The notes under the pieces: generated by a model | What the model was told of the DNA's origin: nothing | Database searches by the model: none | What the model saw: the letters and a program-made list of their open reading frames with translations, nothing else | Program-made: the position numbers and the translations under genes | In this document: positions 1 through 64,000 of the stretch, one piece after another | Numbering within the stretch: the first letter of the stretch is position 1 | Layout: every line of letters begins with the position of its first letter | From: a virus | Reading direction: 5' to 3' (one strand) | Virus record (IMG/VR): IMGVR_UViG_3300020421_001669 | Location: 64,001-128,000 of that record | Length of the DNA stretch: 64,000 nt

Positions 1-1517
1 CTTCTGCTTCTGCTTTATCAGTAGGTTCCACAACAATAACCGCTGCTGGTTCTGGATATTCATCCGCAACAGTAACATTTTCCGACCCAACAGGTGTAAC
101 TCCTGCTAATGGTGGTATTACTGCTACTGGAACAGTGGCTTTATCTGGTAACAATGTTGCATCAATCACAATTACAAATCCAGGCTACGGATATACATCT
201 GCGCCTACATTGACAATTGCTGGTGATGGTTCATCTGCAACTGCTACAGCTGCATTACAAACCGCGTGGACATACAAAGACAATTTTGATTTCACACCTA
301 CTACAACTACATGGGCAAAGAACAATGGTGCTTCACGCGACATGGTTCATGTTATTGTTGTTGATGAAACTGGAGAAATCACTGGAACTGCTGGAACAGT
401 CCTAGAAAAATTCGCTGGACTATCCAAGGCATCTGACGCTAAAGATGACCTAAACCAGACAAACTTTTACAAAAATGTAATCAATGACCGTTCAGAATGG
501 ATATACTGGATGGATCATCCTACAAACGGAAGCAACTGGGGTAACTCATCTGCTGGTGGAACTACTTTTGCTACATTGCTAGGTTCCTCAGATGGTGATG
601 TTTCAACTTCACTTGGAAGTGGTGTTGACGCCTCTCCTGCTACTGCTGACCTACAATCTGGATACGGACTATTCGCAAATGACGAATTAGTAGATGTAAA
701 CCTAATCTTAGGTTCCGCACACGCAACTGCCGTAGGTGATTACATTATCGATAATGTTGCAGAAATTCGTAAAGATGCTATGGTATTTATTTCTCCACAG
801 AGAAGTGCCGTAGTAAACAACGAAGGTTCAGAAACAACATCAATCATTTCAACAACTGACCTTAACGCATATACTCGTTCATCTTATGCAGTATATGATT
901 CTGGTTGGAAATATATGTACGACAAGTACAATGACAGATATGTCTACATTCCTCTGAATGGAGATATTGCTGGTACTTGTGTTGTTACAGACAAAGCTGA
1001 TGACCCTTGGTTCTCGCCAGGCGGACTTAATAGAGGACAGATTAAAAATGCAATCAAACTCGCATGGTCACCTAATAAGTCACAAAGAGATACACTTTAC
1101 ACTAAAGGTGTAAACCCTGTAATCTCAACACCAGGCTCTGGTATTGTATTGTTTGGAGACAAGACAATGCTTGATACACCAAGTGCATTTAACAGAATTA
1201 ATGTTCGTAGGTTGTTTATTGTCCTTGAGAAGGCAATCGCAACCGCTGCTAAATTCCAATTATTCGAGTTCAATGATGCATTTACAAGGGCACAATTTGT
1301 TGCTCTAGTAGAACCTTTCTTGAGAGATGTTCAAGGAAGAAGGGGTATCTTTGATTTCCGCGTAGTATGTGACGAAACAAACAATACTGCTGCTGTGATA
1401 GACGCTAATGAGTTTAGGGCTGACATATTTGTCAAACCTGCTAAGTCTATCAACTTCATAACGCTAACATTTGTTGCGACAAGAAGCGGAATATCTTTTG
1501 AAGAACTTGGCGGTTAA
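1..1517 (+). CDS. 18: Tail sheath protein (5' truncated by window edge)
   Basis: C-terminal sheath motifs PWFSPGGLNRG, FGDKT, FNRINVRRLF, FEFND, CDETNN; the frame is open upstream of 135. Confidence 0.95.
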   Translation, partial: SASALSVGSTTITAAGSGYSSATVTFSDPTGVTPANGGITATGTVALSGNNVASITITNPGYGYTSAPTLTIAGDGSSATATAALQTAWTYKDNFDFTPTTTTWAKNNGASRDMVHVIVVDETGEITGTAGTVLEKFAGLSKASDAKDDLNQTNFYKNVINDRSEWIYWMDHPTNGSNWGNSSAGGTTFATLLGSSDGDVSTSLGSGVDASPATADLQSGYGLFANDELVDVNLILGSAHATAVGDYIIDNVAEIRKDAMVFISPQRSAVVNNEGSETTSIISTTDLNAYTRSSYAVYDSGWKYMYDKYNDRYVYIPLNGDIAGTCVVTDKADDPWFSPGGLNRGQIKNAIKLAWSPNKSQRDTLYTKGVNPVISTPGSGIVLFGDKTMLDTPSAFNRINVRRLFIVLEKAIATAAKFQLFEFNDAFTRAQFVALVEPFLRDVQGRRGIFDFRVVCDETNNTAAVIDANEFRADIFVKPAKSINFITLTFVATRSGISFEELGG

Positions 1518-1553
1518 TAGAGATAAATAAAATAAAGTTAGGAGAAAAAACAG

Positions 1554-2072
1554 ATGAATATTGAAGAGTTTAAGGCCAGACTAGGTGCTGGTGGAGCAAG
1601 ACCTAATCAGTTTAGGGTTAAGCTTGCCTTCCCTTCTTATGTTACTGGTGTTGACCCATCTTACAGTCTGCTCGTAACTGGGGCCGCCCTTCCCGCTTCC
1701 AATGTTAACCCTGCTATCATCCAATATAGAGGTAGGGAAATTAAACTTGCAGGCGAAAGGATATTCGACCCTTGGACTATTACAGTAGTTAACGACTCAG
1801 ATTTTAGTCTACGAGCACCATTTGAAGCTTGGATGAACGGTATGAATGACCGTGAAACCAACGAAGCGATTACTTTGGAACCATCAAGTTACCAAAGTGA
1901 TATCGTTGTGGAACATTTAGATAGGAATGACCGTGTGTTAGAGAATGGAACTTACACACTTAGAAACGCATTTCCTATTCAGATGTCAGAAATTGCATTG
2001 AACTATGCTCAGAATGACATCTTTGAAGAATTTACGGTGACATGGCAATACACACATTATGATGTAGAATAA
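1554..2072 (+). CDS. 19: Tail tube protein
   Basis: GARPNQF, YRGREIKLAGER.FDPWTITV motifs; follows sheath. Confidence 0.95.
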   Translation: MNIEEFKARLGAGGARPNQFRVKLAFPSYVTGVDPSYSLLVTGAALPASNVNPAIIQYRGREIKLAGERIFDPWTITVVNDSDFSLRAPFEAWMNGMNDRETNEAITLEPSSYQSDIVVEHLDRNDRVLENGTYTLRNAFPIQMSEIALNYAQNDIFEEFTVTWQYTHYDVE

Positions 2073-2098
2073 TCTACGAGTTGAAGAAGGTATAAATT

Positions 2099-3616
2099 AT
2101 GGAATTATTTGGATTAGAAATAACTAGATCCAAGTCAAAGACGGAAAAATCATTCGTTCCGCCTCATGACGATGGGTCTTTAGAAAGTATAAGGGCGGGT
2201 GGATACTACGGTACTTACTTTGATATAGAAGGTACTGCTAATAGTGAAACCCAACTTATCAAAAGATATAGAGATATATCAATGATGGGCGATGTTGACG
2301 CAGCCATTGAGGATGTTGTCAACGATGCCATCGCAAACTTAGATGATGAGAAACCAGTTAAGTTAAATCTTGACAAGGTTCAACAATCTGCCACAGTTAA
2401 AAAGGCGATTGTAAATGAGTTTGACGGTGTTCTTAGAATGTTAGATTTTAACACTAGGGCACAAGATTATTTCAGACGGTGGTATATTGATGGAAGGATT
2501 TTCTTTCACAAAGTCATCGATACTGAAAAACCAAAAGAAGGTTTAAAGGATGTTCGGTATGTAGACCCAAGGAAAATCCGAAAGGTCAGAGAAGTTAAGA
2601 AAGAGAAAGATAAAAAATCTCAAGTAACTCTCGTGAAAGATGTACTAGAATATTTTGTGTTTGATGAGAAGGGGATTGCCACCAACTCACAAATGTCGTA
2701 CAGGACAGATGTAGTTAACGACAAGGCAATAAAGGTTAGCAAAGACGCCGTAACATACTGTACATCGGGTCTAGTTGACCAAGATAGGAACATACCACTT
2801 TCCTATCTTCACAAGGCGATACGCCCTGCTAACCAATTGAGAATGATGGAGAACGCAGTGGTGATTTATCGTATCACGCGAGCTCCAGAAAGAAGAATTT
2901 TTTATATAGATGTTGGAAATCTGCCAACAGGAAAGGCAGAACAATATCTAAAAGATGTTATGAGTCGCTACAGAAACAAACTTGTTTATGATAGTGATAC
3001 TGGTGAGATAAGAGATGACAAGAAGTTTATGTCAATGCTTGAAGACTTCTGGTTACCGAGGAAAGAAGGTGGCAGAGGAACAGAGATTCAAACATTGCCA
3101 GGCGGGTCTAACTTGGGTGAGATTGAAGATGTAGTTTACTTCCAAAAGAAACTATATCAGGCACTCAATGTTCCGATTTCTCGTCTGGAACAACAAAGTG
3201 GACTGAATTTTGGTAGGTCTGCTGAGATTACCAGAGATGAACTTAAATTTACAAAGTTCGTTTCTAAGTTGAGAAATAGATTTAGTGGGATATTTGATGA
3301 CCTACTAAAAACTCAACTTGTACTGAAAGGGGTCATTAACGAAGAAGAATGGCCAGAGATTAGAAATGACCTACAGTATATGTACGCTCAAGATGCCTAC
3401 TATACTGAGTCTAAGGAACAAGAAATTCTTAGAAGTAGGTTAGAGATACTAAACGGTGTGGTGCCATTTATAGGTCAATTGTTTAGTAAAGAGTATGTAC
3501 AAAAGAATATTATGCGATTCTCCGATGAGGAGATAAGTATTATAGACGGGCAAATTGCAGCTAGTCAAGAAGGAGGGGAAGAACCTCAAATAACTAATGG
3601 AGAAGATAATGAGTGA
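2099..3616 (+). CDS. 20: Portal protein
   Basis: YRITRAPERRIFYIDVGNLP, EDFWLPRKEGGRGTEI, EITRDELKF motifs. Confidence 0.97.
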   Translation: MELFGLEITRSKSKTEKSFVPPHDDGSLESIRAGGYYGTYFDIEGTANSETQLIKRYRDISMMGDVDAAIEDVVNDAIANLDDEKPVKLNLDKVQQSATVKKAIVNEFDGVLRMLDFNTRAQDYFRRWYIDGRIFFHKVIDTEKPKEGLKDVRYVDPRKIRKVREVKKEKDKKSQVTLVKDVLEYFVFDEKGIATNSQMSYRTDVVNDKAIKVSKDAVTYCTSGLVDQDRNIPLSYLHKAIRPANQLRMMENAVVIYRITRAPERRIFYIDVGNLPTGKAEQYLKDVMSRYRNKLVYDSDTGEIRDDKKFMSMLEDFWLPRKEGGRGTEIQTLPGGSNLGEIEDVVYFQKKLYQALNVPISRLEQQSGLNFGRSAEITRDELKFTKFVSKLRNRFSGIFDDLLKTQLVLKGVINEEEWPEIRNDLQYMYAQDAYYTESKEQEILRSRLEILNGVVPFIGQLFSKEYVQKNIMRFSDEEISIIDGQIAASQEGGEEPQITNGEDNE

Positions 3617-3896
3617 AGTAGAAAATAAAGAAGTGGAAGTGACTGACCAAGTAACACCACAAGATGCTGTCAGAAACATGATGGATAAGTGGGCAGATGG
3701 TGACTACACAGGCGCAAACGATGACTTTGCGAAGGCGATGGGTACAAGGGCGGATGAATTAGTTTCCGCGAGAAAGGAAGAAATTGCAAATGCAATCTTT
3801 AATGACCCAGAACTACAAAAGATGGGACTTGAGGCTGCATCCGAAGAAGAATTAGAACAAACAGAAACCGAAGGGGAAACAAATGAAGACATTTAA
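3609..3896 (+). CDS. Prohead core protein gp67-like
   Basis: Small acidic ORF directly after portal (T4 synteny). Confidence 0.6.
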   Translation: MSEVENKEVEVTDQVTPQDAVRNMMDKWADGDYTGANDDFAKAMGTRADELVSARKEEIANAIFNDPELQKMGLEAASEEELEQTETEGETNEDI

Positions 3897-4236
3897 AGAG
3901 TTACGCGAGGAAGCGCAACCAGTAGAGAAACCTAAGAAGGAAGTCTCTGCTGCCAATGTTCCTGCTGAAAAAGGAACAGAAGGTCATGTCGTTCCCCCAA
4001 AACAGGGAAGTTCGGAAGACCCGAAACTAACACATATGTGTGCTACTAAGGTTGTCCATCCCAAATTCGGTGAGGGTAAACCCATAGTAGGAGAGCATGC
4101 TGAACCAGACTCAGAAGGTAGCATTGCTTGGTATAGGGTTATGTTTGAACACGGTGTGGAAATGTGTGAAACCTATGCTTTGGAAATCTTAGCAGAAGGG
4201 CCACATGGTAACCACTCCAAGAAAAAAGGATATTAG
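3883..4236 (+). CDS. Hypothetical head-associated protein
   Basis: N-terminus MKTFKELREE resembles the T4 capsid-targeting sequence; lies in the head gene cluster. Confidence 0.55.
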   Translation: MKTFKELREEAQPVEKPKKEVSAANVPAEKGTEGHVVPPKQGSSEDPKLTHMCATKVVHPKFGEGKPIVGEHAEPDSEGSIAWYRVMFEHGVEMCETYALEILAEGPHGNHSKKKGY

Positions 4237-4246
4237 GAGAAACTAA

Positions 4247-4636
4247 ATGGCAGTCGTAGTCGATGTTTTAAAACTTACTCAAGTTCAAGGAGTATGTGCC
4301 GTTCGTGGGACAGCTGCGACAGGCACCATTGCTCTTGCAACCACTCTGAAGAAGAGTACTGAAACTCAGAGTTCACCAAAGGCAGATATTAAAGCAATTC
4401 ATTGGACATTATCTGCAAGTGCAAGTGCTAAGATACAAAGGAATAGTGATATTCTCTATGAATTAACAGAGAGTGGTTCACTAGATTTTTACGGATTCAA
4501 TGACAATCACCAGAATGACCAAGATATAGAAGTAGTTATCGCTGGTGGTGCAGGCGGAACTGTAATAGTAGAGACTGCTAAGGTTAGTGGATACGGTTCA
4601 CAACAACACCAAGGCGCAGATGGGAGTTTAGGATAA
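4247..4636 (+). CDS. Hypothetical virion protein
   Basis: AGGAG SD; between head genes. Confidence 0.6.
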   Translation: MAVVVDVLKLTQVQGVCAVRGTAATGTIALATTLKKSTETQSSPKADIKAIHWTLSASASAKIQRNSDILYELTESGSLDFYGFNDNHQNDQDIEVVIAGGAGGTVIVETAKVSGYGSQQHQGADGSLG

Positions 4637-4637
4637 A

Positions 4638-5291
4638 ATGAAACTTATAACAGAAACAACAGAAGATATTCAATATATCAAAGAAGATAAAGACGGTAAG
4701 ACAAACCTTTTCATTGAGGGTGTCTTTCTCCAATCTGACCTTAAAAACAGAAACGGTAGAGTATACCCTAAAGAAATCATGCAAAGGGAAGTAGACCGTT
4801 ATGTAAAAGAAAGTATCGATAAGAAAAGGGCAATGGGTGAGTTAGGACATCCAGATGGCCCTACAATTAATTTAGACCGCGTGTCACACATGATTACTTC
4901 TTTGAGAGAAGACGGTTCCAATTACATTGGAAAAGCAAAAATTCTTGATACACCTATGGGAAATATCGTAAAGAACCTTATAGACGAAGGTGCCTCCCTT
5001 GGTGTTAGTTCCAGAGGACTAGGAACTTTAAAAGAAAAGAATGGCATCAACGAGGTACAAGATGACTTTGTACTATCAACTGCTGCTGATATAGTTGCAG
5101 ACCCATCTGCTCCAGACGCCTTTGTTAGAGGTATCATGGAACATAAAGAGTGGGTAATGGTTGAAGGTACTTGGATGGAACAGGACATCGACTTAGCTGT
5201 AAGGCGAATCAAGAAGGCTGGTTCTCGTGAACTAGAGGAAGCGAAGATGGAAGTGTTCAGTTCATTCATGGATAAGCTGTCAAAAATCTAA
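4638..5291 (+). CDS. 21: Prohead protease
   Basis: MKLITE, NRNGRVY, GELGHP, GVSSRGLG, DIVADPSAPDAFV. Confidence 0.97.
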   Translation: MKLITETTEDIQYIKEDKDGKTNLFIEGVFLQSDLKNRNGRVYPKEIMQREVDRYVKESIDKKRAMGELGHPDGPTINLDRVSHMITSLREDGSNYIGKAKILDTPMGNIVKNLIDEGASLGVSSRGLGTLKEKNGINEVQDDFVLSTAADIVADPSAPDAFVRGIMEHKEWVMVEGTWMEQDIDLAVRRIKKAGSRELEEAKMEVFSSFMDKLSKI

Positions 5292-5296
5292 AGATT

Positions 5297-5304
5297 TATA
5301 AATA
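5297..5304 (+). promoter_or_regulatory. T4-type late promoter TATAAATA
   Basis: Exact gp55 consensus upstream of gp22. Confidence 0.85.
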
Positions 5305-5341
5305 AATACAGTATAACGCAAATCTCAAAGGAGAAATTAAC

Positions 5342-6580
5342 ATGGGCGTAGAAAGCAAAATAAGAGAAATGCTCGCTAAGGGTAAGGAAGTAGAATCCGC
5401 TCTTAATGAGGAGACTCAAGAACTGGATGAGGCAGGAGCTGCTGAAAATCTAAAGCCAAATGCAACGGCTGGTGACTCAAGTAATCCAACTCAAGGGAAC
5501 TCAAACCCTAATCCAGAAATTCAAGACCTTAGTGGAACTGGAGACAAGCATGGTGGTTTAACATCTGCAATTGGCCCCGCTTCCGCATCTAAAGTCGGTG
5601 ATGCACCAAGACCTGCTAATTCAGGCGCTGGTCAGGCACCAAACTACGATGGTGGTGAAGACACCGCATCTGTAGTTGCTCAACCATCTTCAGAGGGTAT
5701 TCGTACTCAGAAAGAAGAAGAAGAGGTTGAAGACGAGGTAATCGCTGAAGATGAAGTAGAGAACGAAGAAGAAGTTGTCTCTGAGTCTGAAGTAGAAGAA
5801 GTAGAATCAGAAGAGGAGGACGCAGAGGTGTCACAAGAAACAGAAGAAGAAACATTGTTTGAAAATGACATCCAAAACCTTTTCGCTGACGAGGAACACC
5901 TCTCAGAAGAGTTTAAAGTAAAGGCTGCAGAACTTTTTGAAACTGTAGTCACTGCAAGACTCGCTAACGAAATAGAATCCATTCAGAAAGAACTTGAAGA
6001 ACAGTCTCAAATTGAAAGAGAAACCTTCAAAGAGGAAATGGTAGGTAAAATCGATCAATACCTTAACTATGTCGCTGAAAACTGGATGAAAGAGAACGAG
6101 CTTGCTATCGAGCGCGGTCTTAGGACTGAAATAACAGAAGACTTTATTAAGTCGCTGAAAACTGTTTTCGCAGAACACTACATTGAAGTACCACAAGACA
6201 AGTACGATGTGTTAGGTGAAATGCAAGACGAAATTGAGGAACTTAAAAAGAAACTCAATGAGTCAGTCGAAGCACAAATTAATCTTACTACTGATAGAGA
6301 GTCGCTAATGCGTTCTAAAATTATCGGTGAGATTTCTGAAGACTTAACACTTACTGAACAAGAGAAACTTACTTCTCTAGTTGAAGATGTTGCCTTTGGA
6401 ACTAGTGAGATGTTTGCTGAAAAAGTAACTGTTGTTAAAGAGAACTATTTCCCTAAACAGGAAACTGTTAAGGAAGAGTCCGAGTCCGTAATGACTGACA
6501 CTGTACCCGAAGAACTAATTGAAGAGGGTTCAGCCGTTAGTAGGTACGCTCAAGCGATTTCACGACAAGTTAAAAAATAA
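5342..6580 (+). CDS. 22: Prohead scaffold protein
   Basis: Acidic coiled coil; YLNYVAENWMKENELAIERG; between gp21 and gp23. Confidence 0.93.
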   Translation: MGVESKIREMLAKGKEVESALNEETQELDEAGAAENLKPNATAGDSSNPTQGNSNPNPEIQDLSGTGDKHGGLTSAIGPASASKVGDAPRPANSGAGQAPNYDGGEDTASVVAQPSSEGIRTQKEEEEVEDEVIAEDEVENEEEVVSESEVEEVESEEEDAEVSQETEEETLFENDIQNLFADEEHLSEEFKVKAAELFETVVTARLANEIESIQKELEEQSQIERETFKEEMVGKIDQYLNYVAENWMKENELAIERGLRTEITEDFIKSLKTVFAEHYIEVPQDKYDVLGEMQDEIEELKKKLNESVEAQINLTTDRESLMRSKIIGEISEDLTLTEQEKLTSLVEDVAFGTSEMFAEKVTVVKENYFPKQETVKEESESVMTDTVPEELIEEGSAVSRYAQAISRQVKK

Positions 6581-6586
6581 CTTTTA

Positions 6587-6594
6587 TATAAATA
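6587..6594 (+). promoter_or_regulatory. T4-type late promoter TATAAATA
   Basis: Exact consensus upstream of gp23. Confidence 0.85.
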
Positions 6595-6636
6595 ATACCA
6601 ATAGGTAAATAACCAGAAAGAAAATAGGAGACTACA

Positions 6637-7899
6637 ATGTATCTTTCAGAAGAAATCCAAAAAAAGTGGAGTCCAGTATTGGAACATCCCGACCTTGGCG
6701 AAATCAAGGATAGTTATCGTAAAGCGGTAACAGCTGTTATTCTTGAGAACCAAGAGAAGGCTCTTGCCGAAGAGAAAAATATCACTGAGGCAGTCCACGC
6801 AAATAATATGTCATCTGCGATTGACACTTATGACCCCATCCTTATCTCATTAGTAAGACGAGCTCTTCCTAATTTGATGGCGTATGATGTCTGTGGTGTT
6901 CAACCAATGACTGGCCCAACAGGTCTTATCTTTGCCATGAAGTCACATTACACCTCACAAACAGGTACAGAAGCTCTGTACAATGAGGCTGATACTGACT
7001 TTGCTGGTACAGGTACTCACGCTGGGTCTAATCCAGTTGACGGTTCATACACAACTGGTACTGGTATCACTAGAGACAACGCTGAGTTGTTAGGTGACAC
7101 AGTTACTTTGAACCAAATGGCGTTCTCAATCGAGAAAACAACTGTAACCGCTAAGTCAAGAGCACTTAAAGCAGAATATACTGTGGAACTTGCTCAAGAC
7201 CTTAAAGCAGTTCACGGTCTTGACGCTGAGTCAGAATTGTCAAACATTCTTTCTCAAGAAATTCTCGCTGAGATTAACAGAGAAGTAATTAGAACTATCT
7301 ACAAAGTTGCTAAGACAGGTGCTGCTTCGACTGCATCTGCTGGTACTTTCGACCTTGATGTTGATTCAAATGGTCGTTGGTCTGTAGAAAGATTCAAGGG
7401 TCTCTTGTTCAACATTGAACGAGATGCTAATGTTATCGCTCAAGATACTCGTAGAGGAAAAGGTAACTTCATCATCTGTTCTTCAGATGTTGCCTCTGCA
7501 CTTTCAATGGCTGGTGTACTAGACTACACTCCTGCTCTTGATACTAACTTGAATGTTGATGACACTGGTAACACTTTCGCCGGTACGCTTAATGGCCGAT
7601 ACAAAGTGTATGTTGACCCTTATTCTGCTAACACAGGTGCTGCTTCTCAGTTCTATGTTGTTGGTTATAAAGGAACTTCACCTTATGACGCTGGTCTGTT
7701 CTACTGTCCGTATGTTCCATTACAAATGGTTCGTGCAATTGACCCATCTACTTTCCAACCGAAAATCGGTTTCAAAACTAGATATGGTATGATTGCTAAC
7801 CCATTCGTAACACAATCAGATGGTACAACTGACGCAGATACCTTTACTGCTGATAGAAACCAGTACTACAGGTCTGTTAAGGTTTCCAACCTTATGTAA
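6637..7899 (+). CDS. 23: Major capsid protein
   Basis: GVQPMTGPTGLIFAM, AKSRALKAEYTVELAQDLKAVHGLDAE, FQPKIGFKTRYG. Confidence 0.98.
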   Translation: MYLSEEIQKKWSPVLEHPDLGEIKDSYRKAVTAVILENQEKALAEEKNITEAVHANNMSSAIDTYDPILISLVRRALPNLMAYDVCGVQPMTGPTGLIFAMKSHYTSQTGTEALYNEADTDFAGTGTHAGSNPVDGSYTTGTGITRDNAELLGDTVTLNQMAFSIEKTTVTAKSRALKAEYTVELAQDLKAVHGLDAESELSNILSQEILAEINREVIRTIYKVAKTGAASTASAGTFDLDVDSNGRWSVERFKGLLFNIERDANVIAQDTRRGKGNFIICSSDVASALSMAGVLDYTPALDTNLNVDDTGNTFAGTLNGRYKVYVDPYSANTGAASQFYVVGYKGTSPYDAGLFYCPYVPLQMVRAIDPSTFQPKIGFKTRYGMIANPFVTQSDGTTDADTFTADRNQYYRSVKVSNLM

Positions 7900-7928
7900 T
7901 AAGAGTTGAGTTAATCAACCAAGTTTAG

Positions 7929-7957
7929 AGGGAGTCTTTCGAGACTCCCTTTTTTTT
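7929..7957 (+). terminator. Rho-independent terminator
   Basis: AGGGAGTCT-TTCG-AGACTCCCT stem with UUCG loop followed by a T-tract. Confidence 0.92.
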
Positions 7958-7961
7958 GGGC

Positions 7962-7990
7962 TTGACATTTGTTATAAATAGCAGTATAAT
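7962..7990 (+). promoter_or_regulatory. Sigma70 promoter with nested late promoter
   Basis: TTGACA-N17-TATAAT, with TATAAATA at 7973-7980 inside the spacer. Confidence 0.85.
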
Positions 7991-8014
7991 ATTAATCATT
8001 TTAGGTTTAGAACT

Positions 8015-8602
8015 ATGGCATACACAGTAAATCCATCGGTATCAGAAGGTAATTTTGCAGCCCAATCTGGCTCAGAACTTGATTACCTACGCCCTAATGG
8101 ATTCAAATTTCAAGTCCATAACATTCCAAATGTATCTTTCTTTTGTCAAGGTGCAAACATTCCCGATATGACTATTGGGTTTCCTGTACAAACAACACCA
8201 CTACAGGACATACCATTTCCCGGCGATAAGATTACTTTTGGTGACCTAAATATAAGATTCTTAATACAGGAAGATATGACAAACTATATCGAACTGTATA
8301 ACTGGTTGGTTGGATTAGGATTCCCAGAAAAACATTCTCAGTTCACAGAGTTTGTCAAGTCACAATCTTGGAGAACTGGTGGTCAAAAGACTGCAAAGAA
8401 TGAGGCAATAGGACAAGTGAGTGACGCGAGTCTATTTGTTTTGGATTCTAATAACAACCCCAACATGGAAATATTATTCAGAGATGCTTTTCCAATTGCA
8501 CTGAGTGGACTAGATTTTGATATATCTGGTGGAGACTCACCATACTTTACTGGACTTGCATCTTTCAAATATAGGATATTTAATATTAAATCTGTAACTT
8601 AA
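8015..8602 (+). CDS. 3: Tail completion/sheath stabiliser gp3-like
   Basis: PNVSFFCQGANIP, PGDKITFGDLNIRF, FRDAFPIALSGLDF; position after gp23. Confidence 0.85.
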   Translation: MAYTVNPSVSEGNFAAQSGSELDYLRPNGFKFQVHNIPNVSFFCQGANIPDMTIGFPVQTTPLQDIPFPGDKITFGDLNIRFLIQEDMTNYIELYNWLVGLGFPEKHSQFTEFVKSQSWRTGGQKTAKNEAIGQVSDASLFVLDSNNNPNMEILFRDAFPIALSGLDFDISGGDSPYFTGLASFKYRIFNIKSVT

Positions 8603-8618
8603 CATTGAAGGATATATT

Positions 8619-9062
8619 ATGGCTACATTGAATGAACTTCAAGATATGTGGGCTGAAGATTGTAAAATCGATGAACTAGACCTTGGTTCAGCATCTACTA
8701 ACACACCAAATCTTCACGCAAAATATGTAACCCATCTCGCTAACTTTAAATTACAATTAAGAAAAGCGCAGTCGGACTTGGCAAGACTTGAAAGAGTTAA
8801 GTCAGAATACTTTCGTGGAGAACTATCCAAAGAGGAACTTGACCAATTAGGTTGGGAACCTTGGTACAAAAATTCCGTACTTAAATCTGACATGAGGTCA
8901 GTATTAGATGGAGATGGAGATATCATAAAACAACAAGATAAAATTTGGTACTTAGAAACAACGGTAGACTTTTTGGACAGGGTATTGCGTAGTTTAAATT
9001 CGAGGACTTGGGACATCAAGAATGCTGTTGAATGGAACAAGACACAATCTGGCCTATTATGA
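8619..9062 (+). CDS. uvsY: Recombination mediator UvsY
   Basis: LHAKY and R.W.IKNAVEW motifs; upstream of uvsW. Confidence 0.9.
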   Translation: MATLNELQDMWAEDCKIDELDLGSASTNTPNLHAKYVTHLANFKLQLRKAQSDLARLERVKSEYFRGELSKEELDQLGWEPWYKNSVLKSDMRSVLDGDGDIIKQQDKIWYLETTVDFLDRVLRSLNSRTWDIKNAVEWNKTQSGLL

Positions 9063-10543
9063 TCTTTATAAAACAGAAAGACCATGTGCATATGCATGTG
9101 GAAGCCTCAGATGAAGGTATAACAAAGGAGATATCAGACTTCTTTACCTTTGAAGTGCCTGGCGCTTCCTTTATGCCGTCATATAGAAACCGTCATTGGG
9201 ATGGTAAGATTCGCCTGTACAATTTGTCCAGACGCGAACTGTATGTTGGTCTTTTGCCTTACCTATTAGAGTTTGCAAAACAACTTGACTATCCAGTTAG
9301 GGTAGAGATGGGTGAGATTGGTGAAGAGATGTCACGCGATGAGGTCAAAGAATTCGCCAGTAAATTAAAACTTCATAGTAACTGGAAACCTATTCAGATA
9401 AGAGACTACCAAGAAGACGCGGTGTTCGATGCAATCAACGGTGGCAGAACTCTTTTACTTTCCCCTACCGCTAGTGGTAAGTCCCTCATAATATACAATC
9501 TGGCGCGATATCATCACGCCTTAGGACGAAAACAACTTATTGTAGTCCCTACTACCAGTTTGGTTGAACAAATGTACGGAGACTTCGCTGATTACTCCAC
9601 ACACAATGGTTTTGATGTATCAAAGTACTGTCATAGGATATATGGTGGTAAAGAGAAAACAAACAAAGCGGACATTGTTATATCTACATGGCAATCTATT
9701 TACAAGTATCCAAAGAAATGGTTTGAAGAATTTGATGTAGTGTATGGTGATGAAGCACACCTATTTAAAGCAAAGTCTTTGATGACTCTTATGGATAAAT
9801 GTACCAACGCCAGATTTAGAATAGGTACTACTGGTACACTAGATGGTACACAGACGCATAGATTAGTCCTAGAAGGAGTCTTTGGTAAAGTATATAAGGT
9901 TACTACCACAAAGAAACTTATGGACAAGAAGGAACTTGCAGACCTTAAAATTATATGTATGTTAATAGACTATCCAGATGAAGAAAGAAAACTTGTATCT
10001 AAGATGCCTTATAAAGAAGAGATGGATTTTATAGTAGGACACGCGGGCAGAAATGATATTATAAGTAAACTTACCGTAGCACAGAAGGGCAACACACTTT
10101 TATTATATCAGTATGTAGAAAAACATGGCGCGGTACTACATAAAATGATATCTGAAATGACTAATCGCCCAGTTCATTTTGTATATGGTGGTACGGAAAC
10201 AGACCAAAGAGAACAGATTAGAGCATTGACAGAAAAATCTGACGATACCATTATCATTGCCAGTTACGGAACCTTTTCTACAGGTATAAATATTAGAAAC
10301 CTTAACAATATTGTATTTGCCTCACCTAGTAAGAGTAGAATCAGAAACTTACAGTCTATTGGTAGAGGTCTTAGAAAAAGTGAAGTCAAGACAAAGTGTA
10401 ACTTGTTTGACATAGGTGATGACCTTTCTTGGAAACAAAGAAAAAATTATACACTCAATCACCTTTTAGAAAGAATTAAAATGTACAATGAAGAATCCTT
10501 TGATTATAAAGTGGTTAAATTAGATTCAAGAGGAAAGATATGA
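9059..10543 (+). CDS. uvsW: SF2 helicase UvsW
   Basis: RDYQ, SPTASGKS, DEAH, QSIGRGLR; ATGA overlap with uvsY. Confidence 0.95.
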   Translation: MIFIKQKDHVHMHVEASDEGITKEISDFFTFEVPGASFMPSYRNRHWDGKIRLYNLSRRELYVGLLPYLLEFAKQLDYPVRVEMGEIGEEMSRDEVKEFASKLKLHSNWKPIQIRDYQEDAVFDAINGGRTLLLSPTASGKSLIIYNLARYHHALGRKQLIVVPTTSLVEQMYGDFADYSTHNGFDVSKYCHRIYGGKEKTNKADIVISTWQSIYKYPKKWFEEFDVVYGDEAHLFKAKSLMTLMDKCTNARFRIGTTGTLDGTQTHRLVLEGVFGKVYKVTTTKKLMDKKELADLKIICMLIDYPDEERKLVSKMPYKEEMDFIVGHAGRNDIISKLTVAQKGNTLLLYQYVEKHGAVLHKMISEMTNRPVHFVYGGTETDQREQIRALTEKSDDTIIIASYGTFSTGINIRNLNNIVFASPSKSRIRNLQSIGRGLRKSEVKTKCNLFDIGDDLSWKQRKNYTLNHLLERIKMYNEESFDYKVVKLDSRGKI

Positions 10544-10962
10544 TAAGCGAACCAAAAATAATTATCTTTGATAGTGGACTACAGATAGTCGCTGATGTAG
10601 AAGAGACAGATAATCTTGATGCTCTCGGAAAACTTAAAGTTCATTTCCCTATGGAAATTATGAGAATGCCTGTGTCCATGACACATGAAGCATATTCTAT
10701 CAGACCGTGGATGTCATTCTCAGACGGAACTGAATTTGAAATTAATAAAAATAATATAGTTGCAATCGCGCCTTTAAGTGAGGGATATCGAGAAGGGTAT
10801 TATAATCTTAAAGATGGGTATTTCAACAAACCAGAAGGTTTGCCCTCCCCAGAATTAATTGATGAGTATGAAGAAGAGTGGGAAGAAAACCGAATGGATG
10901 AAGATACTATCAAAGAAATGATAGACGATATTATTGGAAGAAAGAAAAGGATATTACACTAG
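10540..10962 (+). CDS. Conserved-position hypothetical protein between uvsW and gp55
   Basis: Coupled ORF (ATGA overlap). Confidence 0.7.
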   Translation: MISEPKIIIFDSGLQIVADVEETDNLDALGKLKVHFPMEIMRMPVSMTHEAYSIRPWMSFSDGTEFEINKNNIVAIAPLSEGYREGYYNLKDGYFNKPEGLPSPELIDEYEEEWEENRMDEDTIKEMIDDIIGRKKRILH

Positions 10963-10988
10963 ATATAGCTATCCTTAGAGGACAACCA

Positions 10989-11018
10989 ATTATACACAAA
11001 ATTCCAAGCAGATGTCAA
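10989..11018 (-). promoter_or_regulatory. Minus-strand sigma70 promoter (antisense to the uvsW operon)
   Basis: Reverse complement reads TTGACA-N18-TATAAT with the TTGACATCTG extension shared by other promoters. Confidence 0.65.
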
Positions 11019-11041
11019 GTAAAATTTTATCTTTTTTTCGC

Positions 11042-11070
11042 TTGACTTTTGCATAACTTTACTATAGAAT
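11042..11070 (+). promoter_or_regulatory. Sigma70 promoter for gp55
   Basis: TTGACT-N17-TAGAAT. Confidence 0.75.
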
Positions 11071-11080
11071 GGGTAACATT

Positions 11081-11689
11081 ATGACTAAAAAATCAGAAAC
11101 TAATAGACACTATGTCAACAACAAGGAATTTCTTGCCGCTATGACCGAGTATCGGGAGTCCCGATTGGCCGCAGAGGAGAAGGGAGAATCCAAACCGCGT
11201 GTGACAGAGTACATTGGGGAGTGTTTTGTAAAAATCGCAAATCACTTGGCATACAAATCAAATTTTGTAAACTATACATTCAGAGAAGAAATGATTTTGG
11301 ATGGTATAGAAAACTGTATCACATACATTGATAACTTCAATCCAGAAAAGTCAAAGAATCCGTTTGCATATTTTACGCAGATTACATACTATGCTTTTCT
11401 AAGAAGGATACAAAAAGAAAAGAAACAACTTGACACTAAGTACAAGTACATCCAGAACCTTGACATGCAATCTATCATAGATGGTGAAGAGGGACAGGGT
11501 GGTGGTTCTGCTGATTTCATTGAATACATGAAGAAACAAATCGATGAAGCGGAAAAACATAATGCTCAATACGCAGAACAAGATAAGAAGGTTCCTAAAA
11601 GGCGTCCAAAATATCTGGATGACAAAGAAGCAATGAAGATGGCAAAGGAGAAAATACCAGAGTTGAAAGATGCAGAAAAAAGTACTTGA
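11081..11689 (+). CDS. 55: Late sigma factor gp55
   Basis: HYVNNKEFL, NFVNYTFREEMILDGIENC, NPFAYFTQI.YYAFLRRI. Confidence 0.96.
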   Translation: MTKKSETNRHYVNNKEFLAAMTEYRESRLAAEEKGESKPRVTEYIGECFVKIANHLAYKSNFVNYTFREEMILDGIENCITYIDNFNPEKSKNPFAYFTQITYYAFLRRIQKEKKQLDTKYKYIQNLDMQSIIDGEEGQGGGSADFIEYMKKQIDEAEKHNAQYAEQDKKVPKRRPKYLDDKEAMKMAKEKIPELKDAEKST

Positions 11690-11714
11690 CTTTTGCCCTC
11701 AGATAGCGTATAAT
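11686..11714 (+). promoter_or_regulatory. Sigma70 promoter for accessory cassette A
   Basis: TTGACT-N17-TATAAT. Confidence 0.8.
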
Positions 11715-11752
11715 GTTTAGTTATATAAAGTTTAATTGGAGTTTTCTTTATC

Positions 11753-12292
11753 ATGAACATATTTTATTTACATAAAACCCCTACCGTATCAGTAAAAATG
11801 CATTGCGACAAACATGTCGTGAAGATGGTTATTGAGTACGCTCAGTTATTGTCTACTGCCCATAGGATGTTGGATGGTACACAATGGATTGATGCATCTA
11901 GTGGTAGGAGAATCAAACGGTGGCGACTAGACAATTCCAACATGGATGGTGTCCTATACAAAGCGTCACATATCAATCACCCATCTGCTATATGGGTTCG
12001 TCAAAACAATTCCCAGTATCAATACATGTACAACATGTTTACTAATCTTTGTGATGAGTACACATACAGGTACGGTAAAATACACATGACTGATTCTAAG
12101 TTGCGTGAATTGTTATCCGAGACACCAAAGAACATACCAACTGGTTCTTGGGTTGAACCACCACAATGTATGCCAGATTACTGTAAACAGTCCAACGCTC
12201 TTGATGGGTACAGAACCTATTACAGAGAAGAGAAAAAGGGTTTCGCTAAGTGGACTAACCGCGATGTACCAGAGTTTATGAATGTCGCATGA
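11753..12292 (+). CDS. Pyrimidine-dimer DNA glycosylase/endonuclease V-like protein
   Basis: MNIFYL..HCDKHVVKM..EYAQLLSTAH, HINHPSAIW, PPQCMP, YRTYY family signature. Confidence 0.8.
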   Translation: MNIFYLHKTPTVSVKMHCDKHVVKMVIEYAQLLSTAHRMLDGTQWIDASSGRRIKRWRLDNSNMDGVLYKASHINHPSAIWVRQNNSQYQYMYNMFTNLCDEYTYRYGKIHMTDSKLRELLSETPKNIPTGSWVEPPQCMPDYCKQSNALDGYRTYYREEKKGFAKWTNRDVPEFMNVA

Positions 12293-13401
12293 TATTATCA
12301 AAAGAAGATACGATATATGCTAGTAAGATAGTTGTTGATTACTTCTCAAAGTTTGAGAGGATTGACGATTACTTTCGTGCAAGAAAAATCGAAAGGGTGA
12401 AGGCATTGCCTCCACCCCTTTTTGGTATGAGCGTAGAGGATGACATGTTCCAGAGTTGGGATATGCATCCAGAAGAAATGAATTTTGAAGTTGTTCAAAT
12501 GAACAACGAGGTGTTTGACCAGATGTTAGAGATGACTGCATCTTTTTCACCAGACCAAGCGCCAGGCAAAGAATTAAAACTGATTGTGAAGGAAACGAAT
12601 ACAAACACAGCAGTTGGTTTTATCAAGTTGGGGTCACCGTTAATAAACTCCAAACCAAGGAATGATTTTCTTGGTGGTGTCCCCGACTTGCCTATCTTCA
12701 ACAAGAGGGCAATCATGGGGTTTAATATAGTTCCAGTACAACCATTTGGATTTAATTATCTAGGTGGTAAGTTACTGGCTGCCATTTGTTGTTCACATGA
12801 AGTACGAAGGATGTTGAACAAGAAATATAATACAGAGTTCTGTTTGTTTGAGACTACATCTTTATATGGTAACATAAAGGGTGCTAGTATGTACGATGGT
12901 ATGAAACCCTTCCTAAGATACAAGGGAGATACCATGTCATCATTCTTACTGACTATGGGTGAAGAGATTTATTTTCATCTACGCGATTGGTTTGAAGAAA
13001 AGAATGGTGGTGAAGTTCTTATTCATAAAGGTGCATCTAGTAGAAAACTAAAATACCAAACAAAGATGATTCAAGTTCTCAAGGCAAATCTAAAAGAACA
13101 TGATACAAAAGCATATGAGATGTTTGATAGTGTAATCAAAAAGTCAACCGATGTGACCACACAAAAAAGATTTTATATGTCAGAGTACGGATACAAAAAT
13201 GTACGCGAAGTTCTTTTAGGTAAGACAGAAACACTAGAAAAGGCAGAAAACTTTGACAGGTTTGAACTAGAAAATGTCATTGATTGGTGGAGAAAGAAAG
13301 CCGTCAAAAGATATGACAACTTGGTATCAGATGGAAGAATACGAAAAGATTTGGAAGTCTGGAATTCTGAAACAATTGACAAAATAGATATAATAAGATG
13401 A
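12289..13401 (+). CDS. DUF4338/DruA-like protein
   Basis: VPVQPFGFNYLGGKLLAAICCSHEV...KY...FETTSLYG...SMYD recalls the DruA/DUF4338 core. Confidence 0.65.
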   Translation: MILSKEDTIYASKIVVDYFSKFERIDDYFRARKIERVKALPPPLFGMSVEDDMFQSWDMHPEEMNFEVVQMNNEVFDQMLEMTASFSPDQAPGKELKLIVKETNTNTAVGFIKLGSPLINSKPRNDFLGGVPDLPIFNKRAIMGFNIVPVQPFGFNYLGGKLLAAICCSHEVRRMLNKKYNTEFCLFETTSLYGNIKGASMYDGMKPFLRYKGDTMSSFLLTMGEEIYFHLRDWFEEKNGGEVLIHKGASSRKLKYQTKMIQVLKANLKEHDTKAYEMFDSVIKKSTDVTTQKRFYMSEYGYKNVREVLLGKTETLEKAENFDRFELENVIDWWRKKAVKRYDNLVSDGRIRKDLEVWNSETIDKIDIIR

Positions 13402-13649
13402 ACATAGAAATTTATTCAAAACCAGATTGTCCCTACTGTGACAGGGCAGTGTTTATTGCACAACAAATAATTCAAGAAACAACACACATCAAGTATGAAA
13501 AGAAAATGTTAGATGAAGATTTTACATTTGACGAATTACTTGAGAAATCACCCAACGCGAAAACCTTCCCACAGATATTTGTGGATGGTGAACTCATTGG
13601 TGGATTTAATGAATTTGAAAAAATGGAATGGTGGGCAGACAGACAATGA
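13398..13649 (+). CDS. Glutaredoxin
   Basis: CPYC, TFPQIF, IGGF. Confidence 0.93.
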   Translation: MNIEIYSKPDCPYCDRAVFIAQQIIQETTHIKYEKKMLDEDFTFDELLEKSPNAKTFPQIFVDGELIGGFNEFEKMEWWADRQ

Positions 13650-14053
13650 AAATAGGATTCACTTGCGGTGCATTTGATTTACTACACGCTGGTCATGTTG
13701 TTATGCTTCAAGAAGCAAAAAACAATTGTGACTTTTTAATTGTGGGATTACAAACAGACCCCACACTGGATAGGTCAGACAAAAACAAACCTGTTCAAAG
13801 TATATACGAAAGATATATTCAGTTGCATGGTATAGAAGCTGTAGATGAAGTTATACCATATGACAGAGAAGCATCTTTGATGGATATACTAACCACAAAA
13901 CCAATTGATATAAGATTTGTAGGCGAAGAATATAAAGATAAACAATTTACAGGACAACACTTGGATATAGAAATTTATTATACAAGTAGGACACACACTT
14001 TTTCTTCTACAGATTTGAGGAAACGAGTACAGAATGCTCCTAAACCAAAATGA
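13646..14053 (+). CDS. Cytidylyltransferase (TagD/RfaE-type HxGH)
   Basis: GAFDLLHAGH, C-terminal RT..FSST. Confidence 0.9.
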   Translation: MKIGFTCGAFDLLHAGHVVMLQEAKNNCDFLIVGLQTDPTLDRSDKNKPVQSIYERYIQLHGIEAVDEVIPYDREASLMDILTTKPIDIRFVGEEYKDKQFTGQHLDIEIYYTSRTHTFSSTDLRKRVQNAPKPK

Positions 14054-14366
14054 TATTGGTGGATATGTTGCTAAGGAAGACGATAGGTATATCGTCAAGG
14101 ACAATCCTTTTGGCAACACACTAGTAATTAGTAGTACGCGACTGCATGGTGGACAGGAAACCACTGGACACGAACATGATGGTCAAGAAGAGGTATATTT
14201 TTTTATTGAAGGTGAAGGTATCATAGAATTGGATTCTTTATACACCCATGTTAAGGCTGGTGATATAGTTCCAATCCAAGATGGTGTCTTTCACAAAGTT
14301 TATAATAGTTCAGATGACAATGATTTATATTTCATTTGTGTGTTTGACGGAAAGAGAAGAGTATGA
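14034..14366 (+). CDS. Cupin domain protein
   Basis: GHEHDGQEEVYFFIEGEG ... GDIVPIQDGVFHKV. Confidence 0.88.
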   Translation: MLLNQNDIGGYVAKEDDRYIVKDNPFGNTLVISSTRLHGGQETTGHEHDGQEEVYFFIEGEGIIELDSLYTHVKAGDIVPIQDGVFHKVYNSSDDNDLYFICVFDGKRRV

Positions 14367-15349
14367 AAATAACATGTGCTAGATTGCGGTCTAATGTAAA
14401 GTATGAAGGCCCACTACAAACGGTACTAGATAGTTTCTTAGAGAACTATGTAAAGTGGATGAGGGCAAACCCCCAACACCAGTACGATACATATAACATA
14501 TCCTTTGATGGTACAAGACCTAAAAGAACACCAGAGACAATAGAATGGGCTGACGCGATAGTAATCCCTAGTGATAGTGAGTTTAGATATCATGGTGAGT
14601 TACAAATGAATCCAAAAGACTTGGCGAAGTCACAGTCTCACATGGATAACATTATACCATTCTTCAAGGACAAACATGTCATTGTCATGAGAAGTGATAG
14701 GGGTGATACTGAACAACTATATAGAGAAGAGACACTACAGAATGTTCCAATAAAATCTTACACAGAGATTGATGAGATTGATTTTCCAGGCAACATTCAT
14801 GGAATGAAGTATCACTTTATAAGAAACAAATTTGGTAACCCACTATTCACTACGGCAAAGAGAACTGACTTTGGATATTGGGGGCGCATGAAGACAGGAT
14901 GTGACCGCGATAAAATTATTAGAAAGATTTACCGTGACCCAGATTTAACCACTTGTTTGATTGGTGGATTTCCATCTGGTATTCAAAGACAATCATCGTG
15001 GATAAAGGATTGGAACCAATTGTATCCCATGTTAGAACCATGTAGATGGACACTGTGTTTCAATTGGAAGGATGAGACTGCTACCACCTCTAGGTATGTA
15101 GAGGCACTTGCAATTGGAATGATACCATTTGTCTGGCAACAATACGACAAGAACAATACATACAACATAGACCCTTGGCAAAGAATAGAAGACTTTGATG
15201 ATTTAAAATCTAAGGTCATGGAACTGAGGGATGAAAGTGTACTAGAGAGAAAACTTGAATTGTATAGAATGAACTATAATGAGAAACTATTATCCCTTGG
15301 TGGATACTACGATATTTTTAAAGGAAAAATGAACAAGGTTATTACATGA
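14363..15349 (+). CDS. GT-B glycosyltransferase, T4 beta-glucosyltransferase-like
   Basis: Resembles T4 Bgt as recalled: MKI..., D..Y.G...R motif, TSRYVEALA, C-terminal ..V.EL....L; sits at the T4 a-gt position between genes 55 and 47. Confidence 0.65.
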   Translation: MKITCARLRSNVKYEGPLQTVLDSFLENYVKWMRANPQHQYDTYNISFDGTRPKRTPETIEWADAIVIPSDSEFRYHGELQMNPKDLAKSQSHMDNIIPFFKDKHVIVMRSDRGDTEQLYREETLQNVPIKSYTEIDEIDFPGNIHGMKYHFIRNKFGNPLFTTAKRTDFGYWGRMKTGCDRDKIIRKIYRDPDLTTCLIGGFPSGIQRQSSWIKDWNQLYPMLEPCRWTLCFNWKDETATTSRYVEALAIGMIPFVWQQYDKNNTYNIDPWQRIEDFDDLKSKVMELRDESVLERKLELYRMNYNEKLLSLGGYYDIFKGKMNKVIT

Positions 15350-16398
15350 AGATTGCTCTAGTTAACGATACACACTTTGGTGCGAGGTCAGACAGTTTAC
15401 CGTTTGATGCGTACTTTAAGAAATTCTATGATGAGTTTTTCTTTCCCACTCTCGCGGAAAAAGAAATCAAGACTGTCATGCATTTGGGTGATATCTTTGA
15501 TAGAAGAAAGTATATGAATTATAACACACTTAAAAGTTGTAAGGAGTATTTCTTTGACCAAGCAAAAGACCTAAATATAGATATGCATGTGGTGCCTGGC
15601 AACCACGATACATATTTTAAAAACACTAACAATGTCAACGCGCCAGAACTTCTACTGCAAGAGTATGAAAATGTCAAAGTATATCCCGAAATTACTGAAC
15701 TGGAATTCGATAACAGAAAGATTCTATTCGTTCCTTGGATATGTAGCGATAACTATAGTAGTACTATGGAAATGGTCGGCAGAACAGACGCAAAAGTTTG
15801 TTTCGGACATTTCGAGTTTTCTGGGTTCCAAATGTACGCAGGCATGCCGAATGAGCATGGAATGGATCATACTGCCTTTGAGCACTTTGATTTGGTTTGC
15901 AGTGGTCATTACCACCATCGTAGTAGCAGGGATAATGTGGTCTATCTTGGTAATCCTTATGAAATTACATGGTCGGATTTTAATGATGCACGAGGGTTTA
16001 ATATCTATGACACAGAAACGAATGAATTAGAGTTCATGCAAAATCCTTATAGAATGTTTCATAAGATATTCTATAATGATGTTGACGATAATGTTGAGTA
16101 TGATTTGACAGGATTAGTTGGGGGATGTGTAAAGGTCATCGTAGTAAAGAAAGAAAACTTTACAAAGTTTGATAAACTTATTGACTCTTTGTATAGTTGT
16201 AATCTAGTAGAACTGAAAATTATCGAAGACTTCTCAGAGTTTGAGGATAATGCTGTTGGGGATATAGATTTAAAACTGGATGATACCATTACATTGTTAA
16301 ATGATTATGTTGATAACACTGTCACTGATTTAGATAAGGACAGGTTAAAGTCTCTACTACAAACGCTGTATGTAGAGGCACAACATCACGAGAATTAA
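15346..16398 (+). CDS. 47: Recombination endonuclease subunit (Mre11-like)
   Basis: DTHFG, GDIFDRR, GNHD, GHFE, SGHYH. Confidence 0.95.
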   Translation: MKIALVNDTHFGARSDSLPFDAYFKKFYDEFFFPTLAEKEIKTVMHLGDIFDRRKYMNYNTLKSCKEYFFDQAKDLNIDMHVVPGNHDTYFKNTNNVNAPELLLQEYENVKVYPEITELEFDNRKILFVPWICSDNYSSTMEMVGRTDAKVCFGHFEFSGFQMYAGMPNEHGMDHTAFEHFDLVCSGHYHHRSSRDNVVYLGNPYEITWSDFNDARGFNIYDTETNELEFMQNPYRMFHKIFYNDVDDNVEYDLTGLVGGCVKVIVVKKENFTKFDKLIDSLYSCNLVELKIIEDFSEFEDNAVGDIDLKLDDTITLLNDYVDNTVTDLDKDRLKSLLQTLYVEAQHHEN

Positions 16399-16401
16399 TT
16401 T

Positions 16402-18072
16402 ATGATTTTATTTGAAAAGATAAGATGGAAAAACTTTCTGTCTACAGGGAATAGTTTTACCGAAATAGAGTTTAATCGAAGTCCAAGTACATTGGTAGTT
16501 GGTGAGAATGGAAGTGGTAAATCCACAATGCTTGATGCTGTTTGTTTTGCATTGTTCAATAAACCATTTCGTAAGATTAGTAAGACACAACTAATCAACT
16601 CTATCAATAACAAAAAACTGATAGTTGAGATTGAGTTCAGAGTAGGACAGAAAGAATTCAAAGTCATTCGCGGTGTAAAACCAAGTGTGTTTGAATTGTA
16701 TTGTGACGGACAGATGTTAGACCAAGATGCTGCTGTAAGAGATACACAAAAATATCTTGAAGAAAGTATTCTCAAGATGAACTTTAAATCTTTTACACAG
16801 ATTGTTATACTGGGTAGTGCTTCATTTACACCATTCATGCAGTTGCCTACAGCATCTCGCCGTGAAATTATTGAAGACATCCTAGACATTGAAATATTTA
16901 CAACGATGAATCAAGTCTTGAGAGATAAGATTGCTGTTCTAAGGGATGAGATTAGAGATGTAGAAACAGAAGTAGAGGTAGCAAAGTCGAAGGCCAATGT
17001 TCAAAGAAAATATATTGACCAGTTGGAACGCGACAAAAAAATTAAAGTCGATAAAATTAAGGAGAAAATAGATGAAATCATCGAGGCGTCTACTGAACTT
17101 GAAATCAAACTTTCAGAGGCAACAGCAGAGAAGGAGAGTTATGATGATCCAAAGCAACGCAAACAAAAACTGGATACTCTCAAAGACAAACTCGACTCCA
17201 ATCTCAGAAAGGCAAGAAAAGAACTCGACTTCTACCACAACACAGAAGAGTGTCCAACCTGTAAACAAGGACTAACTCACGATTTCAAAGAAGAAAAACA
17301 AAAAGAAAAGTCTGATAGGATAGGTGAGTTAGAGGAAGGATTAGAAAATATGAATTCCGAATATGATTCTGTTTATGAGGCAATGGAAAAGTATGACTCT
17401 ATATCTACGGTAATACAAGAAACACAAAGTGAAATTATTACACAGGAAAGATATCGAAATAGAATGACGCTGGAATTGAATGAAGCAGAAACTAATGTTG
17501 CAGACATCGATGAAGAAAAAAGTAAACTTAAAGATTTAGCAGTTGACTTGACAACAAAAAATAAATTGAAAACTGATAAGGGTGAGGAACAACATTACAA
17601 TACTGCTGCTACTAGTCTGCTCAAGGATACAGGAATTAAGACTAGAGTTATAAGACAGTATCTACCAATCATCAATCAGTTGGTAAATAAATATTTGGCC
17701 GCGATGGATTTCTTTGTTCACTTTGACTTGGATGAAAAGTTCAATGAGACAATAAAGTCCAGACATAGAGACAAGTTTTCTTACTCTAGTTTTAGTGAGG
17801 GTGAGAAACAAAGAATAGACTTGGCATTACTATTCACATGGCGAACAATTGCTAAGATGAAGAACAGTGCCAGTACCAACCTGTTATTACTTGATGAAGT
17901 ATTTGACAGTTCCTTGGATAACAATGGTGTTGATTATGTAATGAACCTATTGAGTACCATAGGAGAGGAAACCAATGTGTTTGTGATTTCTCACAAAGGT
18001 GACCAGTTGTTTGATAAATTTAGAAATCAGATTAAATTTGAAAAGATTAGAAACTATAGTGTGATGTCATGA
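16402..18072 (+). CDS. 46: Recombination endonuclease ATPase subunit (Rad50-like)
   Basis: GENGSGKS, CPTC zinc hook, FSEGEK, LDEVFD. Confidence 0.96.
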   Translation: MILFEKIRWKNFLSTGNSFTEIEFNRSPSTLVVGENGSGKSTMLDAVCFALFNKPFRKISKTQLINSINNKKLIVEIEFRVGQKEFKVIRGVKPSVFELYCDGQMLDQDAAVRDTQKYLEESILKMNFKSFTQIVILGSASFTPFMQLPTASRREIIEDILDIEIFTTMNQVLRDKIAVLRDEIRDVETEVEVAKSKANVQRKYIDQLERDKKIKVDKIKEKIDEIIEASTELEIKLSEATAEKESYDDPKQRKQKLDTLKDKLDSNLRKARKELDFYHNTEECPTCKQGLTHDFKEEKQKEKSDRIGELEEGLENMNSEYDSVYEAMEKYDSISTVIQETQSEIITQERYRNRMTLELNEAETNVADIDEEKSKLKDLAVDLTTKNKLKTDKGEEQHYNTAATSLLKDTGIKTRVIRQYLPIINQLVNKYLAAMDFFVHFDLDEKFNETIKSRHRDKFSYSSFSEGEKQRIDLALLFTWRTIAKMKNSASTNLLLLDEVFDSSLDNNGVDYVMNLLSTIGEETNVFVISHKGDQLFDKFRNQIKFEKIRNYSVMS

Positions 18073-18602
18073 GTGAATTAGAATTATTACCATTAAACCA
18101 TCCAATGATGAAGGTTCCACCAAATGAGTTTGATTTTGAAAAAGAAGATGCAAAGGAACTCGCTGACCTAATTTGGAAGAGACAAAGAGAACTTGGTGGG
18201 GCAGGATTGTCAGCAAACCAAGTGGGACGCAATGCAAAAATGTTTACTATGGGTGTAGACAGGGGTGAAGACTATAACTATAAAAGAGTATTGTTTAATC
18301 CACAGTTAACCGCGTATAGTGAAGAGACCGATGTCATGGAAGAAGGGTGTCTCTCGGCGCCTGGCATCACGCTGATGGTGCGTAGACCTATCAAGTGTAC
18401 CATGAGTTACAAAAACGAAGACAATGAAATGGTGTTGGAAGAGTTCGATGGTCTGTGGGCCAGAGTTGCATTACACGAGTATGACCACATGTTAGGTCAA
18501 AACTTTACTCAAAGAGTATCTAAAATTAAATTGGACAGAGCCATAAAAAAGGCAAAAAAATTCCACAAAAAATTAAAACGAGCTATTGAAAATAATAAAT
18601 AG
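18069..18602 (+). CDS. def: Peptide deformylase
   Basis: GAGLSANQVG, EGCLS, HEYDH. Confidence 0.93.
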   Translation: MSELELLPLNHPMMKVPPNEFDFEKEDAKELADLIWKRQRELGGAGLSANQVGRNAKMFTMGVDRGEDYNYKRVLFNPQLTAYSEETDVMEEGCLSAPGITLMVRRPIKCTMSYKNEDNEMVLEEFDGLWARVALHEYDHMLGQNFTQRVSKIKLDRAIKKAKKFHKKLKRAIENNK

Positions 18603-18629
18603 TATCACATATGAATAGAGACTGTAACT

Positions 18630-19106
18630 ATGGCCTATAGTAAGGAAGTAGTAAAAAGGTTTGAAGAAGTAACCAATAATCCACAAGCACATGGCGTAGG
18701 TAGATTTGACCCTAACGACCCACATGTTGCTACAGGACTCACTGGAGCGCCTGCCTGTGGTGATGTTATGAAGTTAGATTTAAAACTTGACCCAGAAACA
18801 GATGAAATTTTAGATGTCAAGTTTAAAACATATGGATGTGGTAGTGCTATTGCTAGTTCTAGTATGTTTGTTGAAATGCTAACAGGACTTACAATCCAAC
18901 AGGCAAAAGAAATAAAGGATAAAGATATTGCGGATGCACTTGAATTACCACCCATTAAAATACATTGTTCTGTATTAGCAGAAGATAGTATTAAAAGAGC
19001 TATTCAAGATTGGGAAGAAAAGAAAGCAGGCCGTAACTCTACTTGGTTAGAGAAAATGGGTGCTAAACCTAGAGAGGGAGAAAAAATTGCGGATAACATT
19101 AACTGA
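18630..19106 (+). CDS. iscU: Fe-S scaffold IscU
   Basis: GAPACGDVMKL, KTYGCGSAIASSS, LPPIKIHCSVLAED. Confidence 0.95.
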   Translation: MAYSKEVVKRFEEVTNNPQAHGVGRFDPNDPHVATGLTGAPACGDVMKLDLKLDPETDEILDVKFKTYGCGSAIASSSMFVEMLTGLTIQQAKEIKDKDIADALELPPIKIHCSVLAEDSIKRAIQDWEEKKAGRNSTWLEKMGAKPREGEKIADNIN

Positions 19107-19410
19107 AGATGCTAAGAAATATTGGACAAGACTTTTAGATGAGAAACCTAGTGCAAAGTATGTACGGTTGGGCGTCAAAGGTGGCGGCTGTGCCGGATTC
19201 TCATATACATGGGACTATACTGATAATTCTGATCGTGGTGTTTTAATTGATGATATCTTAGTTGTAGATGACTACGCGGAAATGTTCTTGCATGGTAGTG
19301 AGATAGTATTTGAAAAAGACCTAGGCGGGTCTCACATTCAAGTAACCAATCCAAATGAAGTAAGTGCCTGTGGTTGTGGAGAGAGTATACAATTCTCAAC
19401 CGCAGTATAG
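19087..19410 (+). CDS. iscA: A-type Fe-S carrier IscA/HesB family
   Basis: GGGCAGFSY and NPN...CGCGES; probable TTG start. Confidence 0.9.
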   Translation: MRITLTEDAKKYWTRLLDEKPSAKYVRLGVKGGGCAGFSYTWDYTDNSDRGVLIDDILVVDDYAEMFLHGSEIVFEKDLGGSHIQVTNPNEVSACGCGESIQFSTAV

Positions 19411-19419
19411 GAGCGAATT

Positions 19420-19569
19420 ATTAACGAGAAAGAACTTGAACAATGGGTAAAAGATAATCCCATTCTAGCCAATGCTGTATTTCCATCATGTGTAGTCTTA
19501 GGGGCAGTGACAATACAGGCTGGTTTAATATTATTAATTGATTGGATGTTATATATCCATTCATTCTAG
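19420..19569 (+). CDS. Small membrane protein (ATT start or iscA readthrough)
   Basis: Open frame NEKELEQWVKDNPILANAVFPSCVVLGAVTIQAGLILLIDWMLYIHSF fills the gap; AGGAG upstream; no canonical start near its 5' end. Confidence 0.4.
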   Translation: MNEKELEQWVKDNPILANAVFPSCVVLGAVTIQAGLILLIDWMLYIHSF

Positions 19570-19578
19570 GAGAGAAAC

Positions 19579-19944
19579 ATGGCAGATGATTTTGATTTTG
19601 GGTTTACCGCAGTAGACGATATACCAGCAGGAGAAAGACAAGAAGCTCCTGTACAGGCGGAAATCCCTTCAGACCAGATAGATAAGATAATGGATAAACT
19701 AGAACAGTTAGAGTCTAGGATTTTATCAGCAGACAATTCTGGTATGATAAATGAACACAGAGCTTTGGTAGAAAGTGATGTCGCTAATAAACTACGCGAT
19801 GCAGAAGACTTGATACTACCATTGTTGAAAAATCTCAAAAGAAATCCAGAGAAAGATTACATCCACTGGCCGAACAGGGATGTAATTATCGATAAACAAA
19901 TCGAAAGGATACAGGCAGTCACGCGATACTTTGAGCGTATATAA
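19579..19944 (+). CDS. Hypothetical protein
   Basis: AGGAG SD; DDFDFGFTAVD and KNPEKDYIHWPNR-type motifs typical of T4-like marine phages. Confidence 0.75.
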   Translation: MADDFDFGFTAVDDIPAGERQEAPVQAEIPSDQIDKIMDKLEQLESRILSADNSGMINEHRALVESDVANKLRDAEDLILPLLKNLKRNPEKDYIHWPNRDVIIDKQIERIQAVTRYFERI

Positions 19945-20087
19945 TGGGTAAATTCTATCGAAGAAAACGCACAGCTGAACACCAGAAACACGAGATAAAA
20001 TTCCAAGAAAAACGGATAGAAGACCAACAAAAAGCGATAAAAGAACAGCAAAAAGCGATAGAAAAGTTGATTTCAGAGAAAAAATAA
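19944..20087 (+). CDS. Small basic protein (47 aa)
   Basis: TAATG coupling; QQKAI repeated twice. Confidence 0.5.
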   Translation: MGKFYRRKRTAEHQKHEIKFQEKRIEDQQKAIKEQQKAIEKLISEKK

Positions 20088-20113
20088 TTCAACTTTTTTG
20101 CTTTTTTGTGTTA

Positions 20114-20197
20114 AATCAATGACTTAGAGAGGCAGCTTTTACTTGACTTCTGCTATGGGATATGCGATCATAGTATTGTAATTGAGAGTGAGAGACT
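20114..20197 (+). promoter_or_regulatory. Early promoter class copy 1 (IHF-like site, TTGACT-N17-GATCAT, GTGAGAG leader)
   Basis: Shared architecture with the 22631 and 39618 copies. Confidence 0.75.
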
Positions 20198-22633
20198 ATG
20201 GATATAACTTCTAAATCATACCTTGCGAAACTCCTCGCCACTGAGGATGTTTCGATTGAACATAGGAATGTACCTACCGCGTATTTCGACTTGAAGTCTA
20301 GGAAAATTGTACTTCCCAATTGGAAGGACATGCCTGATTTCTTGTATGATTTATTGATTGGTCATGAAGTTGGTCACGCTCTCGTAACTCCCGCTGAAGG
20401 TTGGCACTCTGCCTCTTCTAGTAAGGGTGCAAATTTCAAATCATTCTTGAATGTTGTAGAAGATGTTAGGAATGAGAGACTAGTTAAAATCAGATATCCA
20501 GGCTTGGTCAAGTCATTCTATAAGGGATATCAAATGCTTTACAAGAAAGACTTTTTCGGTCTTTCAAAATTACAAAAGACTCCCCAAGAATTACCACTAA
20601 TTGATAGAATCAATCTTCACGCTAAGGTTGGTGCTTTCCTTACTCTACAATTCACTGCTGAGGAACAGGTCATACTTGACAAGTGTTTCGCTGCTGAGAC
20701 TTGGGATGAGGTTGTCGCCATTGCTGAGGAGTTGTATGACTTCTCTAAGACTGAAGACGCGATGCAAGATCTTTTAGATGAACAAATGGGTATGCCCCAG
20801 TTCGGTGAAGGTGAAGATGAAGATGAAGATGACTTCGCCCAAGATGAGAATGGCGAATGGTCAGAATCACCATACGGTGAAGAAGAGTCAGATGAAGGTG
20901 AGTCCGAGTCTGGTGAAGATACTGAAGAAACTGAAGAAGGTGAAGATAGTGGCGCTCAGTCTGGTGAAGGTGAAGAGACTGAAGAAGAAACTGAAGAGAC
21001 TACTCCTTCTAAAGAAGAGTCAAAAGATACTGAAGATTCTGCTGAGTCTGGTGATAGACCAGAAGATGGCGATATCATGGAAGGTTCTGATAATACTGAA
21101 GGGTACAATCCCCACGATTTCGATGACGCGGAACCTAAGTCATTTACCGATGAAGCGTTTAGAGATGCTGAATCAAACCTAGTAGAGTCTGGTAAGACCA
21201 ATGGTGTTGTTACCGCTACTATGCCTAAGTTCAAGTCTAAGTACTTTGTTTTCCCAACTACCGATGTTTGGCCTGCCCAAGATTTCAAGTATGTTTGTGG
21301 TGGAAGGTATGATGACATTCCTGCTGGTTCTGCTACGGATGTAGAGAAAACTTTGCTTGATGAATTCATGCAAAGAAACAAGGGTTCAATCAATCAACTA
21401 GTTATGCAGTTTGAGATGAAGAAAAAAGCCACCCTATTGAGGAAGGCTCAAGTCAACAAAACTGGTAAGTTGAATGAAGATAAGTTGTGGGCATACAAGT
21501 TGACTGAAGACTTGTTCCTATCAAGTACTACTGTGCCAGATGGTCAGAACCATGGCATGATGATGTTTGTAGACTTCTCTGGTTCAATGGGTAGACACAT
21601 GGCTGGTACTATTGAACAAACACTAATTCAAGTTGCCTTCTGCAAAAAAGTTGGTATCCCATTTGATGTGTACGGTTTTTCAAACTGCGCTAACTCTCTC
21701 CAAAGTGAGAAGTTCGGAAATGCTTCTAGGGGTTCTGCTTTTCAATCTGCTAATGATGGTGAGTTGTTTATTGAGTCTGGTGGGTTCGCTCTGCTTCAGT
21801 TGATATCTTCTGAATTGCCTCAGAGTGAGTACAATAGATGTTTCAAAAAGTTACTTGGTTACAAAACTTCATTTGAGTGGAGAGATATGAAACCAAGAAT
21901 GGAAAGATATGATGTTCCTTACCATCTTTATCTTGGGTCTACTCCGCTGTCAAGTTGTATGATAGTTGGTGCTAAGATTGCTAAACAGTTCAAGGAAAGA
22001 AACAGAATTGAAGTTATGAACACGATTGTTCTTTCCGATGGTGGAAACACTTCTGACTTAGAAGTAATCTCTGAAGGTCAATATGAAGAGAGTGGTAGGT
22101 TCAGATATGAAAATGCCATCTCAAAAGAGTTTGGTTATGGATACGGTGAAGAGAAAACCGAGATTGGTAAGTTCCAATTGAAAGGCAACGGTTTGTCAGT
22201 TACCACTAACATCAAAGGGATGTATGGAACAAACTACGGTAGGGTCTCTTATGAAAGTGCTACTGCTGTTACTTTCGACTACTACAAAAAGTTTGTTGGT
22301 TCCAGAATAGTTCACTTCTTCCTAGTTGATAACAACATTAGAGAAGCGAGACAGGCATGGACTGATATGACAGGAACCTTTGCCGAGTATGATGAAAACT
22401 TTGATAAAGAAAAGTCAACTAACTGGAAGCACAATAACTTCATGTCTTGCCAGTCTAAGTTGGGAAGTGATGCTTGTTTCATTCTGAAGGGTGCTAAGTC
22501 TCTTAATGAAGAAGCAGAGTTTGAAGTCAGTTCTGATAGTAAGGCTGACATTTTGAGAGGGTTCAAGAAATTCCAGAAAGGCAAGTCCAATTCCAGACAG
22601 TTCTTGAACAGATTTATTGATGAGGTCGCGTAA
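20198..22633 (+). CDS. Metallopeptidase-acidic linker-vWA protein (CobT-like)
   Basis: HEVGH and NVVEDVR motifs, about 100 aa Glu/Asp linker, MIDAS DFSGS, LSDG. Confidence 0.85.
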   Translation: MDITSKSYLAKLLATEDVSIEHRNVPTAYFDLKSRKIVLPNWKDMPDFLYDLLIGHEVGHALVTPAEGWHSASSSKGANFKSFLNVVEDVRNERLVKIRYPGLVKSFYKGYQMLYKKDFFGLSKLQKTPQELPLIDRINLHAKVGAFLTLQFTAEEQVILDKCFAAETWDEVVAIAEELYDFSKTEDAMQDLLDEQMGMPQFGEGEDEDEDDFAQDENGEWSESPYGEEESDEGESESGEDTEETEEGEDSGAQSGEGEETEEETEETTPSKEESKDTEDSAESGDRPEDGDIMEGSDNTEGYNPHDFDDAEPKSFTDEAFRDAESNLVESGKTNGVVTATMPKFKSKYFVFPTTDVWPAQDFKYVCGGRYDDIPAGSATDVEKTLLDEFMQRNKGSINQLVMQFEMKKKATLLRKAQVNKTGKLNEDKLWAYKLTEDLFLSSTTVPDGQNHGMMMFVDFSGSMGRHMAGTIEQTLIQVAFCKKVGIPFDVYGFSNCANSLQSEKFGNASRGSAFQSANDGELFIESGGFALLQLISSELPQSEYNRCFKKLLGYKTSFEWRDMKPRMERYDVPYHLYLGSTPLSSCMIVGAKIAKQFKERNRIEVMNTIVLSDGGNTSDLEVISEGQYEESGRFRYENAISKEFGYGYGEEKTEIGKFQLKGNGLSVTTNIKGMYGTNYGRVSYESATAVTFDYYKKFVGSRIVHFFLVDNNIREARQAWTDMTGTFAEYDENFDKEKSTNWKHNNFMSCQSKLGSDACFILKGAKSLNEEAEFEVSSDSKADILRGFKKFQKGKSNSRQFLNRFIDEVA

Positions 22634-22745
22634 GTGGTTGAATTTAAAGGGAAAGAAAATGAAAAAAAATTCATTTTGGCCCTTGACTTCTGCCCCCAAA
22701 TATGGGATCATGATCAAGTAATTGAGAAAAAGTGAGAGGTAAATT
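22631..22745 (+). promoter_or_regulatory. Early promoter class copy 2
   Basis: TAAGTGGTTGAAT...TTGACTTCTG...ATATGGGATCATGATC...GTGAGAGG. Confidence 0.75.
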
Positions 22746-23981
22746 ATGAGTGTAAAACAGAAAGAACAGTTCCTTCAGGCCCTTGCCGATGTGAACAATT
22801 CCGCGTCTGCTGTGTTCTCCAAGGCGGAGGCAATGCAGATTGCAAAATCAAATGGGTTGAAAAATCCCATGTGGTTTTTTAAAGAGTGTAAAGTTGGTAG
22901 GAACCAATTTTCGCCAAACATGGCAACTCTAATGACAGTGGGTAATACTGCTCTCAAACCTGTCGCCGCTGAGGCGACTGCCCTTGAAGAGTCAGTATCT
23001 ACCCTTGAACCAATTGAGACAATTCAGTCTCAAGCATTGGATGCCAAGATTGTAAAACAGGCAAAACTTGCGGTGGAAATAGAAAACTTAGTTCCAGATT
23101 CAGATAGTACTTATGTCCCATTTGGGTTCCATAAAGATTTGGTGAACATCATCAAGTCTGGTATGTTCTATCCTACTTTCATTTGTGGTCTATCTGGTAA
23201 CGGTAAGACTATGATGGTGGAACAGGTTTGTGCCAAACTCAAGAAAGAAGCCATTAGGGTTAACATCTCTATCGAAACCGATGAAGATGACTTGATTGGT
23301 GGTAACACTCTCGTGGATGGTAATGTGGTTTACAGGGAAGGCCCTGTGCTGACTGCCATGAAGAGAGGTGCGATTCTCATTCTGGATGAGATTGATAGGG
23401 GTTCTAACAAGTTGATGTGCCTTCAGGCAATCCTTGAAGGGAAACCTTACTTCAATAAGAAGTCTGGTGAGGTTGTCACGCCTGCTACTGGTTTCAATGT
23501 GATTGCTACTGCAAACACAAAAGGTAGGGGTTCCGATGATGGTAAGTTCATGGGTGCTCAAGTTCTGGATGAGGCGTTCCTAGAAAGGTTCGCTATCACG
23601 GTTGAACAGGAATATCCTTCTAGTGTTCAAGAGAAGAAAATTGTCATGAACAAAATGGGTGTTGCTGAGTGTGTCGATGAAGACTTTGCTGATAAGTTGG
23701 TCATGTGGGCTGACATAATCAGAAAGACTTTCTACGAAGGTGGAATCGATGAGTTGGTTTCTACCAGAAGGTTGGAACACATTGTCAAGGCATACGCCAT
23801 GTTCTCTGATAGACTCAAGGCAATTCAGTTGTGTGTCAATAGGTTTGATACCGACACCAAGTCTGCCTTCATTGACCTTTACACTAAGGTTGATGCTGGT
23901 GCCACGGTTGAAGAAATCATGGACAATCCTACCGATGGTTCTGAAGATAACAACCCAGAGGCTGATGACTATGACTTTTAA
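22746..23981 (+). CDS. MoxR/CobS-like AAA+ ATPase
   Basis: GLSGNGKT, LDEIDRG, TANTKG, LDEAFLERF, STRRL. Confidence 0.92.
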   Translation: MSVKQKEQFLQALADVNNSASAVFSKAEAMQIAKSNGLKNPMWFFKECKVGRNQFSPNMATLMTVGNTALKPVAAEATALEESVSTLEPIETIQSQALDAKIVKQAKLAVEIENLVPDSDSTYVPFGFHKDLVNIIKSGMFYPTFICGLSGNGKTMMVEQVCAKLKKEAIRVNISIETDEDDLIGGNTLVDGNVVYREGPVLTAMKRGAILILDEIDRGSNKLMCLQAILEGKPYFNKKSGEVVTPATGFNVIATANTKGRGSDDGKFMGAQVLDEAFLERFAITVEQEYPSSVQEKKIVMNKMGVAECVDEDFADKLVMWADIIRKTFYEGGIDELVSTRRLEHIVKAYAMFSDRLKAIQLCVNRFDTDTKSAFIDLYTKVDAGATVEEIMDNPTDGSEDNNPEADDYDF

Positions 23982-24249
23982 CCCAGACTACAAATACAAT
24001 GAAGGAGCTCTTATCAAAGAGCTCCAAACTTATATAGATGCCACTTATGGTGAGCACTACTCTATCAATAAGTATCAGGCAACCGAATTTATTATTGACG
24101 GTGGTCATGGTGAAGGATTTTGTATCGGGAATATTTTGAAGTACGCCCAGAGATACGGTAAGAAAGACGGTTACAACCGCAAAGATTTAATGAAAGTATT
24201 GCACTATGCAATAATCGCTCTTCATGTACACGATATGGAGCACGAATAA
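23971..24249 (+). CDS. DUF3310/T7 gp1.7-like protein
   Basis: HY...GFCIGNILKYAQRYGKKDG...DLMK. Confidence 0.8.
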   Translation: MTFNPDYKYNEGALIKELQTYIDATYGEHYSINKYQATEFIIDGGHGEGFCIGNILKYAQRYGKKDGYNRKDLMKVLHYAIIALHVHDMEHE

Positions 24250-24255
24250 TCAGTT

Positions 24256-24354
24256 TGCCCCCAGCGGGCAGTCGGGGCTTGGTACACCTCTCTCTTACTC
24301 TCTCACAAGAAGTATCAAGTTCCCGACAACTTTATTATAAATAAGAGAGTAAGA
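24256..24354 (+). ncRNA. Candidate structured RNA (long hairpin with CU-rich loop, possible pseudoknot)
   Basis: 15-bp stem 24271-24285/24312-24327; loop 24293-24303 is the exact complement of 24344-24354. Confidence 0.5.
24336..24343 (+). promoter_or_regulatory. T4-type late promoter TATAAATA
   Basis: Exact consensus. Confidence 0.8.
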
Positions 24355-24374
24355 ATTTTTTAGAGGAATTAACA

Positions 24375-24725
24375 ATGGCATATAGATTAACATACAATTG
24401 CACAAGGCCCGATACCACAGCAGATTGGTACTTTTTTTACGAGTCAGCTGATTCTGGTTTTGAAACAAATGCAACCCACTTTAGAAACTGGCTTGACGCG
24501 AGAAGCGATGTAACAGTGACACTTACTGTAGCAGAAGATAATCTCTCATTCAAATGGGAATTAGACTTTGCTGATGAAGCAGCTTACGATGCGTTTGTAG
24601 TCGATAGAACAGCTTTATTTGCAGATGCTCCTTACAGCGGAACCGCTCACTTACAGGAGACTGCATATCTGGATTACTTGTCCGCTAACAACATGGTAGC
24701 AACTGAGACCACTGCGGAAGTATAA
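24375..24725 (+). CDS. Hypothetical late-expressed protein
   Basis: GAGG SD; own late promoter. Confidence 0.7.
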   Translation: MAYRLTYNCTRPDTTADWYFFYESADSGFETNATHFRNWLDARSDVTVTLTVAEDNLSFKWELDFADEAAYDAFVVDRTALFADAPYSGTAHLQETAYLDYLSANNMVATETTAEV

Positions 24726-24734
24726 AGAAAGGGG

Positions 24735-24764
24735 TTGACATTTGCCCCTAACAAATGTTAATAT
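24735..24764 (+). promoter_or_regulatory. Sigma70 promoter for gp45
   Basis: TTGACATTTG-type -35; TAATAT at 18 bp. Confidence 0.6.
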
Positions 24765-24792
24765 GTGATGTTTAATTTGATTGAGGTATATT

Positions 24793-25443
24793 ATGAAACT
24801 ATCCAAAACTACTTTGGAGCTGTTGAAAAACTTTGCTACGATTAATACCAATTTATTGGTTAAGTCTGGTAGTAGTTTATCAACTGTGTCCGCTTCAAAG
24901 TCTATTCTTGCAAAGGGCACAATTGAGGAGAACTTCCCACAGGAGTTCGCAATCTATGACTTAAATCAATTTCTATCTTTGGTCACAATGAGTGAAGATA
25001 CTGAGATTGATTTTTCCGATGATTATCTGACATGCAAATCTAATGCTGGAAGGTTCAAGTTTTATTACGCGGAACCATCTATCATTGTGGCAGCTCCAGA
25101 TAAAGAAATTGAAATTGATTCTTTCTATCAATTCAATATTACCAAAGAACAACTCAACACTATCTACAGGGCAGCAAGTGTAATCTCTGCTCCTACTCTT
25201 AGTGTTGTCGCCAATGCTGGCAATGTGGTTCTGAGTGTGGGTGACCCGAATACTCCTAAGAGTAATTCATTCACCACTGACATTGGTAATGCTAATGTAG
25301 AGTTTGATGCTAGACTAGGAATTGAAAACCTAAAAGTAATCGCGGATGATTATGAGGTTACTGTTTCCCAGAAGAAAGTATTTAAATTTTCTAACGCTAA
25401 GAGAACCTACTTCTTGGCACTTGAACCGAGTTCAAATATCTAA
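24793..25443 (+). CDS. 45: Sliding clamp
   Basis: MKLSKTTLELLKNFATIN, FAIYDLNQFL, YFLALE. Confidence 0.95.
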   Translation: MKLSKTTLELLKNFATINTNLLVKSGSSLSTVSASKSILAKGTIEENFPQEFAIYDLNQFLSLVTMSEDTEIDFSDDYLTCKSNAGRFKFYYAEPSIIVAAPDKEIEIDSFYQFNITKEQLNTIYRAASVISAPTLSVVANAGNVVLSVGDPNTPKSNSFTTDIGNANVEFDARLGIENLKVIADDYEVTVSQKKVFKFSNAKRTYFLALEPSSNI

Positions 25444-25610
25444 TGTATTGGATTGAAGGAATGATTGCCGTCTATGGAATGATACTTTCTTTCATGGCCG
25501 GCTGGTTGATGCCTAGAGGCAATTTTATTAGAACTTCCCAGTTATGGTTAACCAAAAAAATATACAACTGGTTAGCACATGACAAGGAAAAATTGAAGGA
25601 GAAAAAATGA
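25443..25610 (+). CDS. Small membrane protein (55 aa)
   Basis: TAATG coupling to gp45 and ATGA overlap with the next gene; hydrophobic N-half. Confidence 0.55.
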   Translation: MYWIEGMIAVYGMILSFMAGWLMPRGNFIRTSQLWLTKKIYNWLAHDKEKLKEKK

Positions 25611-26230
25611 CAGATTTTAATATTGAAGTTGGTCAAAAACTACCAGAAGATATCACTTTCCACATGAGGGTAAGGGATGAAAAGATGGTAGAACAGGGGG
25701 ATGAGAATCCATATCAGTGGCAACTAGTAAACTCAACTGACTTGTTCAAGGACAAGAGGGTTGTATTGTTTGCTTTGCCTGGCGCGTTTACTCCGACTTG
25801 TTCAACCTATCAACTACCAGATTACGACAACAATTATGAGTTGTTCAAAAGGTCTGGTATCGATGAGGTATATTGTCTATCTGTTAATGACAGTTTTGTT
25901 ATGAACAAATGGGGCGATTGGTTGGACATTGATAGTGTAAAACTAATTCCAGATGGAAGTGGTTTCTTTACAGAGGCTATTGGTGCGTTGGTAAAGAAAG
26001 ACAACTTAGGATTCGGGCCAAGGTCTTGGAGATATTCAGTCCTAGTAAATGATGGTGTTGTAGAAAAGGCATTCATCGAAGAGGGATGTGAAGATGATTG
26101 TCCCGCTGACCCATACGAAGTTTCTGACCCATACACAATGATGCAATATATTCAAAACGAAAGTCCTGTAGGACAACAGTATGAGTTGAATCTTGAAGAT
26201 GGATTGGGAACAGAAGAACAGGTTGGATAA
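25607..26230 (+). CDS. Peroxiredoxin (Prx5/PGdx type)
   Basis: LPGAFTPTCS, SVNDSFVM, RSWRYS. Confidence 0.93.
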   Translation: MTDFNIEVGQKLPEDITFHMRVRDEKMVEQGDENPYQWQLVNSTDLFKDKRVVLFALPGAFTPTCSTYQLPDYDNNYELFKRSGIDEVYCLSVNDSFVMNKWGDWLDIDSVKLIPDGSGFFTEAIGALVKKDNLGFGPRSWRYSVLVNDGVVEKAFIEEGCEDDCPADPYEVSDPYTMMQYIQNESPVGQQYELNLEDGLGTEEQVG

Positions 26231-27014
26231 AGTTGATTACGATATAAAACCTTTATCAAAGGAACTCGCAATCGATTTTATTCAGACGCATCATTATTCA
26301 CCAATGATGCCTAAACTGACAAAGCATTATCTAGGGTGCTTTCTCAATGGTGAACTTGTAGGTGTTTTGACTTTGGGCTGGGGTACTCAACCTAGACAAA
26401 CAATCAATAAGATGTTTACTGGTCTTGAGTCAAAACACTATTGGGAAATTGGTAAGATGTGCATGACAGATGACATGCCAACCAATTCAGAATCACAAAT
26501 GATATCCCAAACAGTCAAGTGGATAAAAGAAAATACACCCGATGTATTATTTCTTTACACAATGGCAGATGGTATCATGGGCAAATGTGGATATGTATAT
26601 CAGGCCAGTAATTTTTTATACGGTGGAAAATACTTCACTCAAGTCTACGAGATAAATGGAGAAAAGATTCACCCTAGAACGACAGGAAAACTATGTGAAG
26701 AGAACGCAAGGTTCTCTGGTAGAGATAAAATTTTTTGGTTGACTTCTGACTTTATGAAAGAAAAGGGAATCAAAAAAATTGAAGGGTATATGTTCAGATA
26801 TATCTTTCCACTAAATAAGAAAGCAAAAAGACTATTGAAAAAATCAAATATGGAATGGACTAGAAATTATCCAAAAGACCATGACTTAAAATGGTTTGAT
26901 AAAACTGGTAAACCCAAATTTGAAATTGAACAACCCCACTTTTCATATGATGAAGTATTACATAATTCTAAGAACATCGATGGTGGTGGTGCATCTTTAA
27001 GAGGTATATTATGA
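26193..27014 (+). CDS. Mu Mom-like DNA-modifying acyltransferase
   Basis: HHYS, LVGVLTLG, P.NSESQMIS, AD...G..GYVYQASNF.Y.G; true start probably near 26223. Confidence 0.75.
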   Translation: MKMDWEQKNRLDKVDYDIKPLSKELAIDFIQTHHYSPMMPKLTKHYLGCFLNGELVGVLTLGWGTQPRQTINKMFTGLESKHYWEIGKMCMTDDMPTNSESQMISQTVKWIKENTPDVLFLYTMADGIMGKCGYVYQASNFLYGGKYFTQVYEINGEKIHPRTTGKLCEENARFSGRDKIFWLTSDFMKEKGIKKIEGYMFRYIFPLNKKAKRLLKKSNMEWTRNYPKDHDLKWFDKTGKPKFEIEQPHFSYDEVLHNSKNIDGGGASLRGIL

Positions 27015-27778
27015 GCAAAATTATTTTAGTGTCTGGTGGATTTGACCCACTACATAAAGGACACCTTGAGTTGTTGAAAGAAGCAAAAGCAATGGGTGAC
27101 TATCTATCAGTTGGATTGAATAGTGACGCATGGTTAACTAGAAAAAAAGGTTCGCCTTTCATGACATCATGGGACAGGATGGATATGTTGATGGAGATGG
27201 AATGTGTTGACCATGTAGTTCCCTTCAATGATGATGACGATACCGCGAAAGATTTTATAGACAAAGCAATTGCTAGTTTTGGATTAGAACATAAGTTTGT
27301 ATTTGCTAATGGTGGTGACAGGACAGAAGAAAACATTCCAGAGATGGAACTAAGAGAAAAGTTTTCCCATGCTCATTTAGAGTTTGCATTTAATGTTGGT
27401 GGTGATAAAGAGTATACTAGTAGTAGTGTAAATAAGATAGACAGAGCTTGGGGACAGTACAAAGTTATACACGAAGAACAAACTGCTAAAGTTAAACTGT
27501 TAACTATCGATATTGAAAAGGCAATAAGTTATCAGAGGCATTTTTACAGAGGTGAAATTTGGCATCTTGTTTCTGGACAGGCAATGATTAAAACCAGTAA
27601 AGGTAGTCCAAGTAATTACACATACGATTACTTGACCTCTGGACAACACTTTAGTGTTGTGCCATATGAATGGCATCAAATAAAAAATATAGGGAGAGAA
27701 CCTTTGAGGATTATTGAAATTCAACACGGTTCTTATGTCGAAGAAGATGATATTGAACGCGAGGAGATAATTCATTGA
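27011..27778 (+). CDS. Cytidylyltransferase fused to cupin (PMI type II-like)
   Basis: SGGFDPLHKGH, FANGGDR; C-terminal RAWGQY..ISYQRHFYRGEIW..WHQI..IIEIQHG.Y.EEDDIER. Confidence 0.88.
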   Translation: MSKIILVSGGFDPLHKGHLELLKEAKAMGDYLSVGLNSDAWLTRKKGSPFMTSWDRMDMLMEMECVDHVVPFNDDDDTAKDFIDKAIASFGLEHKFVFANGGDRTEENIPEMELREKFSHAHLEFAFNVGGDKEYTSSSVNKIDRAWGQYKVIHEEQTAKVKLLTIDIEKAISYQRHFYRGEIWHLVSGQAMIKTSKGSPSNYTYDYLTSGQHFSVVPYEWHQIKNIGREPLRIIEIQHGSYVEEDDIEREEIIH

Positions 27779-27948
27779 GAAAGAAGGGTATAAAGGCAAG
27801 ACGAATGGTTGCCCTAGAAAACTTGGAGAAGGCAAAGTTCACTCCAAAACAGGTAAGGTCTGGCAAAAAAATGGTAGACCGTTCTGAGGAAACTTGGAAC
27901 AAGAATAGAGAATACCAGATAGAGGTGCTTAAGAAAAGAGTACAGTAA
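27775..27948 (+). CDS. Small basic protein (57 aa)
   Basis: TTG start with GAGGAG SD; fills the gap exactly. Confidence 0.5.
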   Translation: MRKKGIKARRMVALENLEKAKFTPKQVRSGKKMVDRSEETWNKNREYQIEVLKKRVQ

Positions 27949-27950
27949 TC

Positions 27951-37781: not shown

Positions 37782-38165
37782 ATGATTAGTAAAGTATTAT
37801 TTGGTGTCATTTTAGCTGGTGGGCTTGTCGGGTACTTGTATTACACAAATACTCAGGCAGAACTCATTGAGCTTCGTGAATATAATATGGCGATGGAATT
37901 ACAAGTCGCCACACAAAATGAAACCATTGATAAGATGTCTAAACAATACGAAACACAAGCAAAAGCGCTTGGTGAGTTGACTTCTAAGAATGCTGAGATT
38001 GAAGCGGAAATGTCAAGATACCTTGATATTTTTCGTAGACATGACCTTAGTAAACTTGCAGCTGCTAAACCAGGCCTAATTGAACCAAGGGTGAATAATG
38101 CAACAAAAGAAGTATTTGACAGCCTCGAAACTGATTCCAGTTTTGAGTTTGATGCTGATAATTAG
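37782..38165 (+). CDS. Inner-membrane spanin (Rz-like)
   Basis: N-terminal TM, coiled coil, AKPGLIE motif; overlapped by a lipoprotein gene. Confidence 0.75.
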   Translation: MISKVLFGVILAGGLVGYLYYTNTQAELIELREYNMAMELQVATQNETIDKMSKQYETQAKALGELTSKNAEIEAEMSRYLDIFRRHDLSKLAAAKPGLIEPRVNNATKEVFDSLETDSSFEFDADN

Positions 38166-38517
38166 TGGTTGTTCTTTAATACCAAAACAACCGCGTGAGG
38201 TAGAAATCAAAACCGTAGAGGTGCGTATACCTATACAGCATCCTGTGTATCCTAGACCCATCGATATGAAAGAACCCAAGTGGTATGTCGTATCCGATAA
38301 AAATTTAGACGAATTTCTTACTAAGATAGAAAAGGAATCTGGAAAGATGGTCTTTATGGCCATGTCTGTTCCAGACTATGAGCTCATGGCGTATAATCTG
38401 CAAGAGATTAAACGATTCGTGAAAGAAACTAAAGAAGTGATTGTGTATTACAGAACTGTTATGTCAGATGATGAAGAACCATTAGGAGAAGAATCAAATG
38501 GCAAAGGAAACGATTGA
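38098..38517 (+). CDS. Outer-membrane spanin (Rz1-like lipoprotein)
   Basis: Lipobox ISGC; Pro-rich segment; overlaps the i-spanin 3' end. Confidence 0.72.
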   Translation: MQQKKYLTASKLIPVLSLMLIISGCSLIPKQPREVEIKTVEVRIPIQHPVYPRPIDMKEPKWYVVSDKNLDEFLTKIEKESGKMVFMAMSVPDYELMAYNLQEIKRFVKETKEVIVYYRTVMSDDEEPLGEESNGKGND

Positions 38518-38890
38518 CACAGGAACTAATAAAGTAGATGTTGATTTAGATAGATACACCGACTTAATTTTGAAACTTGACGAAGCGCAAGACAAGATTA
38601 GGGAGATGGAGAAAATCACAAAAGAGTTAAAGATTACAACCAAGGCTGCACAACCAAGCACAAAATTTTCATTTGGTGCTTTGTTTAGGGACGAAAACGA
38701 TATCAACGAGAAATCTATCATAGGATTTGCATCATTTATCATGATGCTCGCGTTTGGTATTGTTGACCTAGTAACAGGGTTTTGGGGTCAAGATATAACA
38801 ATATCCGATACAATCTACACTTCATTTGTGGTAGTAACTCTGGGTGCTTTTGGAATTGCTGAGGCAGGGAAGGCATTCAGTAAACAATAA
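38498..38890 (+). CDS. Two-TM membrane protein, holin candidate
   Basis: Two hydrophobic helices at the C-terminus; coupled to the spanins. Confidence 0.5.
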   Translation: MAKETIDTGTNKVDVDLDRYTDLILKLDEAQDKIREMEKITKELKITTKAAQPSTKFSFGALFRDENDINEKSIIGFASFIMMLAFGIVDLVTGFWGQDITISDTIYTSFVVVTLGAFGIAEAGKAFSKQ

Positions 38891-38913
38891 CTTGACATAA
38901 GGAGAAAATAGAA

Positions 38914-39129
38914 GTGAAAAAAGCGATAGTTTTCGCAACACTTTTTTTACTAACTACTGGATGTACAACATCTGGACAAAAAATTAAATCAATGAAACAA
39001 TACTCTAATCCAGACGAGATGGTATATTGCGAAACTTTTGGCGGAAAGAAGTATTGTACTGTTATGAGTGAAGGGCAGATTAACGAAAAGTTAAATGCCC
39101 TTTTAAGTTCGCCGAGGATGAGGTTTTAG
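38914..39129 (+). CDS. Small lipoprotein
   Basis: Signal peptide with TTGC lipobox. Confidence 0.6.
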   Translation: MKKAIVFATLFLLTTGCTTSGQKIKSMKQYSNPDEMVYCETFGGKKYCTVMSEGQINEKLNALLSSPRMRF

Positions 39130-39633
39130 GTGACTCGTTTTTCTCCAAATCAATGGTTTGAACTTCCTCTTTCTATATCTGAGGACTTGAAAGAAGAACT
39201 ACTGAACTGGGATATAGAGAACGCGAAAAACTATTTTATCCATGAACCAGAAGAAAACCATAGATTAGAGTTTTTGGAAATTCCTTTAACTAGGGTCAAA
39301 GAAGTGGCAGATAAATTTATGATTACTCCCACTAGAGCAACACTGGTTGCAATAGAACCCAATAGTGGTATTCCATTCCATACGGATGGGCAAACACACG
39401 ATTATTGGAGACCAACCATAGCTTGTTTTCCACTATTTCCAAACTCTAAAACCTATGAATGTACTGAGTACAGGGATGGATTTGTGCCATATTGTGACTC
39501 TTATATCTTTAACACACAAGAAGAACACAGGGCAGCAGCTGGTGATTGTAGGAGAATAAACCTACAATTATGGTTCGACCAACTCTTTGGAGAGGTAAAA
39601 ACTTTATTCGACAGCGGTAAGTTGTTGATTTAA
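39130..39633 (+). CDS. 2OG-Fe(II)/Asp-Asn hydroxylase-like DSBH protein
   Basis: IPFHTD ... FNTQEEH ... RINLQ. Confidence 0.6.
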   Translation: MTRFSPNQWFELPLSISEDLKEELLNWDIENAKNYFIHEPEENHRLEFLEIPLTRVKEVADKFMITPTRATLVAIEPNSGIPFHTDGQTHDYWRPTIACFPLFPNSKTYECTEYRDGFVPYCDSYIFNTQEEHRAAAGDCRRINLQLWFDQLFGEVKTLFDSGKLLI

Positions 39634-39729
39634 AACGATATTTAATTTCACTTTTTTTCGCTTTGGCCCTTGACTTTTGGGTCAAAATATGGGATCATGA
39701 TCATATAAATTAGAGAAGTGAGAGAAAAT
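39618..39729 (+). promoter_or_regulatory. Early promoter class copy 3
   Basis: TAAGTTGTTGATT...TTGACTTTTG...ATATGGGATCATGATC...GTGAGAGA. Confidence 0.75.
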
Positions 39730-40092
39730 ATGCAAAAACAAATCGAAAACCTACTAACCTTAATCAACGAAGACTACGCGAGGTGGACTACTCGTTCTTG
39801 GGAAGCCAATGACTTTGGTGGAGAAGAAAGGCGAGATGCTCGCATTGCTGAGTTCGCTGATAAACTGGTTGTCAAAGAAGGTCAGAAATACATCAAGATT
39901 ATTTCAGACAATTCAGTCTGGGGATTCATTGTCAAGGGTGACAATGATAAGTTATTTCAAAAGGGTGATGTTTTAAAACCCGCTGGTTGGGCTGCCCCCG
40001 CTAGGAACAAACCTAGAGGCAATGTCTTTGAGATGTTGGAAGGTAAGGGAACTGGTTGGGTAAGATGGACTGGCCCTCAGTACTTACGATAG
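39730..40092 (+). CDS. Conserved early phage hypothetical protein
   Basis: KYIKI..SVWGFI..GDVLKPAGWAAPARNKPRGNV motif common in marine myoviruses. Confidence 0.8.
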   Translation: MQKQIENLLTLINEDYARWTTRSWEANDFGGEERRDARIAEFADKLVVKEGQKYIKIISDNSVWGFIVKGDNDKLFQKGDVLKPAGWAAPARNKPRGNVFEMLEGKGTGWVRWTGPQYLR

Positions 40093-40096
40093 GAGA

Positions 40097-40504
40097 ATGA
40101 GAATGATTGGTGATATAATTGCTGAAAAAGCTTATCTCAAAACCCAGATAAATAAATGGGAAGAAATTGTAGACAACATTGATTCTGCTGTTCGCAAGGT
40201 GAACGAAGAAACAAAAGTTATCAAGTACAATGATGTTCCTAGTAACATTTATATTACGGTTGAAGGGATTGCCGATGATTTGGGACTAAAGTTAAGTTCC
40301 GAAAAAAGTCAAGAACTGAAAAAAGAACTTGAATGGAAAATCAACGAAGTCCGTGAGGCGGTTAGCACTCTGGAATCTGCCATGTACAATTTGGTAGAAC
40401 CATTTGAAGACATGAAAAGTGATGCTGAAAACAAGAAAGATGATTTTGAGTATGAACTTGATGACTTGGAGTGGGAAGAGGAAAAACTTCAAAACGCTTC
40501 ATAG
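40097..40504 (+). CDS. Hypothetical coiled-coil protein
   Basis: AGGAG SD; ORF. Confidence 0.7.
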   Translation: MRMIGDIIAEKAYLKTQINKWEEIVDNIDSAVRKVNEETKVIKYNDVPSNIYITVEGIADDLGLKLSSEKSQELKKELEWKINEVREAVSTLESAMYNLVEPFEDMKSDAENKKDDFEYELDDLEWEEEKLQNAS

Positions 40505-40609
40505 TTTTAAGGCGAATACAGGATGCCTGCTAAAGTCTGTATAGGTTGATGACCGAACATCCGCGAGGGGAATGAAAACGCCCCTCAACCTTTATTAATT
40601 GGAGAAATT

Positions 40610-40882
40610 ATGAATCAGAATGATATAGTATCGGTGATTACACCAGCTGGTGAGTTTATAGGTAAACTTGCTTTTGAAACAGACACGCGATTGAAATTAA
40701 ATGACCCACGCATGTTGATTACAACAAATGAAGGCATGGGGTTTGCTCGGGGAGTTTGCCTTACTGGTGTTGAGAATCCCGATGAGATGACATTTTACTC
40801 TGGTGGGATTGTTTTTGTTTCCCCAACCAATGAAGATGTGCAAAAATCTTATCGTAAATTCACAAGTGGAATTATAACATGA
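40610..40882 (+). CDS. Hypothetical protein (Sm-like fold possible)
   Basis: GGAG SD; GEFIGKL..LKLNDP pattern. Confidence 0.7.
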   Translation: MNQNDIVSVITPAGEFIGKLAFETDTRLKLNDPRMLITTNEGMGFARGVCLTGVENPDEMTFYSGGIVFVSPTNEDVQKSYRKFTSGIIT

Positions 40883-41100
40883 CCGAAAAATTACAAAAGA
40901 TTGCTGATGAAATTTCAAAGTGGGATGATAAACACGAACCTCTCGCTCAAGATATTTTAGATGCGTACAAATTTATATATAGATTACTAGACCCAGAAGG
41001 ATTTGGGTTTGCTGTATCCGCTGAGGTTAGGGATGCTGCTCGAGTAGTCGTAGGACTAGAACCAGTGGAACAAAACCTATACAAAGCGAAAGATGAGTGA
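40879..41100 (+). CDS. Hypothetical protein
   Basis: Coupled ORF. Confidence 0.65.
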   Translation: MTEKLQKIADEISKWDDKHEPLAQDILDAYKFIYRLLDPEGFGFAVSAEVRDAARVVVGLEPVEQNLYKAKDE

Positions 41101-41461
41101 CGAAACTAAGCAATTAGAATTAGACCTAAAAATACCTAAGTCAGATGAGGGAGAAGAGATGACCCCGAAATTCACTCCAGAAGAGATAGAAAATTCCAAA
41201 AGGATTTTTAAATCTGCTACACCAAAGTATGACCTTAGTTGGTATGTTAAGTGGGCATCTTCAATTCTTATTCTGATTGCTCTTACTATAAGAGCTGCTG
41301 ATTATCCACGCATATACGATATGTGGTTTGGATTTGTTGGTATGATTGGTTGGACTTATGTTGGAATTCTATGGAAAGATAGGGCGATAATCATCATGAA
41401 CATTATCAGTACAATCCTTCTGGCTATTGGTCTCTTAACACATTATAGAGGATTATTCTAA
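41093..41461 (+). CDS. Three-TM membrane protein
   Basis: WYVKWASS...W..VG.LW.DRA...N hydrophobic pattern. Confidence 0.7.
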   Translation: MSDETKQLELDLKIPKSDEGEEMTPKFTPEEIENSKRIFKSATPKYDLSWYVKWASSILILIALTIRAADYPRIYDMWFGFVGMIGWTYVGILWKDRAIIIMNIISTILLAIGLLTHYRGLF

Positions 41462-41781
41462 TGCCAATTTACGAAATTGAGAACACCGAAACAGGTGAAG
41501 TCTTTGAAGTCATGATGAGGATTGATGACAAAGAAAAAATGATGAAGAAAAATCCACACTTTCGACAAGTACCATCCGCACCAGCTTTAAACTTTGGTGG
41601 TGTTGGAGATAGGGTAAAACCCGATGGTGGATTTAAAGATGTTCTGTCCAGAATCGCAGATTCAAATCCAACATCAGCTCTTGCAGATGATTATGGAAAG
41701 AAAGATAAAAAATCAGTCGCTGTCCGTGACAGTATGAAACGAGTCAAAAAGAAATTAGGTTCTATCACAGACGGTTCATAA
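41461..41781 (+). CDS. FmdB-like regulatory protein (Cys-less)
   Basis: MPIYE.ENTETGEVFE N-terminus. Confidence 0.6.
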   Translation: MPIYEIENTETGEVFEVMMRIDDKEKMMKKNPHFRQVPSAPALNFGGVGDRVKPDGGFKDVLSRIADSNPTSALADDYGKKDKKSVAVRDSMKRVKKKLGSITDGS

Positions 41782-41785
41782 TATT

Positions 41786-42226
41786 ATGAAGATAATGACA
41801 TTGTGGGGTGAAGAAGAAGTTCATAACACAAGAATGTGTATACACTGTAAACAGGTAAAACACGAAGACGAATTTGGTATAAGGTCATATACGAAAAATG
41901 GAGTTAAATCAGAAAGAAGAAATGATTGCAATTCCTGTCGTAAAAAAGAAACTAAAATAAGAAATCAATTAAAGAAACAATATCCTAGACCTACTAATAA
42001 GGACTATAAATGTCCTAGATGTAATAGAAGTCAACAAGACTTTATTGATGAGGGTAGATTTGTTCATACCAAGAAGAAGTCTATATTTGTTTTAGACCAT
42101 GACCATGAAACAGGACAATTCAGAGGATGGATATGTGACTACTGTAATACTATATGTGCAAGAGCATACGATGACCCCAGTATATTAGAGGCAAATGCAA
42201 GGGCATTAAGAGAATTCAAATTGTGA
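41786..42226 (+). CDS. Endonuclease VII-family nuclease
   Basis: CPRC ... VLDHDHETGQFRGWICDYCN. Confidence 0.8.
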   Translation: MKIMTLWGEEEVHNTRMCIHCKQVKHEDEFGIRSYTKNGVKSERRNDCNSCRKKETKIRNQLKKQYPRPTNKDYKCPRCNRSQQDFIDEGRFVHTKKKSIFVLDHDHETGQFRGWICDYCNTICARAYDDPSILEANARALREFKL

Positions 42227-42327
42227 ATATTACCACTTTTTATTATTGACTTTTGATTCAAATTAGTGTTAAATATATAGGTGTCAAATAAGTGACACAA
42301 CTCATAACTCGACAAGAGGACTATGTT

Positions 42328-43212
42328 ATGAAATGGCTCAAAATGATTACTGCAATCTTTTTGATTTCAGTAGTAAATGTGGGGTGCGCTTCAGCCTCTG
42401 GTGGTAATTACTATGAAGCCGTGCAAAGGGCAGCAGAGGCGAAAGCTAAAGTGTCTGAAGCACGATATCGAGCTCTCGCTCAAGTCGCATCTAGTGGTGA
42501 TGGTCAGGCTGCATCTGCAGCTGTTATGGCAATCGCACTATCGAATGAAGACACAATCGTTCCACAGTATGTCGAATCTTCTGCTCTGAAATGGGCGCAA
42601 GTATTGACACCAACTATCGGAACACTGGGGTTGGGTATCGTTCAAGCAAATGTTGCTAAGAACGCCGCTAACAAGGCTGCCGAAGTTCAAATGGCTTCTA
42701 TGCAGGCAAACGCGGATATCCAATTAGGTCAACAAACCATGATTAGTAACATGGGTGGACAGTGGGCAGAGGTTGCAGCTGCTGGCGGACAGGCAACAGT
42801 TGATGTTGCTCTCGCTGGATTTGGCGCACTCAATACCGCTGGTGACCAAACTGTTACACTCGGTCTCGCTGGGTTAGATACTGCTGACAGTATCGCAACC
42901 ACTGGTTTCACCACTGCTGGTGACATTGCTACAGTTGGTATGAACAACCTCAACGATATGGGTCAGTTTGGTATTACCACTGTTGGCGCAGTCGGAATGT
43001 ACGGTATCGATGCAGCTGAAACTTTAGGTATTCAAGGTATGTTGGGTATTCATGAAACCAATGAAGATTGGTTAACTTATACCACTAGTAGTGATACTAA
43101 CTTTGCTCAGATTCTTGCAGATTTTAACGCAACAATCTTGCAATTTGGAACTGATTTGGGAACCCCTATCACATGTAACAATGACGGAAATGGAGTATTC
43201 AACTGTCAATAG
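42328..43212 (+). CDS. Gly/Ala/Thr-rich lipoprotein with 11-residue repeats
   Basis: Signal peptide with NVGC lipobox; GAGG SD; TTGACTTTTG upstream at 42246; followed by a terminator. Confidence 0.7.
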   Translation: MKWLKMITAIFLISVVNVGCASASGGNYYEAVQRAAEAKAKVSEARYRALAQVASSGDGQAASAAVMAIALSNEDTIVPQYVESSALKWAQVLTPTIGTLGLGIVQANVAKNAANKAAEVQMASMQANADIQLGQQTMISNMGGQWAEVAAAGGQATVDVALAGFGALNTAGDQTVTLGLAGLDTADSIATTGFTTAGDIATVGMNNLNDMGQFGITTVGAVGMYGIDAAETLGIQGMLGIHETNEDWLTYTTSSDTNFAQILADFNATILQFGTDLGTPITCNNDGNGVFNCQ

Positions 43213-43226
43213 TTACATAAAAGTTG

Positions 43227-43261
43227 TATAAATAGAGGGGACATTGAGTCCCCTTTTTTTT
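43227..43261 (+). terminator. Rho-independent terminator preceded by a late promoter
   Basis: TATAAATA at 43227-43234, then AGGGGAC-ATTGA-GTCCCCT and a T-tract. Confidence 0.8.
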
Positions 43262-43277
43262 AATTATGAGGTAAATT

Positions 43278-43748
43278 ATGGCAGATATAAAGAAAATTCT
43301 TGACGGTGAGGAATTCGTAGTTCAACCCCCCGAAGAATTAAAACTAGAAGAACAAACAGTCAATCCAAAATTAATGGGTGACGATGAACTATATGATGAA
43401 GACTTAGATGCTGAAACTGTCAAGGCACTATCACATGCTTTAGAACTTGACTATATTGAGAAGTGGAAAGTCTTTGCTCAAATGAAACTCCTAGAAAGAA
43501 ATTTTGCAGTCGCTGAAGCGGCGAGGGTTGTTTTGCGTGACCAGTTAATTAAAGCAAATGCCAATGTACAAATTCTTCTGAGAAACTATGAAGAAAAGAA
43601 GATTGGTTTAGACCACGAGATAAAGCAAAAGTTGAAAGTTCAAGAAGAACTCAAGACAGTTCGTGCTGAGTTAAGGTCGCTTAAAAAAACTAAAGACATT
43701 TCCGAAGCGAAAAGCGCTAAAAATAAATCCGAGCCAAAAAACGCCTAG
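43278..43748 (+). CDS. Hypothetical coiled-coil protein
   Basis: GAGG SD; ORF. Confidence 0.7.
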   Translation: MADIKKILDGEEFVVQPPEELKLEEQTVNPKLMGDDELYDEDLDAETVKALSHALELDYIEKWKVFAQMKLLERNFAVAEAARVVLRDQLIKANANVQILLRNYEEKKIGLDHEIKQKLKVQEELKTVRAELRSLKKTKDISEAKSAKNKSEPKNA

Positions 43749-43757
43749 CTGGTTTTT

Positions 43758-43765
43758 TATAAATA
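43758..43765 (+). promoter_or_regulatory. T4-type late promoter TATAAATA
   Basis: Exact consensus. Confidence 0.8.
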
Positions 43766-43798
43766 GTGGGAAACAGATGTTTATGGAAGAAGCAATTA

Positions 43799-45052
43799 AT
43801 GGTCGGATTTTTATCATATCTAAACGAAGATGCACAGGGGAAAAACCTACATCTTGAACACCTAGAAGACGAAATTCTTAATTTCGGAATAGGTGGAGCT
43901 CGTGGTGCAATTAATTTCCTACAGTCATTAAGAGATATGCTGTCGGGAAGTTCTCGTTCATCTGTAAACATGACAGTCAAGTGGGATGGCGCACCCGCTA
44001 TATTTGCTGGTATAGACCCCAGTGATGGTAAATTCTTTGTTGCTAAGAAAGGTGTATTCAACAAGACACCACTATTATATAAGTCCACGCAAGAGATAAA
44101 CAAAGATAGTAAATTACCACAAGCACTAAAACCCGCCTTTATAATCGCATTACAAGAATTTAGTAAACTCGGAATCAAGGGTGTATTACAGGGTGACTTA
44201 ATGTTCACTTCTGGTTCACTTGAGTCCGAGACCATTGATGGTGAAAGATACACCACATTCCAACCAAATACAATAGTCTATGCTGTTCCTAAAATGTCAG
44301 AACTGGAACAGAAAATCAAAGCGGCTAAAATTGGTGTGGTATGGCACACTACATATACTGGTAACACACTAGAGAGTATGAAGGCATCTTTTGGTGTAAA
44401 CATTAGTGGTCTCAGAAAATCAAAAAATGTCTGGATGGATGATGCTAGTTATAGAGATACTAGTGGAACTTCTACATTCACAAAAGCAGAAACCGCCGCT
44501 GTAACCACGAAGTTGGCTAACTGTGGTAGGATATTTCAGAAAATAAATTCAGCACAATTAAGCAGTTTCTTAAAATTTCAAGCTGGGTTTACGGGCAAAA
44601 TGGTTGGCGCCAACATCAAAACATATAACAATTCAAAAGTAAAAGTTGGTGCGAAGATATCAAATGTCGCTGGACATGTGTCTGGATATGCAAAATGGGT
44701 AGAAGACAAATTTGATTCAGAGATAAATAAGTTAAAGACGGAGAAATCTAAAAGTCAACTAGAAAAAAGAAAGACTGAAACTCTAAGAGAACTATCTAAG
44801 TATAGTGTTCTTCTTACAAATGTCATCAATTTTCAGAACTCTATGGTAGAGGCGAAAATGATAATCGTTAGTAAATTAAATAGAGTAAAACAGTTAATGG
44901 ATACCTTTGTTAGAACCAAACAGGGATTTAAAGTTACAAATCCAGAAGGATATGTTGCTATAGATAGGGTTTCTGGTAACGCGGTCAAACTAGTAGACAG
45001 AATGGAATTCAGTTATAATAATTTTACAGCAATTAAGGCGTGGGATAGATGA
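43799..45052 (+). CDS. DUF6267-like protein with ligase/nucleotidyltransferase motifs
   Basis: HLEHLED, TVKWDG (motif I KxDG), LQGDLM, PEGYV, VKLVDR. Confidence 0.75.
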   Translation: MVGFLSYLNEDAQGKNLHLEHLEDEILNFGIGGARGAINFLQSLRDMLSGSSRSSVNMTVKWDGAPAIFAGIDPSDGKFFVAKKGVFNKTPLLYKSTQEINKDSKLPQALKPAFIIALQEFSKLGIKGVLQGDLMFTSGSLESETIDGERYTTFQPNTIVYAVPKMSELEQKIKAAKIGVVWHTTYTGNTLESMKASFGVNISGLRKSKNVWMDDASYRDTSGTSTFTKAETAAVTTKLANCGRIFQKINSAQLSSFLKFQAGFTGKMVGANIKTYNNSKVKVGAKISNVAGHVSGYAKWVEDKFDSEINKLKTEKSKSQLEKRKTETLRELSKYSVLLTNVINFQNSMVEAKMIIVSKLNRVKQLMDTFVRTKQGFKVTNPEGYVAIDRVSGNAVKLVDRMEFSYNNFTAIKAWDR

Positions 45053-45636
45053 AAACATTAGTATATGCATTTGGTAGGATGAACCCACCCACGGCGGGAC
45101 ACGGAAAACTTATCCAGAAAGTAAAACAACTTGCTCAAAGAGAAAGAGCAGACCATCTTATTGTAGTCAGTCACAGTCAAGATAAAATTAAAAACCCACT
45201 GACACCACAAAGAAAGGTTGCACATCTCAAAAAGATGTTTCCACAAACAAAATTTAAAGCATCTGATAGAGTCAACCCGAATTTTATCAAACAACTTGGA
45301 TTACTTACAGGTAAATATGATAAAGTTATCATGGTTGCTGGTTCAGATAGGGTTCAAGAATTCCAAAGAATATTGGACAGGTACAACGGTAAAGATTTTA
45401 AATTTGATGAAATAGATGTTATCTCTGCTGGTGCAAGAGACCCAGACGCGGAAGGCGTAACTGGTATAAGTGCTAGTAAAATGAGACTATTTGTCAAGAA
45501 CAATGATTTTAACTCCTTCAAACGAGGACTGCCCGCTGGATATAGTGGGTCTCAAGCTTTGTTTAATGATGTGAAGAAGGGAATGGAGTTGAAAGAAGGA
45601 AACTACAACACTTTTTCACAGTTTTTAAGAGGATAA
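45049..45636 (+). CDS. HxGH nucleotidyltransferase (cytidylyltransferase/NadD-like)
   Basis: FGRMNPPTAGH, KNPL, AGSDR, SASKMR. Confidence 0.85.
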   Translation: MKTLVYAFGRMNPPTAGHGKLIQKVKQLAQRERADHLIVVSHSQDKIKNPLTPQRKVAHLKKMFPQTKFKASDRVNPNFIKQLGLLTGKYDKVIMVAGSDRVQEFQRILDRYNGKDFKFDEIDVISAGARDPDAEGVTGISASKMRLFVKNNDFNSFKRGLPAGYSGSQALFNDVKKGMELKEGNYNTFSQFLRG

Positions 45637-45639
45637 CTT

Positions 45640-46344
45640 ATGTCAAAATATTTAAAGGGTTTATTACCCACAACAGGATTGGAGTTCGACCCTAGTTCGG
45701 CACCTCATGGATACGCAGACGAAACTTCTAGTGGGGATGCTGCTTTACCAGATATTGATTTTCCAAATGGGAAATGGGGAATGTTTGGATTAAAATCAAG
45801 TGGGCCTGGCATCAGTGAACCAACTGATTTACCAGATGAATACTATGAAGAAGTCGCTGAAAGAGAAGAACTTCTCGAACAACTAAAAGAGGATGAGGGA
45901 GTAAAATATGAAGTCTATCTTGACCATCTTGGGTACGCCACCTGTGGTATCGGTCACCTCATTAAACCAGAAGATGCCGAAGCGAAACTCGACATTGGAG
46001 ATGAAGTCTCAGAAGAAAGAGTCATCGAACTCTTCAAACAAGATATCGGAATTGCCTGCCGAGACGCCGTTAATCTATACGGCTGGTCTGGATTTTGTGA
46101 ATGGCCCGAGGAAGTCCAAAATATCCTTATTAATATGATTTTTAATTTGGGTATGACTAGACTCAGCAAGTTTAAAAACATGCATAGGGCATTAGAACAA
46201 CAGAACTGGAAACAAGCAGCTATCGAAGGACGCGATAGTAAATGGCACAAACAAGTTACTAACAGGGCAGAAAGATTGATGTCCAAACTAGAAACAATTC
46301 CAAACATTGTCCGTCAATCGGGCCCGATTGGAATTGTTGGTTAA
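45640..46344 (+). CDS. T4-type lysozyme with N-terminal extension
   Basis: E-X8-D-X5-T triad (EGVKYEVYLDHLGYAT), GIGHL, NMIFNLG, SKWHKQVTNRA. Confidence 0.9.
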   Translation: MSKYLKGLLPTTGLEFDPSSAPHGYADETSSGDAALPDIDFPNGKWGMFGLKSSGPGISEPTDLPDEYYEEVAEREELLEQLKEDEGVKYEVYLDHLGYATCGIGHLIKPEDAEAKLDIGDEVSEERVIELFKQDIGIACRDAVNLYGWSGFCEWPEEVQNILINMIFNLGMTRLSKFKNMHRALEQQNWKQAAIEGRDSKWHKQVTNRAERLMSKLETIPNIVRQSGPIGIVG

Positions 46345-46364
46345 TTAAAGGAAAGGAGACCCAA

Positions 46365-46949
46365 ATGTTGCAAGTCATTTTAGACCTTGCGGTTACCTTC
46401 TGGATGTGGACTATTCTAATCGCCATCATCCTAGTAGGCTGGATTATTGATAGATTAGATATGAGACAAAAAACGAATTTGACATTTACCATGAAGGAAA
46501 TGCCACAATTAAGACCGATTGTCATAGAGACAAAAGGAAAAGGTTTTTGGAAATCAATGTTACATTGGTTTTTATCAACTAGAAATTGGGAAGTTACCAA
46601 AGACTGGCACTATACAATAGATGATATTGAGTATGTGATTCCAAAAGGATTCCAGTTTGATGGTGCTAGTATACCTAAATTTTTAAGAACTTTTTTCTCG
46701 CCAGTAGGCATTATGTTAGTCGGTGGGTTGGTTCATGATTATGGATATAAGTATGAAACCTTATTACTAAAAGGTAAAAAGGATACTATCGGAACCAAAA
46801 ATCAAAAATTTATGGATGAGGTTTTCAAAGATATTAATATCAATGTAAATGGGTTTTATCTATTCAATATACTCTCTTATTGGTCATTGCGACTGGCAGG
46901 GTTTATTGCGTGGAACGGACACAGAAAAAGAAATCTCTCCCCAGTATAA
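46365..46949 (+). CDS. DUF1353-like membrane-anchored protein
   Basis: IPKGFQFDGASIP, LVHDYGY; N-terminal TM. Confidence 0.8.
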   Translation: MLQVILDLAVTFWMWTILIAIILVGWIIDRLDMRQKTNLTFTMKEMPQLRPIVIETKGKGFWKSMLHWFLSTRNWEVTKDWHYTIDDIEYVIPKGFQFDGASIPKFLRTFFSPVGIMLVGGLVHDYGYKYETLLLKGKKDTIGTKNQKFMDEVFKDININVNGFYLFNILSYWSLRLAGFIAWNGHRKRNLSPV

Positions 46950-46958
46950 TATCAAGGA

Positions 46959-47180
46959 GTGAAAATGAATGAGAAGATTCTCATAGAACATTATTCAAAG
47001 AAACTTGCAGAACTAAACGAATTATTGGATAGTGGTATGTTAAGTTTCTCGGAGTATGATGAATTAGTGAAAGATTTTAGAGATGTAAGGGCAATTGAGT
47101 CCGATATTGAGGATATTAAGTTAAAAGTATTCGCTGGTGCGGTGGTATCTAGCCTCTCGCCCCAAATTAAATCTTTATAA
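46959..47180 (+). CDS. Hypothetical protein
   Basis: AAGGAG SD; ORF. Confidence 0.6.
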   Translation: MKMNEKILIEHYSKKLAELNELLDSGMLSFSEYDELVKDFRDVRAIESDIEDIKLKVFAGAVVSSLSPQIKSL

Positions 47181-47183
47181 ATA
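47176..47183 (+). promoter_or_regulatory. T4-type late promoter TATAAATA
   Basis: Exact consensus. Confidence 0.8.
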
Positions 47184-47191
47184 GTCATACT

Positions 47192-49498
47192 ATGGAAAAG
47201 ACTTTTGCAGACTTTGTAGATATACCAGAGCTTGAAGAAGGTGTCAATGACCCTGCTATCTTCAAAGCAGTTTTCCTTGCCGGCGGGCCTGGGTCTGGTA
47301 AGTCTTTCATGGTTGGACAAACAGGTCTAACTGGATTGGGTTTCAAGATAGTCAACTCTGACACGGCATTTGAGATGGCCATCAAAAAAGAATTCTCAGA
47401 TAAAATATCACCCATGTCTCCCGAAAATATTTTTTCACTCAAAGGTCAATCTCTCAGAGACCGCGCTAAATTTACAACACAAAAAAGAAAAGATGGATAT
47501 CTTGCTGGTAGACTTGGATTAGTTATTGACGGTACTGGTAGAGAGTACGACAAAATATCAAAACAAAAAGCAGAACTAGAAAAACTGGGATATGAAACTG
47601 CCATGATAATGGTAAATACATCCCTACAAACTGCTGTTGGCAGAGACCAAGCAAGAGACAGGACATTGGGTAAGGCCGCTATCACTCCAATGTGGAAAGC
47701 AGTTCAACAAAACATTGGTAAATTTTCAAACCTTTTTAAACAGAATTTTTATATTGTAGATAATTCAGATGGTGCCGACTTTAAAAAGGGTGCGTTGTCT
47801 GTATATAGAAGTCTTATGTCTTGGTCAAAGAGACCACCACAAGACAGACGGGCGAAGGCATGGATTAAAGACCAGAAACAACAACGCAATATTAAAGAGG
47901 AATTACCACCACATTTAAAAAGACATTTCGATAAGAAAGGAAATGTAATCAAGGGTACATGGAAGGATGGTAAGTGGAGTCCAAATAAGAAACAACCAAA
48001 AATAAAAACCACTATCAAGGATGTGACACCAAAAGGATATGGCCCAACCGAAGATATCAAGAACATGGATATGGGTGATGTCATCAAAGATTTTTACAAG
48101 AGTGATGCACCTCAGTTCAAAGGCAAATCCAAGAAGAAACGCAGAGAGATGGCGATTGCCGCTAAACTTTCCACTGAAGGAGTTTTTGACAGGGATTCCA
48201 AATCAAACTCTTTCAACAGAACTAAGTCTAAAACCACAAAAGTAAAATTGGGTACTAAGGGTGGTAAACCAGTATACGGAAAATCTACTGCACCACAAGG
48301 ATTCCCAAAACTATCTAGTGAAGAAAGAGCTCAAATGGCAATGGAAGATTTACGCAAGTGGTTTGGTAAAGGCCCAAAAGGTGATTGGGTTCGCGTAGGT
48401 ACAGACGGTGAAATTAAAGGAGATTGTGCAAGAGAGCCTGGCGAAGGTAAACCAAAGTGTATGCCTCGTTCAAAAGCTCACAGTATGTCTAAAGATGACA
48501 GAGCAACATCTGCCAGAAGAAAACGCAGAAAAGACCCAGTTGCAGACAGAAAGGGTAAAGGTGGAAAACCAGTTATGGTTAAAACCGATGTCAAAGAAGA
48601 TGTCCAAATTAGTAGGTACGAATGGGGTAGACCAGATGGTACTGCTTATATGAAAGCATTAACGCCTGGCGAGCCTGGAAAAACTACTAAAAAGAACAGG
48701 TCTAATGGAAATAAGAAACATTACAAAGCAGTAATGGAAGCAGGAGATACAGAAGAATTAAAATCAATAGCATCTGCAACCCATGACCAAATGCACAAAG
48801 ATGTAGATGGGACTCAAGATGACTTTGAGGGAATTATCACTCTTGATACCATTGATAACGATTGGACTGCAATATTCACGGAACCAGAAATAGAAGCACT
48901 TGAACACGAAGTTGATGAATTATCTTTTGAAGATATGATGGGTCTGGGAATGTATGACGAAGACGAATTAGAAGATTTTGAGGCATTTGACCAAGATATA
49001 GACTGGCACGATGAAGTACAAATAACTGAAGTTCTATCCATTCAAGGTAGAATGAAAAGACGATTCGCTGCTAGAAGAAACAGACAAAAACTCAAAGTTG
49101 CTCGTATGAGAGCCGCGAGGAGGGCAGCTGACCCAACTAGATTGAAGAGGCGTGCTACTCGTGGTGCAAGAAATATGTTGAAGAACAGGATTGCGAGAGG
49201 TAGGGATTTAAGTGCATTGCCACCTGCTGAGAAGGCTCGTATTGAAGGTATGGTTATGAGATTTTCTGGATTAGTATCTAGGATTGCTCAGAGAATGATA
49301 CCTATTGTTCGTAAGAACGAAATGAAAAGATTGAAATCTGGTTCAAGACAGAAATCCCAGAAGGCGAAGAAGTATAATCCAAAGAAAGCATTGGCTTCTG
49401 CTTCAAAACAGAAGGGTAAAAAGTTTAAGGCAAGTAAAAAAACATTTGCTAAACCAAAATTAGCAAGTAAACCAAAGGCGGCGAAGAAAACGAAATGA
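47192..49498 (+). CDS. Multidomain putative head polyprotein: zeta-toxin-like P-loop kinase, small basic domains, gp68-like C-terminus
   Basis: KAVFLAGGPGSGKS, VNSD, LVIDGTG; EDLRKWF...KPKC; EVLSIQGRMKRRFAARR. Confidence 0.7.
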   Translation: MEKTFADFVDIPELEEGVNDPAIFKAVFLAGGPGSGKSFMVGQTGLTGLGFKIVNSDTAFEMAIKKEFSDKISPMSPENIFSLKGQSLRDRAKFTTQKRKDGYLAGRLGLVIDGTGREYDKISKQKAELEKLGYETAMIMVNTSLQTAVGRDQARDRTLGKAAITPMWKAVQQNIGKFSNLFKQNFYIVDNSDGADFKKGALSVYRSLMSWSKRPPQDRRAKAWIKDQKQQRNIKEELPPHLKRHFDKKGNVIKGTWKDGKWSPNKKQPKIKTTIKDVTPKGYGPTEDIKNMDMGDVIKDFYKSDAPQFKGKSKKKRREMAIAAKLSTEGVFDRDSKSNSFNRTKSKTTKVKLGTKGGKPVYGKSTAPQGFPKLSSEERAQMAMEDLRKWFGKGPKGDWVRVGTDGEIKGDCAREPGEGKPKCMPRSKAHSMSKDDRATSARRKRRKDPVADRKGKGGKPVMVKTDVKEDVQISRYEWGRPDGTAYMKALTPGEPGKTTKKNRSNGNKKHYKAVMEAGDTEELKSIASATHDQMHKDVDGTQDDFEGIITLDTIDNDWTAIFTEPEIEALEHEVDELSFEDMMGLGMYDEDELEDFEAFDQDIDWHDEVQITEVLSIQGRMKRRFAARRNRQKLKVARMRAARRAADPTRLKRRATRGARNMLKNRIARGRDLSALPPAEKARIEGMVMRFSGLVSRIAQRMIPIVRKNEMKRLKSGSRQKSQKAKKYNPKKALASASKQKGKKFKASKKTFAKPKLASKPKAAKKTK

Positions 49499-49971
49499 TT
49501 ACATTCAAACAACTATTAGAAAAAAATGTACCGACCAATCCAAAGTTATGGTCTAAATTTAAATCACAAGCAAAATCAAAGTTTGATGTCTATCCTTCAG
49601 CATATGCGAATGGATGGGCTGCTAAACAGTACAAGAAAGCTGGTGGTGGATGGAAGACTGTATCTGAATCTTTATCTGAAGAGACTGGCGAAGAAATCAC
49701 TATTATTACAGAAGAAGGTGAAAAGAAAAAAGTCAAATTAGGTAAAGTCCAGAGAGGTGGTAGTAAGAAATTTTATGTACATGTCAAGAACGATAAAGGC
49801 AATGTTGTCAAAGTATCGTTTGGAGACCCAAATATGGAAATCAAACGAGATGACCCAGAACGCAGAAAGTCATTTCGTGCAAGGCACAATTGTGACAATC
49901 CAGGCCCTCGCTGGAAAGCAAGATACTGGAGTTGTAAGCAATGGAGGGCCGGTTCCAAAGTAGAGGATTAG
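49495..49971 (+). CDS. Two-domain basic protein (DUF5872-like + DUF6321-like)
   Basis: KFDVYPSAYANGW; KKFYV..KVSFGDPNM..RRKSFRARHNC..ARYWSC. Confidence 0.7.
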   Translation: MITFKQLLEKNVPTNPKLWSKFKSQAKSKFDVYPSAYANGWAAKQYKKAGGGWKTVSESLSEETGEEITIITEEGEKKKVKLGKVQRGGSKKFYVHVKNDKGNVVKVSFGDPNMEIKRDDPERRKSFRARHNCDNPGPRWKARYWSCKQWRAGSKVED

Positions 49972-49972
49972 T

Positions 49973-50212
49973 ATGATTGAGTGGTTAAAGCGGTTACTTT
50001 ACGAAGAGTGGGAGATAACAATTTTCTATCCCGCTGAGACAAGAGTATTAGCAGATGGAACCAGAGTCGAAAGTTTGAAACCAAAAACATATAGGGCGAA
50101 AGCTTTAAAAAAGATATCGGAAAAACATTTTAAGTTCGTTGATACTGAAGGTGTATTGCACGAAATTAGAGTGGTAAGTCCTGTAGGATATGATATCAAG
50201 AAGGTTTACTAA
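49973..50212 (+). CDS. Hypothetical protein
   Basis: GAGG SD; ORF. Confidence 0.6.
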   Translation: MIEWLKRLLYEEWEITIFYPAETRVLADGTRVESLKPKTYRAKALKKISEKHFKFVDTEGVLHEIRVVSPVGYDIKKVY

Positions 50213-50252
50213 TATTATGTTCCTGTGATTGGAATCCCTAGCACTTGAACTT

Positions 50253-50260
50253 TATAAATA
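50253..50260 (+). promoter_or_regulatory. T4-type late promoter TATAAATA
   Basis: Exact consensus. Confidence 0.8.
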
Positions 50261-50294
50261 ATACCTATAAACAAATTTATATTGGAGACACCAA

Positions 50295-52223
50295 ATGTCC
50301 AGCAGATTAGACAGAATAATTAGGGAAGTTCTTGAAGGCGGAGAAAGTACCCTATTAGAAGCGGATATGTCAAGAAGACTTGATATGCTCGTAAGACAGG
50401 GATTAATGCCTGCATCACAATTACCCATTTTAAAACGCGGTTTAGAGAAATTCAATCAAGGTAAAGTGCCTGCGCCGAATGAAAGAAACGCGGTCAACAC
50501 ACTATTGAACGGTATGATGTTCATCGTACTAGGTGACGATACTGTATTCAATAGAGCAAGAACCTCTGTACAACAGAAGAAATATCAAACAGAAGAAGAG
50601 AAAAAAGATTACGATTCTGATAAAGAACACACTATGGATCCTACTAGTCATGTCAAGAAAGAGGGTGAGAAGTTCTGCGTATATGATATGAAAGGTAAGA
50701 AAGTTGCTAGTTTTGAGACAAAAGACGAAGCAGATGCATATGCTAAAAAGAATCACGATGACCTCATGAACGAAGAACTAGAAGAAAACAGAGCAGCTTT
50801 CTCAGGCGCTGCTGACAGAAATAGACTTCTAAAAAAATTACAAAAAACTGGTAAGGTCGCTGATGAAATTGGTGAACCAAAAAAACGAGCGGCCGCCAAA
50901 AAAGAACTTCCTAAAATAATGAAACAGTTGGACACAGGAATTAGGGAAGAAGAACAACTAGACGAGTACGGTGCAATGTCAAGTGATAAGGCATCACATA
51001 ATACTGGTGGATTCAGAATTTCAAATAAAGACGCAGCTGCTGCTAAAGAAAGAGCAAAGAAAAAGAGTGCAGAGAAACGCGACAAGTTATCAAATATAAT
51101 CAAAAAGAACACCATTCAGAAAGGGCCTATGAAAGGTTACATGACGGATGAAGTTAATCAAGGGGAAGAAAAAATGGATATTGATTGGACAAAAAATCCT
51201 TTCGCTCAAGCAAAAGCCATAGAGGAAGGTAAATTTAAGGATATGGCTACTAGGGCATCCGAAGACGAAAGACTCAAGGCAGAGAAAAAAGCTAAAAGAC
51301 TTTCTGATAAGAAGGGTAGAGAAGAAAAAGAAACTGACCCAGGCTTGAAGACTGAAGGTGTTGCTAAGAATACTCTTGATATCTATCAGGCTGCTAAAGA
51401 CTCGAAAGATAAAAAATCTCTCAAGTCTATGGAAAAACAGATGGACAAGGCAGTTGATAAAGCAAACGCTAAACTCAAGGAAGAACTAGAAGGACTACCA
51501 GAGTTAGATGCAATGGACTATGAGATGTGGGAAGCATATCAGTCCCCTACAAAGAACAACTACACCGACAAGGAACTTAGACAGGCGAAAGGTATCGCAT
51601 TTGATAAGAGATACAAAGGCGGTAACATGACAGGTGCTGCTAAGGCAATGGAGAAAATCAAGAAAGGTTTATCCGACCATCCTGTTGCTTCTAAAGCATT
51701 AAGAAAAGCAAACGAAGAGAACATGAAAGATGAGTGGTTGGACTTGTTTGATGGTGTAGAAGATTTCAATGAAATTATGGAGATGTCTTACAAAGAGAAG
51801 TTTACTTCTATGTTGAAGAAGACAGGTAAATCTCTTGCTGGTATGTCACCAGAAGAGAAGAAGAAATTCTTTAACAAAGTAGATGGCGCCCACGATGCAG
51901 TAAACGAGAACAAAGCATTTAGAGATGCTGCTAGGGATTACTCAAAAGATGATAAAAGAGGTATGGCACCCTTAAAGAAGGATGCACCTAAAGTATCAGA
52001 CGCGAAGAACGCCAAAGAAATCGAACATATCGTTCCTCAAATGAGGAAAGCTATTTCAGTAGGTAAGAAAGTACAATTCAAAGATGGTAAACATCACACA
52101 GTTTCCAAGGCACACGCCGCTAAATTCTTGAATAAATACATGAGTGGCAAACCTGCTGATAAAGAAAAAATGCAATCGCATGCCCACGCAAGTCATAAGA
52201 ACTTTATGGATCATGCAAAATAG
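50295..52223 (+). CDS. Highly charged modular protein, putative head polyprotein
   Basis: Lys-rich modules separated by hydrophobic-X-E junctions. Confidence 0.65.
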   Translation: MSSRLDRIIREVLEGGESTLLEADMSRRLDMLVRQGLMPASQLPILKRGLEKFNQGKVPAPNERNAVNTLLNGMMFIVLGDDTVFNRARTSVQQKKYQTEEEKKDYDSDKEHTMDPTSHVKKEGEKFCVYDMKGKKVASFETKDEADAYAKKNHDDLMNEELEENRAAFSGAADRNRLLKKLQKTGKVADEIGEPKKRAAAKKELPKIMKQLDTGIREEEQLDEYGAMSSDKASHNTGGFRISNKDAAAAKERAKKKSAEKRDKLSNIIKKNTIQKGPMKGYMTDEVNQGEEKMDIDWTKNPFAQAKAIEEGKFKDMATRASEDERLKAEKKAKRLSDKKGREEKETDPGLKTEGVAKNTLDIYQAAKDSKDKKSLKSMEKQMDKAVDKANAKLKEELEGLPELDAMDYEMWEAYQSPTKNNYTDKELRQAKGIAFDKRYKGGNMTGAAKAMEKIKKGLSDHPVASKALRKANEENMKDEWLDLFDGVEDFNEIMEMSYKEKFTSMLKKTGKSLAGMSPEEKKKFFNKVDGAHDAVNENKAFRDAARDYSKDDKRGMAPLKKDAPKVSDAKNAKEIEHIVPQMRKAISVGKKVQFKDGKHHTVSKAHAAKFLNKYMSGKPADKEKMQSHAHASHKNFMDHAK

Positions 52224-52256
52224 TTTTAATAACCAAAAACACATAGGAGAGAAAAA

Positions 52257-52847
52257 ATGAGTGGATGGGGAGCAACTGATTCAGACGAATCAAAACCAAA
52301 GTGGTTAACAGCAGACCAAAAAGAAGATGTCTTTGCTAACTCTAGTGGTTGGGTTGTAAAAGCTGGGTCAACTATGACAGGAAATGGCAATACAAGTGCC
52401 ACTCCAGAAGTTTTAGTTGCACTTGGTTCACTTGCGACTTCACTAGGACAAGCAACTATTGATGCTGTAGATTTTGTAAGCACAGCGTTTGATGTTTCAG
52501 ACGGAGGCGTAATTTCAGCTGAAGTCAGTTACAACGAACAAGTAACCGTAGCAACAGCATTCCCGCTGTTAGTTTTAACAAACAACCAAGCGGGTGGTGG
52601 TTCAGCAGCTAGTGTTACACTAACAATGGATGGAACTTTACCAGTAACTTCTGATAAACTTACATTTAGTGTTACAATAGGTGCTGGTGGTTCAACAATT
52701 GTTGCAGACGATGTACTTTCAATTGGAGCACAATCACTTAACCTCAACGGCGGTACAATCGTTGACACAATCGGTGGTGGAAATGCAGAAAGAGCAATCA
52801 CAGCTGCACAGGGAACTGCTGGTGGAACACTAACCGCAACTGCATAA
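52257..52847 (+). CDS. Virion structural protein (decoration/fibre-like)
   Basis: WG.TD.DE.KPKWL...EVLVA N-terminus; Gly/Ala/Thr beta-rich. Confidence 0.65.
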   Translation: MSGWGATDSDESKPKWLTADQKEDVFANSSGWVVKAGSTMTGNGNTSATPEVLVALGSLATSLGQATIDAVDFVSTAFDVSDGGVISAEVSYNEQVTVATAFPLLVLTNNQAGGGSAASVTLTMDGTLPVTSDKLTFSVTIGAGGSTIVADDVLSIGAQSLNLNGGTIVDTIGGGNAERAITAAQGTAGGTLTATA

Positions 52848-52858
52848 GGAGATAAAGC

Positions 52859-52909
52859 ATGTGTAAATGTTGCAAGTGTTGTACATGTACATGCCCAGAG
52901 TGTAACTAA
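52859..52909 (+). CDS. 16-aa Cys-rich micropeptide (MCKCCKCCTCTCPECN)
   Basis: AAGGAG SD 7 nt upstream; TAATG coupling to the next gene; 8 Cys. Confidence 0.6.
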   Translation: MCKCCKCCTCTCPECN

Positions 52910-53355
52910 TGGCTGATAGTAAACTTTCAGAATTAACGGCAGCTACATCTGTAGCTGCCGCTGACACCTTTTATCTAGTACAAAGTTCTACTAGTAAAGG
53001 TGTGACAGCTGCAAATCTATTCGCTGATGTGGCGACACCTGTATCTTTTTCAGATAAGGTATCAATCGCGGATGTGGATACAGTAACAGGGCCAGGCGCA
53101 GTCTCAGTCGCAACGAATGTGACTAGATTGACAAACCCAGGCACAGGTGGTACACTAACCATTGGTGCTGGTACAGAAGGTCAATTGAAAATTATTGTTA
53201 TGGATGGCAATTCTAGTGCGGTAACACTGACACTAGATGATTCAGACTTGGGTCACGACACCATTACATTCAATAATGCTGGTGATACGGCAACCCTCAT
53301 ATATACTAATAGTAAATGGTGGATGATAGGGGGAACTGCTACAGTTGCCAATTAG
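52909..53355 (+). CDS. Virion structural protein
   Basis: MADSKLSELTAAT-type N-terminus; G..GQ.K.I and W motifs of fibre-like proteins. Confidence 0.65.
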   Translation: MADSKLSELTAATSVAAADTFYLVQSSTSKGVTAANLFADVATPVSFSDKVSIADVDTVTGPGAVSVATNVTRLTNPGTGGTLTIGAGTEGQLKIIVMDGNSSAVTLTLDDSDLGHDTITFNNAGDTATLIYTNSKWWMIGGTATVAN

Positions 53356-53375
53356 ATAATAAAAAGATTTTATGA

Positions 53376-53753
53376 ATGATTGAATTGAATGAAGAGAACT
53401 ATTTAGTATACGCATTGAAGAATTATAATAGTCCAGAGTGTTCTGGAATGGATGATTTTGAAGAAGATATCAAGCGTTTTAAATACCTAAAAAGGTTATT
53501 TCGTAGGTACGAAAGAACAGAGGTTTTAAACGACAGACTTATTTTAAATCATCTTATAGTATTATACAATGTTTTCGACAAGGCGGCGACACCCTTGCTG
53601 TTCTATAAAATAGACAAAGAACATTGGCCTATACTAAAAACTTTTCTGGTATTCTTGAATAGGATGCCAATGGAACAGATAATCACTGGTGGTGTTAGGG
53701 GAGATGATATCCAACTAGACATGAAAGTGATTAATATTTTAAGGAAAATTTAA
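53376..53753 (+). CDS. Conserved T4-like hypothetical protein
   Basis: FEEDIKRFKYLKRLF, RLILNHLIVLYNVF. Confidence 0.8.
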   Translation: MIELNEENYLVYALKNYNSPECSGMDDFEEDIKRFKYLKRLFRRYERTEVLNDRLILNHLIVLYNVFDKAATPLLFYKIDKEHWPILKTFLVFLNRMPMEQIITGGVRGDDIQLDMKVINILRKI

Positions 53754-54298
53754 TGTCCAGAGTTGTAGACAGTTTAATCGCATATAGGATACTTAGGATG
53801 TTCTCACAACCTATTAAGAAACATCCAGCGTATCTCATGGGAATTGTCGATGCAGACGGTAACAAGATAAAAGAACCATCTGGTTCTCAAGAATTGGATG
53901 CATATACTTTACTGGACAAACTCGCTTTTAAAATTAAGCGAGCGTTAATGAAGTCTCCAGATAGAACCTCTAAAAGACTTCTTACATTTGCTGCCGCTAT
54001 TGCTCTTCTACGCGAAAATAAAAATGTAGAAGATATGGAAGATGGTGAGTTTGAGGCATTGATTGATTTGTATTCAGAAGATGAAGATGTAATCAAAGAA
54101 TCAAAAATGTTAGAAATGGGTAGAACACCTTTCACCTATTTCGCCTTGGATGAAGAGATTGCAAATGTAGCAGGCCCGATGGGTGGTGGTGCAATTGCTG
54201 GTATAGGAACAGGCCCACAAGGAGAACCCGGCCGAAACCCTAGTCTCATGCCTCTTCAAAGAAGGAAGAAAAAGAGGCAATCTAATGGCAAACGGTAG
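53753..54298 (+). CDS. Conserved T4-like hypothetical protein
   Basis: AY..GIVDADG and EEIAN...GAIAG motifs. Confidence 0.75.
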   Translation: MSRVVDSLIAYRILRMFSQPIKKHPAYLMGIVDADGNKIKEPSGSQELDAYTLLDKLAFKIKRALMKSPDRTSKRLLTFAAAIALLRENKNVEDMEDGEFEALIDLYSEDEDVIKESKMLEMGRTPFTYFALDEEIANVAGPMGGGAIAGIGTGPQGEPGRNPSLMPLQRRKKKRQSNGKR

Positions 54299-54734
54299 TA
54301 TCGAAACGAAAATCGCAGTTATGGAACAAGACCTCAAACAAATGACAGGTTTGTTTGATAGACTAGACATTTCCATAGAAAAAATCACTGAACTAAATAT
54401 TAGTATAAAGGAAGTTTTAGCTGTGCATGAACAACGAATTACCGCAACGGAGGTTGACATAGAAAGAACATACGATACTTTTGAGGAGAAGTACGAACAA
54501 CTACACTCTCGTATATCAACAGTAAACCGAGAGATATCTAAAGAACTAAAAGACAATACTAATTCTGTACAAGATGCATTAAAAGAACTTACTCTTTTAA
54601 TCTCAGAACACGCGAATCAACATGATGACAGAATTAGGTCTCTTGAAAAGAGACAATGGATGATGATGGGTGCTGCTGCTGTTCTGGGCTTTTTAATAGG
54701 GAATACCGAGTTTTTTCAATTGATTCTCTCTTAA
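54285..54734 (+). CDS. Coiled-coil protein with C-terminal TM
   Basis: LAVHEQRI, RIRSLEKRQW followed by a hydrophobic tail. Confidence 0.7.
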   Translation: MANGSIETKIAVMEQDLKQMTGLFDRLDISIEKITELNISIKEVLAVHEQRITATEVDIERTYDTFEEKYEQLHSRISTVNREISKELKDNTNSVQDALKELTLLISEHANQHDDRIRSLEKRQWMMMGAAAVLGFLIGNTEFFQLILS

Positions 54735-54752
54735 ATTTTATGGATTTTTGTT

Positions 54753-55742
54753 ATGATTATTTTATCAACTTTTGATGAAAGATTTGATGATTTGATAAGA
54801 GGTGACTATGAACATGAAGATGTCATGGTCTACAATGCCGAAGAAATAGAAATCAGGTCAGATTTCGATTACTCCAAACTAAAAACAAAATCTTATACTG
54901 AAGTTACTGGTAACATTGATGGCATCGACTCTATCGATTCACCTGTTTATCCTTGGTTCTGGTTGACAGATACGATTAGACACTGCTGGGATTTATCTTG
55001 GAATAAAGAACAACAGGACACATTGTCTGGAACAGACCCCAAACAATACTGGCAAACATCAAAGGAACCATCGACACTTTTTACATGTATGTTAGGACAA
55101 GGCCGTCCACATAGAAAAGTCATTTTTGATTTTCTTGAATTTTATAACATGCCGTTAAAATATGTAAGTTTTGCTACCAAGGGTATCTGGATAGATTTGA
55201 GACCAGAAACAATTTACCACAACAAGAATATAGATGAATTAGATTATCTGGTATGGACAGGTCAAAATAGACAGAAGACACATAGATTTCCTCCTTGGTA
55301 TGATGAGGTATTGATAGACTTAGTAGTGGAAACACATGACGATGCAGTTTTTTATACAGAGAAAACTTGGAAACCTTTTTTGGGTATGAGACTGCCTATG
55401 ATTTTTGGTGGTGCTGGTATGAATGTCTTTTTAAAAGATAATGGATTTAAATTTGCAGACAATTTAATTGATTATTCTTATGATAAAGTAGAAGACCCAT
55501 ATCTCAGAGCACAAGCCTTAGTTTCAGAACTTAAAAGACTCAATGAATTAGACTTGAATACATTACATCATGAGACTTTGGAAATACGAAAATATAACCA
55601 GAAAAGAGCCCTAGAGATACCAAAAGAGATTGATGTGCCAAAGTTCCGCAAATATGAGGAAACCCACCAACACGCGATTGGTATTGGTAGTGCTATAATT
55701 AACGAAGATTATAGCTATTTTGTAGAAGATTTTTCAAAATAA
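54753..55742 (+). CDS. Glycosyltransferase-like protein
   Basis: R.HR, LVVET...FYTEKTWKP...P.IFG, GF, IDYSYD pattern. Confidence 0.55.
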   Translation: MIILSTFDERFDDLIRGDYEHEDVMVYNAEEIEIRSDFDYSKLKTKSYTEVTGNIDGIDSIDSPVYPWFWLTDTIRHCWDLSWNKEQQDTLSGTDPKQYWQTSKEPSTLFTCMLGQGRPHRKVIFDFLEFYNMPLKYVSFATKGIWIDLRPETIYHNKNIDELDYLVWTGQNRQKTHRFPPWYDEVLIDLVVETHDDAVFYTEKTWKPFLGMRLPMIFGGAGMNVFLKDNGFKFADNLIDYSYDKVEDPYLRAQALVSELKRLNELDLNTLHHETLEIRKYNQKRALEIPKEIDVPKFRKYEETHQHAIGIGSAIINEDYSYFVEDFSK

Positions 55743-55755
55743 TTTAAAAAATCGC

Positions 55756-55784
55756 TTGACTTCTGCCCCCGGCGAATGTATAAT
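55756..55784 (+). promoter_or_regulatory. Sigma70 promoter for primase (leaderless)
   Basis: TTGACT-N17-TATAAT; ATG 7 nt downstream. Confidence 0.78.
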
Positions 55785-55791
55785 ATGACCT

Positions 55792-56835
55792 ATGCTTTAT
55801 GTAGATGTGAAATATATCAACTTGATATCTCATCATTTTGAGAAATTCAAGAAAAAGAATGATTATCTTTGGAATGTAAGATGCCCGTTCTGTGGCGATT
55901 CACGCAAGAATCAAAACAAGATGCGTGGATATTTTTTCCGCAAAGAAAACAATATGATTTACAAATGCCACAACTGTGGTTTTGGTGCTAGCGTTGCGAC
56001 TGTTCTCAAAGAACTCGCACCTACTACACACAAGGAATATTGTCTTGAAAGATTTGGTGAGAATGAGAATAAAAACTGGGAACCAAAGGGCGCAAACTGG
56101 ACTCCAAACGGACACAAATTGTTTGATGATAAACCAGTAGAACCACCCAAGTTCACACCAAAATTTAGTTTATTTGATAAACTTGTGGATAGATTGGATA
56201 CACTTCCATATGACCATGAGGCAGTTCAATATGTGAAAAGTAGAAATATTCCAAATGATAAATTGGATCGACTTTACTATATTGATAACATAAAAAATAT
56301 AGTACAACTTAATGACAAATACTCTAAATCGATAGTAACAGAAGAACCCAGATTGGTCATTCCCTTCTTTGACCAAGATGGACAGTTGATGTCGGTGTCA
56401 TTAAGAGCTATGAGAGGGGAAACACTGAGGTATATTCTAGTTAAAGTTAAAGAGGATGCACCTACAGTATTCGGTTTGGATAGAGTTGATATGTCTAAAC
56501 CTATATCAGTTGTTGAAGGGCCGATAGATAGTCTGTTTCTTGAAAACAGTATTGCCTGTTCTGGCACTTCATTCAACAAAATTGAACAATTGGGAATCAA
56601 CCATGATAAGATTACAATCGTGTTCGACAATCAACCGCGTAACAAAGATGTTGTTAAGTTGGTTGAAAAATATGTTGACCTTGATTATAATGTTGTCATA
56701 TGGCCAGAATCAATTGTACAAAAAGATATAAATGATATGGTGAACGATGGTATTGATGTACGCGATGTTATTAGTAGTAATACACAGAGTGGACTGACTG
56801 CCAAGTTTTTATTAAATCAATGGAAAAAATGTTAG
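55792..56835 (+). CDS. 61: DNA primase
   Basis: RCPFCGDS, YKCHNCG, VEGPIDSLF, FDNQPRN, KDINDM. Confidence 0.96.
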   Translation: MLYVDVKYINLISHHFEKFKKKNDYLWNVRCPFCGDSRKNQNKMRGYFFRKENNMIYKCHNCGFGASVATVLKELAPTTHKEYCLERFGENENKNWEPKGANWTPNGHKLFDDKPVEPPKFTPKFSLFDKLVDRLDTLPYDHEAVQYVKSRNIPNDKLDRLYYIDNIKNIVQLNDKYSKSIVTEEPRLVIPFFDQDGQLMSVSLRAMRGETLRYILVKVKEDAPTVFGLDRVDMSKPISVVEGPIDSLFLENSIACSGTSFNKIEQLGINHDKITIVFDNQPRNKDVVKLVEKYVDLDYNVVIWPESIVQKDINDMVNDGIDVRDVISSNTQSGLTAKFLLNQWKKC

Positions 56836-56845
56836 GAGCAAATAC

Positions 56846-57166
56846 ATGATTGAAGAAAATGTACTAGCAGCTACTGATACACTCATATTACTTGGTGTTC
56901 TGGTAATTTCTGCACTCTTCATCGGCGCTTTCACTATTAGACCAAAGGTAGAAAAAAGTCTGCAAAATGTTACAGATAAAACTGTGACTATGGAAGACAA
57001 AATCAAAGAACAGTCTACTGTCGATTTTGGTAAAATGACAAAAGCAAAGCTTGATGAGTACGGAGAGTCAAAAGGAATTAAACTTGACCGAAGAAAAACC
57101 AAAGCAAATATGATTGCGGATTTAGAAGCTGCAATGAAAGGTAACAATCACAAACTAGGAAAATAA
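56846..57166 (+). CDS. TM protein with HeH/Rho-N-like domain
   Basis: MTKAKLDEYGESKGIKLDRRKTKANMI. Confidence 0.6.
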   Translation: MIEENVLAATDTLILLGVLVISALFIGAFTIRPKVEKSLQNVTDKTVTMEDKIKEQSTVDFGKMTKAKLDEYGESKGIKLDRRKTKANMIADLEAAMKGNNHKLGK

Positions 57167-57171
57167 AAATT

Positions 57172-57855
57172 ATGAACCATGAAGTGAGTTTGATAGGTTT
57201 AACACAACCTTCAGCCTATACTGGTTGTCGTACTGCAAATGAACTAATTGCATACGCGGCTAGGGTTAGTAACCCAGAAAACCAGATGAATGTAAAAACC
57301 GCACCAAAGTTATTGGCTTATCTTATTAAGCATGAACATTGGTCACCTTTTGAAATTGTTTCTTTGACGATGGAAATTAAAACAACGCGAGATATTGGTA
57401 GACAAATACTAAGACATCGTAGTTTTTCTTTCCAAGAGTTTAGTCAAAGATATGCTGTATCAGAAGATTTTGTAACTAGGGATGCTAGATTACAGGATGA
57501 GAAGAACAGACAAAATTCTATCGAAATTGGTGAGGCTATTGAAGAACAACAATTCAAAGAGCAGTGGTCTATGCAACAGGCGAAAGTTATGCATGAATCT
57601 AAAAAAGCTTACCAGTGGGCCCTAGATAATGGGATTGCTAAGGAACAAGCTAGAGCAGTGTTACCAGAAGGTAATACTATGACCACCATATACATGGCTG
57701 GTACACTGCGGTCTTGGATTCATTATTGTGGTCTTAGGGGTGGACATGGTACACAGTTAGAACACACTAAGATAGCAAACATATGCTGGGAAATAATAGG
57801 ACAACACTTCCCAGATGTAGTAAAGGCGGTACAAGATGCGAGACAAGGCGACTAG
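57172..57855 (+). CDS. thyX: Flavin-dependent thymidylate synthase
   Basis: HWSPFE, QILRHRSFSFQEFSQRY, EQARAVLP. Confidence 0.96.
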   Translation: MNHEVSLIGLTQPSAYTGCRTANELIAYAARVSNPENQMNVKTAPKLLAYLIKHEHWSPFEIVSLTMEIKTTRDIGRQILRHRSFSFQEFSQRYAVSEDFVTRDARLQDEKNRQNSIEIGEAIEEQQFKEQWSMQQAKVMHESKKAYQWALDNGIAKEQARAVLPEGNTMTTIYMAGTLRSWIHYCGLRGGHGTQLEHTKIANICWEIIGQHFPDVVKAVQDARQGD

Positions 57856-58678
57856 TAGGTATAAAGCATTTGAAAGGATTTATTTCGGTAAAACCGAGGA
57901 TGAAGATAAACACATTGATTTAGTCAAGGGTAGAATACCATATGCCTTTGGTTGGAATAGGAAACTAAACGAACCAGTAAGACATAAATGGAGTTCTACT
58001 GATAGTGAAGATGCTTGGGAGTCTAATTTAAAAAACCAGAAAGACCTTTTGGAAAAGTATGGTTGGTTGGACACTGAAGTTTACTATGACCTTAACTCAC
58101 ATGGATATCGTACAGATGAATTTCGGGAGTCGCCGGACTCTATTGTTGCTATAGGAGAATGTTTTACCTATGGCACTGGACTACCAGTAGAGATGACATG
58201 GCCATATCTATTGGGTAAAGAGATTGATACTAAGATATGGAACTTGGGATTATGTACTACAGGACTTGATGTTAGTTTTAGAAGTCTGATAAGTTGGTTA
58301 CCTGTAATAAAACCTAAGATGGTTCTATTATTAGAGAACAGTCAATTGGGTAGAGAAGTATGGTACATAGATGAAGAGAAGGATGAGTGGAATACTCAGA
58401 TTGGATTTTGGTCTGACCACGACTGGCAAAGAGAATTGGTAGAATCTAAAACAGAAAGATTTATATCAAGACAAAAGAATTTACTTGCCATAAAACAGTT
58501 GTGTCAAATACACGACATAGAGTTGAAAATCATATCCGCGAGAGAAAGAAACGAGATAGGATTGTCAAATTGGAATGAACATAAAGAAGAAAAGTATGCA
58601 TTGTCTAGGGATTTAATGCACCCAGGCCTTGCATTTCATCAAGAGATGGTAAAACGCTGGAAAGAGGAACAACTATAA
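57836..58678 (+). CDS. SGNH-hydrolase-like protein
   Basis: NSHGYR, G..FT.G.G, WP..L, NLG, D.MHPG. Confidence 0.6.
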   Translation: MRDKATSRYKAFERIYFGKTEDEDKHIDLVKGRIPYAFGWNRKLNEPVRHKWSSTDSEDAWESNLKNQKDLLEKYGWLDTEVYYDLNSHGYRTDEFRESPDSIVAIGECFTYGTGLPVEMTWPYLLGKEIDTKIWNLGLCTTGLDVSFRSLISWLPVIKPKMVLLLENSQLGREVWYIDEEKDEWNTQIGFWSDHDWQRELVESKTERFISRQKNLLAIKQLCQIHDIELKIISARERNEIGLSNWNEHKEEKYALSRDLMHPGLAFHQEMVKRWKEEQL

Positions 58679-60477
58679 TGGCGACAGAAGATTATTTAGG
58701 AATTAAAATAGACAGGGAGAGAGACCAGTTATTCGATAAGTTGGGTATTCAGCGTCTACAAGAAAGTTACATGAAAGAGGAAGAAGATAGTCCACAACAG
58801 AGGTTTGCTTTTGTGAGCAAGTCATTTGCTTCAAATGATGAACACGCACAGAGGTTATACGACTATTCTAGTAAACACTGGTTGTCTTACTCTACACCTA
58901 TCCTATCATTTGGTAGGTCTAATAAGGGACTACCTATTTCATGTTTTTTAAATTACATTAACGATACAGCGGAGGGATTAGTTGAAAATCTATCAGAAAC
59001 AAATTGGCTTAGTATGCTTGGGGGCGGTGTTGGTATTGGGTTTGGTATCCGAGCTAGCGATGATAAGTCTACTGGCGTCTTGCCACATCTCAAAACCTAT
59101 GACTCAAGTTCACTCGCCTATAGACAGGGTAAGACACGAAGGGGTAGTTATGCCGCTTACCTCGACATTAGTCACCCCGATATTACAATGTTTCTCGAAA
59201 TGCGTAAACCAACAGGAGACCAAAACCTCAGATGTCTAAATCTACATCACGGTATTAATATCAGTGATAGGTTTATGCAACTAATTGAGAAGTGCATGTC
59301 AGACCCAGATGCTGATGATAGGTGGAATCTAACAGACCCACACACAGGGGAAGTGCGAGATACAGTATCAGCGAAAGCATTGTGGCAGAAAATACTAGAA
59401 ATGAGAATGGAGACAGGAGAACCTTATTTACATTTTGTTGATGCAAGTAATCGTGGATTGCCAGAGTGGTTAAAAGAGAAGGGATTAAAAATTAATCAGT
59501 CTAATCTTTGTTCAGAGATTATATTACCAACCAATGAAAACAGAACTGCTGTTTGTTGTTTATCATCTGTGAACCTAGAACACTATGACGCATGGTCAAA
59601 GAGTACCACATTCTTGAGAGATGTGGCAGAGATGTTAGATAATGTATTACAGTATTTTATTGACAACGCACCAGATACAGTATCAAGAGCAGTATTTTCA
59701 GCGAAACAGGAAAGAAGTATTGGGATTGGTGCATTAGGATTTCATGCATATCTCCAGAAAAACAGTATACCATTTGAAGGATTTATGGCGAAGTCAACAA
59801 ATATCAGAATGTTCAAACTAATAAGGGGAAAACTAGATGAAGCAAACTTGGACTTGGGTAAAGAAAGAGGGGAAGCTATTGATGCGAAGGGGACAGGAAG
59901 AAGATTTAGTCATGTTATGGCTATCGCTCCCAATGCTAGTAGCTCTATTATTATGGGAAACACCTCGCCGTCTATTGAACCGTATCGTGCAAACGCTTAC
60001 AGGCAGGACACATTATCTGGAGCGTATCTCAATAAGAATAAGCACTTGGATATTATTATTAAAGATAAATGCGAGACTAACAAAAGACTCGATTATGACA
60101 AAATTTGGTCATCGATAATTGCCAACGATGGGTCAGTACAACATGTAACATGTCTGGATGATAAAGAAAAAGAAATCTACAAGACTGCCATGGAGATTGA
60201 CCAACGATGGGTAGTAGAACATGCATCTACTAGACAAGAGTGGATTGACCAAGCACAGTCTGTTAATTTATTTTTCAGACCAGATGTTAATATTAAATAT
60301 TTACACGCGATACATTATCTAGCATGGAAACAAGGGATGAAGACTCTATACTATTGTAGGTCAGAAAAACTTGGTAAAGCAGATAAGGTCTCTAAAAGAA
60401 TTGAAAGGGAAGCAATAAAAGAGATTGATTTTCAGAGTATGATTGATGGTGAAAATTGTGTTGCATGTGAAGGATGA
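58678..60477 (+). CDS. nrdA: Ribonucleotide reductase class Ia alpha (no ATP cone)
   Basis: PISCFL, QSNLCSEI, VCCLSS, APNASSS, TLYY, CVACEG. Confidence 0.96.
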   Translation: MATEDYLGIKIDRERDQLFDKLGIQRLQESYMKEEEDSPQQRFAFVSKSFASNDEHAQRLYDYSSKHWLSYSTPILSFGRSNKGLPISCFLNYINDTAEGLVENLSETNWLSMLGGGVGIGFGIRASDDKSTGVLPHLKTYDSSSLAYRQGKTRRGSYAAYLDISHPDITMFLEMRKPTGDQNLRCLNLHHGINISDRFMQLIEKCMSDPDADDRWNLTDPHTGEVRDTVSAKALWQKILEMRMETGEPYLHFVDASNRGLPEWLKEKGLKINQSNLCSEIILPTNENRTAVCCLSSVNLEHYDAWSKSTTFLRDVAEMLDNVLQYFIDNAPDTVSRAVFSAKQERSIGIGALGFHAYLQKNSIPFEGFMAKSTNIRMFKLIRGKLDEANLDLGKERGEAIDAKGTGRRFSHVMAIAPNASSSIIMGNTSPSIEPYRANAYRQDTLSGAYLNKNKHLDIIIKDKCETNKRLDYDKIWSSIIANDGSVQHVTCLDDKEKEIYKTAMEIDQRWVVEHASTRQEWIDQAQSVNLFFRPDVNIKYLHAIHYLAWKQGMKTLYYCRSEKLGKADKVSKRIEREAIKEIDFQSMIDGENCVACEG

Positions 60478-61087
60478 TATAGAAAAAGAAATACCACTAA
60501 ATAAGAAGATTGCGGTTTTAGTTAGTGGTGGATGGGACAGTGCCATTATGTGGTATCTGGTCAAATCAGTGTGTATGGAACGCAATCAAGAGTGTAATCC
60601 GTTTACAGTACCAAAGATTGATGGTGCGGAACATTACGCTAATATGGTGCTAGAATGGTCTTCTAACCGTCTAGGACACGCCAAGATAAAGACAACCATT
60701 GTAGGGGATGTATCATCCGATAATCCTTCTGATTATGTTACCAGTGGTGGTTGGGATATCTGGAACAGAGGTTTGGGTGAACATTTATTCAGCGCAGTAA
60801 ATGCCTACCCACCAAATCAAAGGTCTATGCTACCAGAGGGTTACCCTTTACCCAATGATAGATTTATTAAGACCGATGAACACAAGCATTTAAGTGTGCC
60901 TTTCGCAGACTTTACAAAAGATAAAATTGTACAGTTAGGATTTGATTTAGGTATAGCAGAAGACATTATGCCTATCACTCATAGTTGTACGGAATTGGAC
61001 AGGGGCCGATGTGGTAACTGCTGGTGGTGTAAAGAAAGAGAGTGGGCTTTTAACGAAATAGGTCAAAAAGATACTGGAGAGAACTAA
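60443..61087 (+). CDS. QueC-like PP-loop ATPase
   Basis: SGGWDS and THSC...CGNCWWCKER; probable GTG start at 60467. Confidence 0.75.
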   Translation: MMVKIVLHVKDDIEKEIPLNKKIAVLVSGGWDSAIMWYLVKSVCMERNQECNPFTVPKIDGAEHYANMVLEWSSNRLGHAKIKTTIVGDVSSDNPSDYVTSGGWDIWNRGLGEHLFSAVNAYPPNQRSMLPEGYPLPNDRFIKTDEHKHLSVPFADFTKDKIVQLGFDLGIAEDIMPITHSCTELDRGRCGNCWWCKEREWAFNEIGQKDTGEN

Positions 61088-62076
61088 TGACACCTAAACA
61101 AGATTTAACAAGTAAAAGAGAATATTTTAAACCCTTCAACTACCCTTGGGCATACGAGGCATGGTTGAAACATGAACAGTCTCATTGGTTACATACCGAA
61201 GTACCGATGGCAGAAGATGTAAAAGATTGGAAGGAACGATTATCACAAGAAGAGAAAGCATTTCTCACTAATATATTTCGATTCTTCACACAGGGTGACA
61301 TAGATGTGGCAGATGGGTATGTGACTAACTATCTGCCATATTTTCCGCAACCAGAAATACGAATGATGTTATCTGGATTTGCCGCTCGAGAAGCATTGCA
61401 TGTTGCCGCTTACTCACATCTAATTGAGACTCTTGGGATGCCTGAAAGTACATACAGTGAGTTCTTGGAGTATCAGGCAATGGCAGATAAACACGAATAC
61501 TTTATGGACTTATCAAAAGCAAATGGAACCGCAGAGAGTGTTGCCACTAATATCGCCGCCTTTAGTGCATTTACTGAGGGTATGCAGTTGTTTAGTTCTT
61601 TCATTATGTTATTGAACTTTCCGCGTCACGGTAAGATGAAAGGTATGGGTCAGATTATTACATGGTCTATTGTAGATGAGACTATGCACGCTGAGTCTAT
61701 GATTAAGTTGTTTAGAACTTACATAGAGGAGAACAGAAGACTATGGAAGGATTCTCTTAAAAGAGAAATATATACCATTGCTGAAAATATGGTAGAGTTA
61801 GAAGAAAAATTTATTGACCTTGCATTTGCTATGGGGCCAATGGAGAATCTAAAACCAGAAGATGTTAAAACATATATTCGATACATTGCTGACAGGAGAT
61901 TGATTAGTTTGGGTATGAGAGGTATATTCAAGGTAAAAAGAAATCCACTATTGTGGGTAGAAGAAATGATTAACGCACCTACACATACAAACTTCTTTGA
62001 AAATAGAGCAACTGATTATGCGAGGGGGGCGCTCCAAGGGAAGTGGGATGATGTCTGGGGGACAGCAGTAGCATAA
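61087..62076 (+). CDS. nrdB: Ribonucleotide reductase class Ia beta
   Basis: FFTQGD, EALHVAAY, EGMQLFSSF, DETMH, NFFE. Confidence 0.96.
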   Translation: MTPKQDLTSKREYFKPFNYPWAYEAWLKHEQSHWLHTEVPMAEDVKDWKERLSQEEKAFLTNIFRFFTQGDIDVADGYVTNYLPYFPQPEIRMMLSGFAAREALHVAAYSHLIETLGMPESTYSEFLEYQAMADKHEYFMDLSKANGTAESVATNIAAFSAFTEGMQLFSSFIMLLNFPRHGKMKGMGQIITWSIVDETMHAESMIKLFRTYIEENRRLWKDSLKREIYTIAENMVELEEKFIDLAFAMGPMENLKPEDVKTYIRYIADRRLISLGMRGIFKVKRNPLLWVEEMINAPTHTNFFENRATDYARGALQGKWDDVWGTAVA

Positions 62077-62077
62077 T

Positions 62078-62260
62078 ATGACTGAACCTTCAAAACATAT
62101 AGAGTGTGTCAAATGTGATGCAGTTTACCGAATAAAACATGATATGTCGGATTCCCATTATCGTATGGAGTATTGTACATTCTGTGGTTCGAGATTAGAA
62201 CTTGAAGAAGAGTTAGAACAAGAGGATTGGGATAAAGAAGAGGTAATTGAGGATTGGTAG
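62078..62260 (+). CDS. Small zinc-ribbon protein
   Basis: CVKC ... CTFCG; acidic tail. Confidence 0.7.
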   Translation: MTEPSKHIECVKCDAVYRIKHDMSDSHYRMEYCTFCGSRLELEEELEQEDWDKEEVIEDW

Positions 62261-62694
62261 TGGATAAGTTTGATAAAGCGCATATGCAAACAGCAAATGT
62301 ATATGCAAAATTATCACCCGCCAAGAGATTAAAGGTTGGGTGTATATTGGTGAAAGAGAATAGAATTGTCTCTATTGGATACAATGGTACGCCATCTGGA
62401 TGGAGTAACGATTGCGAATATCCAAGTAAAAGAGGCGCATTGACAGGCAATGTCATAGAACTAAAAACTAAACCAGAGGTATTACACGCGGAGACAAATG
62501 CAATTGCTAAAGTTGCGAGGTCTACAGAAAGTGCTGAGGGTACTACATTGTACACCACTCACGCACCATGTTTAGATTGTTCTAAGTTGATATATCAGTC
62601 TGGTATTAGTGCGGTTTACTACGAGAAGGAATATAGAACAGAGGAAGGCATTAAGTTTTTAAAGAAATCTGGAGTACCAGTTTTCAAAATGTAG
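62254..62694 (+). CDS. cd: dCMP deaminase
   Basis: GYNG, HAETNAI, PCLDC. Confidence 0.92.
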   Translation: MVVDKFDKAHMQTANVYAKLSPAKRLKVGCILVKENRIVSIGYNGTPSGWSNDCEYPSKRGALTGNVIELKTKPEVLHAETNAIAKVARSTESAEGTTLYTTHAPCLDCSKLIYQSGISAVYYEKEYRTEEGIKFLKKSGVPVFKM

Positions 62695-62702
62695 GAGTAA
62701 AT

Positions 62703-63374
62703 ATGGTTGAATTTTATGGGCATGAGTTGAAACATGATGATAGTTGTTTTACACCAACTACAATAACAAAGTTTACGGCAATCAATGTGCCAGTCGAAGG
62801 TAAAAAGGTTTTAGACCTTGGTTGTGGTATTGGCCCACTTGCTATATACTATGCAAAGAATGGTGCTGAATCTGTGACTGCTGTTGATGTTTATGAGAAA
62901 CATTGTTTTTATACCATGATTAATGCTGCTACGAATAATGTACAAGACAAAGTAAAAGTTATCAAGAGTGATTTGTTTGAAGATGTACACGAAAAATTTG
63001 ATGTTATATCGTGTGATGTGTCTGGTGTAGATAGAAGGGTAGCAGAGATGACAGGGTGGTTCCCCGATGGAGTACCCAAGGCAGATGAGACAGGTGCTGA
63101 TATTATATGTCGTGCAATCAAAGATGCCCCTAATTATCTAAATGAGGGTGGCGATTTCTATTTGTGTACTGCTCAGTTTTCAGACTTACAAAAGATACAA
63201 GTACAGATGTCACAGACTCAAGGGTTGAATCAAGGGGAGAAAGTATTTGAAAAGTCTATACCTTTTTCTAAGAGGTTATTAGAAAATATAGATAACTTAG
63301 ACCCCAAACATTATAACAAAAGGGGTTCAAGATATTTTTGGAATTTTGCTCTATGGAGAATGGGTCTATTATGA
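62703..63374 (+). CDS. Class I SAM-dependent methyltransferase (PrmC/HemK-like)
   Basis: VLDLGCGIG, SDLF, FDVI. Confidence 0.85.
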   Translation: MVEFYGHELKHDDSCFTPTTITKFTAINVPVEGKKVLDLGCGIGPLAIYYAKNGAESVTAVDVYEKHCFYTMINAATNNVQDKVKVIKSDLFEDVHEKFDVISCDVSGVDRRVAEMTGWFPDGVPKADETGADIICRAIKDAPNYLNEGGDFYLCTAQFSDLQKIQVQMSQTQGLNQGEKVFEKSIPFSKRLLENIDNLDPKHYNKRGSRYFWNFALWRMGLL

Positions 63375-63667
63375 AAAAGTTGACTACATTATGGATGATA
63401 TTTTTGTGGTTTCTTTTACTACCTATCATAGCATTCATACCACATTCTAATTGTTGGTACTATTCTGTTAAAAGATGGGTACTAGAAGGATTCAAGGGTA
63501 AAGTAATACCAGTTGAAAGTAGAAGGTGGAGAGGATATCACTGTGTCTATCAAGATGCTAATGGAGAACTATGGGAGTATACATTAAAAAGGATGCCTAG
63601 GTTTATGCCTTGGTGGCAATTAATAGTATACAGGGGTGTTGAAAGACGATACCGTGGAAAAATATAA
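63371..63667 (+). CDS. Hypothetical membrane protein
   Basis: N-terminal TM; ATGA overlap. Confidence 0.6.
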   Translation: MKKLTTLWMIFLWFLLLPIIAFIPHSNCWYYSVKRWVLEGFKGKVIPVESRRWRGYHCVYQDANGELWEYTLKRMPRFMPWWQLIVYRGVERRYRGKI

Positions 63668-63670
63668 AAT

Positions 63671-64000
63671 ATGATTTATGAAGATTTTTTAACTGAAACA
63701 GTGTTTCCTGTAGTCAAAGACAAAAATGTCTTAGAAATAGGTGCATTGAATGATAAAATTACAGAATGTATTAAAAACGCTGGTGCTTATTATGTGGAGA
63801 CAGTAGACCCAGTTGGTTTGGTTAAACCAATTTTCAAGGGTACTGCTAATGATTATTATAAACAATTCAATCCAGATGACGGCAGATATCGTGATACTGA
63901 TGTTGTAGTGGTCATGGGGTTATTATATCACTTACATAGTCCTTGGCATTTACTAGAACTAATCATCAACTATTCACAACCAGATACATTAATAATTGAA
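63671..64000 (+). CDS. Class I SAM-dependent methyltransferase (3' truncated)
   Basis: VLEIGA ... DVVVVMGLLYHLHSP..LL, open to the window end. Confidence 0.75.
   Translation, partial: MIYEDFLTETVFPVVKDKNVLEIGALNDKITECIKNAGAYYVETVDPVGLVKPIFKGTANDYYKQFNPDDGRYRDTDVVVVMGLLYHLHSPWHLLELIINYSQPDTLIIE

Follow-up and report, generated by a model that had tools for sequence, protein, structure and literature searches.

In this phage genome, restriction-type words are purged except where at least one strand places a cytosine of the site in a 5'-GCY-3' trinucleotide, and this compositional footprint, which spans our window (the whole 64,000-nt stretch of DNA analysed, 1-64000, without strand), suggests that the phage makes a DNA mark at GCY which protects those restriction-type sites that survive. 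The best explanation to our minds, and one we regard as fairly probable, is that a post-replicative GCY mark is written by a cassette in the T4 a-gt slot while the sites it leaves uncovered are purged; the mark itself is probably a sugar, attached by a DNA glycosyltransferase of the T4 kind. Word counts were taken in the window and in the whole genome (161 kb, 91% complete, labelled G000) and set against 200 codon shuffles that preserve the protein sequence and codon usage of each gene, and coding constraints are therefore ruled out as the source of the footprint.

A first-pass annotation had claimed that CCAGG survives only as CCAGGC, CCTGG only as GCCTGG and CCGG only as GCCGG or CCGGC. Exact counting bears this out for the window: the base after CCAGG is C in 15/15 cases, the base before CCTGG is G in 10/10, all 25 CCWGG sites have a 5' G or a 3' C, and each of the nine CCGG sites reads GCCGG or CCGGC; the individual sites it had located were all placed correctly to within one base. 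Compared with the codon-shuffled null, HCCWGGD occurs 0 times (34.1 +/- 4.7 expected), as do HCCTGG (40.2), HCCGGD (32.0 +/- 5.2) and GGWCC (38.1 +/- 4.6; GGACC and GGTCC both 0), so that the last three, which it had taken to be avoided, are far from near-expected counts. Codon choice follows suit. At Pro-Gly pairs Gly is encoded by GGC in 67 of 74 cases, the remaining seven having a G in front, although GGC makes up 10.8% of Gly codons. In Gly-Pro pairs the Gly codon is GGC or GGG in 70/70 cases, as had been read by eye, though GGA and GGT together account for 80% of Gly codons.

Across the whole genome HCCWGGD (0 vs 87 expected), HCCGGD (0 vs 88) and GGWCC (0 vs 102) are likewise missing, and flanked CCWGG and CCGG account for 65/65 and 29/29 sites, respectively. 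Here the flank rule is strand-symmetric, with a 5' G or a 3' C on either side, and the tidy division into CCAGG followed by C and CCTGG preceded by G, which stands for the window, does not extend genome-wide. Flanked forms are tolerated or even enriched (observed vs expected: GCCWGG 98 vs 42, GCCGG 36 vs 48, GGCC 157 vs 153) and, being at or above expectation, argue against a general decay of such words. At least 20 words are purged, among them ACGT, CGWCG, GGWCC, GATC, TCTAGA, TTCGAA, GGTACC and GTCGAC, and short palindromes run far below the codon-preserving null (ACGT 0/289, GATC 34/471, TCTAGA 0/51, TTCGAA 0/45).

The same one-base dependence recurs well beyond CCWGG and CCGG. Surviving copies of CCATGG, CCTAGG, CCTNAGG, CYCGRG, CTGCAG, CTTAAG, CTCGAG and CCCGT are G-flanked in every case, including the CT-initial sites (CTGCAG 5/5, CTTAAG 6/6, CTCGAG 2/2) and the asymmetric CCCGT (16/16). 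Unflanked copies number 0 against expectations of 87 (CCWGG), 88 (CCGG), 18 (CCATGG), 18 (CYCGRG), 20 (CTGCAG), 22 (CTTAAG) and 7 (CTCGAG), and G-flanked copies of these seven words are near expectation. For another asymmetric motif, the rule acts on the only strand to which it can apply, HCCTGA being found twice against 186 expected and GCCTGA 32 times against 33. That GCGC should survive only as GCGCY was predicted from GCY beforehand, and indeed YGCGCR is found 0 times (24.4 expected), with GCGCC at 89 (62 expected) and GCGCT at 68 (70 expected). GCA and GCG contexts, on the other hand, give no rescue: G-flanked CGWCG is found 0 times of about 25 expected, and TGCGCA, GTGCAC, TCGCGA and ACGCGT are all at 0 though GC is internal to each. 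As GCC and GCT rescue and GCA and GCG do not, the protected context is 5'-GCY-3'; a GCC-only motif is ruled out by rescue through GCT (CTGCAG, CTTAAG, CTCGAG, GCGCT), and a general GpC mark of the M.CviPI kind by the lack of rescue through GCA or GCG. In an unbiased check, GCY or RGC lies inside 0/73 purged 6-mers, as opposed to 19% of comparable words (P about 2e-7). AGCT, AAGCTT and TAGCTA count as evidence to the contrary, in that they include GCT yet are depleted 2- to 3-fold. A mark confined to 5'-GCY-3', as we infer it, fits the footprint and would reach about 6.8% of cytosines or one site per 39 bp. The idea in the first-pass annotation of a mark that covers sites, so that survivors reveal its motif, is the best-supported reading, with the motif widened from GCC alone to GCC and GCT.

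A candidate source of such a mark lies at 12289-15349 on the plus strand, in the slot that holds a-gt in the T4 gene order. Its upstream border is a gp55 late sigma factor homologue (11069-11689, plus strand; 39% identity to T4 gp55, E 1e-25) and its downstream border is formed by gp47 and gp46 (Mre11/Rad50-like; 15346-18072, plus strand; Pfam Metallophos and SMC_N/AAA_23). Between them and all on the plus strand are five genes, starting with a 370-aa DruA-like protein (12289-13401; DUF4338, PF14236, Pfam E 1e-7; phrog_19197 E 8e-151; atlas clusters with PF14236), which is a candidate partner or writer of the mark. A homologue in a Synechococcus phage is annotated 'methylcarbamoylase mom'; hhalign of the profile of the DruA-like protein against that of Mom was not significant (probability 0.2%), and a profile search of its family against the PDB gave nothing useful. 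An 83-aa glutaredoxin (13398-13649; PF00462 E 7e-12) comes next, followed by a small nucleotidyltransferase (13628-14053; PF01467 E 4e-15; TIGR02199 E 3e-21, under the equivalog cut-off; phrog_7878 E 3e-37), whose best match is of the RfaE domain II type (heptose-1-phosphate adenylyltransferase) and which probably makes the sugar donor, and by a 110-aa cupin (14034-14366; PF07883 E 3e-11), possibly a sugar isomerase or epimerase. The last gene (14363-15349), immediately upstream of gp47 where T4 has a-gt, encodes a 328-aa GT-B glycosyltransferase related to the T4 DNA glucosyltransferases: its family profile matches T4 BGT (1bgt, E 7e-4), hhalign pairs it with T4 b-gt (E 1.7e-4 over 159 columns), and its AF2 model (46-sequence alignment, pLDDT 93.7) has only T4 AGT or BGT among its best 12 PDB matches.

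Comparison with relatives singles out this glycosyltransferase as the gene that correlates best with the GCY rule. Although their purged-site lists differ, G002, G017, G022, G018, G025 and G021 keep the rule, while it is absent from the glycosyltransferase-less G005, G007, G014 and G023, in which GGCC is purged (observed/expected 0.1-0.25). When all 195 predicted G000 proteins were searched by tblastn, the glycosyltransferase was the sole gene found in all 6 rule-positive genomes and in 0/3 rule-negative ones, and among IMG/VR loci it adjoins the DruA-like gene in 47 that are rule-positive and in 0/22 that are rule-negative; for the nucleotidyltransferase there are 53 loci in which it adjoins the DruA-like gene, and no rule-negative locus is among them. 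The phyletic correlation comes from few, related lineages and is phylogenetically non-independent. All 6 rule-positive genomes carry the DruA-like gene, but so do two that are rule-negative (G014, G023), which weakens it as sole determinant; that the glycosyltransferase would be sufficient is weakened by the unrelated phage L163, which has a 68% homologue and no rule, and pelagiphage HTVC008M, the one isolate to have a homologue (39%), nevertheless purges GGCC and follows the rule in part only. A class I SAM methyltransferase at 62703-63374 (plus strand; MTS/PrmA/HemK-like, no NPPY motif) was rejected as writer, as it occurs only in G000 and G017 and fails to follow the rule.

Known writers of cytosine marks were sought and not found. 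C5 methyltransferases (PF00145) are missing from the genome and from 15 relatives including the complete G017, and the PC-Q/ENV motif pair of such enzymes is in no ORF; within the genome, TET/JBP dioxygenases (PF12851) gave no match at E <= 1, dCMP hydroxymethylase or other members of the ThyA family (PF00303) and DpdA/TGT transglycosylases (PF01702) gave none either, and Dam or N4/N6-MTases were not detectable. With no TGT/DpdA gene, 7-deazaguanine at GGC, the CAjan-type modification, was rejected. One generic 2OG-Fe(II) oxygenase (PF13759) is encoded outside the window. The lack of a C5 methyltransferase, TET or ThyA homologue counts against our best explanation, in that a 5hmC-type glycosyltransferase would have no evident acceptor to act on; with the first two missing, an undescribed pathway seems likely.

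Could the mark instead be written by the one textbook DNA-modification gene of the genome? A second cassette at 26193-29681 (plus strand) encodes a strong member of the Mom family (26193-27014, 273 aa; PF25680 E 4e-59, 35% identity to Mu Mom), a fusion of an RfaE-II-like nucleotidyltransferase with a cupin of the mannose-6-P-isomerase C-terminal type (27011-27778), and a radical SAM/short-chain dehydrogenase fusion (27951-29681) found in only some close relatives. It might write an acyl modification of the Mu Mom type in a new context, and CAGGC, which presumably fits the Mu Mom consensus S-A-S-N-Y, would speak for it. Logos of the rescued sites, however, have no adenine at any fixed position, and CCGG and GCGC contain no A at all. 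Moreover, G017 (complete) and G022 obey the rule without Mom or the whole cassette (flanked CCWGG 107/107 and 86/86, YGCGCR 0 in both), and in G001 the cassette is absent from the syntenic site with the rule intact. We have thus rejected the Mom cassette as writer and hold this option to be highly improbable; its Mom-family protein is a candidate for a second, separate DNA modifier, one on which the GCY rule does not depend.

Two further options leave the phage cassette out altogether. A host enzyme might make the mark, for instance a GCY cytosine methyltransferase (orphan or linked to an R-M system) common to the hosts of this lineage, with the phage exploiting it and the link to the phage glycosyltransferase being phylogenetic coincidence; consistent with this, the phage has no recognisable DNA methyltransferase or TET, and rule-positive genomes are interrelated and may have common hosts. 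Yet the rule is unchanged across relatives that purge markedly different sets of sites, which implies different host R-M repertoires: G000, G002 and G021 purge ACGT and GATC whereas G017 and G022 do not, and TCTAGA, lost from G000, is not purged from the closely related G002. Besides, GGCC is not tolerated by the relatives without the glycosyltransferase, although they too are marine phages of the T4-like, non-cyanobacterial type (no psbA), and fast lytic T4-like replication usually outpaces host methylases; we therefore judge a host origin unlikely. Somewhat less likely still is that there is no modification and that the footprint reflects nucleases sparing G-flanked sites, many 6-7-bp specificities or a mutational or repair bias. 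Some restriction enzymes are sensitive to flanking bases, and other relatives have flank rules that are likewise unexplained (TGGCC in G005, TCCGGA in G014). Against it stands a one-base rule common to at least 12 unrelated recognition sequences, asymmetric ones included, with a trinucleotide logic (rescue by GCC and GCT, not by GCA or GCG) that is effective from either strand; the same quirk in independent enzymes is very unlikely.

Returning to a GCY mark written by the phage cassette, we envisage a post-replicative modification on the C of 5'-G-C-Y-3' or on the G paired with that C. If a mark on one strand within the recognition sequence suffices to stop cleavage, the many restriction specificities met by the phage would select away all those sites beyond its reach. 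Other sites would be kept, or steered to forms with the outer C after G and before Y or with an internal GCY; examples of the tolerated forms are GCCWGG, GCCGG, GCCATGG, GCTGCAG, GCTTAAG, GCGCY, GGCC and GGSCC. The most likely writer would be phage-encoded, by the cassette in the a-gt slot, with the DruA-like protein, the RfaE-II-like nucleotidyltransferase, the cupin and the GT-B glycosyltransferase together placing a sugar, possibly a heptose, on a base within GCY. In its more specific form, with the DruA-like protein as sequence-specific writer of the acceptor, made without a C5 methyltransferase or TET, and the glycosyltransferase adding a heptose-type sugar to it, we put this forward as a tentative and rather doubtful proposal.

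The nearest parallel is found among phage clusters of C5 methyltransferase, 5mYOX (TET) and glycosyltransferase, whose post-replicative cytosine hypermodification has the specificity GpC[C/T] (Burke et al. 2021, PMC8256090), and in contig 53, in which a cytidylyltransferase and a T4-bGT-like glycosyltransferase are reported to put heptose on 5hmC (Pyle et al. 2023, bioRxiv 10.1101/2023.12.21.572611). These clusters share with our phage the motif (read here from the footprint), a T4-bGT-like GT-B glycosyltransferase and a small cytidylyl- or adenylyltransferase; they differ in that neither C5 methyltransferase nor TET/JBP is detectable in ours, and a DruA-like (DUF4338) gene adjoins the glycosyltransferase instead. 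With T4 hmC glucosylation (gp42, a-gt, b-gt) the likeness lies in the slot (55 - a-gt - 47 - 46) and in T4 AGT and BGT as best fold matches, but here there is no dCMP hydroxymethylase and protection is limited by context rather than brought about by global C replacement; full hmC glucosylation would give no reason for site purging, unlike the footprint seen here. Adenine momylation in phage Mu also gives partial, context-dependent protection against many restriction enzymes, and a true Mom-family gene is present here too; the footprint, though, needs C/G and not A, Mom is dispensable, and the DruA-like and Mom profiles have no relationship detectable by hhalign. M.CviPI, the GpC methyltransferase of chlorella viruses, resembles our case in its very short GpC-containing recognition, not in rescue (none here by GCA/GCG) or gene content (no C5-MT gene). 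Complete loss of many 4-6-bp palindromes is shared with classical palindrome avoidance in phages, but here avoidance depends on the flanking trinucleotide, and we know of no earlier description of conditional site avoidance as a way to read off the motif that the phage itself modifies.

What follows is that the modification motif of a phage may be read by computation, as the context common to survivors of otherwise purged restriction sites, and the GCY recovered in this way matches what experiments showed to be the motif of another set of phage enzymes. GpC-limited marks have been doubted as restriction protection by their discoverers (bioRxiv 10.1101/2023.12.21.572611); this genome suggests that a sparse mark of this kind can protect if uncovered sites are purged. 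Prime suspect for the undescribed pathway is the DruA-like protein, and if this is true it would be the first biochemical role for the DruA family, implying that Druantia's DruA, too, is a DNA base-modifying enzyme. The phages in question are abundant ocean T4-like myoviruses related to pelagiphage HTVC008M; megablast against isolated phages gave no match, and a cyanophage host was rejected, as psbA is found neither in the genome nor in 15 relatives. A pelagimyophage study reported that R-M systems are rare in the genomes of SAR11, the presumed hosts, which we count against our best explanation, and interpreted glycosyltransferases and rfaE-like genes of these phages as host LPS modifiers (PMC7029224). 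Both the LPS-modifier and the R-M-poor-host views are challenged by how strongly sites are purged in this genome and in that of HTVC008M.

The source IMG/VR record (161,406 bp, 91% complete), of which the window spans bases 64001-128000, belongs to a T4-like myovirus, with portal gp20, sheath, UvsW, gp47/46, gp45, gp44/62, RegA, gp43 polymerase and NrdA among the genes recognised. Its proteins share only ~33% identity with those of marine cyanomyoviruses and Pelagibacter phage HTVC008M, psbA is absent from the genome, and the close relatives come from marine metagenomes. Exact counts in the window bear out the first-pass annotation: CCAGG always occurs as CCAGGC (15/15), CCTGG as GCCTGG (10/10) and CCGG as GCCGG or CCGGC (9/9), with GGWCC missing (0). 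Measured against a null in which genes were called and shuffled 200 times, keeping each protein sequence and per-gene codon usage, HCCWGGD (0 vs 34.1 +/- 4.7 expected in the window; 0 vs 87 in the genome), HCCGGD (0 vs 32.0 +/- 5.2; 0 vs 88) and GGWCC (0 vs 38.1 +/- 4.6; 0 vs 102) are lost. Genome-wide, all surviving CCWGG (65/65) and CCGG (29/29) are flanked, and such flanked words are either tolerated or in excess (observed vs expected: GCCWGG 98 vs 42, GCCGG 36 vs 48, GGCC 157 vs 153). Codon choice shows directly how forced sites are steered: 67 of the 74 Pro-Gly pairs use GGC, which makes up only 10.8% of Gly codons, the remaining seven being preceded by G, and Gly-Pro is written with GGC or GGG in 70/70 pairs. 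Conservation around surviving sites is confined to the single flanking base.

Our findings extend to depleted C-initial restriction-type words, whose survivors are all preceded by G on one or both strands (CCATGG 10/10, CCTAGG 5/5, CCTNAGG 3/3, CYCGRG 7/7, CTGCAG 5/5, CTTAAG 6/6, CTCGAG 2/2, CCGCGG 1/1), the flanked fraction under the null being 0.3-0.5. Since this includes the CT-initial CTGCAG, CTTAAG and CTCGAG, GCT rescues as well as GCC, so the GCC/GGC context originally proposed was right about GCC but too narrow. GCG does not rescue, CGWCG being absent although ~25 G-flanked copies are expected, and neither does internal GCA or GCG, with unflanked CTGCAG, GTGCAC, TGCGCA, TCGCGA and ACGCGT all at 0. 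Hence GCGC should survive only as GCGCY, a prediction set beforehand which held: YGCGCR is at 0 vs 24.4 expected, every GCGC site (117 of 117) is followed by Y on one strand, and GCGCT is at expectation. Two asymmetric words follow suit on the only strand that allows it: HCCTGA occurs twice vs 186 expected and GCCTGA 32 times vs 33, and CCCGT is G-flanked in 16/16 cases genome-wide. An unbiased 6-mer scan found GCY or RGC in 0/73 purged words vs 19% of comparable words (P about 2e-7). The protected context is 5'-GCY-3', all rescued sites share the C:G pair at its C, and a mark on one strand would suffice for protection. That such a protective mark exists is, judging from composition, likely.

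Words unable to contain GCY are lost completely in our tabulation (observed/expected: ACGT 0/289, CGWCG 0/84, TCTAGA 0/51, TTCGAA 0/45, GGTACC 0/26, GACNNNGTC 0/16; GTCGAC and other words likewise 0), in which GATC stands at 34/471. Counter-selection is very strong and comes from multiple specificities. Purging across the whole genome further extends to CGTCTC (observed once vs 29 expected) and GACGAC (0 vs 32), and these words, with CCTGA and CCCGT (purged where no G flanks them), probably reflect type IIS/III-like host specificities. The 17 GATC survivors in the window (17146-56266) are mostly GGATCA or TGATCA, with GATCA/TGATC in 13/17. Genome-wide, GCT/AGC is scarcer than expected (2342 vs 3203), though GCT is an apparent protected context; AGCT is at 0.46 of expectation, and words containing it are moderately depleted despite containing GCT.

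Relatives that do not obey the rule (G005, complete, G007, G014 and G023) purge GGCC instead (O/E 0.1-0.25). A search with each of the genome's 195 predicted proteins against the comparison genomes singled out one gene, for a 328-aa protein (14363-15349), as the only one that occurs in 6/6 rule-positive and 0/3 rule-negative genomes. The protein matches no Pfam family; a profile of 46 homologues had T4 DNA beta-glucosyltransferase as its only meaningful sequence match in the PDB (E 7e-4), and hhalign against T4 b-gt aligned 159 columns at E 1.7e-4. Supplying the alignment to AF2 gave a confident model (pLDDT 93.7, pTM 0.91), and when its fold was compared with 350,542 PDB chains, the top 12 matches were without exception T4 alpha- or beta-glucosyltransferase. 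The gene lies downstream of gp55 and directly upstream of gp47, the exact T4 a-gt position. Among IMG/VR loci centred on the DruA-like gene, the glycosyltransferase adjoins it in 47 rule-positive and 0/22 rule-negative loci (Fisher's P = 3e-8, the loci not being phylogenetically independent). This phyletic evidence is correlative. The neighbours of the glycosyltransferase are a 141-aa nucleotidyltransferase with RfaE domain II (heptose-1-phosphate adenylyltransferase) as best match, a cupin, a glutaredoxin and a 370-aa DruA-like (DUF4338) protein, and on balance we favour this cassette (12289-15349) as the maker of the GCY mark.

As for other writers, the genome holds no detectable match to a C5-MT (whose motifs occur in no ORF), an N4/N6-MTase, Dam, a ThyA-type hydroxymethylase, TET/JBP or DpdA/TGT. 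It does encode a Mom-family protein (26193-27014; PF25680 E 4e-59, 35% identity to Mu Mom) next to a nucleotidyltransferase-cupin fusion and a radical-SAM/SDR fusion. This Mom cassette has left no adenine-context footprint that we could find, and Mom as determinant of the rule is ruled out by Mom-less relatives that obey it. G017 (complete, 165.6 kb) has flanked CCWGG in 107/107, CCGG in 78/78 and CCATGG in 14/14, YGCGCR in 0 among 96 GCGC and no GGWCC, while retaining ACGT, GATC and TCTAGA; G022 has flanked CCWGG in 86/86 and CTGCAG in 21/21; and G001 obeys the rule with the cassette absent at the syntenic site. That the rule stays constant while the lists of purged sites vary among relatives argues for a phage-borne mark that encounters different host repertoires. 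The Mom cassette (26193-29681) is an insertion between prx and gp44, and its rSAM/SDR gene occurs only in some close relatives (L009, L010, L015, L016).

For phage C5-MTs that are coupled to TETs, the usual target is GpC[C/T], a specificity previously unlisted in REBASE, and the TETs likewise favour C or T at +1, the resulting 5hmC then being decorated by glycosyltransferases (Burke et al., PMC8256090); heptose is installed on 5hmC by a cytidylyltransferase and a T4-bGT-like GT (Pyle et al., bioRxiv 10.1101/2023.12.21.572611), whose authors doubt that a GpC-limited mark protects against restriction. Our phage shares with this system the motif, here from composition alone, and the glycosyltransferase/nucleotidyltransferase pair, but the methyltransferase and TET are not detectable in it or in the complete relative G017, so we regard it as working like that system rather than as a member. 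In a pelagimyophage survey, such GT and rfaE genes were taken as LPS modifiers, and R-M was rarely encoded by SAR11 genomes (PMC7029224). Against this reported scarcity, the cultured SAR11 phage HTVC008M (NC_020484; L338-L341) has completely purged TCTAGA, TTCGAA, GTCGAC, GTGCAC, CYCGRG and YGCGCR, the last at 0 among 59 GCGC; its CCGG is flanked in 41/51, and GGCC is not tolerated.

The DruA-like gene occurs in all rule-positive genomes plus two rule-negative ones, and an otherwise unrelated phage contig (L163:9977-11915) carries a 68%-identical glycosyltransferase homologue directly beside a Mom-family gene with the rule absent; hence neither gene alone looks sufficient. The L163 pairing suggests horizontal transfer and a functional link of the glycosyltransferase with Mom/DruA-type enzymes. 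Sugar-modified DNA is the target of GmrSD-type enzymes, and a GmrSD_N + HNH nuclease gene inserted downstream of DruA-like in some relatives (L221:4988-6430, L226) may be phage-against-phage weaponry. In other lineages (e.g. L259, L272, L226:7500-8846) DruA-like occupies the gp44-gp62 interval, and the protein after it (448 aa) weakly matches Glycos_transf_1, so DruA-like genes seem generally paired with a glycosyltransferase. Relatives without the glycosyltransferase (G005, G014; loci L114-L122, L306-L313) follow a different flank rule: surviving GGCC is TGGCC in 17/18 in G005, and in G014 CCGG is TCCGGA in 6/7 and GGCC has a 5' T or 3' A in 28/31, a pattern that a further context-specific mark may have left.

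Follow-up and report, generated by a model that had tools for sequence, protein, structure and literature searches.

Gene content of the locus

The window, a 64,000-nucleotide stretch covering positions 64,001 to 128,000 of the viral record IMGVR_UViG_3300020421_001669, carries on its + strand a gene (14363..15349) for a 328-aa GT-B glycosyltransferase (GT), a remote homologue of T4 beta-glucosyltransferase (BGT), which ranks first in profile searches as well as in structural comparisons. The open reading frame runs from ATG to stop without interruption, and stops are abundant on the opposite strand. At E<=1e-3, marine metagenomes hold 902 homologues, which fall into 146 clusters at 50% identity, and the best 120 of the 902 are 65-94% identical to the protein. 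This breadth shows that the gene is conserved and excludes a chance ORF, so that the 328-aa frame of the original prediction is real. Among the phages of the collection searched with tblastn, the sole match is the cultured Pelagibacter phage HTVC008M, the homologue of which (gp104) is 39% identical, and megablast of the GT region returned short gp46 matches to Prochlorococcus phages and nothing else.

The gene is part of a chain on the + strand that is preceded by a putative sigma-70-like promoter (11686..11714; TTGACT, 17 nt, TATAAT), called purely as a consensus match at 11 of 12 positions; the next terminator-like site on this strand lies at 20232. The overlapping genes are headed by one for a 179-aa protein (11753..12292) that belongs to PHROG 624, 'DNA binding protein' (phrog_624, E 4e-51), has no match in a Pfam search, and in the gp55-gp47 clade is conserved ahead of the module. 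Its stop overlaps the start of a gene for a 370-aa Mom-like protein with a GNAT fold (12289..13401) of the DUF4338 (DruA-type) family (PF14236, E 1e-7, above the cut-off; phrog_19197, E 8e-151). There follow, on the same strand, an 83-aa glutaredoxin (13398..13649; PF00462, E 7e-12), a 141-aa cytidylyltransferase-like nucleotidyltransferase (13628..14053; PF01467, E 4e-15), which is a candidate maker of the donor, and a 110-aa Cupin_2 protein (14034..14366; PF07883, E 3e-11), a metal-binding cupin that may be an isomerase or an oxygenase. The nucleotidyltransferase and cupin that had been described as adjacent to the GT gene are both present directly upstream of it. Below the cut-off, the nucleotidyltransferase matches RfaE domain II, TagD and ethanolamine-phosphate cytidylyltransferase, while the cupin has weak PDB matches to small cupins.

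On the downstream side, the GT stop overlaps the start of gp47 (SbcD-like; 15346-16398, +; phrog_100, E 4e-106), which is followed by gp46 (SbcC-like; 16402-18072, +; phrog_77, E 2e-171), and this arrangement in one orientation places the module among DNA replication/recombination genes. The slot among gp55, gp47 and gp46 is the one in which T4 has alpha-gt: on the T4 map, alpha-gt occupies the 55-47 gap and beta-gt lies between 42 and uvsX. Neither this positional match nor the DUF4338 gene, the most conserved partner, had featured in the original prediction.

Relationship to T4 beta-glucosyltransferase

Searches with the single GT sequence gave nothing usable. No match was obtained in Pfam (E<=10), the PDB or NCBIfam, the BGT model PF09198 included, PF09198 likewise found nothing when the genome was searched in all six frames, and PHROGs returned two non-significant matches only (E 0.098 and 0.16). 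The link to BGT became visible with family profiles and structure only. When run against the PDB with hmmsearch, the GT family profile had T4 BGT as its sole match (E 5.7e-4), and hhalign of the GT family against a 26-member BGT family gave a probability of 96% (E 3.4e-9) over 162 columns. With the N-terminal domain by itself, hhalign against BGT gave E 0.0055 in local mode, the informative one here, global alignment being meaningless. PF09198 is also the label of the nearest Pfam-named Atlas clusters to the GT family.

The AF2 model of the protein (pLDDT 94.4) shows two Rossmann-like domains in a GT-B fold, with a C-terminal helix crossing back. In Foldseek searches with this model, all of the top 12 matches were T4 BGT or AGT (BGT TM 0.62-0.66), and exhaustive structural alignment ranked BGT first (Z 18.8, 285 aa, rmsd 3.6), followed by T4 AGT (Z 16.2) and then by the next GT-B (Z 15.3). 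We also asked whether any non-DNA GT-B family matches better and saw the opposite, with the two T4 DNA glucosyltransferases at the top. In agreement with these data, the three segments of T4 Bgt that the original prediction had cited are all found in the T4 b-gt translation and are paired by profile methods with the same GT segments, and its call of a divergent beta-glucosyltransferase-like gene holds by profile and by structure. Taken as profile and model evidence, this indicates that the 328-aa protein shares a remote but genuine ancestry with T4 BGT. A reading as a TagF-type CDP-glycerol glycerophosphotransferase or an exostosin GT47 enzyme was dropped, no Pfam family matching at E<=10; these alternatives had come up because a neighbouring gene is TagD-like and because of automatic naming, 'Exostosin GT47' being an automatic cluster name only.

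The likeness to T4 Bgt (CAZy GT63, PF09198; 351 aa against 328 aa here) extends to the active site. We take the UDP-binding residues of BGT to be Arg191, Arg195, Arg269 and Glu272. With conservation scored over 44 GT family members, R244 (43/44) aligns with BGT R269 and E247 (44/44) with E272, K177 (K or R in 41/44) aligns with R191, and the invariant R182 falls one column off R195; the Gly-rich phosphate loop aligns as well. The candidate catalytic residue D112 is acidic in every member (Asp in 37, Glu in 7) and follows beta-4 (residues 105-110), as D100 does in BGT, with the local alignment of the N-domain placing it one column off D100. Around these two residues GT 'KDKHVIVMRSDR' parallels BGT 'KSKIYYLFTDIR', and the N-terminal strands and beta-3 motifs of the two proteins correspond as well. 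Unlike T4 Bgt, to which it is about 15-17% identical and the Pfam model of which it does not match, the GT lies in the 55-47 slot rather than beside gene 42 and has a Mom-like GNAT and a nucleotidyltransferase as linked partners.

Conservation of this kind bears on the possibility that the protein descends from a glucosyltransferase but has lost its catalytic activity or only binds DNA. Such a protein would fit a genome that lacks a known acceptor pathway, but clusters down to 23% identity show little or no variation at the donor-binding and candidate catalytic residues, and the linkage to an NDP-donor-making enzyme is conserved too; we regard this reading as extremely improbable.

T4 Agt (CAZy GT72), the second-best structural match, shares with the GT its map position between the late sigma gene 55 and 47. 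Its profile match to the GT family is marginal (E 0.0068 over 46 columns), however, and it differs in being a retaining enzyme of 400 aa. The shared position may reflect an insertion hotspot rather than orthology.

Partner genes across related loci

Going beyond the original prediction, comparison with related loci shows that the GT gene belongs to a mobile, portable module. Among 55 close loci, which were counted without dereplication and in which adjacency among related phages is partly inherited synteny, a DUF4338 partner lies within 2.6 kb of the GT gene in 52, in at least three genomic slots, and in 34 of the 55 a cytidylyltransferase-like gene sits between the two. Glutaredoxin, found in 7/55, is therefore accessory; a Cupin_2 gene is found in 4/55. 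More distantly, 20 of 26 loci have either DUF4338 or a methylase-like family (c4), and the GT partners in distant clades are an N6/N4-methylase-like protein, a PLP enzyme, 2OG/JmjC oxygenases or a TET-associated glycosyltransferase, the last of which adjoins the GT gene in locus L107. A natural fusion seen once (P0190) joins the GT to ParB_N and N6_N4 DNA methylase. The oxygenase-type neighbours are a JmjC/cupin protein (HTVC008M gp105), 2OG-FeII_Oxy_3 (L126), 2OG-FeII_Oxy_5 (gp102) and Asp_Arg_Hydrox (L008); the DUF4338 protein of HTVC008M is gp106. When c4 was tested as a possible divergent DUF4338, hhalign showed no relationship between the two (probability 1.4%), and this genome lacks homologues of the PLP-enzyme and c4 partners seen in the distant clades.

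The constant partner, DUF4338, resembles phage Mu Mom in fold. Its AF2 model (pLDDT 77) has Mu Mom (8bv8) as its top structural match at Z 10.0, a lead of less than 1 Z over other GNATs (Z<=9.2). BLAST and a PDB profile search detected no sequence similarity to Mom, and hence the link rests on the fold search. Mom differs further in acting alone, its product being N6-carbamoylmethyladenine. DUF4338 has been called a GNAT domain (PMC10853773), a 50%-identical cyanophage homologue of the present protein has been annotated as Mom-like (PMC12801897), and Mom itself is described as moving glycine from Gly-tRNA to N6 of adenine (PMC13219725). The DUF4338 family is also the larger one (6074 homologues against 902 for the GT) and is carried by cyanophages without the GT; DUF4338 therefore does not need the GT.

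The nucleotidyltransferase raises the question of a target other than DNA. Together with this RfaE/TagD-like enzyme, the GT might glycosylate a host envelope polymer, a tRNA, a small metabolite or a protein of either phage or host; the envelope polymer would be LPS or teichoic-acid-like, with activity during infection. The best family matches of the nucleotidyltransferase are indeed LPS-heptose and CDP-glycerol/CDP-ethanolamine enzymes. In a survey of pelagimyophages, the authors took the host envelope to be the target of phage glycosyltransferases and rfaE, interpreting them as LPS-modifying (PMC7029224), and Mom-type GNATs bind tRNA too (PMC13219725). In addition, about 65% of the phage GT contigs in a large survey are without a recognised base-modification neighbour, and many GT-Bs with non-DNA acceptors match our model at Z 13-15, the lipid, sugar and protein GT-Bs lying 3-4 Z below BGT. 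Against this, the two best structural matches and the sole sequence-profile match are DNA glucosyltransferases, and the gene sits in the replication/recombination block, outside the tail-fibre and LPS hypervariable region. The GT is also fused to, or adjoins, DNA methylase-like, TAGT and Mom-type genes, and its family is basic relative to the phage proteome (median pI 8.1 versus 5.6). A non-DNA target seems somewhat unlikely to us.

Acceptor and donor

To our knowledge, all characterised phage DNA glycosylation builds on a hydroxylated pyrimidine (5hmC, 5hmU or 5hoC), supplied either by a homologue of thymidylate synthase or by a dioxygenase of the TET/JBP type. Extending the search from the window to the whole record (161,406 bp, 91% complete), we found no gene for gp42/ThyA, TET/JBP or a C5-methylase: the record has no ThyA/gp42-family match, and neither Tet_JBP (PF12851) nor the C5-methylase family (PF00145) gave a match at E<=1. 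In five related genomes, which include HTVC008M and of which three are rated 100% complete, the ThyA family is absent and PF12851 has no match at permissive thresholds. As had been proposed from the window, gene 43 abuts uvsX with no gene 42 between them (gp43, 32706-35210; UvsX, 35213-36277), and thymidylate synthesis falls to ThyX (57172-57855). An 811-aa ORF (20198-22633) considered as gp43 was rejected, being a peptidase. In the absence of a dCMP hydroxymethylase, the acceptor cannot be 5-hmC formed ahead of replication.

A classical DNA glycosyltransferase could nevertheless find its acceptor in 5-hydroxymethyluracil or 5-hydroxymethylcytosine if an oxygenase that has escaped recognition formed these bases within the polymer, DUF4338 then being an unrelated neighbour. 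The neighbouring cupin or the phage's 2OG-Fe(II) oxygenases would be the candidates for that step. Post-replicative phage thymine/5mC dioxygenases that feed glycosyltransferases are established (PMC8256090, PMC13229309, bioRxiv 10.1101/2023.12.21.572611), oxygenase-type genes lie beside the GT gene in several clades (gp105, L126, gp102, L008 and Cupin_2 here), and the ParB_N domain fused in P0190 is consistent with such a role. Yet Tet_JBP has no match at permissive thresholds in any of the six genomes, no C5-methylase was found in this one, a 2OG dioxygenase would be expected to be larger than the 110-aa cupin, and a cupin accompanies the GT in 4/55 close loci as opposed to 52/55 for DUF4338. 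We consider this explanation quite improbable. The MT/5mYOX clusters of Burke 2021 and Pyle 2023 differ from the present module in the same respect, since they encode a C5-methylase and/or a TET/JBP-type dioxygenase together with the GT, those of Pyle 2023 depending on a C5-methylase plus a TET-like dioxygenase for 5hmC, and none was detected here.

Our preferred reading, held tentatively and with a little less than even confidence, is that of an active Bgt-related GT-B enzyme that most likely glycosylates the phage's own DNA post-replicatively, as part of a Mom-like/nucleotidyltransferase module and on an acceptor other than hmC. The DNA target and the identities of the acceptor and of the donor sugar are what we infer here. 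In such a scheme, the GT gene would be transcribed together with recombination genes within its portable module, and the upstream DUF4338 GNAT would place an initial adduct on a base of double-stranded DNA. The cytidylyltransferase-like enzyme would convert a sugar- or polyol-phosphate to an NDP-activated donor, the cupin and glutaredoxin might help in this clade, and the Bgt-like enzyme would move the sugar onto a hydroxyl or amide of the DUF4338-made adduct, with the Asp/Glu at position 112 as the base and Arg244/Glu247 as the nucleotide clamp. The acceptor of other clades could be written by the N6/N4 amino-methylase-like protein together with a 2OG/JmjC oxygenase and a PLP enzyme. The known chemistry of Mom leads to a carbamoylmethyl group, which has no hydroxyl, and we know of no glycosylated derivative of the Mom product.

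A close parallel in gene content is contig 53 of Pyle et al. 2023 (heptosyl-5hmC), where a T4-bGT-like GT-B lies beside a CTP-transferase-family enzyme. A cytidylyltransferase and a T4-bGT-like GT-B enzyme were reported there to place heptose onto 5hmC in DNA, the GT-B/CTP-transferase pair being needed with a kinase/phosphatase for a non-glucose sugar (bioRxiv 10.1101/2023.12.21.572611).

Overall, a clear Bgt relative is kept in hundreds of marine T4-like phage contigs without either of the enzymes known to supply a hydroxylated pyrimidine, tied instead to a Mom-like GNAT or an amino-methylase-like gene, which points to an undescribed sugar modification of DNA. If the GT acts on DNA, its acceptor should therefore be of a new kind. 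As the original prediction suggested, acceptor and donor may both be new, a suggestion that the conserved Mom-like and amino-methylase-like linkage strengthens.

A more specific proposal, which we find distinctly doubtful, is that the DNA of these abundant marine myoviruses, HTVC008M included, carries a glycosylated purine or amino-group adduct, with a Mom-like GNAT or, in other clades, an N6/N4 amino-methylase-like enzyme plus a 2OG/JmjC oxygenase decorating the amine of adenine or cytosine and a Bgt-like enzyme adding the sugar cap. The adduct would be an aminoacyl-derived or N-hydroxymethyl group on the exocyclic amine of adenine or cytosine, and the cap would be drawn from a phage-made NDP donor. 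Were this true, the pathway that leads from 5mC through 5hmC to glycosyl-5hmC would have a counterpart on the adenine side. More generally, if the GT acts on DNA, much of the myovirus DNA in the ocean may be sugar-modified, which would bear on virome sequencing bias and on restriction/CRISPR evasion in SAR11-type hosts, and new enzymes for DNA labelling might be gained. With HTVC008M in culture and a module of only ~3 kb, the question lends itself to a direct test.

Finally, a second cassette lies on the + strand between gp45 and gp44 (25607..29681). It encodes a peroxiredoxin, a bona fide Mom-family protein (26193-27014; PF25680, E 4e-59; Mu Mom 8bv8 match, E 9e-24) and, as judged from domain matches, a fusion of a nucleotidyltransferase with a mannose-6-P-isomerase-type cupin (27011-27778) and a radical SAM-SDR fusion (27951-29681). 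The nucleotidyltransferase half of the first fusion shares 42% identity over 72 aa with the nucleotidyltransferase upstream of the GT, and its cupin half shows no detectable similarity to the cupin there. The chemistry of this cassette is possibly related to that of the GT module. The true Mom gene adjoins the GT gene in some relatives, lying 1-3 kb downstream of it in other phages.

Remote homology to T4 beta-glucosyltransferase

The glycosyltransferase (GT) ORF (14363-15349, + strand; opposite strand closed) has an open reading frame and lies in the window, bases 64001-128000 of the record of a T4-like marine myovirus (161,406 bp, 91% complete, 37.6% G+C). Single-sequence searches of Pfam, PHROGs, NCBIfam and the PDB returned no significant match. 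Homologues in marine metagenomes numbered 902, forming 146 clusters at 50% identity, and the sole cultured carrier found was Pelagibacter phage HTVC008M, whose gp104 is 39% identical to GT. When the profile of a 44-member family alignment was run against the whole PDB, T4 beta-glucosyltransferase (Bgt) was the only match (E 5.7e-4), and hhalign aligned the GT family with a 26-member Bgt family across the whole C-terminal domain (probability 96%, E 3.4e-9; N-terminal domains alone, E 0.0055). A protein-language-model search also placed PF09198, the Bgt family, as the nearest Pfam-named clusters; the sequence link to T4 alpha-glucosyltransferase (Agt) was marginal.

The AlphaFold model of GT is very confident (pLDDT 94.4), and T4 Bgt or Agt filled all of the top twelve Foldseek matches in the PDB. 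Exhaustive structural alignment against 48,161 chains ranked Bgt first (Z 18.8, rmsd 3.6 over 285 residues) and Agt second (Z 16.2), with ordinary GT-B enzymes from Z 15.3 down, in agreement with the original prediction of a divergent Bgt-like enzyme. The three Bgt motif pairs offered for that prediction were all found in the real T4 sequence, and the programs aligned the same segments.

The roles of the Bgt residues reportedly come from structures by Moréra and Larivière. The active site is intact in GT: R244 and E247 are invariant and align with Bgt R269 and E272, the GT segment 'DFGYWG..K' pairs with 'LDVIYGGSFR' of Bgt so that K177 falls on R191, and the invariant R182 lies one column off R195. 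After strand beta-4, GT KDKHVIVMRSDR parallels Bgt KSKIYYLFTDIR, an alignment that would put D112 (Asp or Glu in 44/44 family members) at or beside the position of the catalytic base D100 (catalytic role cited in bioRxiv 10.1101/2023.12.21.572611). Because profile, structure and active-site alignments all point to Bgt, GT is a remote Bgt homologue beyond the Pfam family boundary. It represents a new, abundant Bgt-like GT-B sub-family, in genomic surroundings from which no DNA glycosyltransferase has been described.

Gene setting and the missing hydroxymethylcytosine route

The gene order around GT is UvsW, gp55, a PHROG-624 'DNA binding' protein, a DUF4338/DruA-type protein (370 aa, 12289-13401), glutaredoxin, a cytidylyltransferase-like NTase (141 aa, 13628-14053), a cupin (110 aa, 14034-14366), GT, gp47, gp46, peptide deformylase and a NifU-like protein. 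The GT start overlaps the cupin stop and its stop overlaps the gp47 start, within a chain of overlapping genes running from 11753 through gp46. A good match to a sigma-70-like promoter (11686-11714) precedes this chain, with no + strand terminator-like site downstream before 20232. The 55-47 gap is filled by alpha-gt in T4, and GT therefore occupies the alpha-gt slot while resembling beta-gt.

Directly after gp46, peptide deformylase (PF01327) and the NifU-like Fe-S scaffold (PF01592; together 18069-19106) are both kept in relatives. An 811-aa ORF in the 20198-23981 region, for which a DNA polymerase reading was dropped, is a conserved cyanophage/pelagiphage 'peptidase'; a CobS/AAA_5 ATPase follows it, and the same pair lies downstream of the GT/DUF4338 module in HTVC008M-like genomes.

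T4 has imm, gene 42, beta-gt and segA between 43 and uvsX, whereas here gp43 (32706-35210) abuts UvsX (35213-36277), as had been claimed. The genome-wide check proposed for gp42, TET/JBP or a C5-methylase was negative throughout: six-frame searches of the whole record returned nothing for the ThyA family, Tet_JBP or C5-methylases, and ThyX is encoded, as had also been stated. ThyA-family and Tet_JBP searches likewise gave no matches in five other GT-carrying genomes (three rated 100% complete; HTVC008M included), and the missing hydroxymethylcytosine (hmC) route is thus a property of the lineage, not an artefact of the absent 9% of the genome.

Gene linkage among relatives

Among 80 close IMG/VR loci (65-94% identity), 55 had enough upstream DNA for neighbour counts. 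A DUF4338 gene lay within 2.6 kb of GT in 52 of these, mostly directly upstream, with NTase (34/55), glutaredoxin (7/55) and cupin (4/55) as other partners; some close loci carry a Mom gene 1-3 kb downstream. The GT and DUF4338 pair turns up in three or more genomic positions, among them gp55-gp47 and the stretch directly behind gp45/gp44, and HTVC008M has a fourth order (gp46, GT, JmjC/cupin, DUF4338). The HTVC008M record (L123; NC_020484 99535-100656) holds two DUF4338 genes: gp106, beside the Bgt-like gene, is 32% identical to the window protein, and the second, beside DNA polymerase, is closer (51%). Between gp55 and gp47, HTVC008M-like loci (L110 3075-4565; also L111, L113, L114, L124, L125) encode a flavoenzyme of the tryptophan-halogenase family (496 aa; PF04820, E 1e-98).

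The distant set comprised 51 loci (25-34% identity to the lead sequence of the distant sub-family). DUF4338 is the immediate GT neighbour in 14, while a methylase-like family (355-546 aa, N6_N4 DNA-methylase domain, SPPY motif; PF01555, E 8e-7) and a PLP enzyme (~250 aa; PF00291, E 3e-12) each adjoin GT in 18. Further neighbours in 14 are 2OG-Fe(II)/JmjC oxygenase-type proteins. Classical hmU/hmC glycosylation would call on an unrecognised oxygenase, a route we consider improbable. With both flanks available, 20/26 distant loci had a DUF4338 or methylase-like gene no more than 2.5 kb away. Among the exceptions is the locus of an 808-aa ORF on a high-GC metagenomic contig (L008 5651-8077), which fuses an N-terminally short Bgt-like domain, ParB_N and an N6_N4 DNA methylase. 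Across whole genomes, 4/5 carriers have DUF4338 and the fifth has the methylase-like gene instead; true Mom occurs in only 1/5.

Downstream of the fusion ORF lie an Asp/Arg-hydroxylase-type oxygenase and a PLP-enzyme-like gene. A TET-associated glycosyltransferase (TAGT; PF20691, E 1e-12) directly follows the Bgt-like gene at L107 4974-5813, and occurs also at L132; the cluster includes two methylase-like genes besides a PLP enzyme, and no TET was seen within that locus. In some distant clades (L129, L131, L134-L136 and L138) the Bgt-like gene is followed by a conserved protein set (~260, 85, 240 and 130 aa), none of it significantly matched in Pfam, whose members may be further pathway components.

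Partner proteins and the acceptor

To our knowledge, Mom chemistry leaves no hydroxyl, which counts against an acceptor written by DUF4338. DUF4338 has been classed as a GNAT domain (PMC10853773); the model of the 370-aa protein (pLDDT 77) best matches Mu Mom (8bv8, Z 10.0), in a near tie with ordinary GNATs (Z 9.2 or less). A cyanophage homologue 50% identical to it was independently named Mom-like (PMC12801897), and Mom has recently been shown to load glycine from Gly-tRNA onto adenine N6 in double-stranded DNA (PMC13219725). NTase matched RfaE domain II, TagD and ethanolamine-phosphate cytidylyltransferase only below threshold, too weakly to assign it a product. A direct precedent for pairing NTase with GT is a metavirome cluster whose cytidylyltransferase and 'T4-bGT-like' GT-B put heptose on 5hmC in DNA; unlike the window phage, it relies on a C5-methylase together with a TET-like enzyme (bioRxiv 10.1101/2023.12.21.572611). 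In that study ~65% of the phage GT contigs were left aside for want of a recognised base-modification neighbour.

We infer that GT acts on DNA from its nearest relatives, its location within the replication genes, the fusion to a methylase, neighbours of TAGT and Mom type, and its basic pI (8.1 for the family vs a proteome median of 5.6). Gene linkage suggests that the acceptor might be written by one of two partners, the DUF4338 protein or the amino-methylase-like one, a module-based model that we favour tentatively. Counting against it, DUF4338 is ~7x as widespread as GT and found without GT in cyanophages, the adjacency is partly inherited synteny, and the NTase resembles envelope-pathway enzymes, as pelagimyophage genes of its type have been read (PMC7029224). 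An acceptor other than DNA would sit with that envelope reading and poorly with the methylase fusion and replication-gene setting; we think it rather doubtful. The GT module offers a testable chance of a new DNA modification class.

A second modification-type cassette (25607-29681) lies between gp45 (24781-25443) and gp44 (29653-30603). Besides a peroxiredoxin, it encodes a protein that matches the Mom family strongly (26193-27014; PF25680, E 4e-59) and Mu Mom 8bv8 at E 9e-24, a cytidylyltransferase/mannose-6-P-isomerase-type cupin fusion and a radical SAM/SDR fusion. This brings the phage to two genes of the Mom superfamily and two sets of NTase plus cupin. Outside the window, at genome positions 151988-152686 (L011 1108-1806), a 232-aa Asp/Asn-beta-hydroxylase-type 2OG oxygenase (PF05118, borderline score) belongs to a family reported as core to pelagimyophages.

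Follow-up and report, generated by a model that had tools for sequence, protein, structure and literature searches.

Introduction

In bacteriophage T4, the genes e (lysozyme), soc, 49 and I-TevI are preceded by a sequence, located 5′ of the late promoter, that pairs with the ribosome-binding region in RNAs reading through from early or middle transcription (PMC3014915). Late transcripts of these genes start inside the inhibitory structure, lose its 5′ arm and are translated (PMC3014915). The locus described here resembles these four genes in having a late gene that lies 3′ of early/middle transcription on the same strand, an arm 5′ of the sequence TATAAATA that is complementary to the ribosome-binding region, and a promoter inside the proposed structure. 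In T4, however, the structure is a simple nested hairpin. At the present locus, the 5′ arm belongs to the loop of another hairpin that is conserved in its own right, and its pairing would be a pseudoknot. Also unlike the T4 cases, strong complementarity is found here in some clades only, and the sequences are not homologous.

Post-transcriptional timing has its textbook case in T4, yet the masking structures established so far are simple hairpins, all from experiments on that one phage. The present element combines a terminator-like stem, an anti-Shine-Dalgarno (anti-SD) loop and a late promoter in a single module of 100 nt. We are inclined to view it as a new variant of the T4 masking strategy, although it stands a modest chance of proving more novel than that; if the masking is true, the T4 logic would also operate through a pseudoknot and in a new phage clade.

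Genomic Context and Promoters

The window (the whole stretch of 64,000 nt that we analysed) comprises bases 64001–128000 of a 161,406-bp IMG/VR virus record, with a GC content of 37.6% and nearly all genes on the + strand. The gene content is T4-like, and the source is an uncultured marine T4-like phage. The nearest catalogued phages are the uncultured ‘Marine virus AG-345’ records and cyanomyoviruses, with a gp45 identity of only 41–44%. The element, which consists of a small hairpin (P1) and a larger one (P2), lies in the 125-nt spacer between the early cobT-cobS-DUF3310 unit and a late gene for a 116-aa protein with a TATAAATA promoter. The surrounding genes are as follows.

20198–22633, + strand: cobT-like vWA gene, early unit
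22746–23981, + strand: cobS/MoxR gene, early unit
23965–24249, + strand: DUF3310 gene, last of the early unit (ORF list, PHROG and Pfam DUF3310 matches, synteny in relatives)
24247–24249, + strand: stop codon of the DUF3310 gene, 6 nt before P1
24375–24725, + strand: 116-aa ORF (late gene), first gene 3′ of the element
24793–25443, + strand: gp45 sliding clamp gene, followed by a peroxiredoxin gene, a Mom-like gene and others

Each of cobT and cobS has a sigma-70-type promoter (TTGACT, 17 bp, GATCAT), and gp45 has a promoter of its own (TTGACA, 18 bp, TAATAT at 24735–24764). Across the genome, the coding (+) strand has 26 copies of TATAAATA and the − strand 3, often 10–60 nt 5′ of a start codon; on account of this strand bias and of the frequent spacing ahead of start codons, we take it to be the T4-type late promoter of the phage.

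Early promoters with a GATCAT −10 box form a class, present at 20143–20197, 22683–22745 and 39670–39729 of the window and at genome positions 136421, 140289 and 142580. Downstream of each comes a leader of common type, UUGAGAG...GUGAGAG, and the leaders of this class remain purine-rich in distant relatives that have ordinary TATAAT boxes. At the gp45 promoter, the −35 hexamer (24735–24740) is contained in the loop of a small hairpin formed by AGGGG (24730–24734) and CCCCT (24745–24749), within window positions 24730–24764, an arrangement that resembles the promoter-early stem-loops of other T4-like phages. The spacer carrying the gp45 promoter is conserved at 88–97% in close relatives and at 71% in a more divergent one (L015).

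In many relatives the DUF3310 protein has a C-terminal extension with an acidic ...(E/D)DDIPF tail (L006:216–290, with equivalent ends in L009, L010, L012, L013 and L017), which resembles the C-terminal tip of bacterial SSB; the copy in the window, ending at 24246, lacks it.

Anatomy of the Element

The preliminary description of this DNA had placed a small hairpin and a 15-bp stem directly after the early unit, together with a pairing between the loop of the stem and the late leader. Read directly from the sequence, all of these stems and pairings are present, and the element comprises the following parts.

24251–24255, + strand: C(A/G)GUU motif separating the stop codon from P1, present in nearly all lineages in the alignments
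24256–24270, + strand: P1, small hairpin of 5 bp (24256–24260 with 24266–24270) and a 5-nt loop, abutting P2
24271–24327, + strand: P2, terminator-like hairpin (arms 24271–24285 and 24312–24327) that carries the large loop
24286–24311, + strand: P2 loop, 26 nt, with an 18-nt pyrimidine run at 24287–24304
24328–24335, + strand: U-rich tail after P2, weak in the window (3+2 U)
24336–24343, + strand: predicted T4-type late promoter TATAAATA, invariant in all lineages
24344–24354, + strand: leader arm, directly 3′ of TATAAATA
24362–24367, + strand: Shine-Dalgarno (SD) sequence AGAGGA of the late gene

Two of the 15 bp of P2 are G-U, a 1-nt bulge occurs at 24320, and the stability of the hairpin is about −20 kcal/mol. 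Its loop contains two segments of interest. The first, an anti-leader arm at 24293–24303, is the exact reverse complement (11 bp) of the leader arm that immediately follows the promoter. The second, CCUCU at 24287–24291, is an anti-SD sequence complementary to the AGAGG (24362–24366) of the late-gene SD, shortly before the gene start at 24375; this complementarity was absent from the preliminary description. Based on what is known of T4, we assume that late transcription starts near 24349.

RNAfold predicted P1 and P2 in the 125-nt spacer, at −31 kcal/mol (z = −2.05). When 26 downstream bases were added, giving a 151-nt read-through RNA, the minimum-energy fold was a long-range pairing that included the SD and the AUG (−32.8), while the late leader by itself was almost unstructured (−2.9). 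The reverse complement of 24250–24374, on the nearly gene-free minus strand, folds more stably (−39 kcal/mol, z = −3.5), because C-A mismatches turn into G-U pairs there.

A search of the whole window against Rfam 15 gave no family at the gathering threshold, the best local matches in a permissive scan (E up to 10) having E = 0.6–8 and falling far short of it. Pairing of the C(A/G)GUU motif with the P2 tail, as a helix closing the element, amounts to 4 bp in the window and is not kept in other clades. The motif itself persists across clades with unrelated stems; it resembles the cleavage preference of RNase E known from the literature and so could mark a processing site.

Conservation and Covariation

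We found 16 IMG/VR loci that encode a 116-aa protein with 69–89% identity, and the element lies directly upstream in 16/16; a scan for the exact 18-mer of the loop added further loci to these protein-based ones. Twelve distinct close variants were aligned over 142 columns (mean identity 90%), throughout which the 18-nt pyrimidine run is invariant. Compared with the window, the spacer is 92–97% identical in close relatives and its hairpin part 94–99%, whereas the flanking genes are 72–86% identical (DUF3310, 76–86%; the 116-aa gene, 72–78%). In the more divergent branch L015, the spacer is at 78% and the hairpin part at 76%, and gene identity falls to 65%. Even this shallow set contains three compensatory pairs in P2.

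Remote homologues of the 116-aa protein (23–37% identity) were collected by a profile search of 1.8 billion proteins. The contigs of these homologues, together with a degenerate pattern scan, yielded four further clades, so that five diverged clades were available in total. All of them share a common order: stop codon of the upstream gene, C(A/G)GUU, P1, P2 with a CU-rich loop, U-rich tail, TATAAATA, leader, SD and homologous gene. P1 is present in every clade, with differing sequences and a length of 3–6 bp; P2 measures 12–20 bp (−20 to −34 kcal/mol), and its stems have no sequence in common across clades. The tail spans 4–12 nt and the leader 31–45 nt. The CU-rich loop, 19–27 nt long in all clades, usually starts with (A/G)CCUCUCUC.

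From the close set we derived a covariance model, and with it the distant copies were found again. In the resulting alignment (A4), which was fitted to the model's own structure, double changes occur at 19 of the 20 pairs (P1, 5/5; P2, 14/15). Paired cells amount to 97.1% in this fitted alignment, versus 76.1% in shuffled ones (0/500 reach the observed value) and 33–44% when the partners are slid; P2 alone is 99% paired. The analysis of covariation in related phages that the preliminary description had proposed came out in favour of the element, with stem and CU loop kept in the relatives. Conservation and covariation strongly support a functional structured RNA; by these measures it is a real, conserved and covarying RNA that had not been described before. 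To have such a comparatively well-supported structure, absent from Rfam, is of interest given that it comes from abundant uncultured marine T4-like phages.

The gene upstream of the element varies with the clade, being either DUF3310 or an inserted ketoacyl synthase, which implies that the element travels with its downstream gene. The ketoacyl-synthase gene lies between DUF3310 and the element in one clade (L040:1239–2351; L046:265–1380). Both the 116-aa gene and the element are missing from the cultured relative Synechococcus phage S-SM2 and from Marine virus AG-345-L05, and in them cobS and/or DUF3310 directly abut gp45.

Other explanations for the conserved spacer were discarded. Stop-codon read-through or a hidden ORF across the element would need a conserved frame, which does not exist because the stretch from the stop codon to P1 varies by 1-nt indels among close relatives. 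A 59-aa minus-strand ORF (24295–24474), antisense to the start of the late gene, found no support. A DNA-level repeat or mobile cassette is at odds with the element being single-copy in the genome and with stems that covary as those of an RNA do.

Proposed Pairing of the Loop with the Late-Gene Leader

The 11-bp match between loop and leader is beyond chance. The exact 11-mer is present only at its two sites in 64 kb. The loop/TIR duplex has an energy of −19.8 kcal/mol, compared with −8.0 ± 2.4 for shuffled loops, of which none in 300 was as good, and with −12.4 when the loop was reversed. Complementarity between upstream and downstream sequences was found at this junction only, among the 17 late-promoter/gene junctions of the genome (z = −3.7), and no other alternating C/U run of its kind exists on the coding strand of the 161-kb genome.

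These observations, together with the location of the late promoter between the 5′ arm (24287–24303) and the ribosome-binding region (24344–24366), led us to the reading that we prefer, albeit tentatively and at somewhat less than an even chance: that P2 is a terminator-like hairpin whose anti-SD/anti-leader loop silences the late gene in read-through transcripts. In such a scheme, transcripts of the early cobT-cobS-DUF3310 unit would have P1 and P2 folded in their 3′ UTR. With its GC-based stem and U-rich tail, P2 would terminate transcription intrinsically, or stabilise the 3′ end, with less than full efficiency, and its large loop would display a pyrimidine tract resembling the anti-SD of 16S rRNA. 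In RNAs that read through, this tract may pair with the purine-rich leader at 24344–24354 and with the SD at 24362–24366, and the resulting pseudoknot-like structure would hide the ribosome-binding region. Late transcripts, starting near 24349, would be devoid of the tract, because the late promoter sits between the two pairing partners; their leader would be unstructured and they would be translated.

The complementarity is not uniform among clades. In the window clade, the upstream arm matches the leader and SD beyond chance (11 bp + 5 bp), and the late leader of the window pairs over 11 bp with loops of its own clade versus 6–7 bp with foreign loops. Since both partners of this helix are invariant within the clade, they offer no base-by-base covariation. 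Elsewhere, the loop/TIR duplex reaches −19.0 kcal/mol in L015, −19.1 in L038 (where the reversed loop is nearly as good, at −18.6) and a moderate −12.4 in L043; in L054, an 8-nt GA leader is kept directly after the promoter. The match fails in L040, L046 and L048: in L040/L050, L046/L098 and L048 the duplex has energies of −5.6 to −8.7 kcal/mol, no better than those of shuffled loops, and L154 and L053 have no GA leader. The CU loop is nevertheless conserved in all of these lineages.

We also compared read-through and late RNAs from 12 lineages by nested-fold ensembles; the probabilities of being unpaired were about equal in the two, and no consistent drop in SD accessibility emerged. Masking would therefore depend on the pseudoknot. 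The cis switch from early read-through to the late gene, as advanced in the preliminary description, is thus favoured by the anatomy of the locus, by the T4 precedent and by the complementarity in the window clade, but this complementarity does not extend to all clades and the effect does not appear in nested folds.

As to its geometry, the interaction is presumably an H-type pseudoknot, whose connectors (7, 8 and 16 nt) should be long enough for an 11-bp helix. A rough estimate, which was not computed, sets about −20 kcal/mol from the stacking of 11 bp against a typical penalty of about +10, which would leave a net gain of roughly −10 kcal/mol. If both arms were to pair in full, the top of P2 could apparently not stay intact for steric reasons; pairing with the SD as well would need the A-U-rich top of P2 to open.

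The leader of T4 gene 32 offers another point of comparison. It contains a compact 5′ pseudoknot that nucleates the binding of the gp32 protein. As in that leader, a pseudoknot-type element would precede a gene of the replication region in a T4-like phage, with control at the level of translation in the T4 case; here, though, the element lies 5′ of a late promoter, whereas in T4 gp32 itself is the partner.

Possible Terminator Function and Protein Binding

As in intrinsic terminators, the base of the P2 stem is GC-rich and leads into a U-rich tract, weak in the window, where the operon ends. This combination recurs in every lineage, with U4–U7 in most and U6–U7 in several, and terminator-then-promoter junctions are common in compact phage genomes. 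On these grounds, P2 might be taken as a plain intrinsic terminator of the early unit with a late promoter behind it, in which case neither the loop nor its complementarities would have a function of their own. We judge this highly improbable. The loop, at 26 nt in the window and 19–27 nt in relatives, is well outside the range of short terminator loops (about 3–8 nt) and should weaken termination, the U tract in the window is weak, and a terminator consensus scan did not flag P2. Canonical terminators elsewhere in the same genome have loops of 4–8 nt and T8 tails. Furthermore, the 18-mer of the loop is invariant where the stems vary, and the loop composition is kept across clades whose stems are unrelated. 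A more plausible role for P2 would be that of an inefficient terminator, or of a 3′ stabiliser, letting some transcription through.

The conserved loop could instead bind a protein, such as Rho (for which it would be a mini loading site), ribosomal protein S1 or an RNA-binding protein of the phage, that tunes termination or the stability of the early-mRNA 3′ end. Apart from the stems, the only feature common to all clades is indeed a single-stranded C/U tract within a stable hairpin, immediately 3′ of the final stop codon of the operon; Rho prefers YC-rich single strands, and pairing with the late leader fails to explain why the loop is conserved in three lineages. Against this, 19–27 nt are short for Rho, and no candidate protein was identified, the adjoining 116-aa protein having a generic ferredoxin-like fold. 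Altogether we find protein binding a distinctly improbable explanation of the loop.

Early Leaders as Possible Partners of the Loop

The preferred masking model places the partner of the loop in cis, a short distance downstream. Two more distant candidates lie within the early unit.

20184–20195, + strand: purine-rich leader/SD of cobT (vWA), candidate distant partner of the loop
22734–22740, + strand: SD region of cobS (MoxR), candidate distant partner of the loop, 7 bp perfect

The preliminary description had pointed to short matches between the loop and early leaders (GTGAGAGA at 20188 and 39718, GAGAGGT at 22734) and had suggested a trans-acting RNA that shuts off early translation. The matches do occur at these sites, but their counts in the window are at chance level for 8-mers (4 found vs 3.4 expected) as well as for 7-mers (10 vs 7.2). 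The cobT match is longer than reported there, spanning 12 bp with one G-U (20184–20195 vs 24291–24302), and still not above low-complexity controls. Chance matching of low-complexity CT/GA sequence, which had been named as a possible refutation, can account for the 7- and 8-mer matches to early leaders and not for the 11-bp match to the late leader.

In a broader form of this idea, the P1–P2 RNA would be the 3′ end of the early mRNA, or possibly a small RNA cleaved just after the stop codon, and its loop would pair in trans, or within the same mRNA, with the leaders of cobT, cobS and a few other early genes, limiting or timing their translation. Several findings are in keeping with it. When ribosome-binding regions were ranked by their match to the loop, the cobT and cobS leaders came 1st and 6th of 178 in the genome, and were the top two of 11 and of 8 regions in two distant lineages. 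These leaders are markedly purine-rich in each lineage read (window, L015, L049/L154, L050 and L096), and each lineage has a perfect match of 7–12 bp between them and the loop; in L096 the interruption of the loop is exactly that of the cobT leader (11 bp). The single-stranded seed is conserved, as an 18-nt tract invariant in the window clade and as a CU-rich loop in all clades, and the C(A/G)GUU motif, which resembles the RNase E preference, stands between the stop codon and P1.

The controls, however, are less favourable. Purine-rich leaders are the usual look of strong SD regions. The real loop matched 9 regions at −17 kcal/mol or below, against 2.7 ± 1.5 for shuffled loops, but the reversed loop, in which the C/U alternation is retained, matched 7. 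Cognate loop/leader pairs were no better than non-cognate ones (8.0 vs 7.6 nt), and lineage-specific covariation between the loops and the cobT/cobS leaders was sought and not found. Locally, the leaders of cobT and cobS match the loop best in three lineages. As far as the sequences go, the complementarity is real at the level of sequence class, and it cannot be separated from the pairing of any CU tract with any strong GA-type SD region. We therefore regard regulation of early leaders by the loop as unlikely, and keep it in play chiefly on account of lineages that retain the CU loop although their late leader does not match it.

A composite of the above is conceivable, in which the cobT/cobS mRNA carries a terminator-embedded loop that mimics the 16S anti-SD and, within the mRNA or as a small RNA, times the translation of early and late leaders alike. 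We consider this rather unlikely. Should it be true, no regulatory RNA acting in trans or over a long range would have been described before it in a T4-like phage; more generally, action of the loop on early leaders would define a new class of phage riboregulator.

Regulators with a comparable design are known from bacteria. The C-rich loops of RNAIII and RsaE from S. aureus bind SD regions, and cyanobacterial Yfr1 has an unpaired CU-rich motif between two hairpins. The present element shares with them a conserved, single-stranded C/U-rich motif, presented by stable hairpins, with complementarity to SD regions. Unlike them, it is located in the 3′ UTR/terminator loop of a phage operon, is known from sequence alone and has no Rfam match to such families.

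An exact complement of the 18-nt loop was also noticed in a siphovirus-like contig (L020:9266–9283, minus strand), in the leader of a gene that has no homologue in the present genome. This leader immediately precedes an ORF of 149 aa, which in turn lies upstream of a 1261-aa protein. We rejected it as a target, since the match is probably due to chance: by a rough estimate from the collection size, about that many random matches to an 18-mer are expected.

The Downstream Protein and Analogous Loci

The 116-aa protein is always encoded directly after the element. It matches no Pfam or PHROG family. An AlphaFold model obtained from a deep alignment (pLDDT 95.9) has a ferredoxin-like α+β fold, of the dimeric α-β barrel/ABM-like type, for which only weak structural matches were found (TM 0.4–0.5). 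Such a generic fold, with weak matches and no family assignment, led us to set aside an RNA-binding role for this protein.

An analogous layout was observed in unrelated phage contigs that contain no homologues of the genes discussed here (L163:440–590 and L063:2700–2810, the latter also in L077). It consists of a small hairpin or long stem, a large loop with a CU-rich run, a U-rich tail and TATAAATA, and could be due to convergence or to chance among 113 pattern matches. Finally, one relative (L054:1158–1854) has two tandem paralogues of the 116-aa protein, of 111 and 122 aa, and there the element is found ahead of the first.

Follow-up and report, generated by a model that had tools for sequence, protein, structure and literature searches.

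The late gene block of the analysed DNA (the window, a stretch of 64,000 nucleotides) probably encodes capsid-targeted, protease-trimmed cargo, in a variant of the T4 internal-protein system; packing into the head and trimming by the head protease are probable because several products start with the tag that T4 uses for head loading. The window comes from a marine T4-like myophage of 161 kb that lacks psbA and whose closest isolates are Pelagibacter and Methylophilales phages, and megablast of the late block against 50,697 phage records gave zero matches. Few marine viruses are as abundant as the T4-like myophages that infect SAR11, OM43 and picocyanobacteria, and very little is known of the cargo that they bring into cells along with their DNA.

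A leader-bearing late block in a genome with T4-type head genes

The genes and elements outside the 768-aa ORF are the following (a slash marks a junction):
3883-4236, + strand: 117-aa ORF (leader MKTFKELREE), an insertion that separates the portal gene from the prohead-protease gene
4638-5291, + strand: gp21-family prohead protease, the presumed processing enzyme (tblastn, 63% identity to the Mosig protease and ~40% to T4-type gp21)
5342-6580: gp22-type head scaffolding protein (phrog_237 match)
6637-7899, + strand: major capsid protein gp23, in which I49-T50-E51/A52 aligns with the T4 maturation site L-T-E/A
43758-43765, + strand: TATAAATA late-promoter box, 33 nt 5' of the DUF6267 start (43799)
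43799-43828, + strand: ten-residue leader MVGFLSYLNE (F4, Y7, L8, E10), a capsid-targeting-like propeptide of the T4 IPIII type with the spacing of the determinants in PMC9026906
43799-45052, + strand: 417-aa DUF6267 protein in which a K-W-D-G motif is conserved (Pfam PF19782, E = 2.4e-101)
45049-45636, + strand: cytidylyltransferase-like (HxGH) nucleotidyltransferase, 195 aa, leaderless (Pfam PF01467, phrog_3041)
45640-46344, + strand: phage lysozyme domain after a ~85-aa N-terminal extension (Pfam PF00959, residues 83-205)
46365-46949, + strand: DUF1353 protein with a hydrophobic N-terminus (Pfam PF07087)
47176-47183, + strand: TATAAATA box, just 8 nt 5' of the ATG of the 768-aa ORF
49495-49971, + strand: basic protein of 158 aa that combines the leader MITFKQLLE (L-L-E at 7-9), a DUF5872-like module and a phrog_7595 module
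50253-50260, + strand: TATAAATA late-promoter box, 34 nt 5' of the start of the 642-aa ORF (50295)
50295-52223, + strand: 642-aa basic, mostly disordered modular protein with a conserved N-terminal domain of ~100 aa that itself has a Y-Q-T-E-E end

The ORFs whose N-termini were listed at 43799, 47192, 49495 and 3883 in a sequence-only reading of the window all exist, as does the 642-aa ORF (50295), and MKTYQEFIAE, the T4 leader to which that reading likened the listed N-termini, is indeed the start of T4 ipII and ipIII. In T4 IPIII, experiments assigned targeting to residues 4 and 7 and processing to residues 8 and 10 (PMC9026906). The propeptide of T4-type cargo has 10-19 residues with the processing Glu at position 10. 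The resulting pattern (aromatic 4, hydrophobic 7 and 8, Glu 10) is matched exactly at 43799; the leaders at 3883 and 49495 have F4, L7 and Glu 9, and the one at 47192 is shifted and longer and ends in L-E-E, so that among these ORFs a T4-type leader was found in all save the 642-aa ORF. Across 80 related loci, the exact-spacing leader opens 62 of 466 ORFs in the block and, of the 484 ORFs elsewhere, a single one (Fisher p = 3e-19), occurs at 9 of 7593 internal Met residues and is borne by at least 10 unrelated protein families. On these counts the leader is a genuine, portable N-terminal element, nearly confined to the late block. In kinase homologues, the variable leader ends in L-x-E before G in 14 of 15 distinct sequences, with L-D-E in one. 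Not every gene of the block has the leader, the cytidylyltransferase, lysozyme and DUF1353 genes being leaderless. The motif by itself is no proof of packaging because MKTFKEFIKE is also the start of T4 gene 61.1, a neighbour of the primase gene whose product is annotated solely as hypothetical.

Virion proteomics of homologues is consistent with packaging. Cytidylyltransferase homologues were identified by mass spectrometry in CsCl-purified virions in two studies (PMC9602691, PMC10665884), and these virion-detected proteins bear the exact leader, namely MKSFLQFLKE in S-SCSM1 and MKNFSSFLTE in S-CREM2; the cyanophage cytidylyltransferase papers do not mention a targeting leader. A cyanophage protein made of the same modules as the window ORFs is also a virion protein by mass spectrometry. 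In S-SCSM1, the DUF6267 homologue is leaderless and was not flagged as a virion protein, and ORF30 is leader-bearing, yet was not flagged either. A literature search for capsid-targeting sequences in cyanophages or marine T4-like phages had a T4 review as its sole find.

Homologues of portal, gp21, gp22 and gp23 are all encoded by the window phage, which therefore has, as T4-type cargo systems do, both a gp21-family protease and a gp22-type scaffold of its own. Indirect hints that L/I-X-E specificity may be retained in this lineage are the gp23 site I-T-E/A and the conserved start MKLIxE of gp21. No counterpart of the 117-aa ORF lies at the same site in Mosig or S-RIM2.

The box TATAAATA occurs 11 times in the window, on the + strand every time, versus 4.7 expected. 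In line with late transcription, a feature of T4-type cargo, boxes precede 43799, 47192 and 50295. They are kept in relatives, where 34 of 75 DUF6267 genes, 12 of 14 genes for the kinase and all 8 members of the 642-aa family have one upstream. The box had been placed upstream of the ORFs at 43799, 47192 and 49495; this stands for the first two but not for 49495, which has no box of its own and starts before the 768-aa ORF has ended, in overlap with its stop. In 10 of 14 kinase genes of relatives the box lies 5-8 nt from the ATG, and the spacing at 47192 suggests a short-leader or leaderless late mRNA for the 768-aa ORF.

Domains and modules of the late-block proteins

The assignment of the DUF6267 protein is firm, with 340 bits against a cut-off of 27 over residues 16-412 and K-W-D-G invariant in the family alignment. 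Kinship with ATP-dependent ligases or capping-enzyme nucleotidyltransferases, which have a KxDG motif within the ligase adenylation fold, was examined as a candidate: a profile search against PDB sequences gave zero matches, Foldseek returned nothing at E <= 0.001 (the sole ligase row ranked 38, E = 0.53; model pLDDT 64), and a wide VIA-align search with the same model (pLDDT 64) returned just helical-bundle look-alikes with Z <= 7.

The 768-aa ORF is divided as follows:
47192-49498, + strand: 768-aa ORF, N-terminus MEKTFADFVDIPELEE
47192-47239, + strand: leader MEKTFADFVDIPELEE, with an L-E-E end followed by the conserved kinase-domain start G-V-N-D-P
47240-47899, + strand: P-loop kinase domain, aa 17-236, N-I-K-E end (AAA_33, Zeta_toxin)
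47900-48739, + strand: small basic cassettes in a variable series, aa 237-516; their junctions are PTE/D, STE/G, AME/D, VKE/D and VME/A
48740-49030, + strand: acidic segment, aa 517-613, pI 4.1, Q-I-T-E end
49031-49498, + strand: Arg/Lys-rich helical domain, aa 614-768, pI 12.0 (phrog_23027)

This ORF had been described as a string of short basic modules, a description that suits the cassettes but neither the 220-aa P-loop kinase domain nor the 97-aa acidic stretch. The PDB matches of the kinase domain, to zeta toxin and adenylate kinase, are remote, and the search for its substrate pointed to nothing more specific than P-loop NMP kinases or zeta toxins in general (E ~ 1e-3). The domain is a stand-alone protein in Melnitz and HTVC008M, and among relatives at least 6 different modules come after its G-I-K/R-E end. 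The cassettes, whose fragments have pI 9.4-10.2, are present, absent or relocated to other genes in relatives and cyanophages, and in the model of the 768-aa protein their junctions fall in linkers with pLDDT<50. At the end of the acidic segment, before the Arg-rich domain, E613 is invariant, and all but one of 14 sequences have I or L at residue 611. The Arg/Lys-rich domain, with helices modelled at pLDDT 70-88, exists in Melnitz and others as a separate protein headed by a leader, MKxFxEL..L.E/RK. Likeness of this C-terminus to the T4 prohead core protein gp68 was not supported by BLASTP (E >= 2.5), and the profiles also differ, gp68 corresponding to phrog_1049 and phrog_14114 and the Arg-rich domain to phrog_23027.

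The C-terminal module of the 158-aa protein also terminates cytidylyltransferase fusions of other phages. The 642-aa ORF matched zero Pfam or PHROG families; its ESM Atlas neighbours are unnamed viral clusters (Atlas model poor, pLDDT 0.50), and homology to it stops at LKTE354 and AVNE538. Ten excised modules likewise returned zero Pfam families. In the window phage the 642-aa ORF, the cytidylyltransferase and the lysozyme have no F4/F7 leader.

Candidate cleavage sites, module breakpoints and competing readings

All the tetrapeptides proposed as cleavage sites (ELEE, NIKE, LSTE etc.) were found in the ORFs, but several, LSTE, DVKE and AVME, are not L/I-X-E. Nor are hydrophobic-X-E sites more abundant in the two large ORFs than shuffling predicts: the 768-aa sequence has 4 L/I-X-E versus 4.3 expected and 13 hydrophobic-X-E versus 16, and the 642-aa sequence 10 versus 5.8 (p = 0.05) and 24 versus 21. 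Site abundance is no evidence by itself because the counts show no excess over shuffles. Canonical L/I-X-E in the leader and interior of the 768-aa ORF is confined to residues 16, 236 and 613, and most inter-module junctions (PTE, STE, AME, VKE, VME) are of other types.

As the sequence-only reading had anticipated, modules swap between genes with breakpoints at X-X-E: robust breakpoints, defined as module ends seen with at least 3 different following contexts (n = 36), end in Glu in 18 cases against a background of 7% (p = 4e-12) and in [LIVM]-x-E in 9 against 1.9% (p = 2e-8), with flat Asp, Lys and Arg controls. Hydrophobic P3 residues are modestly enriched among the Glu-ended breakpoints (9/18 versus ~27% expected). 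In a loosely de-replicated tally the Glu enrichment is ~2-fold, the clear signal appearing only at 3 or more different neighbours. Modules of the large ORFs also stand alone directly after a leader. Glu-rich linkers could yield Glu-ended breakpoints without any protease.

From these features we infer packaging, the individual cuts, ejection and a cargo role. On balance, we favor a conserved late block that encodes head cargo, in which the leader would direct products to the gp22 core, followed by gp21-type trimming and a few inter-module cuts. Several products would start out as precursors whose N-terminal leader, 9 to 16 residues long, resembles that of T4 IPIII (an aromatic residue at 4, hydrophobic ones at 7 and 8, Glu at 9 or 10). 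This leader would attach them to the gp22 scaffolding core and so enclose them in the prohead, where the gp21-type protease would cleave it off after L/I-X-E. The long precursors would probably also be cut at a few inter-module sites, in the 768-aa protein after IKE236, at the kinase end, and after ITE613, just ahead of the Arg-rich domain; weaker X-X-E junctions may be cut too. The kinase, the DUF6267 protein and several small basic proteins would then lie in the DNA-filled head and exit with the DNA. We put forward more tentatively, as a possibility, a polyprotein strategy in marine T4-like phages, whereby a leader-addressed precursor would be cut into an enzyme and small basic proteins and the cut sites would double as cassette-swap joints. 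The original proposal that each gene yields many peptides is unproven, depending as it does on non-canonical sites and a chance-level site count.

Those same site counts, and the non-canonical nature of most junctions, would be expected if the proteins were packaged with the leader alone removed, the 768-aa and 642-aa products serving uncut either as multi-domain cargo or as internal proteins that condense DNA, and the Glu junctions reflecting linker composition; T4 Alt is a precedent for large cargo trimmed just at its ends (PMC9026906). We regard this as rather unlikely, given that robust breakpoints are enriched in Glu and not in Asp or Lys, that canonical I-K-E and I-T-E are conserved precisely at the two main domain borders, and that the same modules occur as separate leader-bearing genes.

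More doubtful still is a reading in which the products are unpackaged late cytoplasmic enzymes or nucleic-acid-binding proteins engaged in nucleotide, NAD or RNA-repair chemistry (ligase-like DUF6267, HxGH nucleotidyltransferase, P-loop kinase), with an N-terminus serving expression from short-leader mRNAs or partner binding. Confinement of the motif to N-termini of the block, in unrelated families and including genes with ordinary 30-40 nt leaders, speaks against it, as do the leader-bearing homologues in CsCl-purified virions of two studies and the protease-type L/I-X-E at the leader end, adjoining the conserved start of the mature domain. In its favor are the enzyme families themselves, T4 gp61.1, which has the motif and no known packaging, and the placement of TATAAATA 5-8 nt from the ATG, which suggests unusual translation starts and might constrain the first codons. 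Finally, the products might be scaffold-like prohead core components, degraded by the protease into peptides that mostly exit the head before DNA packaging, as for T4 gp22, gp67 and gp68, and are not injected. The acidic and highly basic segments of the 768-aa ORF and the leader-bearing ORF within the head-gene module would suit such a role, which we nevertheless hold to be very improbable: the C-terminal domain is unlike T4 gp68, homologous enzymes persist in mature virions, and enzymatic domains are unexpected in a disposable scaffold.

Relation to known head-carried proteins

If the leader works as an address tag, the proteins that thousands of uncultured phages package and that act first could be predicted by a simple sequence rule, and the recurrence of 'metabolic' enzymes in purified cyanophage particles would be explained; the kinase, the nucleotidyltransferase, DUF6267 and the basic modules would be testable candidates for taking over the cell or countering its defences at a very early stage. 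If cassettes are exchanged at protease sites, this would constitute a mechanism of rapid cargo diversification, and a true polyprotein strategy would make the injected cargo of uncultured ocean phages, and its evolution, readable from sequence alone.

The window proteins share with T4 IPI, IPII and IPIII a ~10-residue leader (aromatic 4, hydrophobic 7 and 8, Glu 10) on unrelated proteins, late expression, basic cargo, and a gp21-family protease and gp22 scaffold in one genome. They differ in that the predicted cargo includes enzyme domains (DUF6267 and P-loop kinase, with cytidylyltransferase in relatives) and long multi-module precursors, that the leaders, known here from their sequences, follow two registers, with Glu at 9 or at 10, and include longer forms, and that the mature parts have no sequence homology to the T4 internal proteins. 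T4 Alt, an ADP-ribosyltransferase trimmed by gp21 at both ends, is comparable as a large head-carried enzyme and has an N-terminus rich in L/I-X-E (MELITELFDE), but lacks the F4/F7 leader and is not made of shuffled cassettes; the window proteins in turn lack an ART domain. Ejection or inner-body proteins of phiKZ, 201phi2-1 and SPN3US are cut by gp21-like proteases after S/A-X-E or similar, sometimes at several sites, and the window junctions STE, AME and ATE fit this phiKZ-type motif better than L/I-X-E. Unlike those giant phages with different proteins, the window phage is T4-type, 161 kb in size, and shuffles cassettes between genes. Polyvalent proteins of phages and conjugative elements, as reportedly described by Iyer, Burroughs, Anand, de Souza and Aravind in 2017, are long, multi-domain, reportedly co-delivered with DNA and sometimes processed; their hallmark domains were not found in the window ORFs by Pfam, and the window modules are tiny and basic.

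A parallel in T4-like cyanophages is offered by the virion-associated NMNAT-like cytidylyltransferases (S-SCSM1 ORF91, S-CREM2 gp154, S-CBWM1), homologous nucleotidyltransferases whose genes occupy a late block of this kind. The cyanophage enzymes have the exact leader, whereas the window copy (45049-45636) starts at its Rossmann strand and is leaderless. The neighbouring lysozyme occurs in relatives as a short 148-aa version.

The phage and its late gene block

The late gene block at about 43799-52223 most likely encodes proteins that are packed into the head in the manner of T4 internal proteins. The virus record (161 kb, estimated completeness 91%), of which the window is bases 64001-128000, yielded no psbA; its closest isolates are the Pelagibacter phages Mosig and HTVC008M and the Methylophilales phage Melnitz, and the window carries T4-type head genes together with a T4-type DNA polymerase, helicases and ribonucleotide reductase. 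The phage is thus a marine T4-like myophage, probably with a heterotrophic host. Identity between its prohead protease and T4-type gp21 is about 40%, and gp23 retains its maturation site in the form I-T-E|A.

Head genes and block genes of the window, by start coordinate
2099, portal (T4-type)
4638, prohead protease (T4-type)
5342, scaffold (T4-type)
6637, major capsid protein (T4-type)
43799, DUF6267 protein (E = 2e-101; K-W-D-G invariant)
45049, HxGH cytidylyltransferase-like enzyme
45640, phage lysozyme with 85-aa N-terminal extension
46365, DUF1353 protein
47192, 768-aa protein: leader (residues 1-16), P-loop kinase (17-236), basic cassettes (237-516), acidic stretch (517-613), Arg-rich helical domain (614-768)
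49495, two small basic modules
50295, basic 642-aa protein without family assignment

The ORFs and N-termini described in the sequence-only reading are all present. The kinase has a generic fold, and the 642-aa protein is predicted to be disordered for the most part in its Atlas model. Sequence and profile comparison did not support the Arg-rich domain as a relocated gp68. The block also occurs in HTVC008M, Melnitz and 80 IMG/VR loci, with the same modules allotted differently to genes; in cyanophages, some cassettes sit in one gene between terS and terL.

In relatives (L015, 11898-12712; L020, 3853-5118) a 148-aa lysozyme is followed by a small lipoprotein-like, spanin-like ORF, which, taken with the window lysozyme (45640-46344) and its extension of about 85 aa, makes it seem from sequence that a lysis cassette is embedded in the cargo block. 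A 79-aa ORF (49973-50212) with the conserved N-terminus M-I-E-W-L-K-R-L-L-x-E-E-[WYF]-E lies between both large genes in all relatives. Downstream of the portal gene, a 99-aa ORF (3597-3896) has a weak match (phrog_1064, E = 3e-4) to the prohead-core family of T4 gp67; ORFs 3883 and 4247 have no counterpart at the same site in Mosig or S-RIM2, so that the portal-protease interval is variable.

Distribution of the N-terminal leader

The capsid-targeting sequence of T4 internal proteins is textbook knowledge. Experiments on T4 IPIII assigned targeting to residues 4 and 7 and processing to residues 8 and 10, and gp21 cleaves after L/I-X-E (PMC9026906). T4 ipII and ipIII both start with MKTYQEFIAE. 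Scanning the related loci for M-x-x-[FYW]-x-x-[hydrophobic]-[LIVM]-x-E, with one extra residue permitted, we found this leader at the start of 62 of 466 block ORFs versus 1 of 484 ORFs elsewhere (p = 3e-19), and at 9 of 7593 internal methionines. At least 10 unrelated families bear it, including DUF6267, a 360-aa family, a 90-aa family, an Arg-rich 130-aa family, the kinase, cytidylyltransferase fusions and several singletons. Kinase homologues have leaders of differing length, and in 14 of 15 distinct ones the L-x-E end of the leader abuts a conserved G-V-x-D-P. In the genome of the window phage the pattern is matched by 3883, 43799 and 49495 only; 47192 has a shifted version of it, and one hit, in a clamp-loader gene, is evidently a false positive.

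The cytidylyltransferase was detected in virions by two published studies, as S-SCSM1 ORF91 and S-CREM2 gp154 (PMC9602691, PMC10665884). Their N-termini are exact leaders, MKSFLQFLKE and MKNFSSFLTE, respectively. The DUF6267 homologue of S-SCSM1 has no leader and was not flagged as a virion protein; as a caution, S-SCSM1 ORF30 carries the leader yet has no such flag. Our literature search found no paper describing the targeting sequence, whether for marine T4-like phages or as part of these enzymes; a T4 review foresees use of the sequence for other cargo. The window places the targeting pattern in a lineage without psbA; further additions are a precursor headed by a kinase and statistics on homology breakpoints.

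Mass spectrometry likewise placed S-CREM2 gp155, gp156 and gp160, encoded beside the virion cytidylyltransferase (L095, 125491-126725 and 128342-129235), in the virion; their N-termini (MSRFEELRTQ, MKKLISELKL and MSSLSERKSR) are unlike the leader, and entry signals other than the F4/F7 leader may exist. As a second caution, T4 gene 61.1 (L094, 18966-19130), annotated solely as a hypothetical protein and adjoining the primase gene, begins with MKTFKEFIKE, a perfect match to the targeting pattern, and its product is not known to be packaged.

Module junctions and proposed processing of the precursors

The abundance of cleavage-type sites, on which the sequence-only reading had relied, did not hold up: L/I-X-E and hydrophobic-X-E counts in the two large ORFs do not exceed shuffled expectation, and many sites are therefore no evidence in themselves. 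The proposed coincidence of homology breakpoints with Glu fared better. In an all-against-all comparison of block proteins, retaining module ends followed by at least three different neighbours, 18 of 36 ends finish in Glu (background 7%, p = 4e-12) and nine close with [LIVM]-x-E (background 1.9%, p = 2e-8), while Asp, Lys and Arg controls were flat. The signal is supported by the kinase domain end, G-I-K/R-E, after which at least six different modules come next, by the [IL]-x-E retained directly upstream of the Arg-rich domain in 13 of 14 sequences, and by the DLRKWFGKG cassette and the Arg-rich domain, which also occur as separate genes right after a leader, with the leader Glu at the same junction. 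AlphaFold modelling of the 768-aa protein puts each of the eight proposed junctions within or beside a low-confidence linker.

The leader would bring the precursor to the scaffold core; the prohead protease would remove the leader and probably cut the cassette region free from the kinase on one side and the Arg-rich domain on the other. Against protease-cut junctions, Glu-rich linkers could mimic the Glu-end signal; most junctions are P/S/A/V-x-E, not L/I-x-E, and the excess of hydrophobic P3 residues among Glu ends is modest. We lean slightly towards packaging combined with internal cleavage at one or more sites. Packaging in which the leader alone is removed is a further reading, which appears unlikely. 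Cleavage of every junction, ejection of the cargo and an anti-defence role are conjectural.

Late promoter boxes

The late-promoter box TATAAATA occurs 11 times in the window, always on the + strand (4.7 expected), and lies upstream of gp22, gp23, 43278, 43799, 47192 and 50295. Late promoters had been proposed before three leader ORFs; the boxes at 43799 and 47192 bear this out, while 49495 has none, its ATG overlapping the stop codon that ends the 768-aa ORF. Relatives keep the boxes, including the odd spacing of just 5-8 nt upstream of the kinase ATG.

This spacing in the kinase-fusion gene (window 47176-47194; L008-L087) recurs in 10 of 14 relatives, and in 12 DUF6267 genes the ATG lies 5 nt downstream of the box. 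Genes of both kinds with such an ATG-close box have no Shine-Dalgarno sequence, and, given the spacing, their late transcripts would have little or no untranslated leader. In every relative the block is followed by two conserved Gly/Thr/Ala-rich ORFs (52257-52847 and 52909-53355 in the window), which HTVC008M and Melnitz annotations call 'S-layer' and which have no box of their own. Nearly all genes of the window (1-64000) are on the + strand, and GC skew is positive over its whole length.
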